Shown here: positions 1 to 64,000 of the stretch, one piece after another
How positions within the stretch are numbered: the stretch's first letter is position 1
How the letters are laid out: each line of letters starts with the position of its first letter
Assembly (NCBI GenBank): GCA_963704145.1
Contig: CAVPHB010000002.1
Span: forward strand, 67,878-131,877
Length of the DNA stretch: 64,000 nucleotides
Direction of reading: 5' to 3'
DNA from: an uncultured Chloroflexia bacterium
Lineage (GTDB): Bacteria; Chloroflexota; Limnocylindria; Limnocylindrales; CSP1-4
Notes under the pieces: generated by a model
Databases searched by the model: none
What the model was told of the DNA's origin: nothing
The model's input: only the letters and a program-made list of their open reading frames with translations
Position numbers and translations under genes: made by a program

Positions 1-207
1 CACCACGCGCTGCGGCACGGGCGCGGGCGTGTAGAAGGCGTAGAACGTGTCCAGCACGGCCGTCGACGTGCCGCCCATGAACGCCAGCCGGTCGATCAAC
101 AGGGTGTGTGCACCGAGGCGGGCCGCGCTGATCGCCGCCGACGAACCGGCCGAGCCGGCGCCCACGACGATCACGTCGTAGCGGTCGGCGATCCGCGATC
201 CGATCAT
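1..207 (-). CDS. FAD-dependent oxidoreductase, N-terminal part only (gene runs off the window start)
   Basis: Minus-strand translation from ATG at 205-207 reads MIGSRIADRYDVIVVGAGSAGSSAAISAARLGAHTLLIDRLAFMGG, with a GxGxxG dinucleotide-binding motif. ATGA start/stop overlap with the upstream gene. Confidence 0.6.
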   Translation of the reverse strand, partial: MIGSRIADRYDVIVVGAGSAGSSAAISAARLGAHTLLIDRLAFMGGTSTAVLDTFYAFYTPAPVPQRVV

Positions 208-1175
208 TGCCCCGCTCCTGTCGCCTCGCGCAGGCTGTAGGCACGCGCCGGGTTGTCGACCAGGATGCGCCGCGCCGCGCCGACACCGATGCGCCGCTCC
301 AGTCGCGGCGCGAAGCTGGCCAGCAGGTAGCGCAGGCCCGGCCCGCCGCCATGGGCGCGGAAATAGGCGCGCCGGCCAAGGTCAAGGCCGAGCATCAGCT
401 GGTCGCCGTGGCCGGCGTTGCAGACGGTCTCGATCAGCGCGAGCAGGGTGCTGTCGGGTTGGTACTTGATCCGGCCGACGGTGTCGTAGACCAGGTACAC
501 GCCGCGCTCGGCCAGCTCGAGGTGCAGCTCGGGGTCCGGGTTGCGGTCCAGGTGGGCCAGGATGATGGCCTCGGCAGCCACGCCTGCGGCTGTGAGCAGC
601 TCCACGATGTCGTGGGCCGCGGTGCCCACCTCGGTGTGCACGACGATCGGCACGCCGGTGCGCCGGCCGGCCTCGCCGGCAGCCGCCAACCGCCGGCGCT
701 CCGTGGGCGAGACGCGATGGTAGGAGGCGCCGGCCTTGATCACCCCGGCACGCGCCGCGTCGAGCGGCAGGTCCGGATCATGCCAGTCGGCCGGGTGCAT
801 GCCCTGCTCGATGTCGATCACCATGCGCTCGATCAGCTGCGTCTCGCTCGCCTCGCTGACCCAATGACCAGGTGCGTAATGCGCGTCACGGTGGTAGCCG
901 GTCGCGCCGACGATCGCGACCCCGGTCGCGGCGGCCACCCGGCGCAGCAGCTCGGGCTGCCGGCCCAGGCCGATGGGCGTCAGCTCGACGATTGCCGCCA
1001 GGCCAATCGCGTGAGCGTCGCTGACCTCCTCGATCGCCCGGCCCGGATCATCGAGCTCCTCGCCGGCCAGGGCGGGTGAGCGGAGGAAGAGATGTTCGTG
1101 AGCGTCGGTGACGCCCAGATCGCCCCGCTCGATCGGCCCGCTGACGGTCATCACCTTGCTCATCGCGTTGATCAT
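204..1175 (-). CDS. Phosphotriesterase-family (PTE/PHP-like) metal-dependent hydrolase
   Basis: MINAMSKVMTVSGPIERGDLGVTDAHEHLF (HxH motif), later VVHTEVG and ILAHLD. Only the last ~324 codons of the 618-aa track ORF look coding; the rest mirrors the + strand gene at 1221-2099. Confidence 0.75.
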   Translation of the reverse strand: MINAMSKVMTVSGPIERGDLGVTDAHEHLFLRSPALAGEELDDPGRAIEEVSDAHAIGLAAIVELTPIGLGRQPELLRRVAAATGVAIVGATGYHRDAHYAPGHWVSEASETQLIERMVIDIEQGMHPADWHDPDLPLDAARAGVIKAGASYHRVSPTERRRLAAAGEAGRRTGVPIVVHTEVGTAAHDIVELLTAAGVAAEAIILAHLDRNPDPELHLELAERGVYLVYDTVGRIKYQPDSTLLALIETVCNAGHGDQLMLGLDLGRRAYFRAHGGGPGLRYLLASFAPRLERRIGVGAARRILVDNPARAYSLREATGAGQ

Positions 1176-1220
1176 GGCACCCTGCGGGAACCCGCGGCGC
1201 CATGAACCGTCTAACGGCGC

Positions 1221-2099
1221 ATGATCAAGATGGTTGCCCGCCCGAGCCTCGTTCTGCTGGCACTCCTGCTGATCGCCTGTGGCGCCGGCACGGGCTCGAG
1301 CCCGACTCCCGGCGCCTCCGCGACCGCGGGCCCCACCGGCGCGCCCTCCCCGACGCCGACCAGCGTCCCCAACGCCAATGTTGCCGTGGTGCGCATCGAG
1401 CAGACCGGCGGGATGCTGCCGCCCTGGGAGACGATGCGCTGGTACCCCAGCGTCGTGCTCTATGGCGACGGGCGGTTGATCCTGCAGGGGCCCCAGATCG
1501 AGATCTACCCCGGGCCGGCACTGCCCAACCTGCAGGTCACGCACGTGTCGCAGCGCGGCGTGGAGCAGGTCCTGCAGTGGGCGGCCGAAGCCGGCCTGCA
1601 GGGTGAAGACCGGCAGCTGGGCGACCCGATCCTCGATTCCGGGGTCACCCTGTTCACGGTCGTCAGCGCCACCGGCACCCACCACACGTCGGTCACCACG
1701 ATGGCCAGCGCCCGTCCGGAAATCGGTGCCCTGGTGGCGTTCCAGACGTTGATGCTCGACCTGCGCAGCTGGCTGCCCAACGATATTGCCGGTGCCGAGA
1801 CGCCCTACGCGTGGGATCGCCTGCGCATCATCTCGTTCCCGGGCGACCCCAACAACCAGCCCGATCCGAACCTGGTCTCGATCGTGGATTGGCCGCTGGG
1901 CGGCATCTCGACGATCGGCAAGTCGTTCGGCGAGCCGGTCACATATCGCTGCGGGCTGATCGAGGGCGACGACCTGGCCACGCTGCGGCCGCTGCTCGAA
2001 CAGGCCAACGAGCTGACATTGTGGCGCTCGGACGACGTCACCTACCAGCTCTACCTGCATCCGCTGCTGCCTGACGACGAGGCCTGCCCGGGGTTCTGA
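1221..2099 (+). CDS. Hypothetical lipoprotein
   Basis: ATG start. Signal peptide with lipobox (LLALLLIACGAG) followed by a P/T/S-rich linker. No family motif recognised. Confidence 0.6.
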   Translation: MIKMVARPSLVLLALLLIACGAGTGSSPTPGASATAGPTGAPSPTPTSVPNANVAVVRIEQTGGMLPPWETMRWYPSVVLYGDGRLILQGPQIEIYPGPALPNLQVTHVSQRGVEQVLQWAAEAGLQGEDRQLGDPILDSGVTLFTVVSATGTHHTSVTTMASARPEIGALVAFQTLMLDLRSWLPNDIAGAETPYAWDRLRIISFPGDPNNQPDPNLVSIVDWPLGGISTIGKSFGEPVTYRCGLIEGDDLATLRPLLEQANELTLWRSDDVTYQLYLHPLLPDDEACPGF

Positions 2100-2128
2100 G
2101 CCCGGGCCGCGCTCGGGCTGGAGCGTCT

Positions 2129-3082
2129 TCAGTCGGTGATGCTGACCGCCGTGACCGATGCCTCGTTGGGCAGGTACTGGGCCAGGATCTCGCGGTAGGT
2201 GCCGTCCGAGATCATCTGCGCGAGGGTCCTCTCGACCGCATCGAGCAGCGCCGGGTGGTCGAGCGCGACGGCGATGCCCTGGCGCGCCGGCGGCAGGCTG
2301 GCCGGGGAGTAGATGATCTGGTCGGGGTAGTCGAAGACGAAGCTGGGATTGCCAAGGTAGGCGACCACCTCGTCATCGAGCAGCGCCGTGACCGCGTCCA
2401 GCTCGGTCGGAAAGGTGCGCAGGTCGATCGGCAGTTGGCTGGCAGCCGCGCAGGCCTCGTTCAGGCCCTGGCCGGTGTAGTCACCCAGGCCCTGGACCAG
2501 GTCGACGTGCGTCGTCCCGGTCGTGGTCGACACGGCCAGTCCACACAGTGTCTGGAGCGAGTCGATCGTCTCCGGGTTGCCAATCCTGACCAATACGGGC
2601 TGGATCGAGCGGGTGTAGGGCACCAGGCTGACCTGCTCCAGGCGCCCAGTGGTGATGTTCTGTGACGAAACGCTGATGTCGCAGCCGTGGCCGGCGACCA
2701 GGTCGATCAGGTCTTCGAAGAGCGGCCGGTCAATCTCGAGCTCGAGGTCCAGTCGATCGGCGATCTCGAGCGCGAAGGCCACGTTGTAGCCGTCGAGCAG
2801 GCCCTCCTCGGTCAGCCCGGCGGCCGGCGCGCCAACGACCGATACGCACGCAGTCAACTTGCCGGCCGAGGCCAATTCGTCGGCCACGCCCGGCGACGCC
2901 GCGGCGGTTGGCGTTGGCGCGGGTGGCGTCGCGGAGGCGGCCGGCGGAGTGGGCGCCGACGAGGCGCTCACGTCCGGCGTCGCCGGCGGGCTGGCCGTCG
3001 CGACGGCTGGCGGCGGCGGCGGCGCTGAGCTGCACGCGGCCAGAAGCACGGCAATGCTCAGCGCGAAGAGGACCCTGGTCAC
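2129..3082 (-). CDS. Amino-acid ABC transporter substrate-binding lipoprotein (family 3 SBP)
   Basis: Lipobox LLAACSS and a P/A/T linker, then an SBP_bac_3-like body (GYNVAFALEIADRL..., TTGTTHVDL, LDAVTALLDDEVVAY). Start placed at the in-frame GTG (VTRVLFAL); the track ATG at 3184 looks too far upstream. Confidence 0.7.
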   Translation of the reverse strand: MTRVLFALSIAVLLAACSSAPPPPPAVATASPPATPDVSASSAPTPPAASATPPAPTPTAAASPGVADELASAGKLTACVSVVGAPAAGLTEEGLLDGYNVAFALEIADRLDLELEIDRPLFEDLIDLVAGHGCDISVSSQNITTGRLEQVSLVPYTRSIQPVLVRIGNPETIDSLQTLCGLAVSTTTGTTHVDLVQGLGDYTGQGLNEACAAASQLPIDLRTFPTELDAVTALLDDEVVAYLGNPSFVFDYPDQIIYSPASLPPARQGIAVALDHPALLDAVERTLAQMISDGTYREILAQYLPNEASVTAVSITD

Positions 3083-3229
3083 GCCGGGAAGTCTGACAGG
3101 TCGCCAGAGCCACCGGGTCCGGCCCACGGTCGACCATGCCGTCTGGGTCCGTGCGCCCTGCCCTAGGCCCTCCGGCCGGCACAACAGTCTGCCGACGTTC
3201 GATCCGATGGCGCACGCGGAGAGCGGACC

Positions 3230-6200
3230 TCAGACGGCGCGGTCGGATCCATAGCGGCTGGGGCAGATCTGGCGGTACTCGCAGCGGCCGCAGCGCCACT
3301 GGTCGGGCGCGGCGGCGAAATCGCCTGAGCGGATGCGACGCGCCTTCTGGAGCACCGACAGGCGAAACTCAGCGAGCTGTTCGGGGGTGCGCGTGGTGCT
3401 CAGGGCGAGGTCGTTCTCGGTGAAGTAGAGGGTCAGCTTCGACGCCGTGGGCAGGGGCTGCTTGGTGGCCGGGTCGATGACGGCGCCCAGCGCCGTGGCC
3501 AGGGCGTAGGCGGACAGTTGCTCGTCCGGTCGACGTCGGCCTGGTTCTTGGAGCGGCCGGTCTTGTAGTCGATGATCTCGATCGTGCCGTCGGCGTGGCG
3601 GTCGATGCGGTCGATGACGCCGTACAGCAGCACCGGCGTCTCGTCCGGCTCCCCGGGCAGCTGGAGCATGAAGCTCTGCTCGAAGGCGACCGACTGAGCC
3701 AGCGTGGCAAGCTCGCGGTCATAGAAGCGTCGCAGCGCCGGCTCGGCGCGTTTGGCGTAGTGCTCGGCCGCCTGAGCGTCGGCAAAGTGACGCGGCTGCC
3801 AGGCCGCGTCGAAGGCCTGCTTGAGCGCGTCGTAGCCGGGCAGCGGCAGCCCCGCGGCAGCGGCCGTCGCGCCGGGACCGGGCGTAGACCTCGAAGGCGC
3901 TGTGGATGACGTGACCGAACTCGAAGTAGCCCGGCGTCTCCGCTGTGGGGATGCGGTAGACCTTCTGAAACGCGTACTGGAGCGGGCACTCGTTGTACGT
4001 CCCCAGCTGCGAGTGCGAGAACGTCTGGGGCAGGCCCGTCATCTCGAGCAGCGTCCGGCCCGCCGGGGAGTGACGCGCCAGGACGTTGAGCGTCAGCGGA
4101 TCGAGACCGTTGCGACGCGCCTCCGCGGCCGTGCCCGCGACCGCCTCGGCTACTCCGACCAGCTCGGCCGTGAGCGCCGCCCGGCCGGCGTGATCATCGG
4201 CCGCCAGCCCCTCGAGCATGCCCATGATCTCGATCGCCCGGCGGCGCAGCGCGAAGCGCTGCTCGTGCGCCAGCGGCACGGGCATCAACTTGAGCAGCTG
4301 GACGGTCGTCTCGGGCGTGATCTGGGCCACCGACGGGGCGCCCACTTCGCCGTCCGCCTGCGGGGTCGCGGCACGCCGCTCGATGACGACGTCGGCCGGC
4401 ACGACGCGCACGTAGTCGTCCGACGAGACGCGGCGGACCGTCCTCGCTGCTGCGCTCGATCTCGGCCACGAACCGGCTGGGCTGGATCTTGGAGTCGGAC
4501 GGCTGCAGGCGCGCTCAGCAGCAGCCGGCTCCTGGCCCGGGTCATCGCCACGAACAGCAGGCGACGCTCCTCGTCGATGGCGAAGTCGTCCGGCGGGCGC
4601 TGCTTGAGCAGCTCGATCGGCAGCAGCTGCTGCTCGTCGCGTGTGTCGGGGAACTGGCCCTCGACGAGGCGCGGCACGACGACCGCCTCGTATTCGAGGC
4701 CCTTGGCCTGGTAGACGGTCATCAGCTGCACTCCCTCGACGTCGAGGCGGCCCGACTGATCCGTGTCAAGGTCACCGCCGACCTGCTGGTAGATGTCCAG
4801 ATAGGCCACGAACTGGGCCAGGCTGTCGCGCGGATGGGCCTGCTGCCAGTCGGCCACGAAACGCATGAAGCGGGCCAGAGCAAGCACGGTGCGCTGGGCG
4901 TCGGGCGTCTCGACCGCGATCAGGTCGTGCAGCAGGTTGGTGCGCACGAGGAAGTCCTCGAGCACCGCGAACGGCCCGTCGCGCTGCCCGCGCGGCACGA
5001 GCTCGTTGAGCAGGCCGAGCAGCCGCTCGAGCTTGACCCGCAGCCGCGCGTCGAGCTGCTCGCGCCGCCACTGCGACGCGCTGCTCGCGGCTGCGCCGCT
5101 GGCGAACGGTGTCGGGCTCACGCTCATCGAAGTCCGCGTCGTCCCACAGCGTCGGCGCGGGAACGGTCGCAGCGGCAGGACCGACGGTCAGCGTCGCTGG
5201 CAGTCGGCGGCTCGGACACGGTGATCTCGCCTTCGCGCAGGATGTCGCTCGCGGCCTGGTAGATGGGCCGGCCGTCCCACGCCGCGGCGTTGGTCACGCG
5301 CAGGATCTCGGCCGCATCGAGCCGCCACGGGCCAGCCGACAGCAGGCGCACGAAGGCGGCCGAGTCGTCCGGGTTGGCGGCCACGCGCAGGGCGGATTCG
5401 ACGTCGCGCACCTCGGGCACCGCAAACAGGCCCGTGCCACCAATGACGATGTAGGGCATGTCCTGCTTGCGCAGCCGGTCGACGATCAGGTCGCGGTGGC
5501 GGTGCTTGCGATAGAGCACCGCGATGTCGCTCCAGCAGCCGCGGGGCGGGGAGTGCCGCGAACGTCTCCTGGATCCAGGCGACGATCACGTCCGCCTCGT
5601 CCTGCTCGTCCGTGGCGTGGACGACGCGGACAGGCTCGCCAGCTGGTTTGATGGGCTGGAGCGGGCCGCTCTTGAGCCGCTTCTGGTTGCGCGCGATGAG
5701 CCGGCTGGCGGCCGACAGGATGTGGCCGGTCGAGCGGCGGTTCTCGAGCAAGGGCTGGCTGGCCACCGGCACTGCGGGCCGGTCGGCGGCCCACACCGGC
5801 GCCATCTCGAAGCGTTCGCGGAAGCGCTCAAAGGCGGCGTAGCTGGCGCCCCGGAAGCGGTAGATCGACTGGTCGTCGTCACCGACCACGACGACGTTGT
5901 CGGGCTTGTCCGGGCCGCGGCCGACCAGCTCGAGCAGCAGGATCTGGGCCATGTTGGCGTCCTGGAACTCGTCCACCAGCACGTGCCGGAACTGGGCCTG
6001 GTAGCGGCGCACGATGTTCGGACGCTCTGTCAGCAGCTGGATCGTCAAGCAGCTGCTGCTCGCCGAAATCGAGCAGCCCTCGCTCGCGCAGCGCGCGCTG
6101 GTAGATCTGCGTACGCCTCTGCCTCCTCGATCAGGCGCAGCACGTCGAACGCCTCTGCATCGCGCAGGTAGTCCGGCGTCAGGCCGCGCGCGCGGCGCGC

Positions 6201-6977
6201 CTGCTCCTCGGTCAGTTTGTTCCACCACAGCGCCTCGCCGGTGCCCGACACGTCGCGCCGCGCCTCGCGGTTGGCGATCTTGGTCGCCGCATCCCGACCA
6301 CCCTTGGCCAGCTCACGGCGCACGACCTGGACCTGCCACAGCGAGCCGAGCCCATCGCGCTCGCGCAGGGTGCCGAGCACCTTCTCGAACTCGCCGCTGC
6401 CGTAGGTCAGCTCGAACGCCTCGCGCCGCGCGTTGGCAAAGGCGAGGTACTCGTCCGGCGTGACCAGCTCATCCTTGGCCCGGCCGATGACGTCGGCGAA
6501 GCGGCCCGCGGCATTGGGGTCGCGCGCCAAACCGTGATAAATGAAGTCGGCAAACTGCGGCCGGAGCTCGCGCAGCAGCAGCCGCTGGCCGACGCCATCG
6601 AGGACGTCCGCGTTGTCCGCCAGGCCGAGATCGGCGTGATGGTCCGAGAGCACGCGGTGGCCGAACGAGTGGAAGTTGTGCACCCACAGCCGGCTGGCAG
6701 TTTCGAGCCCGAGCAGCTGCTCGAGCCGCTCAATCAGCTCCGCCGCCGCCCTGACGTTGTAGGTCAGCACGAGGATGTTCTCCGGCGCCAGGGCCGGGTT
6801 CGCCGCGAGCAGGTGACGGACACGCTCGACCACGACCGTCGTCTTGCCTGTGCCCGCGCCGGCGAGGACCATCAGCGGACCGTCGCCCCACTCGACGGCG
6901 GCGCGTTGCTCAGGCGTCAGCTGGATGGGGCCAGCGGCGATCGTACGTTCGGGAAGAGAGACTGCCATCACCGCCAA
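3230..6977 (-). pseudogene. UvrD/AddA-like superfamily 1 helicase fused to a C-terminal PD-(D/E)XK (RecB/Cas4-like, 4-Cys) nuclease; frame broken at least 5-6 times
   Basis: The same protein continues across track ORFs 6045-6977 (AGAGTGKT Walker A), 5188-6228 (VLVDEFQDAN, VVGDDDQSIYRFRGA), 5124-5519, 4285-5127 (VYQAKGLEYE, LLFVAMTRAR), 3719-4411 (CPLQYAF), 3433-3669 (IDRID...IEIIDYKTG). The tail reads WRCGRCEYRQIC and ends at TGA 3230. Confidence 0.75.
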
Positions 6978-7056
6978 GGCTACGACCTCGGCGTGACAGC
7001 TTGCCCGTCACGAGCTCAGCGCGTTATCTGCCCGCGCTGCGCGACGCTGTTCGAGC

Positions 7057-7866
7057 CTACGCGTGGAACCGCTCGGTGTGCACGTCCTCGGCGCGGAAAC
7101 CGGCACGCCGCAAAATGGCCGAGCAGGCCTCGATCATGTCCGAGTTGCCGCACAGGTAGGCCACTCCCGCGCGGGCCGAGGCGTCCTCGTGGAGCAGCCG
7201 GTCGAGCTGGTAATCGGCGCGGCCGGTCAGGCCGGACCAGGTCGAGTTGCGCTCGTCGGTCGGGCGCGACACGGTGGGCCGGTAGTCGATCGGCACGCCG
7301 GCCTCGATCCAGCCGCGGATGCGCTCACCAAAGGCCAGCTCGGAGTGGTAGGAGACGCCGTGGATCAGCGTGTTTGGCGTTCGATCGGCGCGGGCGGCGG
7401 AGTCGTCGAGCATTGCCAGCAGCGGCGCCAGGCCGGTGCCCGTGCCGACCAGCAGCCGCGGCCGGGCATCGAGCGGGTCAAGGAAGAAGAGCCCCTTCAG
7501 CGGCCCCACCCGCACTCGCGCGCCGAGTGGCAGCGACCAGAGCAGGTTCGAGAAACGGCCGTCGGGCAGGCGGCGGATGAACAGCTCGAGGCGCGTCCCG
7601 GTCGGGTCGAGCGACACGAGCGAGTACGGCCGCTGGACGAGCTCGCCGTCGCGGACCGCACCGAGCGAGGCGTACTGGCCGGGCCGGAACACGCCGAGCG
7701 GGTGGTCGAGCACGACGCTGAACGTGCCCAGCGTCCCGGTCACGTCCTCGCGCGCGGTGAGCGTCGCGTTCGGCGCGAGCGCGGCGCCCGACAGAGCCTC
7801 GGACCGCGGCGGCAGCGATCGCCGGGGCAGCGATCGCCCCGGGAGCGGCCGGCTGTAGACGGTCAT
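7057..7866 (-). CDS. Ferredoxin-NADP reductase-like FAD/NAD(P)-binding oxidoreductase
   Basis: RPYSLVS (FAD-binding RxYS motif), LLVGTGTGLAPLLAM (NAD(P)-binding), C-terminal YLCGNSDMIEA. ATG at 7866 (MTVYSRPL) sits 2 nt after the ferredoxin stop. Confidence 0.75.
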   Translation of the reverse strand: MTVYSRPLPGRSLPRRSLPPRSEALSGAALAPNATLTAREDVTGTLGTFSVVLDHPLGVFRPGQYASLGAVRDGELVQRPYSLVSLDPTGTRLELFIRRLPDGRFSNLLWSLPLGARVRVGPLKGLFFLDPLDARPRLLVGTGTGLAPLLAMLDDSAARADRTPNTLIHGVSYHSELAFGERIRGWIEAGVPIDYRPTVSRPTDERNSTWSGLTGRADYQLDRLLHEDASARAGVAYLCGNSDMIEACSAILRRAGFRAEDVHTERFHA

Positions 7867-7867
7867 G

Positions 7868-8167
7868 TCAGGCCGCCGCCGCCTCGGCCAGTACCTCGGC
7901 GAGCACGTTGCGCGCCACGTCCGGGTCGCGGAACCAGGCCGCATCGATCCAGGCGTAGTCGGCCCACGCCGCGGGCAGCTGGGCGAGCGGGTAGATCGCG
8001 TCGTTGGGGCAGGCGCTCAGGCAGCTGCCGCACTCGATGCAGCCGTCGGGGTCGATGTAGAACTTGCGGTCGACGCCTTCCAGGGCACTGATGCAGTCGA
8101 CCGGGCAGACCGCCACGCACGACTGATCCGTGTGGTCGACGCACGGTTGGGCGATGACGTAGGTCAT
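7868..8167 (-). CDS. Ferredoxin (4Fe-4S/3Fe-4S, FdxA-like)
   Basis: MTYVIAQPCVDHTDQSCVAVCPVDCI...CIECGSCLSACP shows classic Cys clusters. Only the last 99 codons of the track ORF are used. Confidence 0.8.
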   Translation of the reverse strand: MTYVIAQPCVDHTDQSCVAVCPVDCISALEGVDRKFYIDPDGCIECGSCLSACPNDAIYPLAQLPAAWADYAWIDAAWFRDPDVARNVLAEVLAEAAAA

Positions 8168-8871
8168 GCTGGTTCCCTCCTGTGGGCTGCGGAACGTGCA
8201 GCTGATTGGGCGATGCCGAGCGTGATGCGGTAGCCGAGCAGGAAGACGACGGCGGCCGATGCGCTGGCGTAGGTCCAGAACGCCCACGCCGCAGGGGTAT
8301 CGGTGCCCGCCATCAGTCCGTGCGCGGTGGCGCCGGCGAAGGCGAGCAGGGTCGTGTAGTGCAGCAGCCGCCAGGTGCGCTGACCGAGCCGCCGGCGCAG
8401 ATAGAAGCTGACGTAGACGACGACCATCAGGTAGAAGCCCAGCTGGCCGATGCCGACCCACTCGGGCCGGTACGGGCCGCTGAAGGGCACGGCGAGTTGC
8501 ACCACGCTCGTCGGAACGTACGTGTCGAGCGCGAGCAGCGCCCCATGCAGGGCGGTCAGCCCGATGGCGATCGCGCTCAGGTCCTGGTGCAGCGTGAACG
8601 ACACGGCACGGTGGGCGATGGCATCGAGGACGCCGGTCGACAGCAGCAGCCCGTAGATGACCGACACGGCCAGCGCTCCGTAGGCCAGGAAGCCGAGCAG
8701 GCGGCTCGAGTACCAGGGCAGGCTGTCCTGGTGCGCGGCGAGCCAGTCGGCGGCGGCGGCGACCGCGCTCGGACCGGTGGCCACGAGCACGCCGCCGATC
8801 GCGAGCAGGAAGAGCGACCAGCGCAGACGCCTAGTCTGCGGGGTCAGCCCGCTGTACTTCACGCCAGCCAT
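8164..8871 (-). CDS. Ferric-reductase-like (MsrQ/YedZ-type) di-haem transmembrane protein
   Basis: About six hydrophobic helices with paired His residues (AIAHRAVSFTLHQD, LTALHGAL, LLHYTT...ATAHGL). Start at MAGVKYSG (8871) overlaps the ApbE gene end. Confidence 0.65.
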   Translation of the reverse strand: MAGVKYSGLTPQTRRLRWSLFLLAIGGVLVATGPSAVAAAADWLAAHQDSLPWYSSRLLGFLAYGALAVSVIYGLLLSTGVLDAIAHRAVSFTLHQDLSAIAIGLTALHGALLALDTYVPTSVVQLAVPFSGPYRPEWVGIGQLGFYLMVVVYVSFYLRRRLGQRTWRLLHYTTLLAFAGATAHGLMAGTDTPAAWAFWTYASASAAVVFLLGYRITLGIAQSAARSAAHRREPA

Positions 8872-9807
8872 GCTTCGATCCCGGGCAAACAGACGATCTC
8901 GCCCGATTCGAGCAGCAGGATCGCCGCCTGCGCCGCCGAATGGCTGAGGAAGCCGAGCGCCTGCTGCGAGCCGAGGATGACGGCCGACTTGGCAATCATC
9001 TCCGCCTCGCGCGCGCTCTGCGCGACCACGGTCGCCTGGATGACGTCGGTCAGCGCCGGGCGGCGCGTACGGCGATCGATCAGGTGGTGCGTCTGGTGCC
9101 CATCGGCGAGCTGCCAGCGATGCACGCTGGTGCCCGACGTGGCCACGCCATAGGAGCGACTCCAGGCGTTGCCGCCGTGCAGGCGCAGGGTGGCCAGCGG
9201 CGGAGGCTCCTCGGCACCGGCTTCGGCGCGCGGATCGGCGACCGCGACGAGCCACTCGACGTCCGCATCGGCATGCAGCGAGATGTCGCCATCGGCATCG
9301 ACCGCGACGCCCGGCCAGCCCGCGAGCAGGTCAGCCGCGCGGTCGGCGATCCAGCCCTTGGCCAGACCGTCGAGATCGAAACGGACGCCGGGCCGGCGCT
9401 CGACAACGGCCGAGCGCCCAGCTGAGCCCACCCGCCAGGCATGGTCGCCGGTGGGCACGTCCAGGTCGCCAGACTCCGCCGCGAGGCGAGCGTCGAGGAG
9501 GGTTGCGTCGACCACGCCGTCCGAGCGTTGCTGGGCCAGCACGGCCCAGCGCAACGCGGCGGCAAGCGTTGGTCCAACGCCGACGCGCGTCTCGGCGGCG
9601 GAGTTGAGGCGGGAGAGGTCGGAATTGTCATTGAAGCGGGTCAGGCGGCCGGCCCATGCCTCGACCCGTTGGGCCGCGCGCCGCGCGGCATCGGCCGCGG
9701 CGGCGCGCCGGTCAGCGTGGGCGTGGATGACTATCTCCAACTGCCCGCCCATGGATGGCGCCGACCAGGTCACCAGCTCATAGGGAGCGGTGCCTTGCGC
9801 GTTCACG
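8859..9807 (-). CDS. apbE: FAD:protein FMN transferase (ApbE family)
   Basis: RLTRFNDNSDLSRLN, DLDGLAKGWIADRAA and VATSGTSVHRW...HHLIDRRTRRP match ApbE signatures. GTG start at 9807 gives a GTGA overlap with the upstream ORF stop. Confidence 0.8.
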
Positions 9808-10405
9808 GCTTCTTGCCCGACTGGCGTGTCTTGACCGGCGTGGGCGCCGGCGCCGGCGGCCGGGTGGCCCGTGGCGCGGGCGGCTGTGGTGCGGACGTTC
9901 GCGGCGCGGGCTGGTTGCCCGTGGTGCTGCGCGGCGGTTGGGGCTGCGTGCGGGTGACCACCACGCGTGGAGCAGGCGCGTCGGGCTGGATGACCGTGGC
10001 GCCAGGGGGAGCGGTCTGGCCGGGCTTGAGGTGGACGTAGCGGATGACGTGGCGCACCCGGACGTCGGCCTGCTGGCGGGCCGGCCACGCGTCGCGCTGG
10101 CTGCTGCCCGGTGGCGCGGCCGTCGGGTCGAGCCAGGCCACATCGGTGGCGGATTCGGCCGGCTGATCGGCGGAGGCGGCGAAGTCAGGCTGCACGAGTC
10201 CAACGGCCATGACACTCATCGCCGCCACCGCCCCCGCCCCGTAGACGACGCGCATCGGGCGCGCATCGGGTTTGGCCGGGCGAGGCCTGGGTCCGCTGTC
10301 GCCGGGGCTCCGGGCCGGCGAGGCCTTGGCGGTGGCGGGCCGCGGCGGGGGCTCGCGCTTGGCCGACGGATCGGGCCTGGGCGGGAGGGGCGGGAGTGCC
10401 GGCAT
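9803..10405 (-). CDS. Hypothetical proline-rich single-pass membrane protein
   Basis: The ATG at 10405 overlaps the upstream stop (ATGA). One hydrophobic segment (GAGAVAAMSVMAVGLV), otherwise P/A/R-rich. Contains a PPGATV motif. Coding status rests on translational coupling only. Confidence 0.45.
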   Translation of the reverse strand: MPALPPLPPRPDPSAKREPPPRPATAKASPARSPGDSGPRPRPAKPDARPMRVVYGAGAVAAMSVMAVGLVQPDFAASADQPAESATDVAWLDPTAAPPGSSQRDAWPARQQADVRVRHVIRYVHLKPGQTAPPGATVIQPDAPAPRVVVTRTQPQPPRSTTGNQPAPRTSAPQPPAPRATRPPAPAPTPVKTRQSGKKP

Positions 10406-10959
10406 CAGTCGCCGTCCTCGGGCTCGTCGCCGTCCTCGGGCTCGTCGCCGTCCTCGGGCTCGTCGCCGTCCTCGGGCTCGTCGCCGTCCTCGTCGTGATC
10501 CTCGTCCTCGTCGTCGTGATCCTCGTCCTCGTCGTCGTGATCCTCGTCCTCGTCGTCGTCGTCGCCATCCCTATCGTCGGCGCCGGGGTTGCTACCCGGG
10601 TTCGGCTCGTTCGCGGTGTTGTTGCCGCGATTGCGCGGGGTGGCAGCGTCGGGCGTTGGCCGGTCGGCTTCGTTGCGTGCGGGACGATTCACATGCACGA
10701 CCGGGACTTCTGGCGTCGGCAGGACGTAGACCGTGTCGACCACGGTCCGGACCTCGGCAACCGGCACCTCGGTCGGCGCTGGGGATGCCTGGGTCAGCGT
10801 CGCGGTGGTGTCGAACCCCGGATCAAAGGCGTTGTCTGTCGCCAACGCATCGGCCTGGACCGCTACGGGAGCCGAGATGAAGCCGCCAAAGCCGAGTGCG
10901 ATGGCCAGGACGCCGACCGCGCCGACGCCGCCGAATAGAAGAGCGAGCCTGTGGACCAT
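10405..10959 (-). CDS. Hypothetical membrane-anchored protein with acidic repeat tail
   Basis: GGAGGA RBS lies 7 nt before the ATG at 10959 (MVHRLALLFGGVGAVGVLAIALGF, a TM segment). The C-terminus is DEDEDHD x3 followed by GDEPED x4. Confidence 0.55.
   Translation of the reverse strand: MVHRLALLFGGVGAVGVLAIALGFGGFISAPVAVQADALATDNAFDPGFDTTATLTQASPAPTEVPVAEVRTVVDTVYVLPTPEVPVVHVNRPARNEADRPTPDAATPRNRGNNTANEPNPGSNPGADDRDGDDDDEDEDHDDEDEDHDDEDEDHDEDGDEPEDGDEPEDGDEPEDGDEPEDGD
10408..10560 (-). repeat. In-frame tandem repeats: 18-bp unit (gtcgccgtcctcgggctc, about 4.5 copies) then 21-bp unit (about 3 copies)
   Basis: Read directly in the sequence. They encode the GDEPED and DEDEDHD repeats of the 10405-10959 protein. 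Confidence 0.9.
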
Positions 10960-11131
10960 TCCTGTTTCCTCCGCTGATGTGGGTTCATGGCGCAGTCTCT
11001 GGGTCGTCCCTGTTGCCCTGCCTTTGAACAGCATGTGAGTTCACACACGGGGCGGGCCCCGGTCGTGAGCGTTCTCAAAGAAAGGCCCTTCGGCCATTGC
11101 GCGACTGGGCGCGACGACGGTTAATGGGCAC

Positions 11132-11803
11132 ATGACACGCATCCTGGTCGTCGAGGATGAGCCGCGCATGGGCGCCGCCATGCGCCGCGTGCTCGTCGCC
11201 GAGCACTACACCGTCGACCTGGCTCACGACGGCGCCGAGGCACTGGCGTACGTCGACCAACAGACCTATGACGTGGCCGTCCTCGATCGCCTGCTGCCCG
11301 ACATGGGCGGCGTCGACGTGCTCCGCGCGATGCGCGCCAAGGGCAAGACCACGCCGGTGCTGATGGTCACGGCGCTGTCCGGGCTCGAGCACCGTGTCGA
11401 AGGGCTGGACGCGGGCGCCGACGACTACCTGCCCAAGCCGTTTGCCTTCAGCGAGCTGCTCGCCCGGCTACGCGCGCTGACCCGCCGCCGGCCGGAGCTG
11501 GTTGTCGAGCGGCTGACCGCGGGCGACATCCAGCTTGACCCCGAGCGCCACCAGGTGACCGTCGCCGGACGGAGCGAGCTGTTGTCGGCGCGCGAGTACG
11601 CGCTGCTCGGCTATCTCATCCGTCATGCCGGACAGGTCGTCACGCGCCAGCAGATCCTCGATTCGGTCTGGGGCGCGGAGCCGGACGTCTACTCCAACGT
11701 GGTCGACCTGTACGTCCACTATCTGCGCCGCAAGCTGGCCTCGCTCGGCCGCGAGCGCGCGCTGCAGACCGTCCGCGGAGTGGGCTATGCGCTTCGGCCG
11801 TAG
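11132..11803 (+). CDS. OmpR/PhoB-family response regulator
   Basis: MTRILVVEDEP...VAVLDRLLPDMGG...LMVTA...KPF receiver domain, plus a winged-helix C-terminus (LSAREYALLGYL..., VRGVGYAL). Confidence 0.9.
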   Translation: MTRILVVEDEPRMGAAMRRVLVAEHYTVDLAHDGAEALAYVDQQTYDVAVLDRLLPDMGGVDVLRAMRAKGKTTPVLMVTALSGLEHRVEGLDAGADDYLPKPFAFSELLARLRALTRRRPELVVERLTAGDIQLDPERHQVTVAGRSELLSAREYALLGYLIRHAGQVVTRQQILDSVWGAEPDVYSNVVDLYVHYLRRKLASLGRERALQTVRGVGYALRP

Positions 11804-13688
11804 GGCTGCGACGGCGCCCGTCGAGGCGCTGATCGCAGGTCACGGAACGACCCCCGCCGAACGGCTCGTGCGGCGCACAACCTTGGGCCTGGCGCTGCTG
11901 ACCATGGCCCTGATCGCCGCGCTGCTGGCCGCCGTGGGCGTGGTCACGGCGGCGGCCGCCATCCGGGCCACCGATGCCCTCGTTGATCGCGACCTTGCCG
12001 CAGCCGCAGCGACCGTGGTCGATAGCCTGCGGCCAACCCCGACGCCCGAGCCCGGGGAGACGCCCGAGCCCGGGGAGACGCCCGAGCCCGGGGAGTCGGA
12101 CGAGCCCGGGGAGTCGGACGAGCCCGGGGAGTCGGACGAGCCCGGGGAGTCGGACGAGCCCGGCCATTCCGCGCGTCCCACGGACAGACCCGGGGCCACG
12201 GCTACGCCGGGACGCTCGGCCAGCCCGCGGCCGTCGCCCGGACCGGTGGACTCTGCCGAACCGGGAGTCACGCCCCTGCCAGGTCAGACCGAGAAGCCCG
12301 AGCAGACCGAGAAGCCCGAGCCGACGGAGCCGACGGAGCCGCCCGAGCCGACGGAGAAGCCCGAGCCGACGGAGAAGCCCGAGCCATCGCACGCCGTCAA
12401 CGCAATGGCCCCCGGCATCGCCCTCGAACGCCGGTCCGTCGCCGCCGATCGCGCCGGCCAGGCTGCGGCCGGGGTTTCCGCAGTTGCCGCTGTGCCGGCC
12501 CAGACAAGCGCCCCAATCGCGACGCCCTCGGCCGGACCCAGCCCCGCCGCCGGAGGGACAGGCCAGGAGGAAGACGAGGAGCGTCCGCCCGGCTCGTCCG
12601 ACACGTTCTTCCTGGTCCTCGATGCGGCCGGTAACCTGACGGCGAACCCGCAGCGGGTAGCCCTGGCCGGCCTGCCCGACGCCGACGCGATCGCCGTCGC
12701 AACGCAGGGTCGCGAGGACTGGCGGACCGTGAACGCAGGCGGCCTGCGGGTGCGCTTGCTGACCGTGCCGGTGACCGATTCGTCGAACTCCATCGTGGCC
12801 ATCGTTCAATCGGGCTTCGTGCTCACGCAGCATGACGAGCAGGGTCGCCAGATCATCTCCACCATCGCCGTCGCGAGCCTGATCGGGCTGTTCGGCGCCG
12901 CGCTCGTCACCCTGCTCGTGACGCGGCTCGCCCTGGCCCCGATCCGCTCCGCGTTCGCGGCCGAACGGCGCTTTGTTGCCTCCGCCTCCCACGAGCTGCG
13001 CACCCCGGTGGCGGTCGTGCGTGCCTCGGCCGAAATCCTGCAGCGCGAGGACCTGGTCAGCCCAGAGGGCCACAAGCTGGTCGAGGACATCGTCGCTGAA
13101 TCCGACCGTCTCGGGCGGCTGGTGGGCGATCTGCTTGCGCTCGCCTCGGCCGATGCCGGTCAGATCTCCATGGCGCCATCGACCTTCGACATGCGCGCGC
13201 TGGTCGATGAGCTGGCCGGTCGCGTCGAGAGCATGGCCGCCGGACGTCACGTCCGCGTCGAAGTCGCCCAGGAGGGGCAGGCGGAGAAGGCTGGCAGCTC
13301 GCTGCTGGTCCATGCCGATCGCGAGCGGATGACCCAGCTGCTGCTGATCTTCATCGACAACGCGATCGACCACTCGCCGCCCGGCGGCACCGTCCGCCTG
13401 GTGGTCCGGCCGGTGGTCGAGGGCGGCCGGCCGCAGGTGTCGGTCGGGGTCGCCGATCAGGGTCCGGGCGTGCCACGCGAGGAGCGGACGCGGATCTTCG
13501 AACCCTTCGCACGACTGGCCGGGCGACGGCGGCAGACGGGCAACACCGGCCTCGGGCTGGCCATCGCGCGCATCCTGGCCGCACGCCAGGAAGCAACGTT
13601 GCACGTCGATGACGCCCCCGATGGGGGCGCCGTGTTCAGCGTTTGGCTGCCGCGCCGCGCGCCGAGTGAGGCGCCCGCGAGCTCCTGA
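11787..13688 (+). CDS. Sensor histidine kinase with low-complexity hexapeptide-repeat extracytoplasmic loop
   Basis: In-frame ATG at 11787 overlaps the regulator gene end. TM segment, ~300 aa P/E/T/S-rich loop, second TM, H-box (FVASASHELRTP), N-box (IFIDNAIDHS), G-boxes (DQGPGV, GLGLAI). Confidence 0.85.
   Translation: MRFGRRAATAPVEALIAGHGTTPAERLVRRTTLGLALLTMALIAALLAAVGVVTAAAAIRATDALVDRDLAAAAATVVDSLRPTPTPEPGETPEPGETPEPGESDEPGESDEPGESDEPGESDEPGHSARPTDRPGATATPGRSASPRPSPGPVDSAEPGVTPLPGQTEKPEQTEKPEPTEPTEPPEPTEKPEPTEKPEPSHAVNAMAPGIALERRSVAADRAGQAAAGVSAVAAVPAQTSAPIATPSAGPSPAAGGTGQEEDEERPPGSSDTFFLVLDAAGNLTANPQRVALAGLPDADAIAVATQGREDWRTVNAGGLRVRLLTVPVTDSSNSIVAIVQSGFVLTQHDEQGRQIISTIAVASLIGLFGAALVTLLVTRLALAPIRSAFAAERRFVASASHELRTPVAVVRASAEILQREDLVSPEGHKLVEDIVAESDRLGRLVGDLLALASADAGQISMAPSTFDMRALVDELAGRVESMAAGRHVRVEVAQEGQAEKAGSSLLVHADRERMTQLLLIFIDNAIDHSPPGGTVRLVVRPVVEGGRPQVSVGVADQGPGVPREERTRIFEPFARLAGRRRQTGNTGLGLAIARILAARQEATLHVDDAPDGGAVFSVWLPRRAPSEAPASS
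12048..12160 (+). repeat. 18-bp in-frame tandem repeat (gagcccggggagacgccc x2, gagcccggggagtcggac x4, plus a partial copy)
   Basis: Read directly. Encodes EPGETP/EPGESD repeats in the kinase loop. Confidence 0.9.
12285..12390 (+). repeat. Degenerate 9/18-bp in-frame repeats encoding (T)EKPE(Q/P)T units
   Basis: cagaccgagaagcccgag x2, then gagccgacg and gagaagcccgagccgacg units read directly. Confidence 0.8.
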
Positions 13689-16600
13689 CGGAGGCGGTCC
13701 CCGAAACGGGCACCGGCGCACCCGCTTCGAGCCGATCGATCAGGCCGTCGGCGCCCATCGCCGCGAACAGCTGTGCCGCTTCGGCACGCCCGGCGGCGGC
13801 TTCCTTGTCAACGTCGCCCAAGAGACGGGCGCGCTCGAGCAGGGTCATCGCCAGGTCGAGCCGCAGGTCCTCGGCGCGCCACTCATCGATGACCTGCCGA
13901 TAGGCGATCAGCGACTCGTCGACCCTGCCCTCGAGCGCCATCCGGCCGGCATCGATTGTGCGCCGCGCCCGCTCCAGCCAGCGCGCCGCGAGGCGGTTCT
14001 GATCGAGCCATTCCAGGTCCTGCTGGACGGCGGGCAGATCTGCCTTCAACAGGGCGACGTGTGCCCCCAGGACGGCCGACAAGTGCGAATCGGTGCCCGC
14101 GTAGCCGGCGCGTGACTCGAGCGCCAGGCGGCGCGCCTCATCCAGATCGCCTGCGCCCAGCGCCACCAGGGCCTGGAAGTACTGCAACCCGGCCACATCC
14201 TGCATCGATGTCGAGCCCGATGTCGCCTCCTCGAGCGGCGCCAGCATCTCGCGCGCAGCGTTGTCGTCGCCGCGCAGGGCGACCGCGGCCGCGGCAATGC
14301 CGTGGATGGCCGCCGACATCACTGTCTTGACCTCCGCCACGGCGGCCTTCAGGCGCAGGACCTCGTCCAGATCACCGATCACCAGGGCGTTGTGAGCGGC
14401 GTTGCCGGTCATCGACGCCGAGAAGATGCCGTACTGCTCATCGATGGCTTTCCCCTCGAGCCCGATCTGCAGCCCGCGGTGCGGGTCGTCAACGACCGAG
14501 AACGAGCTGAGGTTGAAGCGCGACCTGATGCGGGCCCACAGCTCGCCCTCGTCGTCGGCCATCTGCTTGGCGCCGATCAGCAGGGCGACCGCCTCACGGA
14601 AGCGCCCGAGCTGCTGGAGCGCCCACGATTTGGAGATGATCAGCTGCAGCGTCGGCTCGCGGATGTCGAGCTTCTCGGCCGCCTCCAGTGCACGCGAGGC
14701 GGCGGCCAGGCCCTGCTCGCCCTCGCCACGCAGCAGATGGCCGCGGGCGAGCTGGCCGGTCAGCTCGATCAAGTCCCGGGTGTCGTCGCCCGGCAGCTCG
14801 TCGAGGGCATGGCCCAGCAGCTGCATCGCCTCATCGACGCGGGACAGCTCGAGCAGCCACCCGCCGAGCCGCGCCGTCAACCTGGCCGCGAGGCTCGCCT
14901 CGCCCTCCGCCTGTACCCAGGTGAGCGCCGCACGCTGGTACTGCTCAGCCTCGAGGACCTGGCCCGCGGCCCAGGCCGAGGTTGCGGCGCGCATGCGCAG
15001 CTCGTTCAGGTCCGGCCCCTCGAAGGTGACCGCCATGGCCTGCTCGTAGAAGCTCATCGCCTGCTGGTGCGAGTGCAGCCGCGCCGCTCGGTCGGCGGCC
15101 GCGCGCAGGGCCACGCGCGCCTGTGCCGCGACGGCTGCCCCCTCCTCGCCCTCGGGCGCCGCGCGAAATGCCTCCAGGTAGTGGTCGGCCAGCACTCCCG
15201 CCAGCTCGTCGTCGTCGCGCGTGTCGAAGAAGCGGGCGGCGGCCAGGTGACGCGCGCGGCGCTCCCGCTTGGACAGGGTCGTGTAACAGATCTCGCGAAT
15301 CAGGCCTTGTTTGAAGCGGTACTGGCCGCGCTCCGGCGAACGCGGGTCCGCTTCCAGCCCGATCAACTCCTTGTGCGAGAGGGCGCGCAGGCGCTGCTCT
15401 ATCTCCTCGGCCGGGAGTTCGGCCAGCGCAGCCAGGGCGGGCAGGGCGAAGACCTGCCCGATCACCGCCGCGTCTTGGAGCAGTGCCCGGTCGCCGGGCT
15501 CGAGCGCATCGAGGCGCGAGGCGATCAACGCGCGCAGGGTTGGTGGGACGTCGAGCGTGGGCAGCTCGCCGACCAGCTCGTAGGCGTCGCCACGGCGCAC
15601 GAGGTGGCCCGCATCAGCCAACGCACGAACAGTCTCGACCGCGTAGAGCGGCATCCCCTCGGCGCGCGCCACGATGCGCTCCAGGTCCACCTGTGTCAGC
15701 GCCGGGACCAGGCCGCGCAGCATCTCGGCCATGGCGTCGCCCGGCAGAGGATCGAGGTGCAGCGCGACGAGGGCCCGGTAGCCCAAGCCGAAATTGGGCC
15801 GCCGTTCGAGCAGCTCCGGCCGGGCCAGCGCGACGATCAGGATGGGCTTGTCGCGCGCCCACTCGAGCATGTGCTCGATGAAGTCGAGCAGGCCTTCGTC
15901 GGCCCACTGCAGGTCCTCGAAGGCGAGCACCGTTGGACCGCGGTCGGAGACCCGTTCGAAAAAGGTCCGCCAGGCGCTGAAGAGCTGCTCGCGCGCACCC
16001 CAGTCTGCTTCATCGATGCCGAGCAGAGCGCCCAGGGCCGGCTCCAGCCAGCGCCGCTCCTGGGCGTCGGGCACGAACTCGTCGAGGGCTTCGCGCAGCT
16101 TGTCGCGCGTTGGACCCTCGTCCTCGCCCTCGGTGATCCGGGCCCGGCGGCGAACCATCTCGCCCAGCGCCCAGTAGGTGACGCCGGAGCCGTATGAGGG
16201 CGAGCGACCCTGGTGCCAGTAATAGAGCGGCCCGGCCAGGCCGTCGAGGTACTTCTCGAGCTCCCAGATGAGACGGCTCTTGCCGATGCCGCCCTGGCCC
16301 GAGATGGCCACCGTGCGCAGCTTGTGCTCTCGCTCGGCGGCGTGGAGCTGATCCTTGAGCAGACGCAGCTCCTCGGCGCGCCCGACGAACGGCGGCTCCA
16401 GGCCTTCGTCCCGTCCCGCGCCGCCCACGCGGGCCACGACGCGCAGCGCGCGCCAGGCCGAGACCGGTGCCTGCTTGCCCTTCAGCAACTGTTCGCCGGC
16501 GGGCTCGTAGGCGATCGCAGCGCTGGTGGCGTGGTAGGTCAATTCGCCGACCAGCACGACGCCCGGAGTGGCCACCGACTGCAGGCGCGACGCGGTGTTT

Positions 16601-17193
16601 ACCAGATCGCCGGCTACCATCCCCTCGCCCGTCCGACCGGGCACGACGGCGGCCTCGCCCGACAACACGCCCGCGCGCAGGGCGAGCTGCTGACCACCGA
16701 TGCTGATCTCACGGACCCGATCGACCAGCTCGAGCCCGGCCCGCACGGCCCGCTCGGGGTCGTCCTCGCGCGCCACGGGTGCGCCCCAGATGGCCATCAC
16801 CGCGTCGCCGATGAACTTCTCGACGGTGCCGCCGTAGCTCTCGATGACCTCGCGCGCGGTATCGAAGTAGCGCGACAAGAGGTCGCGCACCTCCTCCGGA
16901 TCGTGCTCCTCGGAGAGCTGGGTGAATCCGACCAGGTCAGCAAAGAGGATCGACACGTAGCGCCGCTCGGCTGGCGGGCCGGCTGGCTGGGCGCTCGACG
17001 AGGCGGCGGCCGGGCGGTTCGTGGCCACGGCCGCTGGCGCCGCGTCGAGTGCAAGACCGCACTCCGCGCAGAACTTGGGGCTGCCCTCGAAGGGCGTGGC
17101 GCAGTTGGGGCAGCTGGCGGCCAGGGCCAGCCCACACTCGGCACAGAACTTCTGGCCGGGGTGTGTTTCAGAACCGCAGCGCGGGCAGGCCAA
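13636..17193 (-). CDS. Double zinc-ribbon / class III adenylate-guanylate cyclase / AAA(STAND-like) ATPase / TPR multidomain protein
   Basis: N-terminus CPRCG...FCAECG, CPNC...FCAECG. Cyclase core (ILFADLVGFT...FIGDAVMAIWGAP...NTASRL). P-loop (SGQGGIGKSRL). Long helical-repeat C-terminus. The uninterrupted 1185-codon ORF starts at an apparent TTG. Confidence 0.85.
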   Translation of the reverse strand: MACPRCGSETHPGQKFCAECGLALAASCPNCATPFEGSPKFCAECGLALDAAPAAVATNRPAAASSSAQPAGPPAERRYVSILFADLVGFTQLSEEHDPEEVRDLLSRYFDTAREVIESYGGTVEKFIGDAVMAIWGAPVAREDDPERAVRAGLELVDRVREISIGGQQLALRAGVLSGEAAVVPGRTGEGMVAGDLVNTASRLQSVATPGVVLVGELTYHATSAAIAYEPAGEQLLKGKQAPVSAWRALRVVARVGGAGRDEGLEPPFVGRAEELRLLKDQLHAAEREHKLRTVAISGQGGIGKSRLIWELEKYLDGLAGPLYYWHQGRSPSYGSGVTYWALGEMVRRRARITEGEDEGPTRDKLREALDEFVPDAQERRWLEPALGALLGIDEADWGAREQLFSAWRTFFERVSDRGPTVLAFEDLQWADEGLLDFIEHMLEWARDKPILIVALARPELLERRPNFGLGYRALVALHLDPLPGDAMAEMLRGLVPALTQVDLERIVARAEGMPLYAVETVRALADAGHLVRRGDAYELVGELPTLDVPPTLRALIASRLDALEPGDRALLQDAAVIGQVFALPALAALAELPAEEIEQRLRALSHKELIGLEADPRSPERGQYRFKQGLIREICYTTLSKRERRARHLAAARFFDTRDDDELAGVLADHYLEAFRAAPEGEEGAAVAAQARVALRAAADRAARLHSHQQAMSFYEQAMAVTFEGPDLNELRMRAATSAWAAGQVLEAEQYQRAALTWVQAEGEASLAARLTARLGGWLLELSRVDEAMQLLGHALDELPGDDTRDLIELTGQLARGHLLRGEGEQGLAAASRALEAAEKLDIREPTLQLIISKSWALQQLGRFREAVALLIGAKQMADDEGELWARIRSRFNLSSFSVVDDPHRGLQIGLEGKAIDEQYGIFSASMTGNAAHNALVIGDLDEVLRLKAAVAEVKTVMSAAIHGIAAAAVALRGDDNAAREMLAPLEEATSGSTSMQDVAGLQYFQALVALGAGDLDEARRLALESRAGYAGTDSHLSAVLGAHVALLKADLPAVQQDLEWLDQNRLAARWLERARRTIDAGRMALEGRVDESLIAYRQVIDEWRAEDLRLDLAMTLLERARLLGDVDKEAAAGRAEAAQLFAAMGADGLIDRLEAGAPVPVSGTASVRSSRAPHSARGAAAKR

Positions 17194-17637
17194 GTTTCAC
17201 CATTAGTGAGAAAGCGAAGGGTGAGCGTACTACTTTGACCGCACGCGGCAGCGTCACGATCGAGAGCGGCGAGCGTCCGCATCACGCGCGATGCACTCTG
17301 GATCACACGTTTCGCCACATATCCACTCATGGTGCATAATCCACCCAGCGCGCCCCAGCGCTCGTAGAGGAGAACCAACCCAGCCGCCGCCCCAGCGGAG
17401 GCAGTCGTCGGATAGCGCCAGGCAGTTGTTCTTCCGCCTTGGCCGCCGACCACGCGTGGTATTCCGGTCTGCGGGACGCTCTACGTCCGACCGCCTTGCT
17501 CGTTAGCCGTGTCCGACTGCAGCCGCCGGTAGCACCAACACATCCGGTCAACCGTCAGCCGTGTCGCGTTGCCCGGTGCCGAGGAGGCAGCAGTGCCATC
17601 TGCCAATCCGGCTGTCCAAGCACAGCCGACCATCACC

Positions 17638-18447
17638 ATGCGCGCCCCAGGGCGACGCTTTGCTCTGCACGCCGTGGGCGTGCTGATCGGACTGGCACTG
17701 CTCGTGCCGGCCGCCACCATCGCCGCGCCCTCCGTCGTCGGGCGCGCGTCACCGAACAACTGCGCGGGCTGGAACAGCACCACCCGCCCACCGGACCGGA
17801 TCCGCGTGCTGCGCGTCAAGAGCGGCCGAATCGACTCGGTCCCCTTCAAGGAGTACGTCACGACGGTCCTGGGCAAGGAATGGCCGGGCTACCTGCCCCT
17901 CGCCGTCGTAGAGGCGGGCGCCGTGGCAGTCAAGCAGTACGCCTGGTTCCACGCGCTGGGCAACGGTCGGCGAACCTCTGACGGGCGCTGCTTCGACGTC
18001 AGGGACAGCACCGGCGACCAGCTCTACAAGCCGGGCAAGGCGCGCGTGCGGATGGACCATCACCGCGCCGTGGAAGCGACCTGGGCCGTGACACTGTTCA
18101 AGGACGGCCGGCTGTTCATGACCGGCTACCGGCGCGGCAACAAGGGCAACTGCGGCCGGGACGCAACCGGGTGGAAGCTCTATGCGCGCAGCGCCACGCG
18201 CTGCGCCAACCGGGGCTATGACTTCCGCCGGATCCTGCGCACCTACTACGGCCCCAACCTGCGCATCAACGAATCCGGCTCGGGCGCCAATGCGCAGCCG
18301 GCGTCGCAACCGGCGCTGGAGCCGGCGCTGGAGCCGGCAGCCGTTCAGTCGGCCGATCCGAGCATCAGCGACAGGCTTGGGCCGGACATCGAGACTAGCC
18401 TCGCGCCACGCCGTGAGGAGTCAATTCGGTCGCTGCTGACCGGCTGA
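17638..18447 (+). CDS. Secreted SpoIID/LytB-domain-like protein
   Basis: Signal peptide from the ATG at 17638 (MRAPGRRFALHAVGVLIGLALLVPAA). FKEYVTTVLGKEWPGYLPLAVVEAGAVAVKQYAW resembles the SpoIID amidase-enhancer motif. The track ORF starts earlier, at TTG 17569. Confidence 0.6.
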   Translation: MRAPGRRFALHAVGVLIGLALLVPAATIAAPSVVGRASPNNCAGWNSTTRPPDRIRVLRVKSGRIDSVPFKEYVTTVLGKEWPGYLPLAVVEAGAVAVKQYAWFHALGNGRRTSDGRCFDVRDSTGDQLYKPGKARVRMDHHRAVEATWAVTLFKDGRLFMTGYRRGNKGNCGRDATGWKLYARSATRCANRGYDFRRILRTYYGPNLRINESGSGANAQPASQPALEPALEPAAVQSADPSISDRLGPDIETSLAPRREESIRSLLTG

Positions 18448-18571
18448 CGGCCGCGGCCAACCTGGCTCCCAGCGGCCGCGCTCGACGGCGGGTCGCTGAG
18501 CGCCCCGGCCGCGCGCCGTTGTAGGCTGGTGCGCGTCACCAGCCACAACTCAATTGCCGAGGTGGAATCAG

Positions 18572-19423
18572 ATGGCCCGTATCGTCCGTGGCGCGCTGCT
18601 CCAGGCGGAGTGGACCGGCGACAAGGAATCGATGATCCAGAAGCACGAGCGGTACACGCATGACGCGGCCAAGCAGGGCGCCCAGGTGATGCTCTTCCAG
18701 GAGCTGTTCTACGGACCCTATTTCTGCCAGGTCCAGGATGCGCAGTACTACTCGTACACGGAGAAGATCCCCGACGGCCCGACGACCGTTCGGATGCAGG
18801 CGCTGGCCAAGGAAACCGGCATGGTCCTGATCGTGCCGATGTACGAGGAAGACGAGAGGGCGGCCGGGATCTACTACAACACCGCGGCGGTGATCGACGC
18901 CGACGGCAAGTACCTGGGCAAGTACCGCAAGACCCACATCCCGCACGTCAAGGGCTTCTGGGAGAAGTTCTACTTCCGACCGGGCAACCTGGGCTACCCC
19001 GTGTTCGAGACCGCCGTGGGCAAGGTCGGCGTGTACATCTGCTACGACCGGCACTTCCCCGAGGGCGCCCGAGCACTCGGCCTGAATGGCGCCGAGATGG
19101 TCTTCATCCCCTCGGCCACCTCGCGCGGCCTGTCCGAATACCTGTGGCGGATCGAGCAGGTCTCGCATGCCGTCGCCAACGGCTACTTCGTGGGCACGAT
19201 CAATCGCGTCGGCATCGAGAAGGACCTGGGCGACGACGACTTCTACGGTCAGTCGTACTTCTGTGATCCGCGCGGCCAGTTCATCGGCGACGTGGGCGAC
19301 GCGTACAAGGAAGAGCTGATCGTGCGCGACATGGACCTCGACAAGGTCGCCGAGGTGCGCAACACGTGGCAGTTCTACCGCGACCGCCGGCCCGACGCGT
19401 ACGGCGACCTCGTCCGGCCCTAG
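18572..19423 (+). CDS. Beta-ureidopropionase / N-carbamoyl-amino-acid amidohydrolase (nitrilase superfamily)
   Basis: MLFQELFYGPYF (catalytic Glu), YRKTHIP (Lys), GVYICYDRHFPE (Cys). ATG at 18572 (MARIVRGALLQ). Confidence 0.8.
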   Translation: MARIVRGALLQAEWTGDKESMIQKHERYTHDAAKQGAQVMLFQELFYGPYFCQVQDAQYYSYTEKIPDGPTTVRMQALAKETGMVLIVPMYEEDERAAGIYYNTAAVIDADGKYLGKYRKTHIPHVKGFWEKFYFRPGNLGYPVFETAVGKVGVYICYDRHFPEGARALGLNGAEMVFIPSATSRGLSEYLWRIEQVSHAVANGYFVGTINRVGIEKDLGDDDFYGQSYFCDPRGQFIGDVGDAYKEELIVRDMDLDKVAEVRNTWQFYRDRRPDAYGDLVRP

Positions 19424-19648
19424 CGCCATGTGGGGGTTCGATCCTAGTGCACGCTGGGTGGCGCCAACCCCGTTGAGGGCCCCGTTTCTTCTCCTACACC
19501 ACTCCGACTAGCGCCAGGCAAACTCCGGGATCCACAGAGCACGGCCGCATTCGTCTCGACCGGCGCGTTCGGGGCGACACATCATGTCCAGCGCTACGCC
19601 CAGTGGCGTGTGACGAGAACCGGCGTCGTGCGGCGGTAACATCCCGGG

Positions 19649-20857
19649 ATGCGAACCACCGCACGCACCGCCATCCGCCGCGCCGACCTGCTCCGCCAGG
19701 CCATCGCGCCATTCCTGGGTTTCTTCAATGGGCCTTACGCGAGGCTCGAGCCGGACCCGGAGGTCGCCAACTTCGCGGTCGGCAACCCGCACGACATCGC
19801 CATGCCCGCCTACGTCGACGCGGTGCGCGGCTCGCTGGAGCCGCGCAACAAGGACTGGTTCGGCTACAAGATGAGCGAGCCGAAGCCGCGCATCGTCGTT
19901 GCCCGCACGATGAGCGCGCTGACCGGACTTGACTGGGATGCACGCGACGTCCAGATGACCAACGGCGGGTTTGCCGCACTGGCGATCGCCTTCCGCACGC
20001 TGCTCGAGCCCGATGACGAGGCGATCTTCCTTTCCCCACCGTGGTTCTTCTACGAGCAGCTCATCCTCGCCGCTGGCGGGGTGCCGGTGCGCGTCGGCTT
20101 TGACTTGCCCGACTGCCGCCTGGACCTGGCTCGGATCGAGGCCGCCATCACACCCCGCTCGCGGCTGTTGGTGCTCAACTCGCCGCACAACCCGAGCGGC
20201 CGGATCGTGCCGCTCGACGAGCTGCGCGGATTGGCCGACCTGCTCGCCACGTACTCGGAGCGCCACGGCCGGCCGATCTACCTGGTCAGCGATGAGCCCT
20301 ACCGTCGCATCGTGTTCGACGGCCGCGAGTTCCACTCCCCGGCCGAGGTCTACCCACACACCGTGGTCACCTACTCGTACGGCAAGCAGCTCCTCGCGCC
20401 GGGCATGCGCATCGGCTACCTGACCTGGCCGCCCACGATGTCCGACCGCGAGCGGCTGCGCGAGGACGCCTTCGTCCATCAGCTGGCATCCGGCTACGCC
20501 TTTCCGAACGCCGATCTGCAGCACGCGATCGAGGACCTGGAGCCGCTGTGCGTCGACCTGAGTGCGCTCGAGCGACGCCGCGCACGGCTGGTGGGAAAGG
20601 TGCGCGGCATGGGCTACGAAGCTACCTGGCCGGAAGGCACTTTCTACGTCATGGCCCGTTCGCCACTTGCCGACGACGAAGCCTTCGCGCGTATCCTCAA
20701 CCGTCACAAGGTGCTCGTCCTGCCGGGCACCATCGTCGAGGCGCCAGGCTGGTTCCGGATCAGCCTGACCGCGTCGGACGAGATGGTCGAGCGCGGCATC
20801 CCCGGCTTCGCCGCAGCCCTGAGAGAAGCGCGCGACGGCACCGAGGCCGCGCCCTGA
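19649..20857 (+). CDS. PLP-dependent aminotransferase, class I/II fold
   Basis: LVLNSPHNPSG, YLVSDEPY and TYSYGKQLLAPGMRIGY (PLP-Lys region) are typical of class I/II aminotransferases. Confidence 0.8.
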   Translation: MRTTARTAIRRADLLRQAIAPFLGFFNGPYARLEPDPEVANFAVGNPHDIAMPAYVDAVRGSLEPRNKDWFGYKMSEPKPRIVVARTMSALTGLDWDARDVQMTNGGFAALAIAFRTLLEPDDEAIFLSPPWFFYEQLILAAGGVPVRVGFDLPDCRLDLARIEAAITPRSRLLVLNSPHNPSGRIVPLDELRGLADLLATYSERHGRPIYLVSDEPYRRIVFDGREFHSPAEVYPHTVVTYSYGKQLLAPGMRIGYLTWPPTMSDRERLREDAFVHQLASGYAFPNADLQHAIEDLEPLCVDLSALERRRARLVGKVRGMGYEATWPEGTFYVMARSPLADDEAFARILNRHKVLVLPGTIVEAPGWFRISLTASDEMVERGIPGFAAALREARDGTEAAP

Positions 20858-20894
20858 GGATCAGCTGCGCGGGCAGCAGGGCCCCCGAGACTGA

Positions 20895-21860
20895 CTAGTG
20901 CCGGTACCAATCCTCGGCGATCGGCGCATCTGATCGCGCGAACGCGGCGGCCTCGGTCCACGGCCGCGCCGCGCCGTCGATGAGCGCCGCCAAATCGGTC
21001 AGCCGACGGTAGGCCACGTCGCGCAAGAACGATTCGCGCTCACCGGCGGCCGTCGTCGTCGCCTCGGCCCAGATCGCCCGACCGGCGGCGACACCGCTCG
21101 CGCCGGCCGCGCACGCGACTGTCACCTGGGCGTTGAAAGTCTCGGGGTCGGCGCCACCGGACAGCAGCACCCACGGGATCGAGACCACCGAATTGAGCTC
21201 CGCGCAGGCGTCATGCCATAGCCGCCGGTCGGTCACCGACAGGTCGTACGGGAACTCGACCTTCAACACGTCGACGCCCAGTCCGCCCAGCCGGCGGGCG
21301 GTGTCGATGACCGCCCGCCGCCGGTCCTCGCCGGTCAGCCGCTGACCGTCGAGCGGCGAGAACGTCAGCGGCTCGAGGAAGAGCGGCAGCTCGAGCTCGC
21401 GGCACTGCCGGGCAACTGACTCGACCAGCTGCTCCTGCCGCGCAGCCGATAGCGCGTCCGGGTGGTAGTAGACGAGCAGCTTGGCCGCCGAGGCGCCCAG
21501 CCGGCGGACGCTTTGCGGTCCCCAGCCGTCGAGCAGCCGGCTGGTTCGGTCGGTCGCTGGGCCGAGATAGCCGGTCGCCTCGAGGGCGACGATCAGCCCG
21601 ACTGAGCCGGGCATCGAGCCATCGGCAATGCACTGCGGCGCGCCGTATTCCGGATCGAGCAGAACGCCCGTGGCAGCGTCGCCGATGGCGCCAACCACCT
21701 GGCGCTTGAAGTCGGTCAACTCGGTGCCGCTGACCGTGGCTGGGCTGGCCGGCCTGAGGTCACGACGGAGGTTCTGGCGATGGTCGAGCGCCAGGATGGT
21801 GAACGTTCCGCGCCGCGAAGCGCACTCGCTCAGGCCGCGCAGGATGCCGAAGGGAGTCAT
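20895..21860 (-). CDS. Class I aldolase of the LacD/YihT family (tagatose-bisphosphate / sulfofructose-phosphate aldolase-like)
   Basis: ILALDHRQNLRR, LTDFKRQV, VLLDPEYG, KLLVYYHPD, LFLEPL, DVLKVEFP, PWVLLSGGAD and AGASGVAAGRAIWAEA are collinear with my memory of E. coli YihT/LacD. ATG at 21860 (MTPFGIL). Confidence 0.7.
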   Translation of the reverse strand: MTPFGILRGLSECASRRGTFTILALDHRQNLRRDLRPASPATVSGTELTDFKRQVVGAIGDAATGVLLDPEYGAPQCIADGSMPGSVGLIVALEATGYLGPATDRTSRLLDGWGPQSVRRLGASAAKLLVYYHPDALSAARQEQLVESVARQCRELELPLFLEPLTFSPLDGQRLTGEDRRRAVIDTARRLGGLGVDVLKVEFPYDLSVTDRRLWHDACAELNSVVSIPWVLLSGGADPETFNAQVTVACAAGASGVAAGRAIWAEATTTAAGERESFLRDVAYRRLTDLAALIDGAARPWTEAAAFARSDAPIAEDWYRH

Positions 21861-21954
21861 CGGCGGCCCTCCTCTTTGCCGACCGGCTTGGCTGACCAGA
21901 TTACGCACCGGGCGCCGCTTGCGCCGGCGCTGGGTATTCTGCTATACCTTCGCG

Positions 21955-23049
21955 GTGACCGTCAAAAGTGCGCGCACAAATGTGCAGGCGGGGCAGGCTG
22001 ACGCACTGTTCGTTGATATTGCGCAGGCCTACTACGAGCAGAACCTGACCCAGCAGGAGGTCGCCGCGCTGTTCGGCATCTCGCGGACGCAGATCTCGCG
22101 CTACCTGCGTGAGGCGCGGGAGCGCGACATTGTCCAGATCCGAGTTGTCCGGCGCGGCGCGCGGGTCGCTTCCGTGGAAGCGGACCTCAGGCGCCATTTC
22201 GTCCATCTGCGCGAGGTGGTCGTGGCCGCCGTGTTCAGCGACGACGAGGCCATCCGCCGGCGGGCCGTGGCACGCGAGGTGGCGCGCCTGCTCGAGCACA
22301 GCGTGCGGCCGAACACGACCATCTGCTTTGGCGCGGGCCGGACGCTGGCCGAAGCAGTCAACGTGCTCAAGCCGCGCCGGCTGACCGGTGTCACTGTCGT
22401 CCAGGCACTGGGCAATGCCGGCCATGAGGCGCTGCACATCGACTACAACGCCGTTTCGAGCGCTGCTGCGGCCGCCTTCGGCGGGCGGGTGGTGCAGATC
22501 AACGCGCCGGCCATCCTGGGCCGCGGCATGCGCGCGGCAGATCTGGAGGCGTCCAGCCCGCAGATCCGCACTGCGATCGCGGTCGCCCGCGGCGCGCAGA
22601 TGTTCGTCCTCGGCCTGGGCTCGATGAGTGGCGATCAGATCTACGTCCAGACCGGCCTGGTCTCGCCGGCCGAGCTGGACGAGGCCAAGCGCGGCGGCGC
22701 CGTGGGCGATATCTGCGGCAACTTCTACGACCTGGCCGGCCGGCCGCGCCCCGGTCCTTTCGCCGACCGGGTGGTCGGCATCCGCCTGTCCGACCTGGCG
22801 GCTGCGCCGACATCGATCGGCTGCGCCAGCGGCAGCGAGAAAGTGCCATCGATTATCGGCGCCCTCGAAGGGCGCTACCTCAATGTCCTGGTGACCGACG
22901 AGCTCACCGCGCTCGGTGTGCTCGAGTCCATCGGCGATCGATCGCCGTCGTCACGAGCCGACCGCTTGTCGTCGAATGGCCGGGTGGGCCACGAGGCGGA
23001 CGCAGTCGGTGGGGAGGTTCGACCAGGGGGCGCCGAAGGCAGGCGATAA
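21955..23049 (+). CDS. SorC/DeoR-type sugar-phosphate-sensing transcriptional regulator
   Basis: HTH (LTQQEVAALFGISRTQISRYLREARERDIV) plus a sugar-binding domain (VQALGNAGH..., GDICGNFYD). GTG start at 21955. Divergent from the aldolase gene. Confidence 0.8.
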   Translation: MTVKSARTNVQAGQADALFVDIAQAYYEQNLTQQEVAALFGISRTQISRYLREARERDIVQIRVVRRGARVASVEADLRRHFVHLREVVVAAVFSDDEAIRRRAVAREVARLLEHSVRPNTTICFGAGRTLAEAVNVLKPRRLTGVTVVQALGNAGHEALHIDYNAVSSAAAAAFGGRVVQINAPAILGRGMRAADLEASSPQIRTAIAVARGAQMFVLGLGSMSGDQIYVQTGLVSPAELDEAKRGGAVGDICGNFYDLAGRPRPGPFADRVVGIRLSDLAAAPTSIGCASGSEKVPSIIGALEGRYLNVLVTDELTALGVLESIGDRSPSSRADRLSSNGRVGHEADAVGGEVRPGGAEGRR

Positions 23050-23085
23050 GGCGACTGGGGGCAGCAGGCGACAGAGGAGAGGTCA

Positions 23086-25142
23086 ATGAAACGTTCGTGG
23101 TGGGCCGTATTGGCGGCCCTGGCAATCGTCGTCGCAGCATGTACGAGCACGCCGGCGGCAACACCCACACAGGCACCATCTGGCGCGCCGACGACGGCGC
23201 CGACCGCCGCACCGGCAACTCCGACCGCGGCACCGACCCAGGCGCCGACTGAAGCACCCACGCCGGTGCCGGCGGAGCACGGCAGCGTGCTCGTCGGTCA
23301 GGCCGGCACGGCCGACGACCTGGCACTGTCGGCCGCTGAGTCAACCGCCGCTGCTGCGGCGCTGGCCGGCAAGAAGGTCGGCATCGTCGCGACGACGATG
23401 GAGACCGAGTACCACTCGCTGCTCAACACGACCGCCAAGGAGGCGCTCGAGGCGCTCGGCGCAACGGTCGAGATCTGCGATTCGCAGGTTGACCCCGCGA
23501 CAGCGCTGCAATGCTTCGAGGGCTTCGTCCAGAGCGGCGTGGCCGCGATCATGACCACCAGCTCGGCAGCGACCGTGGGCGAGGCCGCCGAGACGGCCAT
23601 CAACGCGGGCATCATCGTCGTCCAGGTCACCGGGCTCGACCTGGGTGACAGCGGCGCCGTCGGGATCAGCGTCAACAACCTGACCATCGGCCTCCAGGAG
23701 GGTCGCTCAGCGGGCGAGTTCGCCGCGCAGATGTGGCCCGGCGAGGCAGTCCAGGCGATCATCCTCGACTACCCCGACATTCCTGACCTGGTCGCCCGCG
23801 CTGATGCCATCGAGCAGGGCATGGCCGAGACCAACGCGCAGGTCGAAGTCGTCGGTCGCTTCCTCGGCGGACTGGCCGAGAACGGCGTCACCTCGATCGA
23901 GACCGCGCTCCAGCAGTTCCCCAATCTGCGCATCGTCACCGGCATCAACGACGGCGGCAACCTGGGTGCCTACCAGGCGCTCGAATCCGCCGCCAAGACC
24001 GCCGACGACGTGGCCGTCTTCGGCATCGATTGCGATCCGGCTGCGGTCACCCTGATCGACCAGGGGACGATGTACCAGGGCTGCGTCGACACCAACCCGG
24101 CCGGCACAGGCACGCTGGCGGCCAACGCCATCGCCAAGCTGATGGCCGGCACCGACGTCCCGGGCAACATCGAGGTACCCGTTTCGACCTATCAGGGCAA
24201 GGTCGCGGTGGGCAATGGCAACGTGCTTCTGGGCCAGCAGGGCCAGGGATCTGACTTTGCCCTGTCGGCCGCTGAGTCAACCGCCGCTGCTGCGGCGCTG
24301 GCCGGCAAGAAGGTCGGCATCGTCGCGACGACGATGGAGACCGAGTACCACTCGCTGCTCAACACGACCGCCAAGGAGGCGCTCGAGGCGCTCGGCGCAA
24401 CGGTCGAGATCTGCGATTCGCAGGTTGACCCCGCGACAGCGCTGCAATGCTTCGAGGGCTTCGTCCAGAGCGGCGTGGCCGCGATCATGACCACCAGCTC
24501 GGCAGCGACCGTGGGCGAGGCCGCCGAGACGGCCATCAACGCGGGCATCATCGTCGTCCAGGTCACCGGGCTCGACCTGGGTGACAGCGGCGCCGTCGGG
24601 ATCAGCGTCAACAACCTGACCATCGGCCTCCAGGAGGGTCGCTCAGCGGGCGAGTTCGCCGCGCAGATGTGGCCCGGCGAGGCAGTCCAGGCGATCATCC
24701 TCGACTACCCCGACATTCCTGACCTGGTCGCCCGCGCTGATGCCATCGAGCAGGGCATGGCCGAGACCAACGCGCAGCGTCGAACGTCGTCGGTCGCTTC
24801 CTCGGCGGACTGGCCGAGAACGGCGTCACCTCGATCGAGACCGCGCTCCAGCAGTTCCCCAATCTGCGCATCGTCACCGGCATCAACGACGGCGGCAACC
24901 TGGGTGCCTACCAGGCGCTCGAATCCGCCGCCAAGACCGCCGACGACGTGGCCGTCTTCGGCATCGATTGCGATCCGGCTGCGGTCACCCTGATCGACCA
25001 GGGGACGATGTACCAGGGCTGCGTCGACACCAACCCGGCCGGCACAGGCACGCTGGCGGCCAACGCCATCGCCAAGCTGATGGCCGGCGGGTCGGTACCG
25101 AACATGCTCGAGGTGCCCGTCTTCACGTACGCGGGCCAGTAG
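23086..25142 (+). CDS. Sugar ABC transporter substrate-binding lipoprotein with two complete tandem periplasmic-binding (family 1/CUT2-type) modules; second module frame-broken
   Basis: Lipobox (IVVAACTS) and a P/T linker, then KKVGIVATTMETEYH...DCDPAAVTLIDQGTMYQGCVDTNP occurs twice. Copy 2 carries two 1-nt insertions near 24778-24788 relative to copy 1. The final stop is TAG at 25140-25142. Confidence 0.75.
23326..25086 (+). repeat. 936-bp tandem duplication inside the SBP gene; about 825-bp core identical apart from two 1-nt indels, flanks diverged
   Basis: ctgtcggccgctgagtcaacc starts at 23326 and again at 24262. I compared the two copies block by block. They match until gatggccggc (24150 / 25086), then diverge. 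Confidence 0.9.
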
Positions 25143-25169
25143 CCACCTTCGGGTAGTAACAGGCGCCGC

Positions 25170-27343
25170 GTGGATCGTTGGCTCGAAGTAGATATCGACT
25201 GGTTCGGAGACCCACCGTGGGACCGGGCTCAGCTCGAGTTCGTCGAGCGCACCCTGCCGCTGCTGGCCGGGGAATGCGATCTGCGCGGCATCTGCTTCAA
25301 CATCGGCTGGCTGGCCGATCTCGTCACCGAATGGAGCGGCAGCGGCGCTCAGCCGCTGCCGCTCCGCTCTCGTCGGTACGCGCGCTGGGCTCGCCTGGCC
25401 TATGACGACCTGCGCGCATTCCTCGCGTCGCTGCGTGCGGTCGCCGCATCGCACGGCCTCGCCGATCTCAAGCTCGGGCGTGCTGATCGCCGGTCTCGGC
25501 CAGGTCGTGGCGCCACCCGACACGGGCAGCATGTACGACCTCTACAGCAACTGGTACGACCGCCATCCCGAGCTCTACCCGCTCGACATCTCACCGCTGC
25601 CGGGCCCGGACCTGGACCCGCGCGTGCCGATGCACGCGGACTCGTACCGCTACGTGACGCGCCCCGACGGCATCGCCGAGGGAGAGCCGTTCCCCGAGTT
25701 CTTCGGTGCGCAATGGGGCGCGGTGGCGCAGTATCTCGGACTCGACCTCATCCACCTGCGCGACGGCATGCTGGGACCAATGCTCTACACCCGCGTCGGC
25801 CCGTACGGCAGCGTTGCATCGGCCGATCCGGCCGAGAACCGCAGCTGGACAGACGCCGTCAAGCGCCTGTTCCGCGCCTGCAAGCAGGCCCATCCCGGTG
25901 GACTGGTGATGGCCTATTCGAGCGGCCTCAGCGGCACGGCCGAATGGCTGGCCGGCTGCGTCGATCTCGAGGACATCGTGGCCGATGGCGCCCTCGACAT
26001 CTTCGTCGACCAGACCTGGGGCGGCGCGTGGCAGGACTGGTGGGACGACACCTGGAAGGGCTGGACCTTCCAGCTCGCCTACCTGCTCGGCCACGGCGCC
26101 CAGATAAGGGGCGGCAACGTCGGGCGCAGCGCGACGGGGGGGGCGTTTGGCGGAGCGGCGTGCCGGCAATACAACCTGATCGAGACGTGGGACGGCTGGG
26201 AGCCGTGGGACACGCTGCATGACACACCGGGCAAGCTCGAATGGGCGATCTGGGCCTTCGCGCACGCCTGCAGTGCTGGGCCGCGATGGGCTACCGGTGG
26301 TGCCCGAGGGCGCCTACATCAGCTGGATGAACGACTGGAACAAGCGGCTGATCAGCGCGCGCGACGTCGACTTCCTGGCGTCCAGGCTGGCCGCCGCCGA
26401 GACCAGCGCGGGGGGCATCGAGGCCACGTTCGGTCCGTTGCTTGTCCATGACCGGGACGGGCTGACCGCCAAGTACGAGCAGGACCCGCAGAGCAACGCC
26501 AGCGAGTGGGCCGAGGACCAGGCTGGCATGCTCCTCAAGTGGGGCGCCGGCATGATGACCGCGACGCGCGCCGAGTGGCTGCCCGAGCGCTGGCCGGACG
26601 GCCTGCTGTGGCAGCTCCCCGGGGCTGCCGCCGCGGCCCGCCTCGACGGGCCGTACGGAGCGCTCGTTGCGAGCGGCCGCGCCGACCGGATCGACAGCCG
26701 AGTGCTGGCGGCCGCGGGTGTTGCGCCGACGGGCAACCAGGTGCCCGATGGCTATCGGCTCGGGGCGCCCACCAGCGCCGACCTGGCGCCCGAGGAACGC
26801 GTCCATCTGCCGCAGCGCGCCGAGCTGCGCGCAGAGCAGGGAACGTGGGTCGGCTATTCGTCGGACGGCATGCCGCTGCTCGCCGGACGCCACGGCATCT
26901 ACCACTGGCAGCCGCCCGATCTGGCCGATCCGGGCAACCCGCTGCTGCCCCATTCGCAGATCGGCACCGTCAACCCGTACGTCGAGGTTGCGCGCCTGAT
27001 CAACCGGCGCGCCGCGGAGGCCGGCGGGTTGAGCGTCGAGCCCATGGCGGCGCACGAGCCGGTGACGGTCAGTTGCTGGCGCAGCGACGGACAGGTGCAC
27101 CTGCTGCTGGGCAACCTCGAGTCGGGCTGGATCGGCGATTCGCGTTTTGCGCGCCACGTCACGGTCAGGCTGCCGCGCGCGCGCGTCGGCCTGGAACCCG
27201 GGGTGGCCTACCAGGGCGTCCACCTGAACGGGGGCAATGAGCCGCTCGCGACCGATGACGAGCTCGATGGCTCGGTCGTCTCGTTCACGATCGAGGTGCC
27301 GCCGCAGGGCTGCATCGTCCTGCGCCTGGAGCGGGCGGCGTGA
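25170..27343 (+). CDS. Large (~720 aa) Trp-rich protein of unknown function, possibly a glycoside-hydrolase-like enzyme; two frame breaks
   Basis: Continuous sense reading across track ORFs 25170-, 25402-26451 and 26219-27343, with junctions near 25485 and 26265. Motifs DQTWGGAWQDWWDDTWKGW and NLIETWDGWEPWD. No signal peptide. Sits between the SBP and permease genes. Confidence 0.5.
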
Positions 27344-28322
27344 GCGGCGCGACGACATCTGCGCGCACGTCGGCGGGCCGCCAGCGCATGGTGCGCGTGG
27401 TCGACTTCCTGGCCGACTACGGCTTCATCGTCTTCTTCGCCATCTGGGTCATCTTCCTGTCGCTCATGACGGACGACGTTCTTGACCGAGCGCAACATCC
27501 CGCTCCTTCTGCGCCAGGCGTCGATCTATGCCATCCCGGCCATCGGCGCAACCTTCGTGATCCTGCTCGGCGAGCTCGACATCTCGTTCGGCAGCGTGCT
27601 CGGCGTGGCCGGCGTCGCCGCGGCCGAGGTGCTCGTCGCCGGCCACGACCCGGTCGCTGGCGATCGGGGCGGCGATCCTGGTCGGCGCGCTGGTCGGACT
27701 GGTCAACGGCACGCTGGTGACCTTCTTCCGCATCCCGTCGGTGGTCGCCACGTTGGGCATGCTCAGCGTCGTCATCGGCCTCGGGATCGTCTACACCAAG
27801 GGCCGCGCGATCACCGGGCCGTTGCTCGACCCGATCGACTGGCTGGCCCAGGGCTACATCGGCATCGTGCCGATACCGGTCGTGCTGATGTTCGTGGGCT
27901 ACACGATCGCCTGGCTCGATCCTCAACCGAACGGCATTCGGGCGCCCACGTCTACCTGACCGGCGACAACCGCGAGGCGGCGTTCCGCGCCGGCATCGCC
28001 GTCAATCGCGTGCGCATGACGGTCTTCATCGCGGCCGGCGCACTGGCCGGGCTGGGCGGCGTCGTGCTCGTCTCACGGGTGTCGCAGGCCACCGCGTCGC
28101 TGGGTGACTCGGCACTCTTCCCGGTGCTCACCGCGGTCATCCTCGGCGGCGCTGGCCTGCAGGGCGGACGCGGCCGGATCGAGAACACGCTGATCGCCTC
28201 GGTCTTCCTGGCCAGCCTGCTCAACGGCCTGATCCTGCTCGGGGTCGATGCCGAGTACCAGCGCATCCTGCTTGGCGCGCATCCTGATCGTGGCCATCTC
28301 GCTCGATCGGTTCAGGGACTAG
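27340..28322 (+). pseudogene. CUT2 (ribose/xylose-type) ABC transporter permease, reading frame broken at least 3 times
   Basis: Pieces in three frames: FLADYGFIVFFAIWVIFL / LTERNIPLLLRQASIYAIPAIGATFVIL / FFRIPSVVATLGMLSVVIGLGIVYT / YLTGDNREAAFRAGI...TAVILGGAGLQGGRG...LDRFRD*. The GTG start overlaps the previous stop. Confidence 0.7.
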
Positions 28323-28324
28323 AG

Positions 28325-29825
28325 ATGACAGTCGCCAGGTCCGTGTTGTCGATGCCCAACCAGCTGATCAACGGCCGCTGGGTGCCGTCCGCAACCGGGC
28401 GCACCGTGGCCGTGCACAGCCCGGCCAACGGCGAACAGATAGCCGAGGTCGCCGCGGGCGATGTGCGCGACGTCGAGGCGGCCGTCGCCGCGGCGCGGCG
28501 CGCCTTCGACGAGGGCCCCTGGCCGCGCATGGCGGCCAGTGAGCGCGGGCGCTATCTGCTCCGCATCGCGGCGCTGATCGAACGCGACACGGCCGAGATC
28601 GCGCACCTCGAAAGCCTCAACAACGGCAAACCGATTCGCGAGAGCAGCCGGATCGACGTGCCGCTATCGGCCGACTGCTTCGAGTACTGGGCCGGGTACG
28701 CGACGAAGATCACCGGCGAGACGCTGCCCGTGCCGGGCGACGTGCTGAGCTACACGCTGCGCGAGCCGCTCGGGGTGGTGGCCGCGATAACGCCGTTCAA
28801 CTTCCCGTTGCTGCTCGCGAGCTGGAAGCTGGCGCCGGCGCTCGCGGCGGGCAACACGGTCGTCATCAAGCCCGCTTCGGATACGCCGCTGACGACCATT
28901 CGGCTGGGCGAGATCTGCCAGGAGGCGGGCCTGCCGCCGGGCGTGGTCAACGTGGTCATCGGCGACGCGCAGGTTGGCCAGGCGCTGGTCGACCACGACC
29001 AGGTCGACAAGATCACCTTCACCGGCTCGACCGAGGTGGGCAAGATGATTGCCGCCGGAGCGGCGGGCAACCTGAAGCGCGTGTCGCTCGAGCTCGGTGG
29101 CAAGGCGCCCAACATCGTCTTCGCCGACGCACCGCTCGAGGACGCCGTTGCCGGCGCCCTGTTCGGCGTTTACTGGACGCAGGGCGAGATCTGCACTGCC
29201 GGCTCACGGCTGCTCGTCCAGCGGCCGATCTTCGATGACTTCGTCAGCCGCTTCACCGAACGCGCTCAGAAGCTGCGCGTGGGCGACCCGCTCGACCCGC
29301 GCACGGACGTCGGACCGCTCATCTCGGCGCGCCAGTGCGAGCGGGTGATGGAGCACATCCGCTCCGGCAGCGCCGAGGGCGCGCGGCTGCTGGCGGGCGG
29401 CAATCGGCCGACCGACGCGGCGCTCGCGCGCGGCCACTACGTTGCGCCGACGGTGTTCGTCGACGTGCGCCCCGACATGCGCATCGCGCGCGAAGAGATC
29501 TTCGGGCCGGTCGCCTCGATCATGCCCTTCGACGCGCCCGAGGACGCAGTCCGGATCGCGAACGACACCGTCTTCGGCCTCACTGCGGGAGTCTGGACGC
29601 GCGACGTCAAGCTTGCCCACCGGGTGGCGCGCGCGGTCAGGGCGGGCACGGTGTGGATCAACATGTACAACGTCGTCACCAGCGAAGCCCCCTTCGGCGG
29701 CTATCGGCCAGAGCGGCTGGGGGCGCGAGAACGGACCCCATGCGATCGCGGCTTTCACCGAGGTCAAGCACGTCTACGTCAACCTCGCCGAGCGCTCGAC
29801 CGATTGGTTCGGGGAGGCTTCGTGA
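28325..29825 (+). CDS. NAD(P)+ aldehyde dehydrogenase, classical non-acylating ALDH superfamily type (one frame break near 29700)
   Basis: LINGRWV, FNFPLLL, VIKPASDTP, FTGSTEVG, ELGGKAP, GEICTAGSR (catalytic Cys) and EEIFGPV. PFGGY then continues in another frame as QSGWGRENG...EVKHVYVNL. Confidence 0.85.
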
Positions 29826-30996
29826 TCGCCCGCAGTGCGTCTGCCCGGGTCGAGCCCGGCCCGGCCACGGCCGTGGCCGAAGTGCACCTGCCGCCGCGCG
29901 TCAACTTCGGGCGCGGCGCGCTGGCCACACTCGGCCCCGCCGCGCGTGGTTACGGGCGAATGGCCCTCCTGATCACTGACCGCGGCCTTGCCGCCAGCAA
30001 CATCGTGCGCTCGATCGAGCGCACGCTGGCCGAGGCCGGCGTCGACTGCGTCGTGTTTGATCGGGTCGAGCCCAATCCGACCATCGAGCAGGTCGAGGCG
30101 GCACTCGCCGCCGGCGCCGGCCAGGATGTCGCGGTCGTCGTCTCGGCCGGCGGCGGCAGTGCGCACGATTGCGCCAAGACCGTCGCCCTGGTGGCGGCCA
30201 ATGGCGGGGAGGTGCGCGACTACGAGGGCGTCGACCGCTCGGCACACCGCGCCATTCCGCTCATCTGCGTCAACACCACCTCGGGCAGCGGTGCCGACGT
30301 CAGCCGCTACGCGGTCATCAGCGACACCACGCGCGAGCTCAAGATGATCATCGCCGACCGCCACCTGATGCCGCGCCTGGCGATCAACGACCCGCTCCTG
30401 ACGGCCGGCCTGCCGCGCAACGTGACCATGGCGTCCGGGCTCGACGCGCTGACCCACGCGATCGAGGCGTACGTCTCGACGCTCGCCTCGGAGCTGAGCG
30501 ACGTGTACGCGCAGCGCGCGATCGAGCTGATCAGCGGCGCGCTCGTCCGGGCGGTCGAGGACGGCGACGACCTCGAGGCCAGGGACCAGATGATGCTCGG
30601 CGCGCTGATGGCCGGACTGGCCATCAACTCGGCGCTCGTGGGCGCGGTGCACGCCATGGCTCACCAGTTGGGCGGCGTGTACGACCTGCCGCACGGTGTG
30701 TGCAACGGGATCCTGCTGCCGCATGTCATCGAGTTCAACGAGCCCGCCGCGCGAACCCGCTACACGCGCATCGCGCGGACCCTCTCGGCCGGCGCATCGA
30801 GCTCGCCGATTGCCGGCGCTCGTGCGTACGCTCGGTGATCGAGTCGGCCTGCCCAAGCGGCTCTCCGATCTCGGCGTCGAGACGCGAGCGCATACCCGAC
30901 CTGGCGGCGCGCGCGATGCGCGACATGACCATGGCCACCAACCCGCGGCCGATGACCGAACAGGATGTCGCACACCTGTTCGAGCGGGCGCTGTGA
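29822..30996 (+). CDS. Iron-containing (group III) alcohol dehydrogenase (at least 2 frame breaks near the 3' end)
   Basis: GGGSAHDCAK, TTSGSGADVS, GLDALTHAIEAY and HAMAHQLGGVYDLPHGVCNG are Fe-ADH motifs. GTGA overlap with the ALDH stop. The tail (...[14 protein letters not shown]) is in a different frame. Confidence 0.8.
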
Positions 30997-31298
30997 GCAG
31001 CGCGGGCAGCGCCGTTGGCCTGATCGAGGTGCGCGGGCTGACGGGGGCCATCGGTGCCGCCGACGTGATGGTCAAGGCCGCGCCGGTGAGCATCGGCGCG
31101 CCGATCCTGATCGGTGACGGGCTGGTGACGATCGTCTGCCGCGGCGATATCGCCGCCGTCCAGGAAGCCGTCGCGGCCGGTGCCGAGGCGGCCGGGCGGC
31201 TGGGCACCTTCATCGGCGGCGCGGTCTTCGGCCGGCTGTTCCCCGAAGTCGGCCGGGCATTCCGCTTCGAAGGGAGGGAGCCGTCGGCAGAGACCTGA
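30993..31298 (+). CDS. BMC-H shell protein (single BMC domain), divergent C-terminus
   Basis: [29 protein letters not shown]...[28 protein letters not shown]. The GTG start overlaps the ADH stop (GTGA). Confidence 0.8.
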
Positions 31299-31353
31299 CC
31301 CGCTCATCAACCACAATAGGTTCGACATCGAATTGACATGGAGGAACGCACCA

Positions 31354-31650
31354 ATGGCAGAAACAACGCGCAGCGGCGGCACCGCCCTGGGGCTGGTCGA
31401 GACACGCGGCCTTGTGGCGGCAGTCGAGGCGGCCGACGCGATGGTCAAGGCTGCCCAGGTCACGCTCGTCTCGCGCCAGCTCGTCGGTGACGGGCTGGTC
31501 ACGGTCATCGTCAAGGGCGAAGTCGGCGCGGTCAAGACCGCCGTCGAGGCGGGTGGCATGGCCGCCCAGAAGGTCGGCGAGCTGGTCAGCCAGCACGTCA
31601 TTGCACGGCCCGACGACGCAGTCGAGGCGATCATGGTCGCCGAAGGGTGA
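31354..31650 (+). CDS. BMC-H shell protein (PduA/CcmK-like hexamer subunit)
   Basis: [85 protein letters not shown] upstream. Confidence 0.9.
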
Positions 31651-32311
31651 CCGTCGCCGCCCTGAGCGGCACCAGCCTGCGGGTGATCGCGCACGTCGAT
31701 CGGATGGGGCCGCAGTACGCGGCCTACTGGGGATTGATGGCGCAGGGCTCGATGCCGCGCGCCGGATATTCACAGTTGCTGGTCGAGGTCTCGCCGAGCA
31801 ACGCTGTCTTCCCATTGACCGACGGGCGATGAAGGCCAGCGACGTTCGCTCGGCGGGGACGTTGATCGAGCGCGACTTCGGCCTGCTCGAGCTGCACGCT
31901 CCGACACCGGACGTCGTGCTCGAGGCGGCCGAAGCGATCCTGGACGAGCTGGGCATGCGCTTCGCCGACCGGATCGCGCCCACGGTCGTCTCGTCACAAC
32001 TGCTGCCCAACATCGCGCCCGACCATAGCCAGCTGTTCAACAGGGTCCGGCGCGGGGCGTGGACGCTGCCCGGCGATTCCCTCTTCGTGCTGGAGGTCAC
32101 GCCGGCGGCGTACGTCTACGTGCTCGCCAACGAGCTCGAGAAGGCGGTCGACATCGAGCTGGTGCGGGTCGCGGGTACCGGCCTGTTCGGAAGGCTGCTG
32201 GTGGCCGGAACGGAGGCCGACGCGCATGCCGCGCAGGAAATCGCGCTGGCGGTCGTCGACCGGCTGCGCGGCGAAACAAACCCGGCGCCGGTCGGCGCGG
32301 GAGGAGGTTGA
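31647..32311 (+). CDS. Tandem BMC-domain shell protein (BMC-T-like, probably permuted PduB/EutL type); one frame break near 31825
   Basis: Two BMC-like halves: [21 protein letters not shown]...[10 protein letters not shown] and [52 protein letters not shown] overlap with the BMC-H stop. Paralog of 32609-33266. Confidence 0.7.
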
Positions 32312-32312
32312 G

Positions 32313-32604
32313 ATGCAGCTGGCTCGAGTCGTGGGCAGTGCCGTCGCGTCGGTCAAGGAGCCGCGCATGACGGGCATGAAACTGCTCCTCGTGGAGGAGG
32401 CCGCGCCGGACGGCTCGTCCGATGGTGGCGCATACATTGCGGCCGACCTTGTGGGGGCCGGCGAGGGCGAGCTCGTCATCGTGGTGCGCGGCTCACCCGC
32501 GGCCGCGATCAATCGGCATCGACGGCGCGCCGGTCGACGCAGCCATCGTGGCCATCGTCGAGTCGGTCCGCCAGGCCGGCACGATGACGTACGTCAAGTC
32601 CTGA
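32313..32604 (+). CDS. BMC-P vertex protein (EutN/CcmL family); one frame break near 32510
   Basis: MQLARVVGSAVASVKEPRMTGMKLLLVEE...AADLVGAGEGELVIVVRGS continues in another frame as IDGAPVDAAIVAIVESV. Confidence 0.8.
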
Positions 32605-32608
32605 GCAG

Positions 32609-33266
32609 GTGACAGTGGCCAGTCGCGAACTGCGCGCCTACGGGATCATCTCGCGCATGCAGCCGCGCTATGCGGCGTACGAGGCGACCGTGGCTGACGG
32701 CGATATTCCGCTGGCCGGCATGGCTCAGCTGTTCGTCGAGATCGCGCCCGGCAACGAGATCTATCTGCTCGCCGACGCGGCGCTCAAGGCGACCAACGCG
32801 CGGCCCAGCTCGCAGGTCGTGGAGCGCGAATTCGGGATGCTCTCGCTCCACGCCGACGATCCCCAGGAGGTGGCCGAGGCGGGCCGCGTCATCCTCGAGC
32901 GGATCGGGCTGACGATCGAGGATCGGCTGCGCCCAACCGTCGTCTCGCAGAACCTGATCACCAACGTGACCCCCTTTCAGGCACAGCTCATCAACCGCTT
33001 CCGCAAGGGCTCGCTGCTCGTGCCCCAGCGAAACGCTGCTGGTGCTGGAGGTCACGCCGGCGGCGTACGTGCTGCTCGCGGCGAACGAGGCCGAGCGGGC
33101 CGCCGACATCGACATCATCGACGTGCGCCCGATCGGCCGTTTCGGGCGCCTGTATGTCAGCGGTGATGAATCGAGCGTCCGGGCGGCCCAGGAACGCGCG
33201 CTGCAGGCGCTCGAGGACGTGACCGGCCGCGCATCGCCGGCGCAGACGCGGGGCAGTGCCGCATGA
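32609..33266 (+). CDS. Tandem BMC-domain shell protein (BMC-T-like paralog); one frame break near 33030
   Basis: QLFVEIAPGNEIYLLADAALKATNARP...EREFGMLSLH and [51 protein letters not shown]. Collinear with 31647-32311. Confidence 0.7.
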
Positions 33267-33842
33267 GCGGCGGCGGACCCGTGCTGTGGGTCGAGGTGAG
33301 CGATCGCGACGAGCTCGACGCGGCGCGGCGGTCGGGCGCGGCGGCGGTCATGGTCGTGAGCTCAACCAGCACGCTCTACGGCCGTCCGGGCGACCAGCTG
33401 TGCATTCGGATCGGCGAGCGCGATGCCCGTGTGCCGCCGGGCCAGCTGGCGGCGCGTCTGCCCGTTCGGGCCGGCATCCTGTTCCGCCCGACACCAGACA
33501 CGGACGAGCTGGTGGCCGATCTCGCGCGCCGCAGGCGGCCGCTCGCGGCGGACATCAGGAGCCAGGCCGAGGCTCGCCGCGCACTCGACTCCGGCGCGAC
33601 CGCGCTCGTCGTCCACGACCCGGTGCTGGTCCGCGCGCTGCGTGATGAGCTGTCCGGCATGGGCGCGGCCGGTACCGGGCCGGCGAAGGCAGTGCCGATC
33701 ATCGGCGTGGCCGCCGGGAGCGACGCGGTCAACGAGATGCTCGGCGCCGGCGCCCAGGGCCTGCTGGTCAGGGCCGCCGAGCTGCCCGCGCTGCTGGCCA
33801 TGCCTGCCTTCGCCGCGCTGACCGCGCCGTGCGCCGCCCGTC
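33263..33842 (+). CDS. Hypothetical protein (weak beta/alpha-barrel-like repeats); 3' end undefined
   Basis: ATGA overlap with the BMC-T stop. VEVSDRDELDAARRSGAAAVMVV and IRSQAEARRALDSGATALVV look like beta-alpha units. There is no in-frame stop before the ligase gene, so the end coordinate is a guess. Confidence 0.35.
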
Positions 33843-35500
33843 GTGCGCAGCGCAAGCGCCGGCGCGACTCGCGCCTCGGCTCCACGCGGCGCGACCATCG
33901 GCGCGGCACTCGATCGCGCGGCTCGCTCATTCGGACCGCGCGAAGCACTCGTCCACGTAGCGCGCTCGCAGCGCCTGACGTACGCCGAGCTGGCGGCGGA
34001 GGCCAAGAGCGTGGCGCGGGCGCTGCTCGCGCTGGACGTCACGCCCGGCGAGCGCGTGGTCGTCTGGGCGCGCAACGCCCTTGAGTGGCCGCTCATCCAG
34101 CTTGGCGCGGCGTACGCCGGGGTCGATCGTCGCGACGGCCAACGCCAGCCTGTCGGATGAGGAGCTCGAGCAGATCATCGCCAACTGCGGCGCGGCGCTC
34201 CTGTTCGCCGGCGCGCACCGCACACCGCGCACGGCGCTGCTCGACCGGCTGGCCCGTGGCGCCGGCCCGCGTGGCCTGCGCCACGTCGTCGCGCTGCCGG
34301 AGGTCGAGTCCGTGCCCGAGTCGGTCACCGGCTGGGAACAGTTCGTGGCGCGGGCGGCGCAGGTCAGCGAGTCCGACCTGACGCGCTCGGCTGCGCGCAC
34401 CCAATCGGACGACGTGATCATGATCCTGTACACGTCGGGCACCACCGGGCGTGCCGAAGGGCGTCCAGCTGACCCATCGCGCGATGCTCCAGAACGCGGC
34501 CGCCGTGGGCGCCAACATCCGGCTGCTCGACGGCCGATCGCCTGTGCCTGCCCGTGCCGTTCCACCACTGCTTCGGCGCGGTGATGGGCTCGCTCGCCGC
34601 GCTGACCTACGGCGCGACCCTCGTCCTGCCGGCCGAGGCGCTTCGATCCGGGCGCCGTGCTGCGCGCCGCCGCAGGCCGAGCGCTGCACCGCCCTGTACG
34701 GCGTGCCAACGATGTTCGTCGCGCTGCTCGAGCATCCCGATCTGACCCGGACCGACCTCTCCAGCCTGCGCACCGGTATCGTCGCCGGCGCCCCGGTCCG
34801 CTCGAGCTCGGCCGGCGGCTGAGCCACGAGCTGCACCTGCCCGAGCTGGTCGTGGCGTATGGCCTGACCGAGGCTGCGCCGGTCGTCACCCAGACGTCGA
34901 TCGACGATCCGGAAAGTGTTCGCCTGGGCAGCGTCGGGCGGCCGATCCTGGGCGCAGAGGTCCGGGCCATAGATCCGCAGACCGGCGCGGCCGGTCCCGC
35001 CGGGCACGCCGGGCGAGCTGCTGACGCGCGGCCCGATGGTGATGCGCGGCTACTTCGACATGCCCCAGGCCTCGGCCGAGGTGATCGACCGCCAGGGCTG
35101 GCTGCACACAGGCGACCTGGCCACGTACGACCAGAACGGAGTGTGGCGCATCGTCGGCCGGATAAAGGACCTGATCATTCGCGGCGGCGAGAACATCGAT
35201 CCAGCGGCGATCGAGGCCGCCGGTCGGCGCCACCCGGCCGTCGCCGACATGCACGTTGTGGGCGTGCCGTCGGAGTACTACGGCGAGGAGATCTTCGCCT
35301 GGGTGCGCTTGGCGGCCGGTGAGCAGATCGACGAGCAACAACTGCGCAGCCATCTCGAACAGCACCTCGGGCGGTTCGAGGTGCCGCGCTACATCCGCTT
35401 TGTCGACTCGTTTCCGATGACCGAGTCGGGCAAGGTCCAGAAGAACCGCCTGCGCGAGGACGCGCGCCACGCGCTGGCGACCATGTCCGCCGCCGGCGGG
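33843..35500 (+). pseudogene. AMP-forming acyl-CoA ligase (FadD/AMP-binding family), frame broken at least 5 times; true 3' end uncertain
   Basis: [70 protein letters not shown] and SGKVQKNRL appear in order across several frames. The last frame stays open to 36097. Confidence 0.7.
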
Positions 35501-35797
35501 CCGATCAACGCGCCGGTCATCGCGCCGGTCATCGCGCCGGGCGTGGCGCCGGTCGTCGCATGGACGGCCAGCGATGGGCGGCCGCCACTGCCGCTGCTTC
35601 CGCCCAAGAACGCCACGCAGGCCATCGTCGAAGCCGCGAGTGCGGCCCCGGCCGGCGGCCCCGACAGCGACCCCGCCTCGACCGAGCGCCACGGCCCCGT
35701 CCCGGGACCGCGCTCGGCCAACCTCCCACCACGCAGCGGCTGGCACCGGCCCGATGGCCCGGGCTGGCGCTGGCGCCCACGCAAGGAGCTGACTGAC

Positions 35798-37085
35798 ATG
35801 TCGGAGACTGATCGGCCCTCGACCGCGGGTGAAGCGCCCGCTTCATCGGTCGATCTCGACGAGGTCCGCCAGCGCGGGCAGCGCATCAAGACATGGGGCA
35901 TCGTGGGCGACATCCGCGAGCAGATCGAGGCAACCGGCGAAGAGCCGATCATGTACAAGGCGCTCGGCACGCCGTCCCAGACCCAGCACCCGTTCAACCT
36001 GTTCGGCGACATCAGGAGCCAGCCGTCGGCGCTGGCGCGAGACGTTCCAGCACGCCGACGAGATCGCGCAGGTCGCGCGCACGCTCAACGAGCGTGACTT
36101 CACCGGCATCATCGGCCTTGGTTCGGGCACCTCGCAGTTCGTGGCCCAGGTCGCCAACGCCGCGTTCGCGCGTTTCGCGGGCATCGCCGGCGGCGACTAC
36201 GACTCGCAGGCGTTCCTGCGCTACCCGCCGCCGCACGACTACAGCAAGCTGCTGGCGGTCGCCTACTCGGGCAGCGGGAGCACAGTCGACACCGTCGCCG
36301 CTGCCCGCGAGTGCCGCCAGCGCGGCGCCTACACGCTGTCCTTTACGAGCGTCGAAGGCAGCCCGGTGGTGCAGGCCACCGACGCGCGCATCCTGACCGC
36401 GGGTGGCTTCGATACCGGCGGCTCGGACACGTTCCACTACACCACCCGCGTCGCCGCCGCGATCTATCTGGCGCTCGAGCTGGGCAAGCTCCGGCTGCCC
36501 GGAGCGCACGACTACGACGGCCTGCAGCGCCAGCTGCTCGAGACGCCGCGCCTGATGGCCGACGTGTTCGATGCCGTCGACAAGCGCTGCCGCACCATCG
36601 CCGATATGTTCCTCGGCGTGCGCAGCGTGCTCGTCGTCGGCGCCGGTGCGAACTACGGGACGGCCGAGGAGATCGCGCTCAAGTTCGACGAGATGAGCCA
36701 TATCCCGGCCAAGGCAATGTCGCCCGGCCGCCACATCCACGGCGCTCTCGGCCTGACCGAGGAGTCGATCCTGACCGTGCTGGTCGCGCCGCCGGGCGAG
36801 TCCTACGGCGATCTGTACGACATCGCCCGGGTGACCGAGCAGCTCAAGAGCCCGGCCATCGCGATCGTCAGCAACGGCGACGAGAAGATCGCCGATATCG
36901 TCGACTACGTCATCCGCCTGCCGATGGAGGACGAGACGATCTTCGCGGTCCTCGCCGTGCTCCCCGGCCAGCTGCTGCCGTACTGGTGCGGCGTTGGGCT
37001 CGGGCTCAACCCGGACACGCAGCGCTCGAACGTGCCCAAGCACGCACGGGTGTGGAACATGCTCTTCCCGCCCGGGACGCACTGA
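35798..37085 (+). CDS. Double-SIS-domain sugar-phosphate isomerase/deaminase (AgaS/FrlB/GlmS-C-like) with ~60-aa N-terminal extension; one frame break near 36030
   Basis: AAGGAG RBS before the ATG at 35798. HPFNLFGDIRSQPSAL then (frame change) RETFQH...IIGLGSGTSQF, AVAYSGSGSTVDT, VVGAGANYGTAEEIALKF. Confidence 0.7.
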
Positions 37086-37111
37086 TCGCGCGCGGCCGAC
37101 AGAGCGACAGG

Positions 37112-38188
37112 ATGCCAGGCGACCCCCGGACCGGCGCGATCGGCACGGCCAGCACAGCCGGTGCCGCTGCCGTGCAACGGCGGGTCGCGGTCATCGGTCC
37201 GTTGAACATGGATCTGTTCATGCGCGGGAGCGCGCCACTCAAGCGCGACGAGCTCAACTCGTGGGTCGGTCCGTCCGAAGTCGAGCTGCTCGTCGCCGGC
37301 TCGATCGGCTACACGGTGCAGGTCTTCGCCCGGCTGGGCTGGCACGTCGACGTCTGCTCGACCGTCGGGTCGGATGCGTTCGGGGCAACGATCAGGCACG
37401 AGCTCGAGGCGCGCGGCATCGACTGCCGCCACCTGGCCCAGGCCGACGGCGTGACCGCGATCGCGCTGTACGTGATGCTGTGGGGCGGCACGAAGCGACC
37501 GATGACCTACCGGCTGCCCGGCTTCGAGCCCTGGCCCGACCCGCCGCCGGCGCTCGACAGCGATGCGCCGGCGGACGGCGAACCACCGCTCACGCTGCTC
37601 CATTCGGGTGGCTTGCTGCACTTCCCACAGATGTGGCGGCGCGGCATGGCCGAGCTGTTCGCGCGCACCAGGGCGCGCGGGGTGATGACGTCGATCGATC
37701 CGCAGTTCCCACTGACCGACCTGCCCGCTCCGTGGCTGCCGCACGTCGCCGACGTCGTCGGCCATGCCGATGTGCTGCTGTGTGACGAGCACGAGGGCCG
37801 GATGCTGTTCGAGCAGACGTCGGTCGAGGGGATGATCCAAGCCGGCCACAAGGCCGGGCCGCGCATCGTCGCCATCAAGCGTGGCGCTGCCGGCGCGGTA
37901 GTCAGCGACGGCCGGACGATGATCAGCCAGCCCGCGGCGCACGTCGACCAGGCCCTGGTGCGCGAGGCGGTCGGTGCAGGCGATGCCTTCGATGCCGGCT
38001 TTCTGGACGCACTCGCGGACGGTGCCGACATCGCCACGGCGGTCCGATTTGCGACCGCCGCGGCAGCGGTCAGCCTGGCCGGCCGCGGCGGCGCCGAAGC
38101 GATCGGCGGCCGCGCATCGGTCAACGCGGCGTTCGATCTCGTCCCGGACTCCAGGGCGCTCGAGCCCAGCAGCATGCCGGCCGGATGA
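37112..38188 (+). CDS. PfkB-family carbohydrate kinase
   Basis: Intact frame. C-terminal GAGDAFDAGFL (PfkB signature 2 with catalytic Asp) and VAIKRGAAGAVV. Confidence 0.75.
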   Translation: MPGDPRTGAIGTASTAGAAAVQRRVAVIGPLNMDLFMRGSAPLKRDELNSWVGPSEVELLVAGSIGYTVQVFARLGWHVDVCSTVGSDAFGATIRHELEARGIDCRHLAQADGVTAIALYVMLWGGTKRPMTYRLPGFEPWPDPPPALDSDAPADGEPPLTLLHSGGLLHFPQMWRRGMAELFARTRARGVMTSIDPQFPLTDLPAPWLPHVADVVGHADVLLCDEHEGRMLFEQTSVEGMIQAGHKAGPRIVAIKRGAAGAVVSDGRTMISQPAAHVDQALVREAVGAGDAFDAGFLDALADGADIATAVRFATAAAAVSLAGRGGAEAIGGRASVNAAFDLVPDSRALEPSSMPAG

Positions 38189-39123
38189 TCGTCGGCGTCA
38201 CCCTCGCGCCGGCCGTCGACCGCACCGCCCGCGTCGAGCGACTGGGGTTCGACACCATCCTTCGACCCACGGCGATGCGCGTTCTGCCCGGTGGCAAGGG
38301 CATCAATGCCTGCCGCGCGGCACATCTGCTCGGGGCGCAGGTGGCGACAACGGGCATCGCGGGCGGCCACGCCGGCCGCTGGCTGGTCGAATCGCTGCAG
38401 CGTGAGGGGCTCAACCCGCACTTCGTGATCGTGGAGGCCGAGACGCGGACGACCTACGTCACCACAGATGACGCCGGCCGTTCGGTGCTCGTCTACGAGC
38501 CCAGCCTGGCGATCCCAGCCGACGCCCTTGAGAAGCTGCTCGAGCTGCTCCGGACGGACCCGCTCAGCTCCGCCGAATGGGTGATCTGCTCTGGGTCGCT
38601 GCCGGCCGGGATCGGCGACGACGCGTATGTCAGGCTGGTGCGCGCGGCGCATGACGCGGGCCAGAGATGCCTGATCGACGTGGGCGGGCCGGTGCTCGAG
38701 CGAACGCTCGCCGAACAACCGGACGTGGTCAAGGTGAGCGCGTCGGAGGCCCGGGCGGCAATCGGAGCGCCGGCGCACGCGCGCGCGGCGGACATGGCCC
38801 GTGCGCTGGCTCGCCGCGGCGCACGGCTGGCTGTCGTGACCGACGGACCGCGGGGCGCATCAGCATCGGACGGCCGCCGGTCGTGGACGATCCGTGTGCC
38901 GCGCGTCAGGGCGGTCAACCCAATCGGGGCAGGCGACGTGTTCAACGCCGGGCTAGTCGTCGCGCTCGGCGCCGGCGCGATGAACGAAATGGCGCTCGCT
39001 CGCGCGGCAGCGGCTGCAAGTGCGAGCGTGCTCGAGCTCGGCGCGGGCGAGGTCGATCCAGTGCGCGTGGCCGAGATGCTGCGGCTGGTCGTCGTGCGCG
39101 AGGTGGGTCATGCAGCGATCTGA
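38185..39123 (+). CDS. PfkB-family kinase of the 1-phosphofructokinase / tagatose-6-phosphate kinase (FruK/LacC) type
   Basis: MIVGVTLAPAVDR...LPGGKGINACRA...PIGAGDVFNAG. ATGA overlap with the preceding kinase. Confidence 0.75.
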   Translation: MIVGVTLAPAVDRTARVERLGFDTILRPTAMRVLPGGKGINACRAAHLLGAQVATTGIAGGHAGRWLVESLQREGLNPHFVIVEAETRTTYVTTDDAGRSVLVYEPSLAIPADALEKLLELLRTDPLSSAEWVICSGSLPAGIGDDAYVRLVRAAHDAGQRCLIDVGGPVLERTLAEQPDVVKVSASEARAAIGAPAHARAADMARALARRGARLAVVTDGPRGASASDGRRSWTIRVPRVRAVNPIGAGDVFNAGLVVALGAGAMNEMALARAAAAASASVLELGAGEVDPVRVAEMLRLVVVREVGHAAI

Positions 39124-39200
39124 CGACGCGCGGGCGCTGACCGATCGCGAGCTGGGGCGCCAGATTGCCGATCTCCAGGCCCGCCGTCCCGGCGCCGGAG

Positions 39201-39902
39201 TCAGTTCAGGCGTTCGTCCGCGGCGCCGGCCCTGGACGTACATCGACATCTGGCGCCTCGCTCAGCTGCGCGCCGAACGCGATCGTCGAGGCGGCTGAGC
39301 AACTCACGCGGCTCGAGGCCGCGGAAATCGGCGATCACCAGGGCAGCGCCGACGAGCAGGTCGGGTCGGCCCAGCGACGCGACTCCGACACACGCAGCTC
39401 CGGCCGCGTGCGCCGATGCGATGCCAGCCTGCGTGTCCTCGAAGACGACGCACTGCGCGGCGCGCAGACCAAGCGCATCGGCGCCGGCCACGTAAGGATC
39501 GGGCGCCGGCTTGCCGCGACCGACCCGGTCGTGGTCGACGATGACCTCGAACGCGTCCGCCAGGCCGATGGCGTCGAGGGCAAGCCGGATGTTCGTCCCG
39601 GACGCCGAGCTGACCACCGCGCACGGAACCCGAGCGGCGAGCGTGGCGCGGACGAACTCAGCCGCGCCGGGTATGGGACGCAGTGCGGCGCCGGCAGCCA
39701 CCTCGGCGCGTTTGTCGTCGATGCCGGCGGCGACGAGGTCGGCCGCCGCAGCTGGATCGAACGCGAAGACGTCGGTCAGCACGTCGAGCGTCCGCCGCCC
39801 GAACATTCGATCGACTATCTCGCGATCGGTGAAGGACAGCCCGCGTTGGGCGGCGAAGGAGCGCCAGCCGGTCATGACCAGCGCGTGCGTGTCGACCAGC
39901 AC
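39201..39902 (-). CDS. HAD-superfamily phosphatase (beta-phosphoglucomutase-like subfamily); true start upstream of the track start
   Basis: SSASG (motif II), GKPAPDPY and VVFEDTQAGIASAHAAG (motifs III/IV). Motif I, FDLDGVLVDT, begins in frame at 39903-39923 with no canonical start codon before it. Confidence 0.65.
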   Translation of the reverse strand: MLVDTHALVMTGWRSFAAQRGLSFTDREIVDRMFGRRTLDVLTDVFAFDPAAAADLVAAGIDDKRAEVAAGAALRPIPGAAEFVRATLAARVPCAVVSSASGTNIRLALDAIGLADAFEVIVDHDRVGRGKPAPDPYVAGADALGLRAAQCVVFEDTQAGIASAHAAGAACVGVASLGRPDLLVGAALVIADFRGLEPRELLSRLDDRVRRAAERGARCRCTSRAGAADERLN

Positions 39903-39961
39903 CCCATCGAGGTCGAACAGGAAGCCCGAGATCGGGTCCAGCGGGCGGGACGGGCGCGAGG

Positions 39962-40765
39962 TCAGGCCTCGCGTGCCGCCGACGTGGCCAGGCCGGCGAT
40001 CATGCGCACGATCTCCTCGTGGTCCGTGTCGGTCGTGTCGCGCACGCCGGCGAGCCGGCCGAGGCGCATGACCGCGATGCGGGTGGAGAGCGTGAAGACG
40101 TGGTCGAGGTTGTGGCTGACGATGATCTGGGTCAGGCCGCGCTCGGCCAGGCGGCCGATCAGGCTCTGTACGCGCGCCGCTTCCTGCAGCCCGAGCGCCG
40201 CCATCGGCTCATCCATGATCAGGATGCGCGAGCCCCAGTGGACGGCACGGCCGATCGCGATCGCCTGGCGCTGGCCACCCGAGAGGCGGCGCACCTGCTG
40301 GCGAACCGACGGGATGTTGACGTTCAGGTCGGCCAGCGCTGCGGCCGTCTCGCGCCGCATCCGGCCCGTGTCGATGTACCGGAACGGGCCCCAACCGCGA
40401 GTCAGCTCGCGGCCCATGAAGAGGTTCTCTGTCACATCCCGGTGATCTGCCAGGGCCAAGTCCTGATAGACGGTTTCGATGCCCGCCGCACGCGCGGCCG
40501 CCGGGCTGCCGAAACGCATCGAAACGCCGTCGACCTCGAGGTTGCCCTGGTCGGGGTGAAGCACGCCGGCGAGCATCTTGATCAACGTGGTCTTGCCCGC
40601 GCCGTTGTCGCCCACCAGCGCCGTAACGGTGCCCGCCGGAAACTCGAGGGTGACGTCCTGGACCGCGTGGACACCGCCGTACGCCTTGGAGATACCGCGC
40701 GCCGCCAAGAGCGGGACGGCGGCAACCACGGTCGAGCCGTTGGCGATCTGCATCGGCTGCTCCAC
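39962..40765 (-). CDS. Sugar ABC transporter ATP-binding protein (single NBD)
   Basis: GDNGAGKTT (Walker A), LSGGQRQAIAIGRA (signature), ILIMDEP (Walker B). Intact frame. Confidence 0.85.
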   Translation of the reverse strand: MEQPMQIANGSTVVAAVPLLAARGISKAYGGVHAVQDVTLEFPAGTVTALVGDNGAGKTTLIKMLAGVLHPDQGNLEVDGVSMRFGSPAAARAAGIETVYQDLALADHRDVTENLFMGRELTRGWGPFRYIDTGRMRRETAAALADLNVNIPSVRQQVRRLSGGQRQAIAIGRAVHWGSRILIMDEPMAALGLQEAARVQSLIGRLAERGLTQIIVSHNLDHVFTLSTRIAVMRLGRLAGVRDTTDTDHEEIVRMIAGLATSAAREA

Positions 40766-40923
40766 GCCCGCACTCTAGCGCGGCAGAAGGACGTCGGCAA
40801 TAGTGCGCGCACATTTGTGCGGAGCGAGAGAGCGCCGGCGGCGGGCGGTGACCAACACGGGCGGTTCGCGTCGCCGTGCTCGGCGTATGCTTCGCGCTTC
40901 ACGGCGAGGGAGACCACCACCCT

Positions 40924-41935
40924 ATGGACTTCGGATTCACGCTCAAGACGGATGAGTCGATCGACAGGACGATCGCGCTGACGCGCGCAGGCCGAGGCGG
41001 CCGGCTTCAAGTACGGCTGGCTCTTCGACTCGCACGTCCTGTGGAAAGAGCCATACCCGCTGCTCACGATCATGGCGCTCAACAGCGAGCGGCTCCGCCT
41101 TGGTACCTGCGTGACCAACCCGGCCACGCGAGAGCCGTCAGTGACCGCCAGCGCCCTGGCCACCCTCGACGTGATCAGCGACGGCCGGATGGACCTGGGT
41201 ATTGGCCGCGGTGATTCGGCGCGCCGCGTGATGGGCAAGCCGCCGACAACGCTCGCGCGCCTGGAGGAAGCGACCAATCTCATACGCGACCTGGTCGAAG
41301 GACGGACTGTCAACCAGGACGGCACGGACATTCAGCTGGCCTGGACACGCGGCGACAAGCTGCCGGTCTGGATCGCCGGCTACGGCCCCAAGGCGCTCGA
41401 GCTCATATCGCGCATCGCCGACGGCGTCATCCTCCAACTCGCCGATCCGGACCTGATCCGCTGGTTCGTGGGCCAGCTCCACGACTACGCGCGCCAGAAC
41501 GGCCGCGACCCAAGCGAGATCAAGGTCATGGCCGCGGCTGCTGCCCACGTCGGTGACCTCGCCGATTGCCGTGATCGGGTGCGCTGGTTCCCGGCGCTCG
41601 TCAGCAACCACGTCGCCGACCTGATCGAGCGCTACGAGCCCAAAGACCTGCCCCAAGAGCTGACCGACTACGTGCGCAAGCGGACCGCCTACAACTACCA
41701 GCACCATGCCGAAACGGGCTCAGACAACGCAGCGTTCGTTGCCGACGACGTGGTCGATCGCTTCTGCGTCATCGGTTCGGTCGACGACCACAAGCGCAAG
41801 CTGGCCGAGCTTGCCCAGGCCGGCGTCGACCAGTTCAACATCTACCTCATGAACGGCGACGAGGAGCAGACCCTGGAGGTCTACGCGCGCGAGATCATCC
41901 CGGCCACCAGGAACCTGGTGGCGTCGCGCGGCTGA
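40924..41935 (+). CDS. Luciferase-like (LLM class, probably F420-dependent) oxidoreductase; one frame break near 40985
   Basis: MDFGFTLKTDESIDRTIALTR, then (frame change) AGFKYGWLFDSHVLW...LGTCVTNP...GRMDLGIGRGD...VDQFNIYLM. Confidence 0.7.
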
Positions 41936-42043
41936 CGGTCGGCGCGACCGGGCTGACGCCACGGAACCGGGCCCGCACAGGGGGCGTCTCGAGGGCCCGG
42001 CCTATACTCGAACGGTCAACTCCCGGGCGCTGAGGCCAACCAA

Positions 42044-42886
42044 GTGATCTGCCCTTACTGCGGGCGACGCAACCCAGCCGGCGCCACGTTCTGCAGCCGG
42101 TGCCGACAACGACTGCCCGTTGCCGGGCGCGTTCCCAGCAACAAGCGACTCATCTTTGCCGAGCCGGCGGGCGGTGGCGGGGTCGGCGCGCTGGCCATTG
42201 GCGCGGCGCTGCTGGCCGGCTTCGTGTTCATCGGCGGCGCGGCGGCGCTGTACCTGTCGTCCCCGCCCGGCAACCCCACGCTGCCGCCCAATTTCGGCGG
42301 CACGCAGACCCCCGGGCCGACGCTCGACATCTTTGTCCAGCCGACCCCGACGCCCAGCCCGTCGCCACAGCCCACGCCCAGCCCGACCTTCTTCCTGAAC
42401 TCCCCGACCCCGACGGCGTCGTTCGAGCCGTCGCCCTCGCCAACGCCGTTTGGTCCGACTCCGTCGCCCAAGCCCACCCGCACACCGCGACCGCCGTGTG
42501 ACGCGAACGGCCTGCCGCCGGGCTGCAAGCCGACCCCGCCACCGGCGACGCCGACGCCGGAGCCGACGCCCGCCGGCCCGGTCGCGAAGTTCTCGTGGGA
42601 TCAGGTGGGGACCAGCTTCACCGTCAGCTTCACCGATACCAGCACCGGCGGACCCACGTCGTGGGCGTGGGACTTCGCTGGCCTGGGCACCTCGGACCTC
42701 CAGACCCCCCCCAGCTTCGAGTTCCCGGCCTACGACCGTGACTACACCGTGACGCTAACGGTGACCAACGCCAACGGAACGAGCACCAAGCCGAAGACCG
42801 TCACCCTGCAGGCGCCGCTGTGCACTGGGACAGACGACCCGCCGGGGTGCATTCCGACCCCGCCGCCGCCGGCGCCGGCGCTCTGA
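42044..42886 (+). CDS. Zinc-ribbon / TM / Pro-Thr-Ser-rich / PKD-domain protein
   Basis: ICPYCGRRNPAGATFCSRCRQRL, a hydrophobic helix, a long P/T/S linker, then FSWDQVGTSFTVSFTDTSTGGPTSWAWDF...YTVTLTVTNANG (PKD-like). Confidence 0.7.
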   Translation: MICPYCGRRNPAGATFCSRCRQRLPVAGRVPSNKRLIFAEPAGGGGVGALAIGAALLAGFVFIGGAAALYLSSPPGNPTLPPNFGGTQTPGPTLDIFVQPTPTPSPSPQPTPSPTFFLNSPTPTASFEPSPSPTPFGPTPSPKPTRTPRPPCDANGLPPGCKPTPPPATPTPEPTPAGPVAKFSWDQVGTSFTVSFTDTSTGGPTSWAWDFAGLGTSDLQTPPSFEFPAYDRDYTVTLTVTNANGTSTKPKTVTLQAPLCTGTDDPPGCIPTPPPPAPAL

Positions 42887-42932
42887 GTCGCGGCACGCCG
42901 CTCGGATCCGAATTCATCGACCCCAGAACCAG

Positions 42933-42960
42933 GAGACCGCCGGTGGTGACCGGCGGTCTC
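42933..42960. terminator. Perfect 12-bp stem / 4-nt loop hairpin between convergent genes (candidate bidirectional intrinsic terminator; no clear U-tract)
   Basis: gagaccgccggt-ggtg-accggcggtctc read directly. Confidence 0.5.
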
Positions 42961-42994
42961 GTCATCTGGATCCAGCCTCGGAAATGAGGCCCGA

Positions 42995-43093
42995 TCAGTT
43001 CCAGCGGTGGCCAGACTCAGCGAGGGGGGCGGTGCCGGAACGCACCGGCGTCGGAAGCGCCAGGAACTCGTCGCCACGAAGCGAGCGCTTCAC
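42995..43093 (-). CDS. Small ORF 2, copy A (32 aa): VKRSLRGDEFLALPTPVRSGTAPLAESGHRWN
   Basis: GTG sits 3 nt after the sORF1-A stop. Copy B keeps frame and near-identical length, with several synonymous changes in the conserved C-terminal half. Confidence 0.35.
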   Translation of the reverse strand: MKRSLRGDEFLALPTPVRSGTAPLAESGHRWN

Positions 43094-43096
43094 GGC

Positions 43097-43237
43097 CTAG
43101 AGCTCCGCGGCGTACGGCGCGGGTGGGGGCGGCGCGTACGACGGAGCGAAGCCCCACCGCATCCCTGCGCCAAGGGTCAGGGCCATCGATGCAATCAGCA
43201 CGAGGGCCAGCGTGAAGCGCGCCAGGTTCGCCTTCAC
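43097..43237 (-). CDS. Small hydrophobic peptide, copy A (46 aa): (M)KANLARFTLALVLIASMALTLGAGMRWGFAPSYAPPPPAPYAAEL
   Basis: AAGGAG lies 5 nt before GTG 43237. Versus copy B there are 3 synonymous and 3 conservative changes in the shared 28 codons. The upstream part of the 151-aa track ORF is non-coding leader. Confidence 0.6.
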   Translation of the reverse strand: MKANLARFTLALVLIASMALTLGAGMRWGFAPSYAPPPPAPYAAEL

Positions 43238-43269
43238 TTCTACTCCTTTCGAGCAGTTGCGGAGCACCA

Positions 43270-43365
43270 GTTGGCCGGCGGCTGGGCGGTCTTCCAGTCC
43301 CATAGGTGGAAGGTCCCTGGCTTTGCGTCCCCGCCTCACGACGGGTTTGCCCTGGACGGTTGCCC
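43270..43365 (-). promoter_or_regulatory. c-di-GMP-I (GEMM-I) riboswitch-like aptamer, copy A
   Basis: Minus-strand RNA: CCAGGGCAAACCCGUC-GUGA-GGCGGGGACGCAAAGCCAGGGACCUUCCA...UGGAAGACCGCCC. From memory of V. cholerae Vc2: CACAGGGCAAACCAUUC-GAAA-GAGUGGGACGCAAAGCC. GNRA-capped P1 hairpin and P2 stem are present. Confidence 0.75.
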
Positions 43366-43395
43366 GGTGGAGGAATCTTGCGTTCCTCGGGTGGC

Positions 43396-43424
43396 ACGCT
43401 ACGGCGGCTGTCCTGCGCGGCCAA
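43396..43424 (-). promoter_or_regulatory. Candidate sigma70-type promoter of unit A (-35 TTGGCC, 17-nt spacer, -10 TAGCGT)
   Basis: The hexamers and spacing are conserved exactly in both tandem units, about 40 nt upstream of the aptamer. Confidence 0.35.
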
Positions 43425-43552
43425 TGGCCCATGTGTACTCGCGCCGTCGCTGACCAACGAGAGGTGTCCCCGCGCACCGGCTGCCGCGCCTCGTGCATGC
43501 CACCGCCGTGAGTCGCAGCACAGGGTCCGCGCGCCAGCCGCGGGAGAATCAC

Positions 43553-43580
43553 GAGACCGCCGGTGGGGACCGGCGGTCTC
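43553..43580. terminator. Perfect 12-bp stem / 4-nt loop hairpin ending unit B (same stem as 42933-42960, loop gggg)
   Basis: gagaccgccggt-gggg-accggcggtctc read directly. Confidence 0.5.
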
Positions 43581-43613
43581 GGTTCGAGATCGAGCCTCTT
43601 GATTGAGGCGAGA

Positions 43614-43709
43614 TCAAATCCAGCGGTGGCCGGCCTCCGGAAGGGGGGCCGTGCCGGAACGTACCGTCAGCGACAGTGCGAGCTCACAGCCGGTCAGCAA
43701 CTGCTTCAC
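43614..43709 (-). CDS. Small ORF 2, copy B (31 aa): VKQLLTGCELALSLTVRSGTAPLPEAGHRWI
   Basis: Same position and frame logic as copy A. Shared VRSGTAPLxExGHRW C-terminus. Confidence 0.35.
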   Translation of the reverse strand: MKQLLTGCELALSLTVRSGTAPLPEAGHRWI

Positions 43710-43711
43710 GG

Positions 43712-43801
43712 CTAGTACCACCGCATCCCTGCGCCGAGGGTCAGGGCCATCGATGCGATCAGCATGAGGGCCATTGTGAAGTGCGCCAGGTTCGCCTTCA
43801 C
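43712..43801 (-). CDS. Small hydrophobic peptide, copy B (29 aa): (M)KANLAHFTMALMLIASMALTLGAGMRWY
   Basis: Identical AAGGAG-N5-GTG context. Lacks the ~51-nt 3' extension of copy A. Confidence 0.6.
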   Translation of the reverse strand: MKANLAHFTMALMLIASMALTLGAGMRWY

Positions 43802-43834
43802 TTCTACTCCTTTCGAGCAGGTGAGCAGGCACCA

Positions 43835-43932
43835 GTTCGCCGGCGGCTGGGCGGTCTTCCGGTGACCCAGAGATGGAAGATCCCTAGCTTTGCGTCTCCG
43901 CCTCACGACGGGTTTGCCCTGGACGAGTTCAC
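43835..43932 (-). promoter_or_regulatory. c-di-GMP-I (GEMM-I) riboswitch-like aptamer, copy B
   Basis: CCAGGGCAAACCCGUC-GUGA-GGCGGAGACGCAAAGCUAGGGAUCUUCCA...CGGAAGACCGCCC. Same architecture as copy A. Confidence 0.75.
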
Positions 43933-44633
43933 CTGTGGAGGAGCTTCTGTTCCTCGGGTGGCACGCTACGACGGCTGTCCGGTTCGGCCAATGGCCCATG
44001 TGTACCCGGCGCCTGAACGACCAATGAGAGGTGCCTCGGTGCACCGGCCGCGTGGGTGCGCGCCCGGTCGCGGATCGACCGGGTCACCCCGGCCGCGGCA
44101 GGCACGCACCGGCTCCTGGTGCGCATGGCCGTCGCGATCGCCCACACCACGCCCACGGCGATCAGCACGTCGCCAATGCTGAACACGTTGGCAAGAGGCA
44201 GCCAGCGCGGCAGGGCGAAGATGTCGGTCAGCATCTCGAGCGCCGGATGGGCCATCATCGCGCTGTTCGAGTAGCCCTCCGGCACCCCTTTGCCGAGCGC
44301 GGCCATGGCAGCCGCCCCGGCCGGCATATAGCCACCGTTGGCGATGATCGCGGCCAGGTTGCCGACCGATCCCAGCGCCACGATCGGAAGGCCCGGGATG
44401 CGCGCGTTGCGGATGACGGCGGCCAACACGGCGGCCGTCGAGGCGACATAGAGCAGCGGCCCCAGGTCTCCGACCCGCTCCGAGACAACGGTCGAGAAGA
44501 GCACCACCTGGACGATGAGACCAGCGAAGACGACCGGCTTCCAGTGGAACCTGATGTGGGACAGACGCGTCGTGTCGCCGCCGAGCAGCACGCCCAGCGC
44601 GACGCCGATCAGAACGGCGTAGAGGATGAACAT
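43929..44633 (-). CDS. Small polytopic membrane protein (hypothetical); annotated 3' end probably too long
   Basis: MFILYAVLIGVALGVLLGG... has about 5 hydrophobic helices and starts 7 nt after the GGDEF-EAL stop. The last ~40 codons overlap the conserved unit-B promoter/leader, so the true stop may lie near 44050. Confidence 0.55.
   Translation of the reverse strand: MFILYAVLIGVALGVLLGGDTTRLSHIRFHWKPVVFAGLIVQVVLFSTVVSERVGDLGPLLYVASTAAVLAAVIRNARIPGLPIVALGSVGNLAAIIANGGYMPAGAAAMAALGKGVPEGYSNSAMMAHPALEMLTDIFALPRWLPLANVFSIGDVLIAVGVVWAIATAMRTRSRCVPAAAGVTRSIRDRARTHAAGAPRHLSLVVQAPGTHGPLAEPDSRRSVPPEEQKLLHR
43963..43991 (-). promoter_or_regulatory. Candidate sigma70-type promoter of unit B (-35 TTGGCC, 17 nt, -10 TAGCGT)
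   Basis: Same hexamers and spacing as unit A. Confidence 0.35.
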
Positions 44634-44640
44634 TGCCGCG

Positions 44641-47302
44641 TCAGGACGCCGGGTTCAGTCGCACGGCGGGCCGCCGACGGCCGGCTGGCAGCGCCGCCGG
44701 ACGGGCAGCCGCGGATGCGGGCCGGTCGAGCAGCAGGCGCCGGACGGCGGCAGCAGTGAGCGGGCGGGCGAACAGGTAGCCCTGCCCCAGCTCGCAACCC
44801 AGGTCGCGCAGGCGCTCGAGCTGGCCCCGCTGCTCGATTCCCTCGGCGATGATGCGCAGGTCCAGCGTCCGGCCAAGAGCCACGATGGCGTGGGCAAACG
44901 CCCACTCGTCGGGGCCGGCATCGGGGTGCGGAACGAAGTCCTTGGCGATCTTGAGGATGTCGACGTCGAACCGGCGCAGGTAGCCAAGCGATGAGTAGCC
45001 GGTCCCGAAGTCGTCGATCGCGATCTGAACCTTGAGTGTGCGCAGCGCCTCGAGCCGGGCGATGGTCATGTGCGTATCGCTGAACATCGCCGTCTCGGTC
45101 ATCTCGAGCACCAGCCGTTCGGCGGGGAACCCGGTCTCGTGCAGGATGCCCTCGAGATCGGCCGCAAAGTCGGGCTGCTTCAGCTGGTGCGCCGAGAGGT
45201 TCACCGTCAGCAACAGCCCGTTCGGTCGGCTGCCGAGGCGGTCGAAGACAGCCGCCTGGCGGCATGCTTCGACGAGCACCATCCGACCCAAGGGCAGGAT
45301 GGTGCCGCTCTCCTCGGCCAGCGGAATGAACTCGTCCGGCTCGACCAGGCCGCGCACCGGGTGGCGCCAGCGGACGAGCGCTTCGACGCCCACGATCGCC
45401 CTGCTGCGCAGGGCGACGATGGGCTGGTAGAGCACGCTCAGCTCGCCGCGGTCGATCGCCTTGCCCAGGTCGGAGGTCATCGAATGACGGGCGACGATGG
45501 CCGAGTGGACGGTCGGATCGAACACGGCGAACTTGCCGTTGGCCCTCCGCCTTGGCGGTGTACATCGCCACGTCCGCGTTGCGCAGCAGCTCCTCGGGCC
45601 GCCGTGTGTCAGGCGTCGCCGCCGCGATGCCGATGCTGCCCGAGATGCTGACATCCTGGCCTTCGACCGAGAATGGGACCTTCAGCGCGTCGAGCACACG
45701 ATGCGTGACCGCGATTGCGCGGGCCAGGTCCGGCCCGTCCTGCATCAGTACCGCGAACTCGTCGCCGCCCAGCCTGACCACCAGGTCGCTCTCGCGCATA
45801 CAGTCGCGCATCCGGGCGGCCACGGCCACGAGCAGCTGGTCGCCGGCGGCATGGCCGAGGCTGTCGTTGACGAACTTGAAGTCGTCCAGGTCGAGGAACA
45901 GCACGACCGTCAGCCGGCCCACCTCGTTGTCGGCGAGCATCTCTTCCACGCGCTCGGCCAAGAGACTGCGATTGGCCAACCCGGTAAGCGGGTCGTGATA
46001 GGCCTGGTAGCGCAGCTCCTCCTTGAGCCTGGACAGCTCGGCCAGCGACTGCTCGAGCTGGCCGTTCTCGAGCGCGACTGCCGCCTGGTTGGCCAGTGTC
46101 TCCAGCAATCGCAGATCCTCGGCCAAGAAGGACGTGCCTTCGGTTAGCCGGTTGGCAACCATGATCGAGCCGATCAGCCCCGATTCGCCGCGCAGCGGGG
46201 CGACCATCGCCTGGCGCACGCCGGATTGGTCTCGCTCCGCCGGGGTGGGGATGTGGAAGAAGGCGTGGTCCTCAACCGCGACGCGGGCGAAGATCGGATG
46301 GTCCTGCGCCACCCGCACGGGCGTCATGACCTTCGACACGTCGCCGTTGGCGACGCTCGTCAGCAAACCCTCGGTCTGATCCTCGCGCGGATAGAGGAGC
46401 AGCTCCGCGCGCTCCGCGCGGAACATGTCGCGCGCGTGATCGAGCAGCGCGACCACGGCCAGGTCAAGCTCGCGCGAGTCCTGCAGGATGCGGCTGGACT
46501 GATAGAGCAGCTCGAGCCGCTCGTGCTTCTCGCGCTCGGAGAGGTAGGCCCGATAGGCCAGGAAGACGGTCGCCAGCGGGACGATCAGCAGCGTCATCAG
46601 CCACGCGTCGCTCTGGATGACCGTTACCGCGAGCAGTGCCAGGCTGGTGTTGGCGACGGCCACCAGCCCCCCGAACTGGACCATCTCGGGCAGCTTTTCG
46701 TACTGCGGCGCGCCGCCCGAGAGTGAGATCGCCGTGGCGATGGTGAAGGAGCTCAGCACCGCCGCGGCAAATGTCGCGGCGAAGGCCGTCATCCACATCT
46801 CGGGCCGGCCGCCTTGGGCGAGGTCCAGGCCAATGTGGAAGATGGCCAGCGTCAGTGTGCCCGCCGCCGCGAAGTTGACCAGGTTGAACGCGAGCTTGAG
46901 CGGCGACTGGCGTGACAGCACGAGCGCGATCGCGGTGCCGCTCATCAGGGCCAGCAGATAGCTGCCCGGCTCGAGCGTAAACAGGCCGATGACGGCCGGG
47001 AACTCGCTGAGCGAGAAGGAGTGCTTCTCACGCTTGAAGTGGACGTCGACGACCTTCAGCTCGGCGGCCAGGAAGCCGGCCGCCAGCAGCGGCCATGGGA
47101 GGCGCACCCCGTCCGGCAGCGCGAAGGACCGGCCGCTGAGAACGAACGCGTAGACAACACCGGTGATGAGGGCGAGCAGCAGCGTGAAGAGCGCCACGCG
47201 CAGCGCCGGTCGCTCCGCGAACGCAGCAGCGATCGATCGGACTAACGGCGTCATTTCGTCGCGAATGTTGATCCCGGGGCCTGGCCGCTCGGAATTCGGC
47301 AT
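44641..47302 (-). CDS. Membrane sensor / GAF-like / GGDEF / EAL c-di-GMP turnover protein (one frame break near 45560)
   Basis: About 8 TM helices. YHDPLTGLANR...RLGGDEFAVL (GGDEF). Then in a second frame (track ORF 44641-45654): YQPIV, EALVRW, LEMTE, IAIDDFGTGYSSL, AEGIE, QGYLFARP (EAL). Confidence 0.85.
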
Positions 47303-47536
47303 GCCTCGACCATCGGCCACGCTGATAATGCCCTCGGTAGCGGTTGCATAACCCTTTCTACTCGGCTCGCAGGGCAATGGCGGTAACTCGAAGGTACTGC
47401 GCCGAACACCTGACCCGTCCAGATGGGTGCTGTAGGGCCATCCAGGCCCCTCGTGTGGCGTGTCGGTCGCCTGTACTATTCGGTTCGGTGGTGAGCGAGG
47501 CGATCGGACGCCGTTCCGGGCTGTGAGGACGACGAA

Positions 47537-48361
47537 TTGAACTGCCCGAGTTGCGATCGTCTCAACCCACCCGACGCTCTCTTCTGCAACCGCTGCGGTG
47601 CGCGATTGCGAAAGGGCGGCGTCACCTACCGCAACAGGCAGCAGACCCAGCCGTGGCGCGTGGGACAGGCTGTGCTGGCTTTCAGCCTCCTCCTGTTGGC
47701 CGGTGCCGTCGTGGTCGTTGGCGCGATGGTGCTGGTCAAGTCTGGGCAGCCGGGGGCGACGCCCACGTCAGCCGCGGCCGCTTCATCGTCGCCCAGCCTG
47801 CCGCCCTTCGTGCAGCCAACGCCCACGGTCTTGCCAAGCCCGTCACCGCCGCCCAGCCCGACGCCGCCGTTCGTCTTGCCTACCCCGTCCGTGTCACCGT
47901 CGCTGCCGATCGAGTCGCCCAGCCCGAGCGCCGGTCCAACGCCAACCCCGACGGCGGCTCCCACACCCACACCCGAGGCAACGCCGGTCGACTGCGCCGT
48001 CCAGCCCGGCACCAACATCAAGACGATCTTCCTGGGCATCGGCAATCCGGAGTCACGCGGGCCGCTGCCCAAGACGTGGTGCGTCCGCAGCGTGACCATC
48101 CGGCACGTTTCCGGCTTCGGCACGGCGCGGCTGCTGCGCGACGGACGGCTGCTCTTCGAGGCTTCCTGCGCGGCTCCCGGAGCGTGCCCTGACTCGGTCA
48201 ACGAGTTCTCGCCACCCCGTCGCGTCCGGCTGGGTTCGACCCTGATCTACGGGTTCGTGTGCGCCGACGACCCGGCCACGATCGAGGTCGACGAGTGCAC
48301 CGATGCCACGCCGGACGGTGCGACCATCCAGATCGACTACGAGCCGATCGCCGGACCCTGA
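47537..48361 (+). CDS. Zinc-ribbon / TM / Pro-Ser-Thr-rich protein with Cys-containing C-terminal domain
   Basis: NCPSCDRLNPPDALFCNRCGARL, a TM helix, a P/S/T linker and a ~120-aa C-terminal domain with 5 Cys. Apparent TTG start with GAGGA upstream. Same layout as 42044-42886. Confidence 0.6.
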   Translation: MNCPSCDRLNPPDALFCNRCGARLRKGGVTYRNRQQTQPWRVGQAVLAFSLLLLAGAVVVVGAMVLVKSGQPGATPTSAAAASSSPSLPPFVQPTPTVLPSPSPPPSPTPPFVLPTPSVSPSLPIESPSPSAGPTPTPTAAPTPTPEATPVDCAVQPGTNIKTIFLGIGNPESRGPLPKTWCVRSVTIRHVSGFGTARLLRDGRLLFEASCAAPGACPDSVNEFSPPRRVRLGSTLIYGFVCADDPATIEVDECTDATPDGATIQIDYEPIAGP

Positions 48362-48415
48362 ATCGGCGGCGGCTCAGCCGTCGCCACCATTCGGCCAAGG
48401 CCTGAGGAGGGACAG

Positions 48416-49819
48416 ATGCGCACCCTGATCATCAACGGCACGGTCGTGAACGCCGATGTTTCGACCGTCGCCGACGTGCTGCTCGATGGCGAAACGATCA
48501 CAGCGGTAGGTCGCGGCCTGGCTGGGACCGGCATGGCCGGCGCCGTGGATCGGACGATCGACGCCGCGGGCAAGTACGTCATCCCCGGTGCGATCGACGT
48601 CCACACGCACATGGAGCTGCCCTTCGGCGGCACGTTCGCCAAGGACACCTTCGAGAGCGGCACGCGCGCGGCGGCCTTCGGCGGGACGACCTCGATCATC
48701 GACTTCGCCGTCCAGCCGCGCGGCGGGTCGCTGCGCGCAGGGCTCGATATCTGGCATGCCAAGGCGCAGGGCAACGCCTACGTCGACTACGGCTTCCACA
48801 TGATCATGTCGGACGTCAACGACGCGACGCTGGCCGAGATGGACCAGCTGGTCCTCGAAGGCGTGACCGACTTCAAGCTGTTCACCGCCTACCCGGGCGT
48901 CTTCCTGTCCGACGATGGCGCGATCTTCCGCGCCATGCAGCAGACCGCCAAGAACGGCGGCCTGATCATGATGCACGCCGAGAACGGCCCCGTCATCGAC
49001 ATCGTCGCGGCGCAGGCGGTGGCTGAAGGCAAGACCGACCCGTACTGGCACGGCGTGGTGCGCTACCCCGTCTTCGAGGGCGAGGCAACGAACCGCGTCA
49101 TTCGCCTGGCGGAGGCGGCCGGCGTGCCCGTCTACATCGTCCACCTGTCGTCGCGCGACGCGCTGAACGAGGTCCGCGCGGCCCGAGATCGGGGCTCGAT
49201 GGCCCTTCGCCGAGACGTGCCCGCAGTACCTGTTCCTGTCGCTCGACGACATGGGCAACGGCTTCAACGGCGCCAAGTTCGTGTGCTCGCCGCCGCTCCG
49301 CCCGGCCGACCACCTCGAGGAGCTGTGGCGCGGGCTGGTCCGAGATGATCTGCAGGTCGTCTCGACCGACCACTGCCCGTTCGACTTCGAGACGCAGAAG
49401 CAGCTCGGAGTGGGCGACTTCCGCAAGGTGCCCAACGGCCTGCCCGCCGTCGAGGATCGGGTCGACCTGCTCCACGACGGCGGGGTGGTCGGTGGCCGGC
49501 TGACGAGGGAGCGCTGGGTGGAGGTCATCTCGGCCGCGCCGGCGCGCATGTTCGGCCTTGCCGGCGTGAAAGGCGTCGTGGCGCCGGGCGCCGACGCCGA
49601 CATCGTGATCTACGATCCGGCCCGGCAGCACACCGATCTCTGCCTCGACGCATCACATGGCTGTCGACTATTCGTGCTACGAGGGCCGCCTCGGTGACCG
49701 GCGGCTCCGACATCGTTCTGTCGCGCGGCCGAGTCATTGTTGAGAACGGTGAGTGGACGGGCGAGCGCGGCTGGGGCAAGTTCCTGAAGCGCAGCACCGC
49801 GCGCGAGTACCTGACCTAG
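48416..49819 (+). CDS. Dihydropyrimidinase / D-hydantoinase (two frame breaks near 49200 and 49650)
   Basis: GAIDVHTHMELPFGG, DFKLFTAYPG, MMHAENG and YIVHLSS, then ETCPQYLFLS...VSTDHCPF (frame 2), then HMAVDYSCYEG...KFLKRS (frame 3). Cyclic amidohydrolase motifs in order. Confidence 0.8.
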
Positions 49820-49918
49820 TCGGGCGCCCGCGCCAAACGCTCAACTGTCCGGTCCGCAGCCCGGCGGCGATCAGACGGACGCAAGGCGGGTTGTATTCGC
49901 CACACGCGGCTGTAATGT

Positions 49919-50356
49919 GTGCAGGTGGACGGCCTCGACGCCGCGCGTTCGCTCCTGGACGACTGCCTCATCTGCTACGTCCGGGACTATGCGCGTGACT
50001 TCTTCGATGGCCTCGCCACACTGGGCATCGGCGCGGCGGCGGCGGCCGGCGCAGCTGCCGGCACGGTAGCCGGGACGGCCACCCGCGCGGTGGGCGCCGC
50101 TCGCGATTCGTTCGGCTCGGCCTACCAACATTCGCAGGTTCACGATCCCAACAATCCATACGACTCCGACTCGCCGGCCCACGCCGACTACGACCGCAAG
50201 TCGCAGGATTGGAAGGACAGTGGGATCCATCCCAGGTATTGGCCTGACGCACCTGTTGCGGGCGACACTGGCGTCGGGCCACACAAGGACTGGTGGGCGG
50301 GACCGCAGAGCCAACCCGGCACCCCCAGGTACTTCGGCGGCGTCCGGCAGGATTGA
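49919..50356 (+). CDS. Hypothetical protein with Gly/Ala-rich hydrophobic segment
   Basis: GTG start. Its stop overlaps the next gene's start (TGATGA). No family motif recognised. Confidence 0.4.
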   Translation: MQVDGLDAARSLLDDCLICYVRDYARDFFDGLATLGIGAAAAAGAAAGTVAGTATRAVGAARDSFGSAYQHSQVHDPNNPYDSDSPAHADYDRKSQDWKDSGIHPRYWPDAPVAGDTGVGPHKDWWAGPQSQPGTPRYFGGVRQD

Positions 50357-51498
50357 TGAGCGCCCTGCGCCGCATGCCGACGTGGCAGCTGATCTCGCTG
50401 GTCGGCGTCGCACTGGCCCTGCTGCTGATCGTTCTCGATTTCGGCTTCTTCCTGCGGCCGGGGCCATTCGAAACGCTTGTTGGTCTGGGACAGCACCTCT
50501 TCGTCCTGGCCGTGCTGCTGGTGATCACCGCGAGCACGCGAACGGTGTCGATCCCCTCCCTGGGCGCCTTCTGGCTGGTAGGGGTGTTCCCGGTTGTGCT
50601 CTTCGTCCTCGCGCTGACCTGGATCCCGGCCGATGTGCTCGGCACGAGCGGGAGCTCGCTGGTCCCGACCGTGATCGTCCCGATCGTCGACGTGGTGGCC
50701 TACCTCCTGCCGGTCGCGGCGTACTACTTCTTCGTCGGTCGCGGGAACAACCTCCAGCCGGCGGCCTCTGACGGCCTGCTCATCGGTTTCGCGGTCGGTG
50801 CCGGCTACGCCTTTCACGAGGATGCCTTCGTCGGGGAGCTGGCCAATTCGGGCAATGGCTGGTTCGCGACCCAGCCGTGGAGCCTGCTCGTGCCGACCAT
50901 CTCGCCGATCGGCGCCGACGGCCTGGGCCTCAACCACGCGCTGTGGGCAGCCCTGTGTGGGCTCTCGCTCGGAATCGCCATCCTGTACCGGCACCGCCGG
51001 TTTGTCTGGGCCATCGCCCTGGTTGGGCCCGTCCTGGCGGTACTCAACCACGGGCTTTTCAACACGCTCGCCGTCGATCCATTCCTCTTCGTCGGCCGCG
51101 GCGCGATGCCCCCGGTGGCGGAGCTCGTCAACCTGGTGACGGTCGGCGGCAAGCTGCCCCTGCTGACGCTCTTCCTTGGCGCGATCGTCGTCGTGTTCCT
51201 AGAGTGGCGGATGCTGGGCTGGGTCGCGGCTCGGGTGCCGAGATACCCGCAGGTCTCCCTGGTGACGCTCGGCCGCCTTCTGACCCAGGCGCGGAGCTCA
51301 GCCGGTGTGGCACGCTTCCTGGCGGCCAGCCGCTATGCCCGCTTCCGGCGGCTGGTGTACTTCGCCGCCTGGCGGGGCGAGCGCGCGGGGGTGGATCCAA
51401 CTGAGGCAGAGATCATGCTCGGTGGCCTCGCCGGATTGGCCGAGCGAGCCGGGCTCCGTGATCAAGCACCGCAACCAGCCGCCTCAGCCGAGACTTGA
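50356..51498 (+). CDS. Polytopic membrane protein, PrsW-like intramembrane protease candidate
   Basis: About 8 TM helices. GFAVGAGYAFHEDAF and GLNHALWAAL resemble PrsW-family motifs (from memory, unverified). Confidence 0.45.
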   Translation: MSALRRMPTWQLISLVGVALALLLIVLDFGFFLRPGPFETLVGLGQHLFVLAVLLVITASTRTVSIPSLGAFWLVGVFPVVLFVLALTWIPADVLGTSGSSLVPTVIVPIVDVVAYLLPVAAYYFFVGRGNNLQPAASDGLLIGFAVGAGYAFHEDAFVGELANSGNGWFATQPWSLLVPTISPIGADGLGLNHALWAALCGLSLGIAILYRHRRFVWAIALVGPVLAVLNHGLFNTLAVDPFLFVGRGAMPPVAELVNLVTVGGKLPLLTLFLGAIVVVFLEWRMLGWVAARVPRYPQVSLVTLGRLLTQARSSAGVARFLAASRYARFRRLVYFAAWRGERAGVDPTEAEIMLGGLAGLAERAGLRDQAPQPAASAET

Positions 51499-51565
51499 GC
51501 GGCTTTCTGACCAGCCGGTCTGCCGCCGGGCGCGGAGGACCGCAATACGTGGACAGGAGGAGCAT

Positions 51566-51958
51566 ATGACGCGCTGGCATTACGCCTGGCTGACGGACCA
51601 GCCCCAGGCGACGATCGGCTTCAGCCATCCACAGCCCGGCCTGGCGGCCGAGCTGACGGCCAGCCTGGGCCCGGTCATCCTGCCCCAGTCAACCGAGTGG
51701 TCGATCGCCCTTGACCGATCACGCGTCAACCTGGGCTATCTGTCCGGGCTGCTGGGCGACCGCGGCTGGGAGATGTTCTCGGTTGAGACGCGACTGCAGC
51801 CGGGGGCGATGACGCCCGCGCAGCTGCAGACAAGTTGGTATTTCAAGCGGCCTGCCGCCGACCAGCCTGCCGCCCAGGCTGTAGCCGCTCAGCCCGCCGC
51901 TCAGCCCGCCGCCCAGCCCGCCGCGCAGCCCGCGGCGCAACCGGCCGCCGAGCCGTAA
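51566..51958 (+). CDS. Small hypothetical protein (DUF4177-like core) with AAQP repeat tail
   Basis: GGAGGAG RBS. WHYAWL...LGDRGWEMFSVE...WYFKRP core, then (A)AQP x5. Confidence 0.5.
   Translation: MTRWHYAWLTDQPQATIGFSHPQPGLAAELTASLGPVILPQSTEWSIALDRSRVNLGYLSGLLGDRGWEMFSVETRLQPGAMTPAQLQTSWYFKRPAADQPAAQAVAAQPAAQPAAQPAAQPAAQPAAEP
51887..51946 (+). repeat. 12-bp in-frame tandem repeat (gc[tcg]cagcccgcc, about 5 copies)
   Basis: Read directly. Encodes AQPA repeats. Confidence 0.85.
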
Positions 51959-52024
51959 CCCTCGCCCCCACGCCGGGCGGGGAACCATCTGGTTGTTCGC
52001 CGGCGGATACCGTCGCCGGCTGGG

Positions 52025-52609
52025 CTACTTGGTGACCGTTGCGGTGTAGTAGGCGGCCAGGATCTGGCTCGCCGACCAGCCGTGCTTGGCGCACTTGCGG
52101 GCCGAGCGCACATACAGCCGGTAGCCGCCGTTTTCGGCGCAGCCCACGTCGGCGCCGCGCCGGTAGCCGGTCATGGGCAGCTTGCCGTCGCGGTACAGCC
52201 GCCACGTCCAGGTGGACCGGACGGCGCGCCAGACGCGGGAGGGGATCTGACTGGCCGCCTTGCTGGCGTAGAGCTGGTCGGCAGTCGAGTCGCGCACGTC
52301 GAAGCACTCGCCGTTGTACTTGCCGCCCCGCCAGTGCAGGACGTGGTACCACGCGTACTGCTTGACGGCGACCGCTCCAGCGCGGCGCAGCGCGTGCTGC
52401 TTGACGTTCCACTCGCGCGACACGACGCGCGCGACGTAGAGCTTGAAGTCGACCGTCTCGACGCGGCCCTCCGTGACGCGATAGACGCGGATCTCGGGCG
52501 GCGGCTCCGTGGTCGACGACCAGTCCGTGCACGACCCCTTCGCGGCGGCGACGGGCTGCACGGGCATGGCCAACGGCACAACAAACAGGCTGGCGACGAG
52601 GGCCAGCAT
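52025..52609 (-). CDS. Secreted SpoIID/LytB-domain-like protein (paralog of 17638-18447)
   Basis: Signal peptide MLALVASLFVVPLAMPVQPVAA. FKLYVARVVSREWNVKQHALRRAGAVAVKQYAWYH and MTGYRRG...GYRLYVRSARKC are collinear with the other copy. Confidence 0.6.
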   Translation of the reverse strand: MLALVASLFVVPLAMPVQPVAAAKGSCTDWSSTTEPPPEIRVYRVTEGRVETVDFKLYVARVVSREWNVKQHALRRAGAVAVKQYAWYHVLHWRGGKYNGECFDVRDSTADQLYASKAASQIPSRVWRAVRSTWTWRLYRDGKLPMTGYRRGADVGCAENGGYRLYVRSARKCAKHGWSASQILAAYYTATVTK

Positions 52610-52759
52610 CGCTGGGGCGATGCGCACGGCTGTCCTCCTGTAGCAACAGTAGTCTACCCCGGGCAAGGGCCATGCGGCCCCGGCGGCCCCGGCGGCCCAG
52701 GTCGCACGCCGGCCTGGGCCAGACATCCAACCGTGCCGAGAGGCGGTCAGGTCGGCCGG

Positions 52760-53503
52760 CTACGCCACTCGATCACGCGCGTGGCGTCGACGTTCGCGCC
52801 ACACGAGGCCCGCTTCGGCTGGCGGTTCGGATCCTGTTGTCAGAGCACCGATCCAGCGCCGCGACGACCCTCGGAACCGCGCCGCGAACAGTTCCGGATA
52901 CTGGGCCAGGGGCTGTCGATTTCGACGGGTCGCACGCACGATCCAACAGCTGAAGACGGCGTATGGCGCGCCATGGCCGATGGAGATGGCGAGCGCACCG
53001 GCTTCGGCCCGCTTGCGGTCGGAAGAGCGGATCGACGCGTTGATGTTGCCAAACGTGTTGACGCATTCGACCAGGAGGAGCCTCCGGTTCGCATCGTCGA
53101 TCAGGCCGACATCCGTGGAGAGGGATGGGTCGGCCGGTTTGGTGGGCATCTCGTACGTGCGCCGGTAGCCAGCCGCCCGACCAATCCTCAGCGCGAGCTC
53201 CTGTACGGCCAGGTGACCAGCGTCGGCCGGCTCCTGGCGTGCATCGCGTCCCAGTTCGACCGTGAATGGGAGACCGAGCACGAGCGCAGCCTTCTGCCGT
53301 ACCAGGAGCGACAGCGCGCCGCCCTCGCCGCGCTCGATCCGGCTGACGGACGACTGCGACACGCCGGTCAGCTCGCCGAGCCTGCGCTGCGTCCAGCGGC
53401 GCCGCCTGCGGGCCTGGCGGACCTTGCCGCCCTCGCGCAGCAGGAATTGCCCGAGCTGGCGGGCGGCCTCGGCGTCGAGTTTCGAACGTCTACGGTTCCC
53501 CAT
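52760..53503 (-). CDS. XRE-family helix-turn-helix regulator with uncharacterised C-terminal domain
   Basis: WTQRRLGELTGVSQSSVSRIERGE HTH. The C-terminal ~150 aa (DVGLID...LLLVECVN) are unassigned. Confidence 0.65.
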   Translation of the reverse strand: MGNRRRSKLDAEAARQLGQFLLREGGKVRQARRRRRWTQRRLGELTGVSQSSVSRIERGEGGALSLLVRQKAALVLGLPFTVELGRDARQEPADAGHLAVQELALRIGRAAGYRRTYEMPTKPADPSLSTDVGLIDDANRRLLLVECVNTFGNINASIRSSDRKRAEAGALAISIGHGAPYAVFSCWIVRATRRNRQPLAQYPELFAARFRGSSRRWIGALTTGSEPPAEAGLVWRERRRHARDRVA

Positions 53504-53794
53504 AGTCCGCGCACTATTGGCCTCGGGGCATCAGGCGCCATTACCGCCGGCTTTGCGCTGGATTCGTTGCTGCCCGGCGCCGCTGTCGTGCGCAGGCCCG
53601 CCCGGCAGTCACGGGCCGAATACGGCGGACGTCAGCGACCGGCCGAGCCCGCAGCTGAACGCGGTGACGAGGCGGCTCCTGCAGAGGTAGCAATGCGTGG
53701 AATACAGGGCGGCTCATCTGGCCGCGGTGGCATGAGTAGTGCGGACGGGTGGTGCGACGGGCGCCTAGACGGACGCCGGGCGCGGGACGTCCGC

Positions 53795-54247
53795 CTAATC
53801 CGGCCGGCGCGGGACGAGCAGCGTCCAGTCCTGGGTCAGCACGGGCACGCCATCCTGGCGCAGCGTGCTGATGCGCAGCACGAGGTAGCCCCGGTCAGTG
53901 TGGCTGCGTGACGGTCGCACCTCAAGCACCTCGGCCTGGGCACGCAGGCGATCCCCGGCGCGTACCGGCTGGAGGAAGCGCAGCCGCTCAATGCTCACGC
54001 CAACGATCGACTCGCCCCCGAAGAGCGCCGACCTGACCATCAGGCGCATCGTGACCGACAGCGAATGCCAGCCACTTGCCGTGATCTCGCCGAACGGCCC
54101 GCGGGCGGCCGCCTGGGGGTCGAGGTGAATCGGCTGCGGGTCGTACTCGGCCGCGTACTCCGTCAAGCGCTCGGGCGTGATCTCGTATTCCTCGGGCGAG
54201 ATGATCACCTCGCCGACGCTGAAGCCGTCGAGGTAGCGGCCGGCCAC
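53795..54247 (-). CDS. MaoC-like (R)-specific enoyl-CoA hydratase / hotdog-fold dehydratase
   Basis: YAAEYDPQPIHLDPQAA....GEITASGWH is the typical MaoC dehydratase motif region. Confidence 0.75.
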   Translation of the reverse strand: MAGRYLDGFSVGEVIISPEEYEITPERLTEYAAEYDPQPIHLDPQAAARGPFGEITASGWHSLSVTMRLMVRSALFGGESIVGVSIERLRFLQPVRAGDRLRAQAEVLEVRPSRSHTDRGYLVLRISTLRQDGVPVLTQDWTLLVPRRPD

Positions 54248-54453
54248 CGGTTGATTATCAGGCGTGGGATTCGGACCGGCATTCCCAGCTCGAGATGCGG
54301 TGGTCCGTCACATGCGCGCTCGGTTACTCGTTCCGATGGTCATACTCGTCGCTGCCTGCGGCTCGACCGCCGCATCGCCCACGTTTGTCTGGCCGGGGCG
54401 GCCTTCAGCGTGTGCGCGGGGAGCCCAGCTCAACCTTGCGCGTGCCCGGCCGC

Positions 54454-55470
54454 TCACGTCGCGACGCGCGAGCTGCCCCGTCTGATCCGCCGCGTTGGCG
54501 AGATCAACTGGGTCGTCGCGAGCGTCAGGCCCACGCCCAAGGCGAGAAAGGCGAACGCCGAGCGCGGCCAGAATGCGTCGCGCGGCGGATTCGCGTGATC
54601 GAACCGCTGGCCGCTGACGGTCGAGATGTACGAGCAGGTGACGCTGTAGCTATCCGGGATCGCGGTGCAGCCGAGGTCGACGACGGCCACGATCGGATTC
54701 AGGAGCACGATGATTTCTGGCGCATGCGGCTCGATGCCGCCGTCGCGGGTGATCCGCTGCGACGTCGCGAGAAAGTAGGTATGGAGCACGAGTGACCCGA
54801 TCGTCAGCGCAAAGACGATCAGGTACGACAGGGCGGTCGCTATCTGGGTTCGCTTGAACAGCGCCGATACGAACAGACCGATCGAGCCCACGCCGATGGC
54901 CACCGCGAACAGCAGCACGTATGCCCGTACGACATCCTCCGGCGCAACACCGCCGAAGGCGAAGACGATGCTCATCAATGGGACGGAGGCGACGATCAGG
55001 ACGAGGACGTAGGCCAGCGACGAGATCAGCTTGCCGGCGATCAAGCCCAACGTGCTGACCGGGGTCGTGATCAGGAGCTCGAGCGTCTGCTTCTCGCGCT
55101 CGATCGAGATCGCGCCGCTCGTGAGCGCCGGCGCCAGGAGGAGGGTGAGCACTGTCTGGACGACGAGGATGACGGTGAAGATGGCCTGTCCGATAGTGGC
55201 CGACACGGCCCCGGACACGAACTCGGGCGACACGAAACCGCCGTCAAAACTGCTTTGGACCACCGCCCGGTCGTACATGAAGCGGTAGACGGCGAAAACG
55301 AGCAGAGCGAGCAGCGCGAGATAGATCGTCACGATCACGAATGCGCGGCGACCACGCATCCGACCGCGGGACTCCTTGGCGAGCACGGCTGACACGCTCG
55401 CCCACAACGTGCGCAACACGCCTGGCTCGTCGACAGAGGGCTCGTTCGAGGCGGCCGGTTTGGTGGTCAT
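54454..55470 (-). CDS. ABC-2 type transporter permease
   Basis: Six-plus hydrophobic helices. Start overlaps the upstream ATPase gene stop. Confidence 0.7.
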   Translation of the reverse strand: MTTKPAASNEPSVDEPGVLRTLWASVSAVLAKESRGRMRGRRAFVIVTIYLALLALLVFAVYRFMYDRAVVQSSFDGGFVSPEFVSGAVSATIGQAIFTVILVVQTVLTLLLAPALTSGAISIEREKQTLELLITTPVSTLGLIAGKLISSLAYVLVLIVASVPLMSIVFAFGGVAPEDVVRAYVLLFAVAIGVGSIGLFVSALFKRTQIATALSYLIVFALTIGSLVLHTYFLATSQRITRDGGIEPHAPEIIVLLNPIVAVVDLGCTAIPDSYSVTCSYISTVSGQRFDHANPPRDAFWPRSAFAFLALGVGLTLATTQLISPTRRIRRGSSRVAT

Positions 55471-56423
55471 GCCGCGGGCGCCTCATTGGCACCCGTGATC
55501 TGCAGGAAGAGCTCCTCGAGGTCAGACGCGACGGGAGTGAACGAAGCGACACGATGGCCATTCGACATCGCGCGATAGAGGACGGCCGCCGCCGCGCCCT
55601 CGTCTCCGGGCAACGCAAGCTCGAGACGACCTTCCGATAGTGCGGTCACCGACACGACCTCGGGCTGGGCAGCGAAGAAGTCGTGAGCCGAGCTCCATTC
55701 GTCACTTTGGCCGAGGATGCGCGCCCTGATGACCGACCCTTGGCGAAACCTGGCCTGAATCTGGTCGACCGATCCGGCGGCGAGGACACGGCCGCGGTCG
55801 ACGATGGCGACGGCCGTACAAAGTTCTTCGAGCTCGGGCAGGATGTGGCTGCTGATCAGGATCGTCTTGCCCATCGCGCTCAGTTCGCGGAGCAGCTCAC
55901 GCAACTCGGCTCGAGCTCGCGGGTCGAGGCCCGACGCAGGCTCATCGAGCAGGAGCACCCGCGGGTCGTGCACGAGTGCGTGGGCGAGGCACAGCCGCTG
56001 CTGCATTCCGCGGCTCAGTGATTGCACGTAGTCGTCTCGCTTGGCGGTCAGATCGACAAGCTCGAGCAGGTCGTCGATCATCGGCCTGCGCCTCGCTGCC
56101 GACATGACGTAGACACGGGCAAAGAAGTCGAGGTACTCCCACACGCGCATGTCGTCGTAGACGCCGAACGTGTCGGGCACATAGCCGATGATTCGTCGGA
56201 CCGCGTTGGGCTGGCGGCGGATATCCCGGCCGCAGATCAGAGCCTCGCCGGCCGAAGGCTCGAGCAGCGTGGCGAGCATGCGCAACGTGGTCGTCTTGCC
56301 GGCGCCGTTGGGGCCGACCAGGCCGAAGATCTCCCCGGCGGCGATCTCCAGGTCGACGCCGATGACTGCCAGCGTCTCGCCATAGCGCTTGGTGAGGCCG
56401 CTGATCTCGACCGCCGCCGTCAC
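55467..56423 (-). CDS. ABC transporter ATP-binding protein (ABC-2/DrrA-like)
   Basis: GPNGAGKTT, LSRGMQQRLCLAHAL and LLLDEP. Confidence 0.9.
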   Translation of the reverse strand: MTAAVEISGLTKRYGETLAVIGVDLEIAAGEIFGLVGPNGAGKTTTLRMLATLLEPSAGEALICGRDIRRQPNAVRRIIGYVPDTFGVYDDMRVWEYLDFFARVYVMSAARRRPMIDDLLELVDLTAKRDDYVQSLSRGMQQRLCLAHALVHDPRVLLLDEPASGLDPRARAELRELLRELSAMGKTILISSHILPELEELCTAVAIVDRGRVLAAGSVDQIQARFRQGSVIRARILGQSDEWSSAHDFFAAQPEVVSVTALSEGRLELALPGDEGAAAAVLYRAMSNGHRVASFTPVASDLEELFLQITGANEAPAA

Positions 56424-58912
56424 TCGACAGTGCCCTCGAGCCGGGCGCTGAACGTGAATTGCGCGTACTCGTCGCGCCCGCGCACCACGAAGCGGACACG
56501 GAACGCACCGGACTCGTCGACGTACCGCGCGGGGTCAGTCACGACGTACGCGCGCGACCGCGCGACCGGCTCGAACTCGATCCACGTCCGCGCCACGCGA
56601 TCGAAGAGCTGTAGCCGGGGGATGTTCGGAGCTCTGTCGTCCGGCCGCGGGTCGGTCGCCAGCGGTTGCTCGGGATCGGGCTGCTCGTCGGCCGGCAGCG
56701 GCACGAGCGCTTCGCCGGTGGCGGCCGGCGTCTCGACCCGGTCAACCCCGAGCCGCAGTGACATTCCGGTCACGTCGAACGAACCAGTGAAATCAAGGGG
56801 GCGGTAATCGACGGCGATCGTCCCCCGGCTGAGGTAGAACCCCGCGCCGTCCTCGAACGCCTCAGCCGCGTCGATGGAGACGTCCGAGTGCTGGATGAGT
56901 CCGCCCGAGAACACGACGGGCCCGCTGACGCTGGCACGGGCGTGGAGCACGTAGAGCCTCTCGCCGACGTGCTCGGCAGGGGCGCCGACATCAATATCGA
57001 GCGTGCTGCCGGAGCGCCAAGCGAGGACGACCGGGCCGCTGGCGAACGGCGGGACGGCCGATGTGCCGGGCCCCTCGTTCCAGCCCCCGCCCAATTGCTG
57101 GATGATCGCGCGACGAGCCGCGACCGTTCGAATCGTCGAGGGGTCCGTTCCAGCCGCGGTCGGAAACAACCGCCACGAGAGTGGCTGCTCGACCACGTCG
57201 GCGCGCAACGTTGCGAGCCGGACGGTCCGCACCGCACCGGGCAACATGTCGCCGACTGTCTCGGCCGCGCTTCCATAGACCAGGCTGACGTCGGCGAGCG
57301 TGTCGGCCGACGAGTTGGTGAGCGTGCCCTCGAGCGTCCCGTCGACGAGCGTGAGGGCCGCATCGATGCGCGGCGTCGTCGCCATCGCTTCTGCTTTGAA
57401 CGCACGCAGGGCGCCGAACCCGATCCCGTAGTGACGCACGGTCGCCGGGTCGCCGAGGACAACGTCGAGCGGTCGCGCAAGCGACGGTTCGCCCCGGTTG
57501 GGACCAGCAGCCAGTGCCGAGATCAGGGCGCCGCCCCCGACGTTGACGTTGAAATCGCCCCGGTTCGGCGAATAGACGCCGACGAAGACCTCCGCCAGCC
57601 CGCGGTCTGCTCCGGCAGCGCCGTGAACGATTGCGAGTTCGTTGATCACGACGTTCGCACCTCGGAGCGCGACGCCAAAGCCGTAAGCGGCGACGGCAAA
57701 GGCGACGATCGTCGCCGGCATCGTCAGCCAGGCCCATTCGCGACGATCCCGACGCCGCAGCAGAAGGTAATTGAGCGGACCGATGGCGACGATGTACGCC
57801 ACGAACAGGACGAACACGAGGTCGAGCCGCGGGAGCTGGGTGGCGGGGAGGTTGCTCAGCGCACTGACCAGGAACTCGTCACCACCCGACCGCGCGGGAT
57901 CCGTCGATCGAAGGCTTGAGGGCATGACGCGCGCCCAAAGGCCGCTCGCGGTCGTCGAGCCGGCGAGCCACGGTGTCGCCGGATCGAGCCCGACGAGAGC
58001 CACCGTCCCCTCGCCGTAGTCGCTCCGAGCCGCAACGACGACATCGCCGCTGCGTGCCAGCGCGACGCCGCGCTCAAGCAGGCCGCTGAGCGCCGGCATC
58101 GGAGCCGCGGACGCGGGCAGGCCGCCAAGAAAGGTCTCGAGGTCCGCAACGGGCACCTCGATCACGTTCACCGGCCGATAGGGCAGCAGATCGGCGGGGA
58201 AGGCGCCGAGCGTCGCGACACCGGTCGACCCGCCCAGGATCACCAGGTGGCCCCCGGTGATCGCCCAGATCTCAAGCGCAGCGAGTTGCTCGTTGCTCAG
58301 CCGGTTCGAGTCGACGTCCTGCCAGACGAGCACGTCGATCGATGACCAGACCTCGACCCGCGGCGGTAGATCCTCGGGCGCAAGGGTGACGATGTCAGGT
58401 GCCGTCTCACGACCCGCGGCGGCGGCGGCGCGGATGGACCCGAGGAGACGTTCAGGGTGCTCGGCAATCAGATAGACGCCGGGCGCGGCGCCGTCATTCG
58501 CGGCAACCGGCACTTTCACGCTGCTGACGACGGACCCACCACTCACGAGGTCGATGCGGAGGCGGTTCCCGAACGGGCGAACCTGACCGTACAGAAGGTG
58601 CTCCTGGCGCGCGCCTGTCGCGAGCTGGACGGGCACGCTGAACGTCGAGCCGCCAACGGAGTCAGACGACATGGTCAGCTCGCCATCGACGACCGGCCCG
58701 TCGTTCTCCAGCTTCACGCGCACGGCGCCCCACGATCCCGATCGGAAGCTGCCGCCGAGCATTGGCACGGCGGACATCGACACCGACGAATTGGGCGTCG
58801 GCTCCGGAGTTGCGCCGCGCGTGCTCTCGGGAACGACAACGCTGCCAAGACCGACGGCCAACGACAGACCCGCGAGGAGCGCGAGCACACGGACGGCGGC
58901 CAAGCGGATCAT
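56420..58912 (-). CDS. Large (830 aa) secreted/membrane-anchored hypothetical protein co-transcribed with the ABC-2 exporter
   Basis: N-terminal signal peptide and two or three central TM helices (VFVLFVAYIVAIGPLNYLLL, ATIVAFAVAAYGFGVAL). Intact frame. No family recognised. Confidence 0.6.
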   Translation of the reverse strand: MIRLAAVRVLALLAGLSLAVGLGSVVVPESTRGATPEPTPNSSVSMSAVPMLGGSFRSGSWGAVRVKLENDGPVVDGELTMSSDSVGGSTFSVPVQLATGARQEHLLYGQVRPFGNRLRIDLVSGGSVVSSVKVPVAANDGAAPGVYLIAEHPERLLGSIRAAAAAGRETAPDIVTLAPEDLPPRVEVWSSIDVLVWQDVDSNRLSNEQLAALEIWAITGGHLVILGGSTGVATLGAFPADLLPYRPVNVIEVPVADLETFLGGLPASAAPMPALSGLLERGVALARSGDVVVAARSDYGEGTVALVGLDPATPWLAGSTTASGLWARVMPSSLRSTDPARSGGDEFLVSALSNLPATQLPRLDLVFVLFVAYIVAIGPLNYLLLRRRDRREWAWLTMPATIVAFAVAAYGFGVALRGANVVINELAIVHGAAGADRGLAEVFVGVYSPNRGDFNVNVGGGALISALAAGPNRGEPSLARPLDVVLGDPATVRHYGIGFGALRAFKAEAMATTPRIDAALTLVDGTLEGTLTNSSADTLADVSLVYGSAAETVGDMLPGAVRTVRLATLRADVVEQPLSWRLFPTAAGTDPSTIRTVAARRAIIQQLGGGWNEGPGTSAVPPFASGPVVLAWRSGSTLDIDVGAPAEHVGERLYVLHARASVSGPVVFSGGLIQHSDVSIDAAEAFEDGAGFYLSRGTIAVDYRPLDFTGSFDVTGMSLRLGVDRVETPAATGEALVPLPADEQPDPEQPLATDPRPDDRAPNIPRLQLFDRVARTWIEFEPVARSRAYVVTDPARYVDESGAFRVRFVVRGRDEYAQFTFSARLEGTVE

Positions 58913-58992
58913 CGCCCTTGCCGACGGCCGGGCGTCGTCACGTGTGCCGCATGAGCAGCATCACCCGGGAAGGATGGCCAAATCCAACGGCA

Positions 58993-60533
58993 CTAGCGCG
59001 TGCGCGGGAAGCCGAGATCCACCTTGCTCGTGCCCGGATCGGGCCAGCGCGCGGTGACGACCTTGCCCCGGGTGTAGAACTGCACGCCCTCCGGGCCGTA
59101 CATGTGCAGATCGCCGAAGAGCGAGTCCTTCCAGCCACCGAAGCTGTAGTACGCGACGGGGACGGGGATGGGCACGTTGATGCCGACCATGCCCGCCTGG
59201 GCCTCGAACTGGAACTGGCGCGCGGCCCCACCGTCGCGGGTAAAGATGGCCGTGCCGTTGCCGTACTGGTTGTCGTTGACCAGCTTGACCGCTTCGTCGT
59301 AGGTCGCGACGCGGATGACCTCGAGCACCGGCCCGAAGATCTCGTTGCGGTAGGACTCGTGGTCGGGCTGGACGTTGTCGATCAGCGACACGCCGAGGTA
59401 GAAGCCATCCTCGGCGTAGATCGGCGCCTCGCGCCCGTCAGTGACCACCGACGCCCCGGCGGCTGTCGCCTTGTCGAGATAGGACGCCACTTTGTCACGG
59501 TGCTCGCGGGTGACCAGCGGGCCCATCTCGGCCGCCGGGTCGGAGCCCGGCCCAACGTTGATCTTGGGCAGCCGCTCGCGGATGGCGGCCACCAGCGGGT
59601 CGCCCACGTCGCCCACGGCGACCACCACGGACACGGCCATGCACCGCTCGCCCGCCGAGCCGTAGCCGGCCGACACCGCCGCGTCGGCGGCCATGTCGAT
59701 GTCGGCATCGGGCAGCACGATCATGTGGTTCTTGGCGCCGCCCAGGGCCTGGACGCGCTTGCCGTTGCGCGTCCCGGTTTCATATATGTACTTCGCGATC
59801 GGCGTCGAGCCGACGAACGAGACGGCCTTGATCTCTGGATGGTCGAGGATCCGATCGACGGCCACCTTGTCGCCCTGGATGACGCTGAAGACGCCCTCCG
59901 GCAGGCCCGCCTCGGCCATCAGCTCGGCCAGCAGGATCGACGCCGATGGATCCTTCTCGGATGGCTTGAGGATGAAGGTGTTGCCGCAGGCGATGGCGTT
60001 GGCAAACATCCACATCGGCACCATGGCCGGGAAGTTGAAGGGCGTGATGCCGGCCACCACGCCGAGCGGCTGGCGGATCTGATAGACGTCGATGCCGCCA
60101 CTGACCTGCTCGCTGTAACCGCCCTTGAGCAGGTTCGGGATGCCGCACGCGAACTCGAGGTTCTCCACTCCGCGGGCGACTCGCCCAGCGCATCTGACGG
60201 CACCTTGCCGTGCTCGGCTGTCAGCAGGGCGGCGATCTCCGTGCGCCGCTGGTCGACCAGGTTGCGGATACGAAACATGATCTCGGTCCGGCGCGAGAGC
60301 GAGGTCGCGCGCCAGGCCGGGAAGGCCGCCGTGGCCGCGGCGACGGCCGCGTCCACTTCGTCGACCGAGGCGAAATCGACCCACTTGGCCTGCCGGCCGG
60401 TGGCCGGGTTGTAGACCGGCCCGCGCCGGCCCGACGTGCCTTCAACCAGCCGGCCGCCGATCCAGTGGCTGACTCGGCCAAGCTCGGCACCGTCGGCGGC
60501 GGTCTGGATGGGTCGATCGGCGATCTCGGTCAT
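58993..60533 (-). CDS. mmsA: Methylmalonate-semialdehyde dehydrogenase (CoA-acylating), one frame break near 60185
   Basis: HWIGGRLVEGTSG...VYNPATG, then FNFPAMVPMWMF, ILKPSEKDP, ALGGAKNHM, GSAGERCMA, NEIFGPV and YYSFGGWKDSLFGD. Confidence 0.8.
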
Positions 60534-60635
60534 GGCGCTGGGCTCCTCGGGTGCGACGGACGCCTCCCGACGTCTCTTCAGGCGTTCACGATAGCGCGGG
60601 CGCCCAAGACCGGCTCCCGAGCCAACATGTCCCGA

Positions 60636-62098
60636 TCAGCGCTGGCGCCCGTCGCGCGCTCGGCGCCGGCTGAGCACGGGCAGCGCACCAATGTGGCCGC
60701 CGCCGGGCAGACGCAGGAAGCCGACGCCCGCCGCGAGCACGGCGATCGCACCACCGGCGATCAGCGCGGCCGGGGCACCGCCGAAGGCGGCCAGGCCGCC
60801 GGAGAAGATGCCGCCGAAGGGCGTCGAGCCGGCGAAGACGGTGGTGTAGACGCTCATCACCCGGCCGCGCAGGACGTCGGGCACGGCCAGCTGGATGATC
60901 GTGTTGGTCGTGGCGGCCATCGAGATCGTGCCCCAGCCGGCGAGGAACATCAGCCCAAGGCTGATCGGCACCGAGCGCGAGACGCCCAGTCCCATCATCG
61001 CCACACCGATCGCGGCCGCACCGACGAGCAAGCGCCCCAGCGACGGCCGCTGGCCGAAGGCCATGGACAGCGCGCTCAGCAACGAGCCGACGCCGGCGGC
61101 CGACATCAGGAAGCCGTACGTGTCGGCGTTACCGTGCAGCACGTCGCGCGCCAGGACCGGGATGAGCACCGAGAAGTTGAGCGCGAAGGTGGACACCACG
61201 GCCAGCACGGCGAGGGCCAGGAAGATGCTCGGCTCGTGGCGCGTGTAGCGCAGGCCTTCGACGAGCCGGTCGACCACCGACCGCCAATGGCGCTCGACCA
61301 GCGCCCGCTCGCCGGGCGAGAACAGCTCGGCCGGCCGCATGAGCAGGAGTGAGGCGATGACGGCCAGGTAGCTCGCCGCGTTGACGAAGAAGAGCGGCTC
61401 GAGCCCGATGACAGCGATGCTCACCCCGGCCACCGCCGGGCCGATGATGCGCGTCAGGTTGAAGACGGCGCTGTTGAGCGCGACCGCGTTGGCCACGTCC
61501 TTGCGCCCGACCATCTCGACCACGAACGCCTGGCGGACGGGCATGTCGAACGAGTTGACGACACCGAGCAGCAGCGCCATCAGGAAGACGTGCCAGACCT
61601 CGACCCGGCCGCTGACCACGAGCAGGCCGAGCGCGAGAGCCAGCGCCCCGGCCGCGGCCTGGGTGACCATCAGCGCGCGCTGCTTGTTGACCGCATCGGC
61701 GACGATGCCGCCGAACAAACCGAGGAAGAGGACCGGCGTGAACTGCGCCGCGGCGACGATGCCCAGCGCGAGCGGGTCGTTGGTCAGCTGCAGCACCAGC
61801 CATGCCTGGGCGACCTGCTGCATCCAAGTGCCCGCGAGCGATACCGCCATGCCGCCCCAGAACAGGCGGAAGTTGTAGTGGCCGAAGGCGCTCAGGCCCT
61901 TGGGCAGGCGGGTCGTCGGCGGCGGGGTGGAGAAGCCGGCGTCGGTCGGCGCCGGCAGGGTCGGGTCGAGCGGCTCGCTGTCGGCGTCCCAGCCGTCGGG
62001 GCCGGCCTCCGCGGTCGGGTCGGTCTCCGTGGCCGGGTCGGTCTCCGTGGCCGGGTCGGTCTCCGTGGCCGGGTCGGTCACATCGAGCGGGCCAGAGC

Positions 62099-62102
<4 letters not shown>
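60636..62102 (-). CDS. MFS transporter (EntS/MFS_3-like) with DPATET-repeat N-terminus
   Basis: The ATG at 62102 overlaps the upstream stop (ATGA). About 12 TM helices. FRLFWGGMAVSLAGTWMQ is typical of this MFS subgroup. The upstream part of the track ORF is rejected. Confidence 0.75.
62017..62078 (-). repeat. 18-bp in-frame tandem repeat (gggtcggtctccgtggcc x3, plus a partial copy)
   Basis: Read directly. Encodes (DPATET)x3 at the MFS N-terminus. Confidence 0.9.
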
Positions 62103-63841
<1,739 letters not shown>

Positions 63842-63907
63842 TCAGCCCTGAGCGGGCTGGCGCCAATTCCTATCATTGGGTGGATCTACCCAGCGAAGGG
63901 AGCACCG

Positions 63908-64000
63908 ATGGCCGCCATCATCCAGACCGAGAAGCTGACCAAGTTCTACGGCAGGCACCGCGGCATCATCGACGTCGACCTCGAGATCAACGAAGGCGAG
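63908..64000 (+). CDS. ABC transporter ATP-binding protein, N-terminal fragment (runs off the window end)
   Basis: GAAGGGAG RBS. MAAIIQTEKLTKFYGRHRGIIDVDLEINEGE is a typical NBD N-terminus. Confidence 0.6.
   Translation, partial: MAAIIQTEKLTKFYGRHRGIIDVDLEINEGE

Follow-up and report, generated by a model that had tools for sequence, protein, structure and literature searches.

A microcompartment module probably set within an older operon for amino-sugar-type glycosides in a soil Chloroflexota

The window analysed here, 64,000 nucleotides from a soil Chloroflexota genome with a G+C content of roughly 70%, contains one conserved locus (20895–41935) in which sugar genes surround a bacterial microcompartment (BMC) shell module. 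This module comprises two BMC-H, two CsoS1D-like BMC-T and one BMC-P gene and lies alongside one aldehyde dehydrogenase (ALDH) and one iron-containing alcohol dehydrogenase (Fe-ADH); the flanking genes encode a SorC regulator, a CUT2 ABC importer, two PfkB kinases, a double-SIS enzyme, a HAD phosphatase and a LacD/YihT-family aldolase. We propose that the region is probably a single catabolic locus, with a metabolosome module midway in an older operon whose substrate is an amino-sugar-type glycoside taken up by the cell. A sequence-only reading had placed a BMC core within sugar-utilisation genes, and all the genes it named were recovered in place, from the aldolase to the ATPase, with the BMC genes at 31014–33266. 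Genes lie on the plus strand unless noted.

The arrangement is not due to chance. The same gene order was found in 13 genome loci and five further contigs (L081, L082, L085, L086 and one JGI contig), about 18 contigs in all, which come from MAGs of Chloroflexota and Dormibacterota. About twenty related genomes have the layout in common. In intact orthologs the sugar and shell genes form one operon of overlapping genes, with adjoining gene ends in L085 and L086 overlapping by 1–4 nt from SorC through PfkB 2. Neighbourhood comparison, as the sequence-only reading had proposed, revealed sugar–shell linkage in every orthologous locus inspected, and the SIS enzyme is fused to a protein encoded after the shell genes; thus neither a lack of linkage nor an ordinary cytosolic tagatose pathway beside independently regulated shell genes describes these loci.

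The locus is also modular. L004, which is nested within the BMC clade in the SIS tree, jointly lacks the shell, ALDH, ADH, acyl-CoA synthetase (ACS), PfkB 2, HAD and aldolase. A shell-less older set in Anaerolineae, Spirochaetota and Actinobacteria consists of SorC, a CUT2 importer, a GH42-like protein, PfkB and double-SIS, and the outgroup operons contain no shell. On balance we favour an older part made up of SorC, the CUT2 importer, a GH42-like exo-glycosidase, PfkB 1 and a GlmS/AgaS-like SIS deaminase/isomerase. To this, it seems rather likely, were added ALDH, Fe-ADH, one or two BMC-H, two BMC-T, one BMC-P, a TIM barrel–ACS unit fused in frame to the SIS N-terminus, PfkB 2, and aldolase and/or HAD. 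Among the relatives, a GatZ/KbaZ gene adjoins SIS–PfkB in L084, an amine oxidase occupies the expected SIS position in a related Microcella operon, and L087–L089 carry a cytosolic operon with SIS, a close aldolase homolog, two PfkB and a GntR regulator and no shell. As the set of SIS, two PfkB and aldolase thus occurs elsewhere without a shell, the aldolase step alone does not need encapsulation.

The first gene of the long operon encodes a SorC/DeoR-type sugar-phosphate-sensing regulator (21955..23049; PF04198 Sugar-bind 175.7 bits plus HTH), with 73% identity to its L081 ortholog counted from 21955. The substrate-binding protein and permease that had been assigned to 23086–28322 are both present, but the interval also holds a further gene, and the binding protein is doubled in tandem: a lipoprotein-type CUT2 protein (23086..25142, by profile match and repeat) with two Peripla_BP_4 modules, whose repeat unit of ~936 bp occurs in copies 98.7% identical. 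The L081 ortholog is likewise double, intact and 696 aa long; L082, L085 and L086 have a single version of 340–360 aa. The CUT2 permease (BPD_transp_2; 27340..28322, by profile match) has intact orthologs of 322–329 aa in L081, L082, L085 and L086. The single-domain CUT2-type ATPase (39962..40765, minus strand, convergent with the operon; 267 aa, PF00005) best matches the N-terminal halves of YtfR, AraG and RbsA in NCBIfam, and its position and strand are unchanged in all BMC loci and L004.

The gene between binding protein and permease (25170..27343, 2.2 kb) encodes a cytoplasmic protein of ~720 aa, glycoside-hydrolase-like by predicted fold and of an unnamed family; it matched nothing in Pfam, NCBIfam or PDB sequences, and its homologs (about 300 clusters) are all annotated 'hypothetical'. 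The AF2 model of ortholog P0241 (pLDDT 93.9) has a three-domain GH42-like fold, for which Foldseek returned GH42 beta-galactosidases (1.5e-16) as well as GH164 beta-mannosidase and archaeal exo-beta-D-glucosaminidases. The model fits a putative exo-glycosidase with an exo-glucosaminidase-like fold.

Of the shell proteins, BMC-H 1 (31014..31298; PF00936 64.9 bits) is atypical, has no PRPH-like motif and is missing in some orthologous loci (80% identity to the L081 ortholog). BMC-H 2 (31354..31650; PF00936 93.3 bits) is the conserved main hexamer, with 86–94% identity across 13/13 loci. BMC-T 1 (31647..32311) is a CsoS1D-like tandem-domain protein whose orthologs carry PF27545 CsoS1D_N, and its L003 ortholog A2X23_10740 falls in the BMC-Tdp tree of Sutter et al. 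2021; its paralog BMC-T 2 (32606..33266), also CsoS1D-like, has orthologs with PF27545 and PF00936. The sole pentamer of the locus is a BMC-P of the EutN/CcmL type (32313..32604; PF03319 69.2 bits; orthologs of 84–97 aa). The ORFs scanned across the window contained no phosphotransacylase (PTAC), RpiB or further BMC-P, and no classical encapsulation peptide was found on ALDH, ADH, aldolase or kinases.

The NAD(P)-dependent ALDH (28331..29825; PF00171 580 bits) belongs to the ALDH1/2/BADH class and has no terminal extension. Its best NCBIfam matches are BADH and StyD, its L081 ortholog matches PDB 4o6r and human ALDH2 over its full length (about 1e-144), and its translation shows the motifs ELGGK (Glu268) and GEICTAG (Cys302). 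By these sequence features it is classed as an ordinary acid-forming ALDH2 type, not a CoA-acylating enzyme. The Fe-ADH (29852..30996; PF00465 and PF25137) has a 380-aa ortholog in L081, for which the best NCBIfam models, ErcA and lactaldehyde reductase, both scored below cut-offs.

Directly after the shell genes lies a 3.8-kb gene (33263..37085) that combines PF00501, PF13193 and PF01380 in one protein, so that the SIS enzyme is physically tied to a shell-adjacent protein. The AgaS/FrlB-like double-SIS enzyme previously noted here is therefore present, but as the 3' part of a larger gene. An orphan TIM-barrel domain (33263–33850, by model) is followed by an AMP-binding ACS domain (about 33885–35500; PF00501 and PF13193), a Pro/Trp-rich linker (about 35500–35850) and an AgaS/GlmS-like double-SIS enzyme (about 35860–37085; PF01380). 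Intact orthologs encode all of this as a single protein of ~1,200 aa. The fusion is a stop-free ORF of 1,150–1,570 aa in 11 of the 13 loci, and the architecture with PF00501, PF13193 and PF01380 is common to 39 homolog clusters from NCBI, JGI, ENA and Logan. The TIM-barrel domain is modelled with a pLDDT of 90.6 and has just 11 matches among 1.84 billion representatives; none of its Lys, His, Asp or Glu residues is invariant. The nearest relatives of the ACS domain are medium-chain or aryl acid enzymes. GlmS-type catalytic residues are conserved in the SIS part, and stand-alone SIS proteins (L004 and distant loci) start exactly where the fused SIS part starts.

PfkB 1 (37172..38188; PF00294 116 bits) received no specific NCBIfam or PDB assignment and adjoins SIS in 80/80 loci inspected, Asgard archaea included. 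PfkB 2 (38185..39123; TIGR03168 220.8 bits, cut-off 216.4) is LacC/FruK-like, as the sequence-only reading had suggested for one of the kinases, and is nearest LacC; this ketose-phosphate kinase best matches tagatose-6-P kinase 2awd in the PDB (4.7e-33) and is present in 12/13 BMC loci, being missing from L004 and distant non-BMC loci. The HAD-IA phosphatase (39201..39902, minus strand; PF13419) resembles beta-phosphoglucomutases and sugar phosphatases (TIGR02009 and sugar-phosphatase matches, below cut-offs), and in some orthologous loci its slot is taken by an aldolase (L012, L086). The window's class I DeoC/LacD-family aldolase (20895..21860, minus strand, divergent from SorC; PF01791 97.9 bits) is intact, has an aligning 'LKVE' Schiff-base lysine motif and belongs to the LacD/YihT/DUF2090-like subfamily NF009498 (247.9 bits, cut-off 184), falling far under the LacD equivalog cut-off; its best PDB matches are 8TNF DUF2090 (2e-40), YihT (1e-34) and LacD (6e-29). 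L081 and L082 have an ortholog at the same place, and across loci there are two aldolase lineages at two different positions. A luciferase-like monooxygenase gene (41072..41935; PF00296) may be an accessory gene of uncertain membership: it also adjoins the locus in L001 (80% identity), but not most other orthologous loci. A Bac_luciferase gene lies near the related Microcella operon too.

In the stretch from 24.77 to 36.03 kb of the window, about 21 frame changes break up the genes; from there to 41.9 kb there are none. The changes affect the binding protein (1-nt insertions at 24778 and 24785), the GH42-like gene (about 25400–25478 and about 26270), the permease (four), ALDH (near 29700–29740), Fe-ADH (about 30795 and about 30860), BMC-T 1 (near 31815), BMC-P (near 32530), BMC-T 2 (near 33000) and the fusion gene (eight, fully collinear with L001). 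True gene decay, which would make the window copy a pseudogene cluster, gains from the strong clustering, which random error does not predict, but is the less likely explanation. The two insertions are separated by 7 nt, in a repeat whose 830 nt are identical apart from them, the gene segments are all collinear and free of stop codons, splits extend beyond the locus (UvrD, a second ALDH, Ldh), and other long-read MAG loci and proteins show the same defect (L009, L056, P0040, P0044). Assembly errors, probably from long reads, are thus the most likely cause.

A galactosamine/tagatose-6-phosphate-type route, one of two pathway logics raised previously, agrees with the sugar genes, judging from the SIS residues, the LacC-like PfkB 2, GatZ/KbaZ in relatives and the cytosolic operons of L087–L089; the Aga pathway steps served for comparison (PMC4694137). 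From these we infer a galactosamine/glucosamine-type substrate; the binding protein, the GH42-like protein and PfkB 1 gave no substrate-specific assignment. The shell cargo and the nature of the aldehyde are likewise inferred. The glycoside would be imported, then hydrolysed, and the amino sugar phosphorylated by PfkB 1. The SIS domain may deaminate and isomerise the sugar phosphate at or in the shell, with entry via the large BMC-T pores, after which PfkB 2 would phosphorylate the ketose phosphate and the aldolase cleave the product. ALDH would oxidise a lower-pathway aldehyde to the free acid, Fe-ADH would reduce part of it, recycling NADH, and the fused ACS domain would make the acyl-CoA. 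The possibility that the encapsulated aldehyde is the aldolase product finds its best support in the fact that the shell module, PfkB 2, HAD and aldolase occur, or are missing, as a set. However, cleavage of tagatose-1,6-bisphosphate yields only glyceraldehyde-3-P and DHAP, with no obvious need for an ALDH2-type enzyme, and neither is an expected substrate of an ACS with medium-chain or aryl acid relatives. The other logic, sulfo-EMP catabolism of sulfoquinovose, is not supported: neither a GH31 sulfoquinovosidase nor an SQ isomerase nor an SLA reductase is present, and YihT and the aldolase found here fall into different subfamilies. Assignment to the SPU (deoxyribose) type fails.

Classical metabolosomes use a CoA-acylating dehydrogenase and a phosphotransacylase, whereas here, since the ALDH appears acid-forming and PTAC is absent, ALDH and ACS may replace this usual acylating core. 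The sequence-only reading had regarded a class I LacD-family aldolase feeding a BMC as a combination not known to be characterised. BMCs fed by a PF01791 aldolase are already known as the SPU type, in which the enzyme is DERA (PMC8217296, PMC11585597). The pairing of a LacD-type aldolase with the shell and enzymes seen here has not been described. The main BMC catalogue (Sutter et al. 2021) lists the orthologous locus L003 as "UA (omitted)", so the locus corresponds to an amino-sugar-operon microcompartment left unassigned there.

Genes in the locus (window 20895–41935) were called from third-position G+C, because DNA of approximately 70% G+C fills raw ORF lists with false frames, and each plausible frame was scanned against Pfam and NCBIfam. 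The features listed in the sequence-only reading were all recovered in these scans where it had placed them. The locus begins with a DeoC/LacD-family aldolase on the reverse strand (20895–21860), followed by a SorC regulator (21955–23049), a Peripla_BP_4 binding protein, a 2.2-kb gene with no family assignment, a BPD_transp_2 permease, a PF00171 aldehyde dehydrogenase (ALDH) and an Fe-alcohol dehydrogenase (Fe-ADH). The shell genes come next, namely two BMC-H, a tandem-domain BMC protein, EutN/BMC-P and a second tandem-domain BMC protein; 3' of these are a region with no family match, AMP-binding and AMP-binding_C domains, a double SIS and two PfkB kinases, and the locus ends with HAD and single-domain ABC ATPase genes, both on the reverse strand, and a luciferase-like oxidoreductase. 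None of the genes on either side has a link to sugars or microcompartments (among them are those for SpoIID, DUF5317, EAL-domain and PKD-domain proteins, a nitrilase-family protein and an aminotransferase), and a promoter/terminator scan of the DNA gave nothing above chance.

A scan with the SIS protein, taking one genome per species, returned 80 loci, the closest being soil MAGs labelled uncultured Chloroflexia (SIS 86–89% identical), followed by other Chloroflexota and Candidatus Dormibacterota. An actinobacterial origin, suspected from the G+C content, was rejected, the nearest genomes being Chloroflexota and Dormibacterota MAGs. When the window proteins were compared by tblastn to these 80 loci, 13 displayed the full order: GH-like protein, permease, ALDH, Fe-ADH, BMC-H, BMC-T, (BMC-P), BMC-T, N-terminal domain, acyl-CoA synthetase (ACS), SIS, PfkB1 and PfkB2, then HAD and ATPase on the opposite strand. 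Five more contigs (from ENA, JGI and Logan) have the same order, 5' of which the precomputed Pfam annotation of the homologs places SorC and the binding protein. In loci L085 and L086 each gene of the run SorC–PfkB2 abuts the next or overlaps it by a few bases, and from this spacing we infer that these genes form one transcription unit. We are confident that this is a real, conserved and co-transcribed sugar-BMC unit, and the observation made from the sequence alone, that a BMC core sits inside a set of sugar-utilisation genes, is both confirmed and extended.

The transport genes have several peculiarities. The CUT2-type ATPase (39962–40765) has one ABC domain (267 aa), where a fused pair of approximately 500 aa is usual, and lies on the opposite strand throughout the shell-bearing clade and in the related shell-less locus L004; distant relatives have a double-domain ATPase, or a same-strand ATPase between permease and SIS. 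The binding-protein gene (23086–25142) is a head-to-tail duplicate of the whole Peripla_BP_4 module, with 98.7% identity between the two DNA copies in the window and 97.1% in the related locus L081 (6692–8782). The proteins of the window and L081 differ by approximately 25% despite this near-identity of copies within each, other relatives have a single module, and the pattern looks like concerted evolution or repeated recent duplication. Sequence and family searches with the binding protein gave no clue to its ligand. The luciferase-like gene (41072–41935), which possibly encodes an F420-dependent oxidoreductase, follows the ATPase both here and in L001, one of the related loci (80% identity).

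Outgroup operons in Anaerolineae, Spirochaetota and Actinobacteria (SIS 51–61% identical) carry importer, GH, SIS and PfkB1 with no shell, which argues that the shell module was inserted into an operon that predates it, exactly at the junction of the permease and SIS genes. L004 carries SorC, binding protein, GH, permease, SIS, PfkB1 and the reverse-strand ATPase, and has no shell, ALDH, ADH, ACS, PfkB2, HAD or aldolase; its SIS branches within the shell-bearing clade in a neighbour-joining tree, and the simplest reading is secondary loss of the entire lower pathway in one go. That these modules occur or are missing as one is the strongest argument for PfkB2 and the aldolase acting together with the compartment. 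The aldolase gene and SorC are divergently oriented in L081, L082 and the window, and in L012 and L086 the aldolase lies between PfkB2 and the ATPase, in the slot held elsewhere by HAD. The two positional groups are only approximately 50% identical to each other, and the left-end group is 65–69% identical to aldolases without shell linkage, suggesting that the aldolase was recruited or placed more than once.

The shell comprises one or two BMC-H, two BMC-T of the CsoS1D_N type, which were found in the orthologs, and one BMC-P. In the window PF00936 domains lie at 31014–31298 and 31354–31650 and PF03319 at 32313–32604, clustered with the enzymes as expected of a microcompartment locus. The ALDH belongs to the ALDH1/2/BADH class, with a full-length match to ALDH2/BADH (approximately 1e-144) and both ELGGK (Glu268) and Cys302 present. 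It is not a CoA-acylating enzyme of the PduP/EutE type with an encapsulation peptide, its 498-aa ortholog having no extension of at least 15 aa, and by homology its product is predicted to be a free acid, not an acyl-CoA. Scans of ORFs across the 64-kb window, and of orthologous contigs, revealed no phosphotransacylase (PduL PF06130, Pta PF01515), RpiB, PduS or additional BMC-P. The Fe-ADH (PF00465, PF25137; 29852–30996) adjoins the ALDH in all loci and is inferred to recycle NADH. ADH, aldolase and PfkB2 also displayed no extensions, which leaves parts of the fusion protein specific to the shell lineage as the only candidate encapsulation signals.

This fusion protein (33263–37085, forward strand) contains the double-SIS enzyme that the sequence-only reading had noticed, although its fusion to an ACS and a TIM barrel had gone unseen there. 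In 11 of the 13 loci the reading frame of SIS extends upstream for 1,150–1,570 codons without a stop, and Pfam identifies AMP-binding, AMP-binding_C and two SIS stretches in a single product. Among 5.8 billion proteins searched, 39 clusters have this architecture, 1,081–1,263 aa long if complete and none informatively named; seemingly shorter members are frameshifted copies. The N-terminal domain (140–200 aa) is modelled by AF2 as a compact (beta/alpha)8 barrel (pLDDT 90.6), the nearest folds in Foldseek being small transaldolases, thiamin-phosphate synthase and IGPS (TM 0.6–0.65, 15% identity). In an alignment of 35 sequences its invariant residues are Trp, Arg, Tyr, Gly, Pro and Ala, with no invariant Lys, His, Asp or Glu, and a catalytic role as a class I aldolase of the FSA/transaldolase kind, raised by the top Foldseek matches, was rejected on this ground. 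Only 11 of 1.84 billion representative proteins match the domain, those listed being the product of the window itself, two proteins that are members or fragments of the fusion family, and uncharacterised short proteins; our guess is that it serves as a non-catalytic or phosphate-binding scaffold. The nearest relatives of the ACS domain are feruloyl-, 4-coumarate-, oxalyl-, malonyl- and medium-chain ligases. Between ACS and SIS lies a linker of approximately 110 aa (window approximately 35500–35850, columns approximately 815–900 of the fusion-protein alignment A1) with a conserved Pro/Trp-rich motif, LPLL..K ... RPPRPGWxRPxxPxWxW, that is not present in stand-alone SIS proteins. The motif is unlike the usual amphipathic-helix encapsulation peptide. 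The fused SIS is complete and begins at the same residues as the stand-alone SIS of shell-less loci.

Compared to the GlmS isomerase domain (1moq), the SIS part has GTS, SGSGST, ALKFDE and HIHG at matching positions, so that the phosphate loop is kept, as are the counterparts of Lys485, Glu488 and His504; its C-terminal Lys (NVPK) lies outside the 1moq alignment and was matched by eye. With two SIS domains, the GlmS catalytic set and a Ser/Thr phosphate loop, it is most likely an active amino-sugar-6-phosphate/ketose-6-phosphate isomerase-deaminase, as far as sequence can tell. PfkB1 (37172–38188) has no specific assignment in NCBIfam or PDB and adjoins SIS in all 80 loci, including those of Asgard archaea. 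In the Asgard MAGs (Promethearchaeota, Atabeyarchaeia, Sigynarchaeum, Hermodarchaeota and others; loci L058–L061, L063, L066, L069–L071, L074, L075 and L077) the SIS-PfkB1 pair is 46–52% identical and has no importer or shell. PfkB2 (38185–39123) passes the LacC/FruK hexose-phosphate kinase subfamily model TIGR03168 (220.8 bits, cut-off 216.4) and falls below the LacC and FruK equivalog cut-offs, its best PDB match being the LacC tagatose-6-phosphate kinase 2awd.

The aldolase has the class I Schiff-base TIM-barrel fold (PF01791 over residues 21–265), and its LKVEFP segment aligns with the lysine segment YKVEMP of YihT and with the DUF2090 structure. It passes NF009498 (247.9 bits, cut-off 184), whose title 'tagatose 1,6-diphosphate aldolase' we take to be an annotation name and not a tested function, and fails the LacD equivalog TIGR01232 (86.8 bits, cut-off 432). 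Its PDB matches are, in order, a DUF2090 structure, YihT and LacD; a literature search found no relevant paper on the first of these (8TNF, 'DUF2090 protein'). An LsrF/AI-2-type locus, which would also combine SorC, CUT2 and PF01791, was dropped, since FGGY kinase and LsrG are lacking and the aldolase matches include no LsrF model.

The 2.2-kb gene encodes a 720-aa protein with no Pfam, NCBIfam or PDB sequence match, from a family of approximately 300 clusters that are all hypothetical proteins. The AF2 model of an ortholog (pLDDT 93.9) has a three-domain GH42 architecture and matches GH42 beta-galactosidases, a GH164 beta-mannosidase and archaeal exo-beta-D-glucosaminidases in Foldseek (archaeal structures 8oug, 5gsm and 6jow), the GH42 match (1.5e-16, TM approximately 0.5, 12% identity) being a likeness of fold only and not membership by sequence. 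Relatives of the operon add to this picture. A Microcella sp. operon (L083, CP075524.1, 7062–15448) has SorC, binding protein, GH, permease, PfkB and, directly 3' of PfkB in the SIS position, a flavin amine oxidase (PF01593). After the amine oxidase come a PucR regulator, a class-III aminotransferase, an ALDH and a luciferase-like gene, so that a luciferase-family gene lies close to this operon too. A JGI contig has GatZ/KbaZ 3' of SIS-PfkB. Aldolases 59–61% identical to that of the window occur in shell-less soil operons (L087–L089) consisting of GH4, CUT1 ABC, GntR/UTRA, SIS, an amidohydrolase (Amidohydro_2), aldolase and two PfkB genes, which probably represent an uncharacterised amino-sugar pathway of their own.

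The published Aga pathway converts GalN-6-P to tagatose-6-P by AgaS, then to tagatose-1,6-P2 and triose phosphates, and its regulon includes a glycosidase (PMC4694137). This logic fits the locus in view of SIS, PfkB2, the aldolase, the GH-like protein and the operon relatives. On balance we lean towards an amino-sugar/tagatose-type assignment of the sugar genes, as judged from these homologies, and a free amino sugar is favoured because no deacetylase is present. We propose that a glycoside would be imported and hydrolysed, that the product would pass through PfkB1, SIS, PfkB2 and the aldolase to give an aldehyde, and that the ALDH would form an acid and the ACS an acyl-CoA, while the Fe-ADH would recycle NADH. 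Taken as a whole we regard this mechanism as the probable one, holding its single steps with less confidence. The sequence-only reading took the product of the aldolase as the encapsulated aldehyde, which gains some support from the joint presence or absence of aldolase, PfkB2 and shell, but cleavage of tagatose-bisphosphate is expected to give triose phosphates, and the aldolase is weakened as the source of the aldehyde because these would poorly fit an ALDH2-type enzyme and this ACS.

The main rival places two pathways in one operon. The sugar genes would form a cytosolic amino-sugar/tagatose route to triose phosphates, and the shell would handle an aglycone alcohol released by the GH, with Fe-ADH, ALDH and ACS acting in line from alcohol to aldehyde, acid and acyl-CoA. 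This makes a coherent linear oxidation chain of all three enzymes, and it suits an ACS closest to feruloyl-, 4-coumarate- and medium-chain acyl-CoA ligases and to NCBIfam PRK12583, an ALDH whose best family matches include phenylacetaldehyde and betaine-aldehyde dehydrogenases, and the occurrence elsewhere of the set of SIS, aldolase and two PfkB without a shell. However it leaves unexplained both the ACS-SIS fusion and the co-variation of PfkB2, aldolase and HAD with the shell module, operons with the same GH and no shell carry no ADH, ALDH or ACS, and two NAD-reducing steps within the shell would allow no internal recycling of the cofactor. We consider it a serious alternative that is nevertheless rather unlikely.

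Amadori compounds can be broken down by two routes, via a deglycase or an amadoriase, and the Microcella flavin amine oxidase in place of SIS mirrors this pair. If the substrate were a fructosamine, PfkB1 would be a FrlD-like kinase and SIS a FrlB-like deglycase releasing aldose-6-phosphate and an amine; PfkB1 does weakly match fructoselysine 6-kinase (66 bits), SIS weakly matches the fructose-amino-acid-6-P deglycase 3eua in PDB (3e-7), and JGI annotators called truncated members 'FrlB-like'. FrlB is however a much more distant match to SIS than are the GlmS isomerase domain (7e-23) and GlcN-6-P deaminase. Fructosamine breakdown would have no use for a GH42-like/exo-glucosaminidase-like enzyme, a LacC-like kinase, a LacD-like aldolase or GatZ/KbaZ neighbours, and no enzyme of the locus would turn the released amine into an aldehyde. 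A fructosamine substrate is thus doubtful at best.

We are equally sceptical that the window copy is a decaying pseudogene cluster, in which the frameshifts are real and the pathway is dead in this organism. Compared to L001 and L081 (on the same contig as each other), the window genes are complete and collinear, with approximately 21 frame changes at 24.77–36.03 kb. These were located by protein-guided frame tracking, adopted because DNA alignment of the window to L001/L081 was too noisy at 78% identity, and comprise one in the binding protein, two in the GH-like protein, four in the permease, one in the ALDH, two in the ADH, one in each BMC-T, one in BMC-P and eight in the fusion. In favour of decay, they are concentrated in this stretch (approximately 1.9 per kb) and leave untouched the genes for SorC, the aldolase, both kinases, HAD, the ATPase and the luciferase-like protein as well as most of the SIS part. 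We nevertheless read the frame changes as assembly errors, since the genes contain neither in-frame stops nor deletions and run fully collinear to those of L001, and codon bias is retained in each segment (third-position G+C 0.85–0.95). Two same-sign insertions of a single C, 7 nt apart in a second binding-protein repeat whose 830 nt are otherwise identical to the first, point the same way. Splitting of a UvrD-type helicase (4285–6872), a second aldehyde dehydrogenase (58993–60470) and a lactate/malate dehydrogenase (Ldh, 62801–63409) outside the locus indicates indel errors across the assembly, and like defects occur in other long-read soil MAG loci and proteins (L009, L056, P0040, P0044). 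The two insertions, at 24778 and 24785, each place one C immediately 5' of GTCG. A homopolymer cause was unsupported, as most sites have no run of four or more, and a sequence-specific base-calling error, for example one linked to methylation, might lie behind the insertions.

The sequence-only reading had also raised sulfo-EMP catabolism of sulfoquinovose, in which the shell would receive sulfolactaldehyde from a YihT-type aldolase. The aldolase does match sulfofructose-phosphate aldolase structures (1e-34), PfkB1 weakly matches sulfofructose kinase (8e-9), and the ALDH and ADH would suit oxidation and reduction of sulfolactaldehyde. Against this, no GH31 sulfoquinovosidase, SQ isomerase or YihU-type SLA reductase was found in the locus, the isomerase is a sugar-6-phosphate SIS with an intact phosphate-binding loop whereas sulfoquinovose has a C6 sulfonate, the aldolase belongs to NF009498 with a DUF2090 protein and not YihT as its best PDB match, and GatZ/KbaZ occurs in related operons. 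The idea was not borne out, and we hold it to be very unlikely; the earlier interpretation is supported in part, in the linkage of sugar and shell genes and in the fit of the tagatose/galactosamine logic. Least probable is that this is the known SPU type degrading deoxyribose-5-phosphate with DERA: a PF01791-family aldolase is linked there too with shell genes and an aldehyde dehydrogenase (PMC8217296, PMC11585597), but here the aldolase is LacD-like with no DERA among its matches, there is no PF02502 RpiB in the window or orthologous contigs, BMC-P is single (one EutN gene per locus) and not a triplet, no shell protein is of the BMC-Ts type, the ALDH is non-acylating and the catalogue authors left an orthologous locus unassigned, so that the assignment is refuted on the defining features tested here.

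The locus is an uncatalogued metabolosome type built into an amino-sugar operon, with an unusual ALDH and ACS core and an unusual fused cargo protein, and was found on approximately 18 contigs and in 39 protein clusters. BMC classification rests on the signature enzyme and core chemistry. We would suggest only tentatively that these loci constitute a distinct, unclassified class of metabolosome in soil Chloroflexota and Dormibacterota, with SIS as a signature enzyme recruited by fusion, an ALDH and ACS core and an amino-sugar-derived intermediate. In such a class the signature may be a sugar-6-phosphate amino-isomerase/deaminase, recruitment to the shell may occur via fusion to the ACS, the non-catalytic TIM barrel and the Trp-rich linker instead of a helical encapsulation peptide, an acid-forming ALDH and an ATP-consuming ACS may replace the acylating dehydrogenase and phosphotransacylase, and the organelle may handle an amino-sugar-derived intermediate of no known BMC. 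Amino sugars are a large pool of soil nitrogen and carbon, and if the proposed mechanism is right it would tie microcompartments to their turnover. It would also mean a core of an ordinary acid-forming ALDH and a fused acyl-CoA synthetase, as opposed to the acylating dehydrogenase/phosphotransacylase pair, a possible new mode of cargo attachment by an orphan TIM barrel and Trp-rich linker as opposed to an amphipathic helix, and a new glycoside-hydrolase family with a GH42-like fold. The small shell (1–2 BMC-H, 2 BMC-T, 1 BMC-P) would be handy for reconstitution.

Among known systems, RMM, the amino-alcohol BMC of Rhodococcus and Mycobacterium, has one or two BMC-H and one BMC-P, and its logic is that an amine-bearing substrate is phosphorylated and then loses the amine to become a carbonyl compound. 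Its two BMC-Tdp are msmeg_0271 and msmeg_0275 (Sutter 2021 supplementary tables and tree, PMC8217296). The locus resembles RMM in its shell inventory and in this order of phosphorylation and amine removal, but the APH-type kinase PF01636 and class-III aminotransferase/phospholyase PF00202 were not found in it, and the amine remover here is a GlmS/AgaS-type SIS acting on a sugar phosphate. RMM, ARO, MIC and BUF2 types were all rejected because their signature enzymes do not match. PVM, ACI and GRM5 are similar in concept, in that a sugar-phosphate aldolase (theirs class II, PF00596) feeds lactaldehyde to an encapsulated dehydrogenase; the locus differs in its class I aldolase, its non-acylating ALDH, the lack of PTAC and an amino sugar in place of fucose or rhamnose.

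The archaeal chitin/glucosamine route proceeds by the exo-beta-D-glucosaminidase GlmA, then GlcN kinase, then GlmD. It shares with the locus a cytoplasmic three-domain GH-A exo-glycosidase, a sugar kinase and a double-SIS deaminase. The GH here, however, has no detectable sequence similarity to GlmA, only its fold (TM approximately 0.45–0.5), the kinase is of PfkB type, and the archaeal pathway has no shell. The Aga and Lac pathways likewise run from an AgaS-type deaminase/isomerase to a LacC-type kinase and a tagatose-bisphosphate aldolase, with a glycosidase in the same regulon, as for streptococcal BgaC (PMC4694137). They differ from the locus in that uptake here is by CUT2 ABC and PfkB and not by PTS, an AgaA deacetylase is lacking, a class I LacD-like aldolase stands in place of AgaY, and the deaminase is fused to an ACS and TIM barrel and accompanied by a shell. 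We know of no Aga or Lac locus with such a fused deaminase or with a shell.

SPU is similar in combining a shell with a PF01791 class I aldolase, sugar-phosphate enzymes, PF00171 and sometimes PF00465, and in its CsoS1D/CcmP-like BMC-T, which are proposed sugar-phosphate gates (Axen 2014; Sutter 2021, PMC8217296; Dwyer 2024, PMC11585597). That type is defined by DERA, RpiB and a BMC-P triplet (PMC8217296, PMC11585597). The locus differs from it in having an aldolase of the LacD/YihT/DUF2090 subfamily, no RpiB, one BMC-P, no PduS or shell protein of the BMC-Ts type, an ALDH2-like acid-forming dehydrogenase and an ACS fused to SIS, and in being embedded in an ABC-importer/glycosidase operon. The pairing of a LacD-type aldolase with a BMC had been thought uncharacterised, which holds insofar as SPU uses DERA, but coupling of a PF01791 aldolase to shell genes was already known (PMC8217296, PMC11585597). 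No type in the supplementary material of the 2021 catalogue has PF00294, PF01380 or PF00501, and no description of this BMC type was found in later literature. The shell trees of that catalogue do include orthologs from L003, a locus of the same type: A2X23_10740, A2X23_10745 and A2X23_10750 are labelled 'bmcType=UA (main) (omitted)' in outlier clades, the L003 BMC-P is a 'purpleBlue0 outlier' of bmcType UA, and the gene directly after A2X23_10750, A2X23_10755, encodes the fusion protein (P0001). As these UA labels show, this locus type was catalogued once, in 2021, and left unclassified.

Follow-up and report, generated by a model that had tools for sequence, protein, structure and literature searches.

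An unassigned bacterial microcompartment locus in a Chloroflexota sugar operon, with a CoA-independent aldehyde dehydrogenase and a three-domain fusion protein

A bacterial microcompartment (BMC) locus was found in the window analysed here, a 64,000-nucleotide stretch (64 kb) of the genome of an uncultured Chloroflexia bacterium. In our main reading, to which we assign a probability of about 0.5, it is a functional, conserved and unnamed metabolosome-type locus of mosaic origin, working by aldehyde disproportionation and ATP-dependent activation of the acid. The block consists of the following features:

28325..29825, plus strand: non-acylating NAD(P)-dependent aldehyde dehydrogenase (ALDH), 499 aa after repair of a frameshift at ~29708 (PF00171, 614 bits)
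29822..30996, plus strand: iron-containing (type III) alcohol dehydrogenase (Fe-ADH), PF00465 and PF25137, frameshifts at ~30818 and ~30882
30993..31298, plus strand: BMC-H 1 (H1), divergent hexamer protein (PF00936, 67.5 bits)
31354..31650, plus strand: BMC-H 2 (H2), canonical (PF00936, 95.4 bits)
31647..32311, plus strand: BMC-T(dp) 1 (T1), CcmP/CsoS1D-type tandem permuted trimer protein, deletion frameshift at ~31824
32313..32604, plus strand: BMC-P, EutN/CcmL pentamer protein, single copy (PF03319, 88.8 bits), frameshift at ~32508
32609..33266, plus strand: BMC-T(dp) 2 (T2), paralog of T1 (PF00936, 32.5 bits), frameshift at ~33026
33263..33840, plus strand: fusion protein, domain 1, small transaldolase/FSA-like pseudo-aldolase TIM barrel (AF2 pLDDT 88)
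33843..35480, plus strand: fusion protein, domain 2, AMP-forming acyl-CoA synthetase (ANL), PF00501 321 bits and PF13193 65 bits, ~7 frameshifts
35481..35830, plus strand: fusion protein, linker rich in Pro/Ala that contains the short conserved motifs LPLLxxK and GWxRPxxxxW
35831..37085, plus strand: fusion protein, domain 3, GlmS-isomerase-type double-SIS sugar-phosphate isomerase/deaminase (PF01380), frameshift at ~36034

The initial annotation had placed five shell genes at 30993-33266 and, once 1-nt indels are repaired, they are found there as two BMC-H, two BMC-T(dp) and one BMC-P. Membership of the PF00936 and PF03319 families held for H1, H2, BMC-P and T2, while T1 stayed under the PF00936 cut-off at 18.3 bits; for the T1 ortholog, the CcmP model of NCBIfam gives 179.7 bits, and PF27545 (CsoS1D_N) is also present. 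The T2 ortholog scores 227.6 bits on the same model, T2 matches CcmP in the PDB (4HT5, E=7e-57), and T1 and T2 are ~42-46% identical. An EutL type was rejected for these two ~215-aa paralogs, both being BMC-T(dp) of the CcmP/CsoS1D/RMM type. Among the shell proteins, H2 is conserved best, with 83-90% identity between loci and 57% identity to EutM, and orthologs of H1 were found in every related locus. Inspection of the junctions in the sequence located GTGA overlaps at ALDH/ADH, ADH/H1 and H2/T1 and an ATGA overlap joining T2 to the fusion gene, so that the start-stop overlaps earlier described as tying the shell genes to both flanks are present; T1 and BMC-P are separated by 1 nt, BMC-P and T2 by 4 nt, and H1 and H2 by a spacer of 55 nt. 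The overlaps suggest translational coupling across the ALDH-to-fusion stretch.

We then examined the dehydrogenases. The ALDH, in which residues E256 and C290 are both present, matches hydroxymuconic-semialdehyde dehydrogenase, ALDH1A2, ALDH2 and BADH best in the PDB (E~1e-150), whereas its similarity to EutE is limited to 22-24% identity (E=2.5e-4 to 3e-4, tblastn of the window included), in agreement with its previous assignment to the ordinary non-acylating superfamily; the enzyme thus appears to be CoA-independent. For the Fe-ADH, which is 35% identical to EutG, the NCBIfam models of ErcA, lactaldehyde reductase and YiaY come closest, but none of them reaches its own cut-off. No canonical encapsulation peptide was detected on either enzyme. 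The absence of Pta/PduL-like and PduP/EutE-like genes from the 64 kb also stands: a Pfam scan of coding segments across the window, chosen by codon-position GC content and of at least 40 codons, returned neither PF01515 nor PF06130, tblastn with EutD of E. coli yielded no match below E=0.8, and the match of EutE was the locus ALDH itself, and weak.

Downstream of the shell, the initial annotation had recognized an unknown protein and a ligase as separate genes. This has to be revised, as both belong to one ORF (33263-37085, ~1270 aa) that runs past the end coordinate given there. In its product, a TIM barrel is followed by an acyl-CoA synthetase, then by a linker and, at the C-terminal end, by a GlmS-type double-SIS domain; the ORF is complete in 10 or more of 13 metagenome-assembled genomes (MAGs). 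Domain 1 has Foldseek matches to 3R8R and 1VPX (TM 0.6-0.69, E 2e-8), and in a weak hhalign alignment (probability 6%, E=0.006) K85 of FsaA lies opposite its near-invariant L73. Across 13 orthologs, domain 1 has no invariant K, D, E or H. Based on the model, it is predicted to be a transaldolase/FSA-like barrel in which the Schiff-base lysine has been replaced, and to be catalytically dead; with only 11 matches among 1.84 billion representatives, it seems to be an orphan found only in this fusion. The synthetase domain (conservation 61%) has intact A3, A5, A7, A8 and A10 motifs in its sequence and matches the feruloyl/fatty-acyl-CoA synthetase 8WEU in the PDB (2.5e-78), but no specific acyl-CoA synthetase model of NCBIfam reaches its cut-off; the score on PRK12583 is 566 bits, which is under the threshold of that model. 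The best conserved part (79%) is the double-SIS domain, with PDB matches to the GlmS isomerase 1MOQ (3.5e-24) and to NagB-II 8EOL (1e-11).

The block is surrounded by genes for sugar uptake and degradation:

20937..21869, minus strand: LacD-type class I tagatose-1,6-bisphosphate aldolase, DeoC/LacD family (PF01791, 82.8 bits)
21982..22977, plus strand: SorC/DeoR-type sugar-phosphate-sensing regulator (PF04198 Sugar-bind, 176 bits), kept in all loci
23086..25142, plus strand: periplasmic sugar-binding protein, a tandem duplication with two Peripla_BP_4 modules, one frameshift
25170..27343, plus strand: GH42-like three-domain glycoside-hydrolase fold, ~720 aa, two frameshifts
27340..28322, plus strand: ABC sugar permease (BPD_transp_2), several frameshifts
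37112..38188, plus strand: PfkB-family sugar kinase K1, common to all BMC-containing and BMC-less versions
38185..39123, plus strand: PfkB kinase K2, 1-phosphofructokinase/tagatose-6-phosphate kinase subfamily (TIGR03168, 226.6 bits, over the cut-off of 216.4)
39201..39902, minus strand: HAD-family sugar phosphatase
39962..40765, minus strand: ABC transporter ATPase of the same uptake system

The block sits within a sugar-catabolic operon, with the LacD-type aldolase nearby. The aldolase gene is divergent from that of the regulator, has a frameshift near its 3' end and scores 208.5 bits on NCBIfam NF009498 (over the cut-off of 184); orthologs occupy the same position in loci L008, L009, L012 and L017, and a class II PF01116 aldolase is found instead in L002 and L019. 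The ~720-aa protein has no sequence match in Pfam, NCBIfam or the PDB, but the AF2 model of its ortholog P0122 (pLDDT 92.8, pTM 0.94) is best matched in Foldseek by the GH42 beta-galactosidases 5E9A and 4UNI, a GH164 beta-mannosidase and an archaeal exo-beta-D-glucosaminidase (E 4e-17 to 1e-13).

Gene order is identical in 13 species-level MAGs, and the locus is shared by at least 13 soil genomes of the Chloroflexota/Dormibacterota lineage. Three BMC-less sister operons from Actinobacteria (L019, L020 and L022) encode a GH42-like glycosidase, PfkB kinases, a SIS enzyme and a tagatose-bisphosphate aldolase, and contain no ALDH, ADH, ligase or shell genes. Their SIS enzyme is free-standing and 55-66% identical to the C-terminal 400 residues of the fusion, the 412-aa enzyme of L019 reaching 66% against the double-SIS domain. 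These operons show the ALDH-ADH-shell-barrel-synthetase block to be an insertion into a sugar operon, between the permease and SIS genes. The ancestral operon would have served uptake and degradation of a glycosidically bound, probably amino, sugar by means of the ABC transporter, GH42-like glycosidase, K1, GlmS-type SIS isomerase/deaminase, K2, tagatose-bisphosphate aldolase and HAD phosphatase; the insertion would have brought the CoA-independent ALDH, the Fe-ADH, an H-H-Tdp-P-Tdp shell, and the barrel and synthetase as an extension fused N-terminally to the SIS enzyme.

The ~15 frame-repair sites in the 8.8 kb of the ALDH-to-fusion stretch could be taken to indicate that in this genome the locus is a decaying pseudogene cluster with nothing functional to explain. 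We regard this as very improbable, as the indels are single bases inside short G/C runs, frameshift density is similar across the window, the repaired frames contain no in-frame stops, GC3 stays at 0.85-1.0, and amino-acid identity to intact orthologs is 60-94%. Since the malate dehydrogenase (mdh) and UvrD-type helicase genes are broken too, and in view of the G/C runs, the indels look like assembly errors. Every large gene in the window is frameshifted, and function in this strain therefore depends on that explanation.

In our preferred reading, the shell would confine an aldehyde, which the ALDH would convert with NAD+ to the free acid, while the Fe-ADH would re-oxidize the NADH by reducing a second aldehyde molecule. 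We infer that these enzymes are cargo inside the shell and that the synthetase domain would turn the acid into a CoA ester with ATP, in place of PduP/EutE plus PduL/Pta chemistry. ATP, CoA and NAD(H) would enter and leave via the two gated T(dp) proteins. Through the giant fusion, the synthetase and the sugar-phosphate enzyme would be anchored to the core, with the barrel and linker motifs of the fusion taking over the role of the absent encapsulation peptides. The wiring suggested earlier, with ALDH and ADH balancing NAD(H) and an ATP-activated acid, is plausible. Nevertheless, the shell operon contains no aldehyde-producing signature enzyme, and the sister operons show that the sugar route can do without an aldehyde module; both points count against this mechanism. 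The products expected from the aldolase are DHAP and glyceraldehyde-3-P, neither a classic volatile aldehyde.

Elsewhere, neighbouring ALDH and ADH genes (e.g., gbsAB) as a rule encode enzymes that oxidize in sequence and do not disproportionate, which also counts against this mechanism. It is possible, though we hold it to be clearly less probable than our preferred reading, that the Fe-ADH oxidizes an alcohol to the aldehyde in the shell, the ALDH yields the acid and the synthetase the CoA ester, with both NADH leaving through the T(dp) pores. A diol, an amino alcohol or an aglycone freed by the GH42-like enzyme could serve as this alcohol. The ALDH-then-Fe-ADH order and the best family matches (BADH/aminobutyraldehyde dehydrogenase for the ALDH, and for the Fe-ADH also the choline dehydrogenase GbsB) resemble alcohol-to-acid pairs, two T(dp) paralogs occur in RMM1 as well, and conservation within the operon extends to a glycosidase-like protein. 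However, a candidate alcohol source is lacking, the sister operons have the same glycosidase without ADH or ALDH, and in classical metabolosomes the ADH serves internal NAD+ recycling (2021 BMC catalog, PMC8217296). Moreover, the SIS fusion, the sugar-operon setting and the sister operons free of ALDH, ADH and ligase leave room for other readings of the ligase's role. Some ANL enzymes form amides, and the domain might adenylate an acid and join it to the amino group of a hexosamine-6-phosphate handled by the fused SIS domain; alternatively, the fusion might simply act in the sugar pathway outside the shell, leaving only ALDH and ADH in the organelle. Such a synthetase, not partnered with the ALDH, would explain its covalent fusion to a GlmS-type isomerase/deaminase, the most conserved domain and one with an amine-bearing substrate class, as well as its failure to reach any specific acyl-CoA synthetase cut-off. 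We find it rather unlikely, given that its nearest solved relatives are all CoA ligases and that the ANL domain always occurs with the shell, ALDH and ADH and never in BMC-less operons, a co-occurrence that ties it to the organelle.

Regarding known systems, the Aga/tagatose-6-phosphate and archaeal chitobiose routes employ an AgaS or GlmD SIS deaminase, a PfkB kinase, a tagatose-bisphosphate aldolase and an exo-beta-glucosaminidase. The non-shell genes presumably follow this logic, with a glycosidase-like protein, a kinase, a GlmS-type SIS, a 1-PFK/LacC-type kinase and a LacD or class II aldolase; we know of no shell, ALDH/ADH pair or SIS-fused synthetase in those routes. Among BMCs, the view that the locus fits no published type is upheld by its enzyme set and by the 2021 catalog trees, where one copy of it, from Chloroflexi GWC2_73_18, is tagged bmcType UA (omitted), which we read as unassigned; PF00501, PF01380 and PF00294 are not in the catalog's HMM table. 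The likeness to the RMM/MIC group noted at the outset is also recovered for the shell. The closest annotated shell proteins are those of MIC1/MIC2 (e.g., Rhodococcus oxybenzonivorans pRB98 and Methylibium petroleiphilum RPME01), with identities of 53% and 47% for T(dp), 46% for BMC-P and 61% for BMC-H (53%, 46% and 61% to MIC1), the locus T(dp) grouping with MIC and BUF types in the clade named 'blue' in the catalog; both systems have an ALDH without encapsulation peptide and no PTAC. However, MIC1/MIC2 ALDHs are EutE-like (31-34% identity) and align with the locus ALDH at only ~26% over ~170 residues, and MIC loci, which lack AMP-binding, SIS and PfkB genes, encode EutJ, a single T(dp) and dehydrogenases of the Ldh/Mdh and Zn-ADH types. 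RMM1/AAUM (aminoacetone utilisation, Mycobacterium/Rhodococcus) shares the two T(dp), but its class III aminotransferase/phospholyase, APH-type kinase and short-chain dehydrogenase are absent here, and the T(dp) proteins of the locus resemble MSM0271/0275 less closely than they do CcmP, HO and MIC1. In SPU, a DeoC/LacD-family (PF01791) aldolase and a sugar-phosphate isomerase are likewise associated with shell genes; nevertheless, SPU has a DERA-type aldolase and RpiB (PF02502) in the locus, a PduP-type ALDH with encapsulation peptide, usually PTAC and a BMC-P triplet, in contrast to a LacD-type aldolase outside the operon, a GlmS-type SIS, a non-acylating ALDH and one BMC-P. Finally, the ARO type (Actinobacteria aromatics BMC) is the sole described case of a CoA-independent ALDH without encapsulation peptide (PMC10470539), but it includes ring-cleavage dioxygenases and its minimal shell is built from H and P alone, unlike our locus with two T(dp), a sugar context and no dioxygenase. 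With every named type failing on its defining enzymes, and the GWC2_73_18 copy left aside by the catalog authors, there is very little chance that this is an ordinary member of MIC1/MIC2, RMM1, SPU or ARO. Altogether, its enzyme core, with a CoA-independent ALDH, no phosphotransacylase and a giant fusion, differs from that of every named organelle type, and beside ARO it would be a second, independent BMC with a CoA-independent ALDH devoid of an encapsulation peptide.

A bacterial microcompartment (BMC) locus is recognised by clustered BMC-H (PF00936) and BMC-P (PF03319) genes, and such a cluster lies at 30993-33266, where the two BMC-H proteins H1 and H2 score 67.5 and 95.4 bits on PF00936 and the pentamer protein P scores 88.8 bits on PF03319 (Pfam). 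Regarding the two tandem-domain paralogs, T2 reached 32.5 bits on PF00936 and T1 18.3 bits, under the cut-off; the expectation that the shell reading frames match these two models thus holds for H1, H2, P and T2, and not for T1. Intact orthologs of T1 and T2 score 179.7 and 227.6 bits on the NCBI CcmP model, both carry PF27545 (CsoS1D_N), and the T2 ortholog matches CcmP (PDB 4HT5, 7e-57), HO BMC-T proteins, the RMM protein MSM0275 and CsoS1D. Because of these model scores, the CsoS1D_N domain and the PDB matches, T1 and T2 are assigned by sequence to BMC-T(dp), not to the EutL type; a first impression of EutL/PduB-type paralogs was discarded on the same matches. The initial annotation's inventory of two BMC-H, two tandem-domain paralogs and one pentamer is borne out by Pfam, the CcmP model and the PDB searches. 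H1 is divergent, yet it is present in every related locus, and the window holds no further shell genes, as tblastn searches with EutM and EutN matched these genes alone. Moreover, the proposed chain of start-stop overlaps from the aldehyde dehydrogenase (ALDH) through the iron-type alcohol dehydrogenase (Fe-ADH) and shell genes to the next gene stands: GTGA overlaps occur at the ALDH/ADH, ADH/H1 and H2/T1 junctions, and ATGA overlaps between T2 and the next gene and between the PfkB kinase genes K1 and K2 further 3'. T1 and P are separated by 1 nt and P and T2 by 4 nt; H1 and H2 are 55 nt apart, and this spacer holds a Shine-Dalgarno sequence.

The window has a G+C content of approximately 70%, and a codon-position GC plot showed that the coding frame shifts within obvious genes. 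The jumps are single-base indels (a base extra or missing) in short G or C runs, e.g., GGCTATCG[G]CCAGAGC in the ALDH motif PFGGY(R)QSGWGRE. Most long genes of the window are broken in this way, beyond the locus too, including an amidohydrolase, a second ALDH and the following:

3263-6947, minus strand: UvrD/PD-(D/E)XK helicase-nuclease, broken about five times
48362-49816, plus strand: a further example of an indel-bearing gene
62804-63775, minus strand: malate dehydrogenase (mdh), broken twice

Since like breaks occur in mdh, the helicase, the amidohydrolase and the second ALDH, decay of the locus was rejected and the indels were treated as errors of what is most likely an unpolished long-read assembly. 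The proteins analyzed are frame-repaired window versions or intact orthologs.

Concerning the enzymes of the locus, the ALDH scores 614 bits on PF00171 (Pfam), with E256 (ELGGKAP) as general base and C290 (GEICTAG) as nucleophile. Its closest solved relatives (E ~1e-150) are hydroxymuconic-semialdehyde dehydrogenase, ALDH1A2, ALDH2, phenylacetaldehyde dehydrogenase and betaine-aldehyde dehydrogenases, whereas it shares 22% identity with E. coli EutE (E=3e-4), in agreement with the earlier view of this enzyme as an ordinary non-acylating member of the superfamily. Among NCBIfam models, BADH, StyD and HpaE score highest, each below its own cut-off. The locus ALDH is not the PduP/EutE-type CoA-acylating enzyme with an encapsulation peptide that defines PDU, EUT and GRM cores, and neither it nor the Fe-ADH bears a conserved amphipathic terminal extension. 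The Fe-ADH, which matches PF00465 and PF25137 and is 35% identical to EutG, does supply the alcohol dehydrogenase of such cores and is predicted to recycle NAD+. Pfam scans covered the locus genes and coding segments of at least 40 codons outside 21-41 kb, chosen by codon-position GC content. Neither Pta (PF01515) nor PduL (PF06130) occurs in the scanned coding segments of the 64-kb window, and EutD gave a best tblastn E of 0.8 against it, which upholds the claim that no PduL/Pta-like gene is encoded there. Diol dehydratase, EutBC, glycyl-radical and class II aldolase families were likewise absent from the window scans, and no aldehyde-generating signature enzyme was found in the shell operon, the sole aldolase of the window being of the LacD type and outside the operon. 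The window's sole other ALDH is:

59056-60470, minus strand: second ALDH, frameshifted, with a EFACGIPNLLKG motif

We take this motif to be typical of CoA-acylating methylmalonate-semialdehyde dehydrogenases; the gene lies 23 kb from the shell genes, with no sign of linkage.

Downstream of T2, an unknown protein and a ligase had been annotated as separate genes, and this had to be revised, as both belong to one ORF. In syntenic loci of related MAGs, T2 is followed by just one gene, whose product of 1221-1245 aa contains AMP-binding, AMP-binding_C and SIS domains (Pfam), and tblastn with an ortholog spans window positions 33278-37082 through successive frames, every stop being avoidable by a frame change. 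The full-length architecture of this fusion protein occurs in the related shell-bearing loci L001, L002, L004, L006-L009 and L012-L014.

The N-terminal domain of the fusion (~190 aa, ~40% conserved) has no Pfam match and, among 13 orthologs, no invariant K, D, E or H. An exhaustive search of 1.84 billion representative proteins returned 11 matches, the longer of which (572-1236 aa) align at their own N-termini, and all 11 were taken to be copies or fragments of the fusion; the domain is thus rare. A word-indexed protein search retrieved only P0121, a protein from the same 394-kb source contig as the window's H2 and with 100% identity to the window's domain in the exhaustive search. The AlphaFold model is an eight-stranded barrel (pLDDT 88) whose nearest Foldseek neighbors are short transaldolases/fructose-6-phosphate aldolases (FSA; 3R8R, 1VPX, 4XZ9; TM 0.6-0.69, E 2e-8). 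A weak profile alignment (hhalign; probability 6%, E=0.006) with beta4-alpha4-beta5 of E. coli FsaA pairs VKVPVTAEGLAAIKMLKAEG with vLVPasaaGLavLaeakaRGR and sets the FsaA Schiff-base lysine K85 opposite a near-invariant leucine. The beta4 lysine and the Asp/Glu required for short transaldolase/FSA catalysis are not found in the domain, and we read it as a pseudo-aldolase. The alternative that the domain is an active ribulose-phosphate barrel of the HPS/NanE/ThiE kind, implying a formaldehyde route, was rejected, as there is neither a Pfam match nor an invariant catalytic residue, and the fold is instead nearest to transaldolase/FSA with the lysine replaced, to the extent of that weak residue-level alignment.

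The second domain is an ANL domain, a putative acyl-CoA synthetase, with PF00501 and PF13193 and intact core motifs, its nearest structures being feruloyl/fatty-acyl, 4-coumarate, oxalyl and malonyl-CoA ligases. Scores on equivalog models all stay under the respective cut-offs. It is followed by a linker:

35481-35830, plus strand: fusion linker, Pro/Ala-rich and variable, with the short motifs LPLLxxK and GWxRPxxxxW conserved in orthologs

These motifs could be shell- or partner-binding peptides. The C-terminal ~400 aa are the best conserved part of the fusion (79%) and resemble the GlmS isomerase domain (1MOQ, 3.5e-24) and NagB-II deaminases.

A scan of one genome per species yielded 15 loci (13 distinct), in genomes labelled uncultured Chloroflexia, Candidatus Dormibacterales/Dormiibacterota, Candidatus Limnocylindrales and Chloroflexota, in addition to one Anaerolineaceae, one Alphaproteobacteria and Chloroflexi bacterium GWC2_73_18. 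Gene order is constant as far as contigs reach: SorC regulator, binding protein, 720-aa protein and permease; ALDH, Fe-ADH, H1, H2, T1, P, T2 and fusion; then the PfkB kinases K1 and K2, followed by HAD and ABC ATPase genes on the minus strand. K2 is above the cut-off for the 1-PFK/tagatose-6-phosphate kinase subfamily, and a PDB search with K1 returned generic PfkB kinases, the best being YdjH, with no clue to its substrate. In and around this operon the window contains:

20937-21869, minus strand: LacD-type class I tagatose-bisphosphate aldolase (NF009498), divergent, upstream of the operon
23086-25142, plus strand: sugar-binding protein gene with an internal tandem duplication, two near-identical Peripla_BP_4 modules
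25170-27343, plus strand: gene of the 720-aa protein
40982-41932, plus strand: luciferase-like monooxygenase, 3' of the locus here and in the closest relative, L001, not in more distant loci

A LacD-type aldolase is likewise found in L008, L009, L012 and L017, and L002 has a class II PF01116 aldolase at that place. The binding protein is also duplicated in L001 (696 aa) and is a single module in L002 (359 aa), for which reason the duplication is judged to be real and recent and no assembly artefact. Sequence searches of Pfam, NCBIfam and the PDB gave no match for the 720-aa protein. Its model (pLDDT 92.8) shows a GH42-like three-domain fold, closest to GH42 beta-galactosidases, a GH164 beta-mannosidase and archaeal exo-beta-D-glucosaminidases. 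The family counts more than 260 homologs, called "hypothetical protein" wherever the source gives a name, with many invariant Asp, Glu and Trp residues and the gene always between the binding-protein and permease genes; these proteins probably form a glycoside hydrolase family that has yet to be described.

Elsewhere, low-complexity tandem repeats were observed at 11900-12460 (both strands), between a response-regulator (11099-11800) and a histidine-kinase gene (12531-13640), encoding Pro/Glu/Thr/Lys-rich peptides (…EKPEPTEKPEP…) on one strand and LPGLVR repeats on the other. The window also encodes:

13681-17007, minus strand: 1109-aa protein with adenylate/guanylate cyclase and AAA_16 ATPase domains, then a long region without a Pfam match
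44704-45561, minus strand: EAL gene, adjoining the next
45527-47254, minus strand: membrane GAF-GGDEF gene, with the EAL gene a c-di-GMP turnover pair (44704-47254)

In Actinobacteria, and on other metagenome contigs, the 720-aa protein has homologs encoded in the same transporter cassette with no BMC gene beside them. One such sister operon, L019 (a Streptosporangiaceae MAG), has ABC ATPase, SorC, binding protein, 720-aa protein, permease and HAD genes; its SIS enzyme (412 aa) is free-standing, and two PfkB kinases and a class II aldolase are also present. L020 has SIS, PfkB and a GatZ/KbaZ-like protein, and L022 has SIS, PfkB and the 720-aa protein. In Microcella and a relative (L018, L021), PfkB is found with an FAD amine-oxidase-family protein instead of the SIS enzyme, a swap that suggests a substrate with an amino group. 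In Microcella sp. CP075524.1, the amine-oxidase-family gene and the kinase gene overlap. Fusion residues ~840-1245 share 55-66% identity with the free-standing SIS enzymes. Because of this match to the fusion C-terminus, the ALDH, Fe-ADH, five shell genes and the barrel-plus-synthetase extension are recognised as one block, which entered an older sugar operon between its permease and SIS genes. By analogy, the simplest reading of the core operon starts with glycoside cleavage and phosphorylation; SIS isomerisation or deamination would then give a ketose-6-phosphate, to be phosphorylated a second time and split by aldol cleavage. Such a route would be Aga/tagatose-6-phosphate-like or chitobiose-like, judging from family membership and the known pathways. 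The sister operons do without an aldehyde module, and the ANL synthetase is confined to the shell-bearing version. The sugar operon with and without the organelle module is a natural before/after pair, which makes the benefit of enclosing a step in a shell directly testable.

The complete shell gene set, the translational coupling from ALDH to fusion, the CoA-independent ALDH, the Fe-ADH and the ANL synthetase are shown, and from them a mechanism is proposed. The shell would enclose an aldehyde, which the ALDH would convert to the free acid, the ADH would keep NAD(H) balanced, and the synthetase domain would spend ATP to form a CoA ester, so that a phosphotransacylase (PTAC) would not be needed. 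The traffic of ATP, CoA and NAD(H) would suit two gated T(dp) paralogs. Since ALDH and ADH have no conserved amphipathic extension, the candidate core organiser is the fusion, by way of its pseudo-aldolase barrel, its linker motifs and its dimerising SIS domain; short transaldolases are decamers. We give a chance of roughly one in four to the reading that the locus represents a new functional metabolosome class, in which a CoA-independent ALDH and an ATP-driven synthetase replace the thioester-conserving PduP/PduL core and the fusion organises the cargo and physically couples (amino-)sugar-phosphate processing to the organelle. In such a class the giant fusion, not encapsulation peptides, would arrange the cargo, and the core scaffold would consist of the dead transaldolase-like barrel, the dimerising SIS domain and the linker motifs.

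The main rival to this scheme keeps the two dehydrogenases and changes the direction of flow, with sequential oxidation of an alcohol to the acid instead of disproportionation. A second rival concerns the ANL domain, which may act on an amino-sugar phosphate with amide formation, or may operate outside the shell. As for the source of the aldehyde, sulfoquinovose, fucose/rhamnose and fructosamine routes were considered and none is claimed, as nothing was found to separate them.

The locus was also compared with the 2021 survey of BMC locus types (PMC8217296). None of the type descriptions compared, from its Supplementary Data 2, has such a gene content, and PF00501, PF01380 and PF00294 are missing from its full HMM table. 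A2X23_10740/10745/10750 of GWC2_73_18, i.e., T1, P and T2 of L014, appear in its shell trees tagged bmcType=UA (main) (omitted), where we take "UA" to mean unassigned; the survey thus gave the locus no named type. The L014 T(dp) falls in the "carolinaBlue" clade beside BUF3 and its BMC-P is a "purpleBlue0 outlier"; in the main text this blue clade of T(dp) proteins goes with MIC1/2 and BUF2/3 (PMC8217296). Full-text searches (Dormibacterota/Chloroflexota with microcompartment; BMC with acyl-CoA synthetase) retrieved no description of the locus, and the searched literature did not link microcompartments to the carriers, which are abundant, uncultured soil lineages of little-studied phyla.

The suggested resemblance to MIC/RMM-like classes holds for the shell and not for the enzymes. 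Among annotated shell proteins, those of MIC-type loci come closest (T(dp) 53% and 47%, P 46%, H 61%), MIC1 of Rhodococcus S2-17 (per the survey's tree) and a Methylibium locus of the same gene content being both plasmid-borne, but MIC-type ALDHs are EutE-like (31-34% to EutE, 34% for MIC1 itself) and only ~26% identical over ~170 residues to the locus ALDH. MIC1/MIC2 combine a single T(dp) with an ALDH that is EutE-related and has no encapsulation peptide, and with an Ldh/Mdh-type dehydrogenase (PF02866) that carries a cupin-like extension, whereas our locus has an ALDH that is not EutE-like, no PF02866 and two T(dp). The shell pattern is RMM1-like in its two T(dp) and one P, but with two H; RMM1/AAUM places a class III aminotransferase-like phospholyase (PF00202), an APH-type amino-alcohol kinase (PF01636) and an SDR beside H, P and two T(dp), and none of these three enzymes was found by Pfam scans of the window. 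SPU has a PF01791 DERA-type aldolase and PF02502 RpiB within the locus and a BMC-P triplet, whereas here the PF01791 protein is LacD-type (NF009498) and outside the operon, PF02502 is absent and BMC-P is single. ARO shares the CoA-independent ALDH, but has PF02900 ring-cleavage dioxygenases, not found here, and a shell of H and P only, without the two T(dp). Membership of SPU, RMM1, MIC1 and ARO was therefore rejected, each failing on its defining enzymes, and the initial statement that the locus could not be placed in a published type stands. Altogether, the BMC locus is real and conserved, and its cargo set has not been described in a named type; the initial observation is borne out with a revised gene model, and its interpretation in part.

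In the usual metabolosome models, a CoA-acylating ALDH is paired with a PTAC that recycles CoA. The ARO ALDH has so far been described as the sole exception, alone among BMC-associated ALDHs in falling outside the CoA-dependent family and in lacking an encapsulation peptide (PMC10470539). The orphan pseudo-aldolase barrel, together with the conserved linker motifs, is a candidate new encapsulation or scaffolding device, and, beside ARO, the locus would be a second, independent BMC case of a CoA-independent ALDH, adding an ATP-dependent route to the CoA ester.

Follow-up and report, generated by a model that had tools for sequence, protein, structure and literature searches.

The minus strand of a 64-kb stretch of DNA from an uncultured soil Chloroflexota bacterium (the window) raises the question of whether a c-di-GMP turnover enzyme and an RNA receptor for the same second messenger belong to one genetic module. 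All elements of the candidate module lie on that strand, in the order multi-TM GAF-GGDEF-EAL gene, 7-nt gap, DUF5317 gene, cassette B and cassette A, and each cassette combines a promoter-like element, a c-di-GMP-I aptamer, two small ORFs (sORF1 and sORF2) and a perfect 12–13-bp hairpin (Table 1). A sequence-only reading had proposed much of this layout, and we recovered its co-oriented elements, its 7-nt gap (TGA 44643-44641, cgcggca, ATG 44633), its small polytopic membrane protein and its two tandem 620-bp cassettes, each with a TTGGCC-17 nt-TAGCGT element (43991-43963 and 43424-43396), a GEMM-I-like aptamer, two sORFs and a perfect hairpin, given there as 12 bp. It had missed the enzyme frameshift, the error-prone assembly and the apparent involvement of the sORF1 start in the switch.

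Table 1. Features of the candidate c-di-GMP module in the window.
Feature	Coordinates	Strand	Basis
c-di-GMP turnover enzyme gene, multi-TM GAF-GGDEF-EAL, frameshifted as assembled	44641..47302	-	Pfam, motifs, relatives' frame
DUF5317 polytopic membrane protein core, ~168 aa	44130..44633	-	PF17248
66-codon open tail of the DUF5317 ORF, over cassette B leader	43929..44129	-	relatives' tail lengths
Cassette B upstream conserved region	43963..44046	-	travels with cassette; TAnnnT spacing
Cassette B leader hairpin H0 (GAGGA...UCCUC)	43932..43952	-	hairpin kept, sequence changing among homologues
Cassette B c-di-GMP-I aptamer	43839..43928	-	RF01051 49.6 bits, E 1.1e-6
sORF1-B, 29 aa, single-helix peptide VKANLAHFTMALMLIASMALTLGAGMRWY	43712..43801	-	family in 59/201 genomes
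sORF2-B, 31 aa, C-terminal AGHRWI	43614..43709	-	G[HR]RW-ending second sORF in nearly all loci
Cassette B terminator-like hairpin, 13-bp perfect stem	43552..43581	-	fold -25.6 kcal/mol, z -5.5
Cassette A upstream conserved region	43396..43479	-	TTGGCC 43424-43419, TAGCGT 43401-43396
Cassette A c-di-GMP-I aptamer	43274..43361	-	RF01051 47.8 bits, E 3e-6
sORF1-A, 46 aa, sORF1 peptide with Pro-rich tail	43097..43237	-	52-nt insertion
sORF2-A, 32 aa, C-terminal SGHRWN	42995..43093	-	G[HR]RW-type ending
Cassette A terminator-like hairpin, 12-bp perfect stem	42933..42960	-	fold -24.7 kcal/mol, z -4.9

Enzyme gene, DUF5317 and the quality of the assembly

The enzyme matches the Pfam domains GGDEF (156 bits), GAF_3 (49 bits) and EAL (228 bits), carries at least five hydrophobic segments at its N-terminus and keeps the GGDEF, RxxD I-site, EAL, DDFG and EGIE motifs intact. 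These domains fall in two different frames, GGDEF in that of ORF 44609..47377 and EAL in that of 44641..45654. The multi-TM GAF-like GGDEF-EAL protein of the sequence-only reading is thus sound in its domains and membrane segments, and not in being one open frame as assembled. The frameshift lies at ~45,545, between GGDEF and EAL, where an extra base sits within GAGGGCC (~45541-45547); no in-frame stops occur on either side, and 15 relatives read straight through the site in one frame.

The adjoining membrane protein belongs to DUF5317 (PF17248, 94.6 bits, residues 27-166), with five hydrophobic segments in its core. Its AF2 model (pLDDT 88) had no fold match in the PDB. The end of its ORF, already suspected in the earlier reading, is atypical: the tail measures 66 aa here versus 15–40 aa in relatives, and the stop codon stands 10 nt from the aptamer core as compared to 90–200 nt. 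Judged by these relatives, the 66-codon tail probably does not truly encode protein. With the out-of-frame TGA at 44086-44084 as its stop, the protein would measure ~183 aa, and relatives usually have 181–198 aa.

Indel errors are pervasive in this assembly, which comprises eight contigs at full genome size yet has an estimated completeness of 51%. Since rpoB in the same assembly is broken into 9 pieces, with no fewer than 7 frame changes over 3.3 kb, the enzyme frameshift and the long DUF5317 tail are probably assembly errors as well. We consider it quite unlikely that the locus is instead decaying, with the enzyme a true pseudogene, the DUF5317 stop truly lost and the duplicated cassettes relics of a vanishing module. 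The position of the frameshift between two domains, the atypical tail and the lack of the cassette in most genomes sampled from the genus would fit such decay; the fragmented rpoB is an essential single-copy gene, however, and the catalytic motifs, the stop-free flanks of the frameshift, and the aptamers, Shine–Dalgarno (SD) sequences and sORFs of both cassettes are all preserved.

Aptamers and the peptides behind them

Both RF01051 matches exceed the gathering score of 35 and, by covariance score and key residues, the two elements are shown to be real c-di-GMP-I aptamers. G20 (CAGGGCAAAC) and A47 (GACGCAAAGC) are invariant across 30 aligned homologues, and an aptamer of the GEMM-I clan lies just 5' of sORF1 in every one of the 29 fetched loci that extend far enough upstream. 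The two-hairpin architecture, the GNRA (GUGA) tetraloop, the canonical G20/A47 and the score above cut-off resemble the Vc2-type riboswitch of Vibrio cholerae (GEMM-I, RF01051). In contrast to that type, the riboswitches described here precede two micropeptide ORFs rather than an ordinary gene, have an invariant 5' flank, CGUCCAGG, complementary to the ORF start, and seem to have an expression platform that reaches over the first 26 nucleotides of the coding sequence.

For most homologous cassettes of relatives, the best-scoring model was c-di-GMP-I-GGC (RF03167, 59–69 bits). The diagnostic site of that model is GACGCGAAGC, with G at position 47, whereas all 30 aligned sequences read GACGCAAAGC. 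Because of this difference we reject the RF03167 label as a model competition effect; judged by this residue, the cassettes are not GGC variants.

The sORF1 peptides (28–46 aa) are predicted membrane peptides with a charged N-terminus and a single hydrophobic helix, ending in GAG-x-R/K-W, and a six-frame search of 201 genomes of the family recovered them in 59 (24 of 49 genera). The sORF2 peptides (9–34 aa) end in AG-H/R-RW, and a G[HR]RW ending follows sORF1 in nearly all loci. Neither peptide matched a Pfam or NCBIfam family above cut-off. Codon usage in the compared copies shows both to be under protein-level purifying selection: codons 9–28 of sORF1 vary abundantly at synonymous sites while the residues are conserved (four codons are used for each of Ala19, Ala24 and Gly25), and the sORF2 motif is spelled with alternative codons for Gly (GGC/GGT), His (CAC/CAT) and Arg (CGC/CGG). 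In sORF1-B the GTG start is preceded by the SD sequence GAAAGGAG; a GTG start with an SD at 6–10 nt is present in 31/31 sORF1 copies, whose frame is preserved across indels. From these features we infer that sORF1 and sORF2 are translated.

A riboswitch-controlled non-coding RNA, with the peptide conservation reflecting RNA constraint, would account for the nucleotide-level conservation of the first 26 nt of sORF1, the variable length of sORF2 and the failure of both peptides to reach any family cut-off. It is very improbable in view of the synonymous changes from codon 9 onwards, the uniform start signals, the frame maintained through indels and the varying codons of the G-H-R-W motif.

Probable transcription unit and proposed switching

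The upstream region of cassette B contains GGTGC..GCAC, GGTAC-N5-GGGCCA, a -35-like TTGGCC (43991-43986) and a -10-like TAGCGT (43968-43963). A region of ~125 nt accompanies the cassette throughout, including second tandem copies and a stand-alone copy in the genome G002. Of 93 cassettes, 54 have TAnnnT 41–50 nt 5' of the aptamer core and 39 lack it; in shuffles the frequency is 10%. The best-conserved upstream positions correspond to positions A2 and T6 in a -10 hexamer. Downstream, a strong hairpin lies 3' of sORF1 in 88/93 cassettes. A simple terminator scan did not call the cassette hairpins because their T-tract is weak, and a sigma-70 consensus scan called no promoter at the cassette sites. 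The cassette A hairpin is placed between convergent genes. The leader hairpin H0 keeps a mean of -9 kcal/mol across homologues while its sequence changes, and is probably the 5'-terminal stem-loop. Most likely, each cassette is transcribed separately as a short unit of ~450 nt, with starts and termination that we infer from these elements.

One operon devoid of internal promoters is the competing arrangement: the cassettes would form the 3' part of the GGDEF-EAL/DUF5317 mRNA, with the 125 conserved nt as a structured RNA such as a processing or attenuation site. DUF5317 is co-oriented and ~100–200 nt from the aptamer in 60/69 loci, the sigma-70 scan was empty, and a conserved, complementary TGACCC/GGGTCA pair, replaced by ACUCCC/GGGAGU in some genomes, stands upstream of the proposed -35; as an RNA structure, it would imply read-through from DUF5317. 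We nevertheless regard this arrangement as unlikely. In G002, an opposite-strand ORF (6209..7645, probable start near 7290) separates the single cassette from DUF5317, yet the cassette keeps its whole upstream region, TAGCGT included, as well as the hairpin followed by TTTCGCTTTT. Tandem copies 2 and 3 retain the region behind strong hairpins, the conservation peaks fit a -10 hexamer, and in the genome G024 a similar pair (TTGCCC-17 nt-TAGCGT) lies 5' of a different, unrelated riboswitch unit.

Within a separately transcribed cassette, the expression platform seems to extend over the first 26 nt of sORF1. Across 30 distinct sequences these do not vary, four- and six-fold degenerate sites included, except for one base in cassette B; exact matches were found in 117 contigs or more, most of them Ca. 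Limnocylindrales/Chloroflexota MAGs. The 26 nt would fold locally into a hairpin burying the GUG (cassette B 43801-43776, -10.3 kcal/mol), in which the sole variant base is a bulged G. Alternatively, nucleotides +12 to +20 would pair with the aptamer 5' flank; RNAalifold pairs CGUCCAGG with CCUGG(C)GCG. As this distal helix engages the ligand-contacting G20, it and c-di-GMP binding would be mutually exclusive. Covariation cannot support the helix, which is built from invariant columns. With ligand present, a local P1 would form and the start hairpin would shut; G[AG][CU]G, the partner sequence for this P1, occurs in 63/93 linkers as compared to 29 ± 4 in shuffles, with a peak at one offset.

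The aptamer-competent and distal-helix states are predicted to be nearly isoenergetic (-90.7 and -90.1 kcal/mol), with a GUG unpaired probability of 0.10 in the former and 0.32 in the latter. In the window's own two cassettes, forcing the distal state did not clearly expose the GUG. SD and GUG accessibility was almost equal between unconstrained and aptamer-constrained folding. On this modeling we lean only slightly towards c-di-GMP turning translation off.

The closest published analogue of the cassette is the CD1980.2 family of C. difficile, 58-aa membrane-associated proteins behind the class I c-di-GMP riboswitches Cdi1_6 and Cdi1_8-11, which c-di-GMP represses via premature termination and for which no homologues outside C. 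difficile were reported (Nat Commun 2026, PMC13724677). Both systems place a small, multicopy, membrane-associated protein of an otherwise unknown family under a c-di-GMP-I riboswitch, and repression there matches the weak lean here. The peptides of the present cassettes, in contrast, come from another phylum, are half the size and paired, and are linked to a GGDEF-EAL gene and DUF5317 in a host not known to sporulate. Since no terminator separates aptamer and ORF here, translational control is likelier than premature termination.

Conservation and meaning of the module

Of the 69 assessable 8-kb loci of other species, 60 have DUF5317 directly upstream of the cassette and co-oriented with it, and the full order GGDEF-EAL, DUF5317, cassette recurs in 28/43. 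Most remaining loci have the enzyme gene just 3' of the cassette; in four, DUF5317 lies on the other strand and immediately precedes the enzyme gene. Some genomes fuse the two: one of these four loci is shown to hold a single ORF, of 1053 aa, that joins DUF5317, TM, GAF, GGDEF and EAL. Gene order thus shows that the cassette's linkage to the DUF5317 and enzyme genes is conserved, in agreement with the earlier proposal that enzyme and RNA receptor are genetically linked. Within the window's genus, the cassette occurs in 2 of 23 sampled genomes, this one included. Outside the Limnocylindria clade, DUF5317 does not adjoin GGDEF/EAL genes, and we therefore do not regard it as intrinsically a c-di-GMP protein.

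The original description of the GEMM-I class reportedly placed riboswitches upstream of GGDEF/EAL genes. Receptor RNA and turnover genes share a locus here too, but the riboswitch does not precede the enzyme gene, and a terminator hairpin intervenes even where the enzyme is downstream.

The window's cassettes are direct repeats (spacing 564–620 nt, identity 84%) and are each nearest to the other, at 0.29 as compared to 0.70 for the closest species. Copy number, which the sequence-only reading had proposed comparing among relatives, ranges from 1 to 3, and these comparisons show repeated duplication. That reading was right about amplification of the output unit, which it called recent; as the copies differ by 16% and by an indel of 52 nt, the duplication is lineage-specific rather than very recent.

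Such amplification, together with the short sORF1 (28–30 aa, one hydrophobic helix, charged N-terminus) and a start codon seemingly tightly masked in a hairpin, would also suit a type-I-toxin-like or bacteriocin-like membrane-damaging peptide with sORF2 as partner or immunity factor, c-di-GMP gating growth arrest or killing rather than enzyme feedback. We find this rather improbable: the cassette's linked neighbours are DUF5317 and the enzyme gene rather than mobile elements, and sORF1 is very highly conserved across the family, unlike most type I toxins.

Overall, the locus likely represents a conserved Limnocylindria c-di-GMP module of a membrane GAF-GGDEF-EAL enzyme, DUF5317 and one or more self-contained riboswitch cassettes. 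The enzyme would both make and degrade c-di-GMP at the membrane, and each cassette would comprise, in order, a -35/-10-like promoter, a 5' stem-loop, the aptamer, an SD with GTG, sORF1, sORF2 and a GC-rich terminator hairpin. Speculatively, the peptides may target DUF5317 and/or the TM domain of the enzyme within the membrane, closing a feedback loop. With its layout shared by dozens of related genomes, the module looks like a compact, uncharacterised signalling circuit.

Composition and assembly of the module

The c-di-GMP module comprises, in order, a GAF-GGDEF-EAL enzyme gene, a gene for a DUF5317 membrane protein and two cassettes, B and A, each built of a promoter-like element, a leader hairpin (H0), a c-di-GMP-I aptamer, two small ORFs (sORF1 and sORF2) and a terminator-like hairpin. 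All elements lie on the minus strand, as an earlier sequence-only reading had described them. That reading saw the enzyme and its RNA receptor as genetically linked and the output unit as amplified; its interpretation is supported, and what it saw is confirmed except that the frame of the enzyme gene is broken.

Coordinates of features in the window and of sites discussed in the text
Feature	Position	Strand	Details
c-di-GMP-I aptamer, cassette B	43839-43928	minus	RF01051, 49.6 bits
c-di-GMP-I aptamer, cassette A	43274-43361	minus	RF01051, 47.8 bits
Terminator-like hairpin, cassette B	43552-43581	minus	perfect 13 bp, -25.6 kcal/mol, z -5.5
Terminator-like hairpin, cassette A	42933-42960	minus	perfect 12 bp, -24.7 kcal/mol, z -4.9
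Complementary motifs and GGTGC..GCAC region	43984-44046 and 43417-43479	minus	
Insertion in cassette A	43100-43152		52 nt
Extra base in enzyme gene	about 45541-45547		within GAGGGCC
Out-of-frame TGA in DUF5317 gene	44086-44084		
Zinc-ribbon/TM/Pro-rich paralogues	42044-42886 and 47537-48361	plus	one with PKD domain

The enzyme begins with at least five hydrophobic segments, followed by GAF, GGDEF and EAL domains (Pfam), so the multi-transmembrane gene proposed at 44641-47302 was correct in its domains and membrane segments. The GGDEF domain (PF00990, 156 bits) has an intact GGDEF motif at residue 512 and an RxxD I-site, RESD, 5 residues upstream of it, and the EAL domain (PF00563, 228 bits) retains the EAL, DDFG, EGIE and GQG motifs. 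The single open frame did not hold: as assembled, the gene occupies two frames, with GGDEF in the ORF 44609..47377 and EAL in the ORF 44641..45654. An extra base was located by comparison with 15 relatives, all of which read through the break in a single frame (...YTAK..GK.RFAVF(D/E)P...); GGDEF and EAL share one continuous frame in the relatives and not in the window assembly. The genome containing the window (G000; 2.6 Mb, 8 contigs) is rated 51% "complete", and its rpoB, outside the window (G000:C7:94184-97521), lies in nine fragments, and at least 7 frame changes occur within 3.3 kb of it. Hence indel errors are widespread throughout this assembly, which explains a completeness of 51% at full genome size, and the enzyme-gene break is most simply, and probably, one such error. 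Frameshifts and unusual termini anywhere in this genome call for distrust.

The ATG of a 234-codon ORF begins 7 nt past the enzyme TGA, confirming the short gap to a polytopic membrane-protein gene noted earlier. The protein belongs to DUF5317 (PF17248, 94.6 bits vs a gathering cut-off of 25, within the first 166 residues). We know of no function for this family, and none of the papers searched mentions it. The predicted structure is confident (pLDDT 88), and a fold search with the model against the PDB gave no match better than E = 2. Suspicion about the 3' end of this ORF was well founded: in the window its tail measures 66 aa and ends 10 nt short of the aptamer core, vs tails of 15-40 aa in 60-odd relatives, which stop 90-200 nt before the core. 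The out-of-frame TGA would yield a protein of about 183 aa, the usual length in relatives being 181-198 aa, and the 3' end in the window may likewise be the product of an assembly indel. In G002, the closest relative and a single-contig assembly, the DUF5317 gene (L023:5644-6276) is split between two frames, probably by another assembly indel.

Conservation, gene linkage and cassette duplication

Exact copies of the first 26 nt of sORF1 were found in at least 117 contigs, mostly MAGs, labeled Ca. Limnocylindrales, Chloroflexota or "uncultured Chloroflexia". A six-frame search recovered sORF1 in 59 of 201 genomes of the source organism's GTDB family, representing 24 of 49 genera; in the window's own genus, 2 of 23 sampled genomes carry the cassette, the window genome included. 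The linkage analysis covered 80 loci, none longer than 8 kb. At 60 of the 69 assessable ones, DUF5317 lies immediately upstream of the cassette in the same orientation, and the full order of enzyme, DUF5317 and cassette is found at 28/43, which bears out the proposed linkage of enzyme gene and RNA receptor. Most of the remaining loci have an orthologous enzyme gene just downstream of the cassette, behind the terminator hairpin.

At locus L074, DUF5317 is fused in frame to TM-GAF-GGDEF-EAL in a single 1053-aa ORF (L074:3151-6309, plus strand), a Rosetta-stone link of DUF5317 to the enzyme. Locus L126 gave the same contiguous tblastn matches, and at both loci the riboswitch cassette lies upstream of the fused gene and divergent from it. 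A role of DUF5317 as a general GGDEF/EAL partner was rejected: beyond the clade its paralogues lack adjacent GGDEF/EAL genes, and some, from other families within the class, are fusions with an MFS_3/MFS_1 transporter (about 680 aa; L195:1-2037 and L201:100-2166, both minus strand). The link to the enzyme is therefore specific to this subfamily, and the transporter fusions suggest that DUF5317 serves as a membrane module of general use, not one dedicated to c-di-GMP.

The module of the window is flanked by zinc-ribbon/TM/Pro-rich paralogues, which bracket it in G002 too (L023 1400-2245 and 9385-10455); tblastn with these proteins against the 80 distant loci gave no match.

Cassettes A and B are 84% identical over about 570-620 nt, with a repeat spacing of 564-620 nt, and in a tree of 93 cassettes they are mutual nearest neighbours (0.29 vs 0.70 to the closest species), consistent with the amplification proposed earlier. 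Copies within one genome are mutual nearest neighbours in three other genomes too, and in two further genomes copies group with those of other genomes, pointing to older duplications there. Judging from this mixture of within-genome pairing and cross-genome grouping, the duplication has occurred repeatedly. The earlier reading had also proposed comparing copy number among relatives, and it does vary, with 1, 2 or 3 tandem cassettes. An assembly artefact is ruled out by the 16% divergence, the 52-nt indel and the recurrence of tandem copies in other assemblies.

Aptamers and probable transcription units

Each cassette contains the GEMM-I-like aptamer recognized in the sequence-only reading: both matches to RF01051 are full-length (model 1-87) and exceed the gathering score of 35. 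Nucleotides G20 and A47 of these aptamers contact the ligand and mark specificity for c-di-GMP rather than cGAMP. Their contexts, CAGGGCAAAC and GACGCAAAGC, respectively, are invariant in 30 aligned homologues including both window copies; C92 was assigned solely by its position in the 3' GCC. Going by the binding-site nucleotides, the cassette aptamers are ordinary c-di-GMP aptamers. The best-scoring model for most homologous cassettes in relatives was RF03167 ("c-di-GMP-I-GGC"), a variant reportedly described by Weinberg et al. in PNAS in 2017. The consensus of that model, GACGCGAAGC, has G at position 47 and all 30 sequences have A, so the "GGC" reading was rejected; most Rfam RF03167 matches in this lineage are ordinary c-di-GMP-I aptamers.

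The genome of the window contains a third c-di-GMP-I riboswitch (L001 1501-1578, G000:C4:151687-151764, plus strand, 55.4 bits), which precedes a large secreted protein has an ordinary A-rich 5' flank and lacks a micropeptide ORF.

The promoter-like element TTGGCC-17 nt-TAGCGT was confirmed in both cassettes, each of which has a short leader hairpin. In 54 of 93 cassettes, vs 10% of shuffles, a TAnnnT element, best conserved at A2 and T6, precedes the aptamer core by 41-50 nt, and a conserved upstream stretch of ~125 nt accompanies every cassette copy. In G002 an opposite-strand ORF (6209..7645, probable start near 7290) separates DUF5317 from the single cassette, which retains the upstream region, TAGCGT, and the hairpin followed by TTTCGCTTTT. 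In another genome of the lineage (G024), GGTACC...TTGCCC-17 nt-TAGCGT precedes an unrelated riboswitch unit with a larger-protein cargo (L026:7059-7212), an architecture suggesting a promoter type or a regulator site shared by the c-di-GMP riboswitch units of the lineage. Upstream of the proposed -35 lie an inverted repeat, GGTGC..GCAC, and complementary TGACCC/GGGTCA motifs, replaced by ACUCCC/GGGAGU in some genomes; these elements may bind a regulator or form structured RNA, in the case of the complementary motifs perhaps within a read-through transcript. A consensus scan at the cassettes called neither a sigma-70 promoter nor a terminator. We consider it quite likely that the cassettes have independent promoters.

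A perfect 12-bp hairpin had been proposed for each cassette, which is correct for A; the stem in B has 13 bp. The tails of these hairpins, GTGATTCTCC and CTGGTTCTGG, contain just 4 T in 10, below the terminator-scan rule, and several relatives have clearer T-tails (e.g., TTTGGTTTAC and TCGTTTTCGG). A strong hairpin is found 3' of sORF1 in 88/93 cassettes, often sharing the GACCGCCGG/CCGGCGGTC stem. This stem is itself conserved across genera and resembles the aptamer strand GACCGCC(C)GG.

Paired micropeptides and their possible control by c-di-GMP

As the earlier reading had it, each cassette encodes two small ORFs: GAAAGGAG is followed by a GTG-initiated sORF1 (29 aa in copy B, 46 aa in copy A), and sORF2 starts with GTG 2 or 3 nt after it (31 aa in B, 32 aa in A). 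The insertion in cassette A lengthens sORF1 in frame by the Pro-rich tail GFAPSYAPPPPAPYAAEL; short, variable extensions after the RW motif of sORF1 occur in other genomes too. In 31/31 copies sORF1 has a GTG start behind an SD-like motif and follows the pattern VKANLARFT.......A...A...GAG.(R/K)W with 0-10 further residues, and a GEMM-I-clan aptamer lies about 35 nt before it at all 29 fetched loci with upstream room. From codon 9 on, synonymous variation is rich while the residues are conserved, indicating selection of sORF1 at the protein level. An sORF2 of 9 to 34 codons follows at nearly all loci and ends in (A/S)G(H/R)RW, with Gly, His and Arg codons of this motif differing among the copies compared (window, G002 and others). 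On this comparative evidence the small ORFs are genes. In its long versions sORF2 shares with sORF1 a charged N-terminus, a single hydrophobic helix and AG-x-RW, and the two seem to be paralogues. Searches of Pfam and NCBIfam with both peptides found nothing above any family cut-off, and a large protein collection holds such peptides only as "hypothetical protein", without a family.

Across 30 distinct sequences the opening 26 nt of sORF1, GTGAAGGCGAACCTGGCGCGCTTCAC, differ at a single base, in cassette B. They include third positions of Ala, Leu and Arg codons that vary freely elsewhere in sORF1, and invariance at such degenerate sites indicates a constraint at the RNA level. This stretch folds into a hairpin of -10.3 kcal/mol with GUG at its base, the variant base being a bulged G that leaves the hairpin unchanged. 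RNAalifold pairs CCUGG(C)GCG, which spans its loop plus 3' half, with the invariant 5' flank of the aptamer, CGUCCAGG; since this flank contains G20, the distal helix and ligand binding would be mutually exclusive. Among riboswitches of the lineage this flank marks the present cassette type, others having different ones, and a G[AG][CU]G partner of CGUC occurs at a fixed linker offset in 63 of 93 sequences vs 29 ± 4 in shuffles. Formed by invariant columns, the distal helix is not open to covariation support.

In a two-state model the alternatives are nearly isoenergetic (-90.7 kcal/mol for the aptamer-competent state vs -90.1 kcal/mol for the distal-helix state), with GUG unpaired at a probability of 0.10 vs 0.32. 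This model leans weakly towards c-di-GMP turning sORF1 translation off. Between free and aptamer-constrained folding, the accessibility of SD and GUG did not clearly change, and the two-state model alone gave a difference, a modest one. An anti-SD role of the 3' strand of H0 found no support: it paired with its own SD no better than with the SDs of other leaders (z +0.8), and shuffling the linkers left their duplexes with the 5' flank just as good (mean z -0.2).

To our knowledge, few c-di-GMP riboswitch outputs are understood. Small proteins as such outputs were first shown in 2026, in one Firmicute (PMC13724677). The closest published system to the present module is the CD1980.2 family of C. 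difficile: membrane-associated proteins of 58 aa, encoded behind c-di-GMP riboswitches of class I, which are repressed by c-di-GMP via premature termination, promote sporulation and have no homologues reported outside C. difficile (PMC13724677). In contrast, the peptides described here are half the size, come in pairs, are linked to a c-di-GMP enzyme and DUF5317, and are seemingly controlled at translation. Given its reported size and architecture, we treat CD1980.2 as a functional analogue and not as the same family.

A closed c-di-GMP feedback circuit is a speculative reading of the module, and we think it improbable as a whole. The riboswitch would sense how much c-di-GMP the neighbouring GGDEF-EAL enzyme maintains and tune the output of two micropeptides sharing a C-terminal AG-x-RW; these would insert beside DUF5317 and/or the transmembrane sensor domain of the enzyme and reset its cyclase/phosphodiesterase balance. 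The expression platform would be unusual, in that those aptamer nucleotides that contact the ligand would pair with the opening codons of the peptide gene.

Throughout a whole class of soil Chloroflexota, abundant but uncultured, the micropeptide pair, unrelated to the Firmicute case, is the one cargo that a c-di-GMP riboswitch constantly carries, and it is physically tied to DUF5317 and to the enzyme by which c-di-GMP levels are set. The module thus offers a possible route to the function of DUF5317, a lead to an expression platform in which coding sequence base-pairs with the very aptamer nucleotides that bind the ligand, and a minimal second-messenger circuit of enzyme, RNA receptor and peptide effectors that could potentially be rebuilt in a laboratory host.
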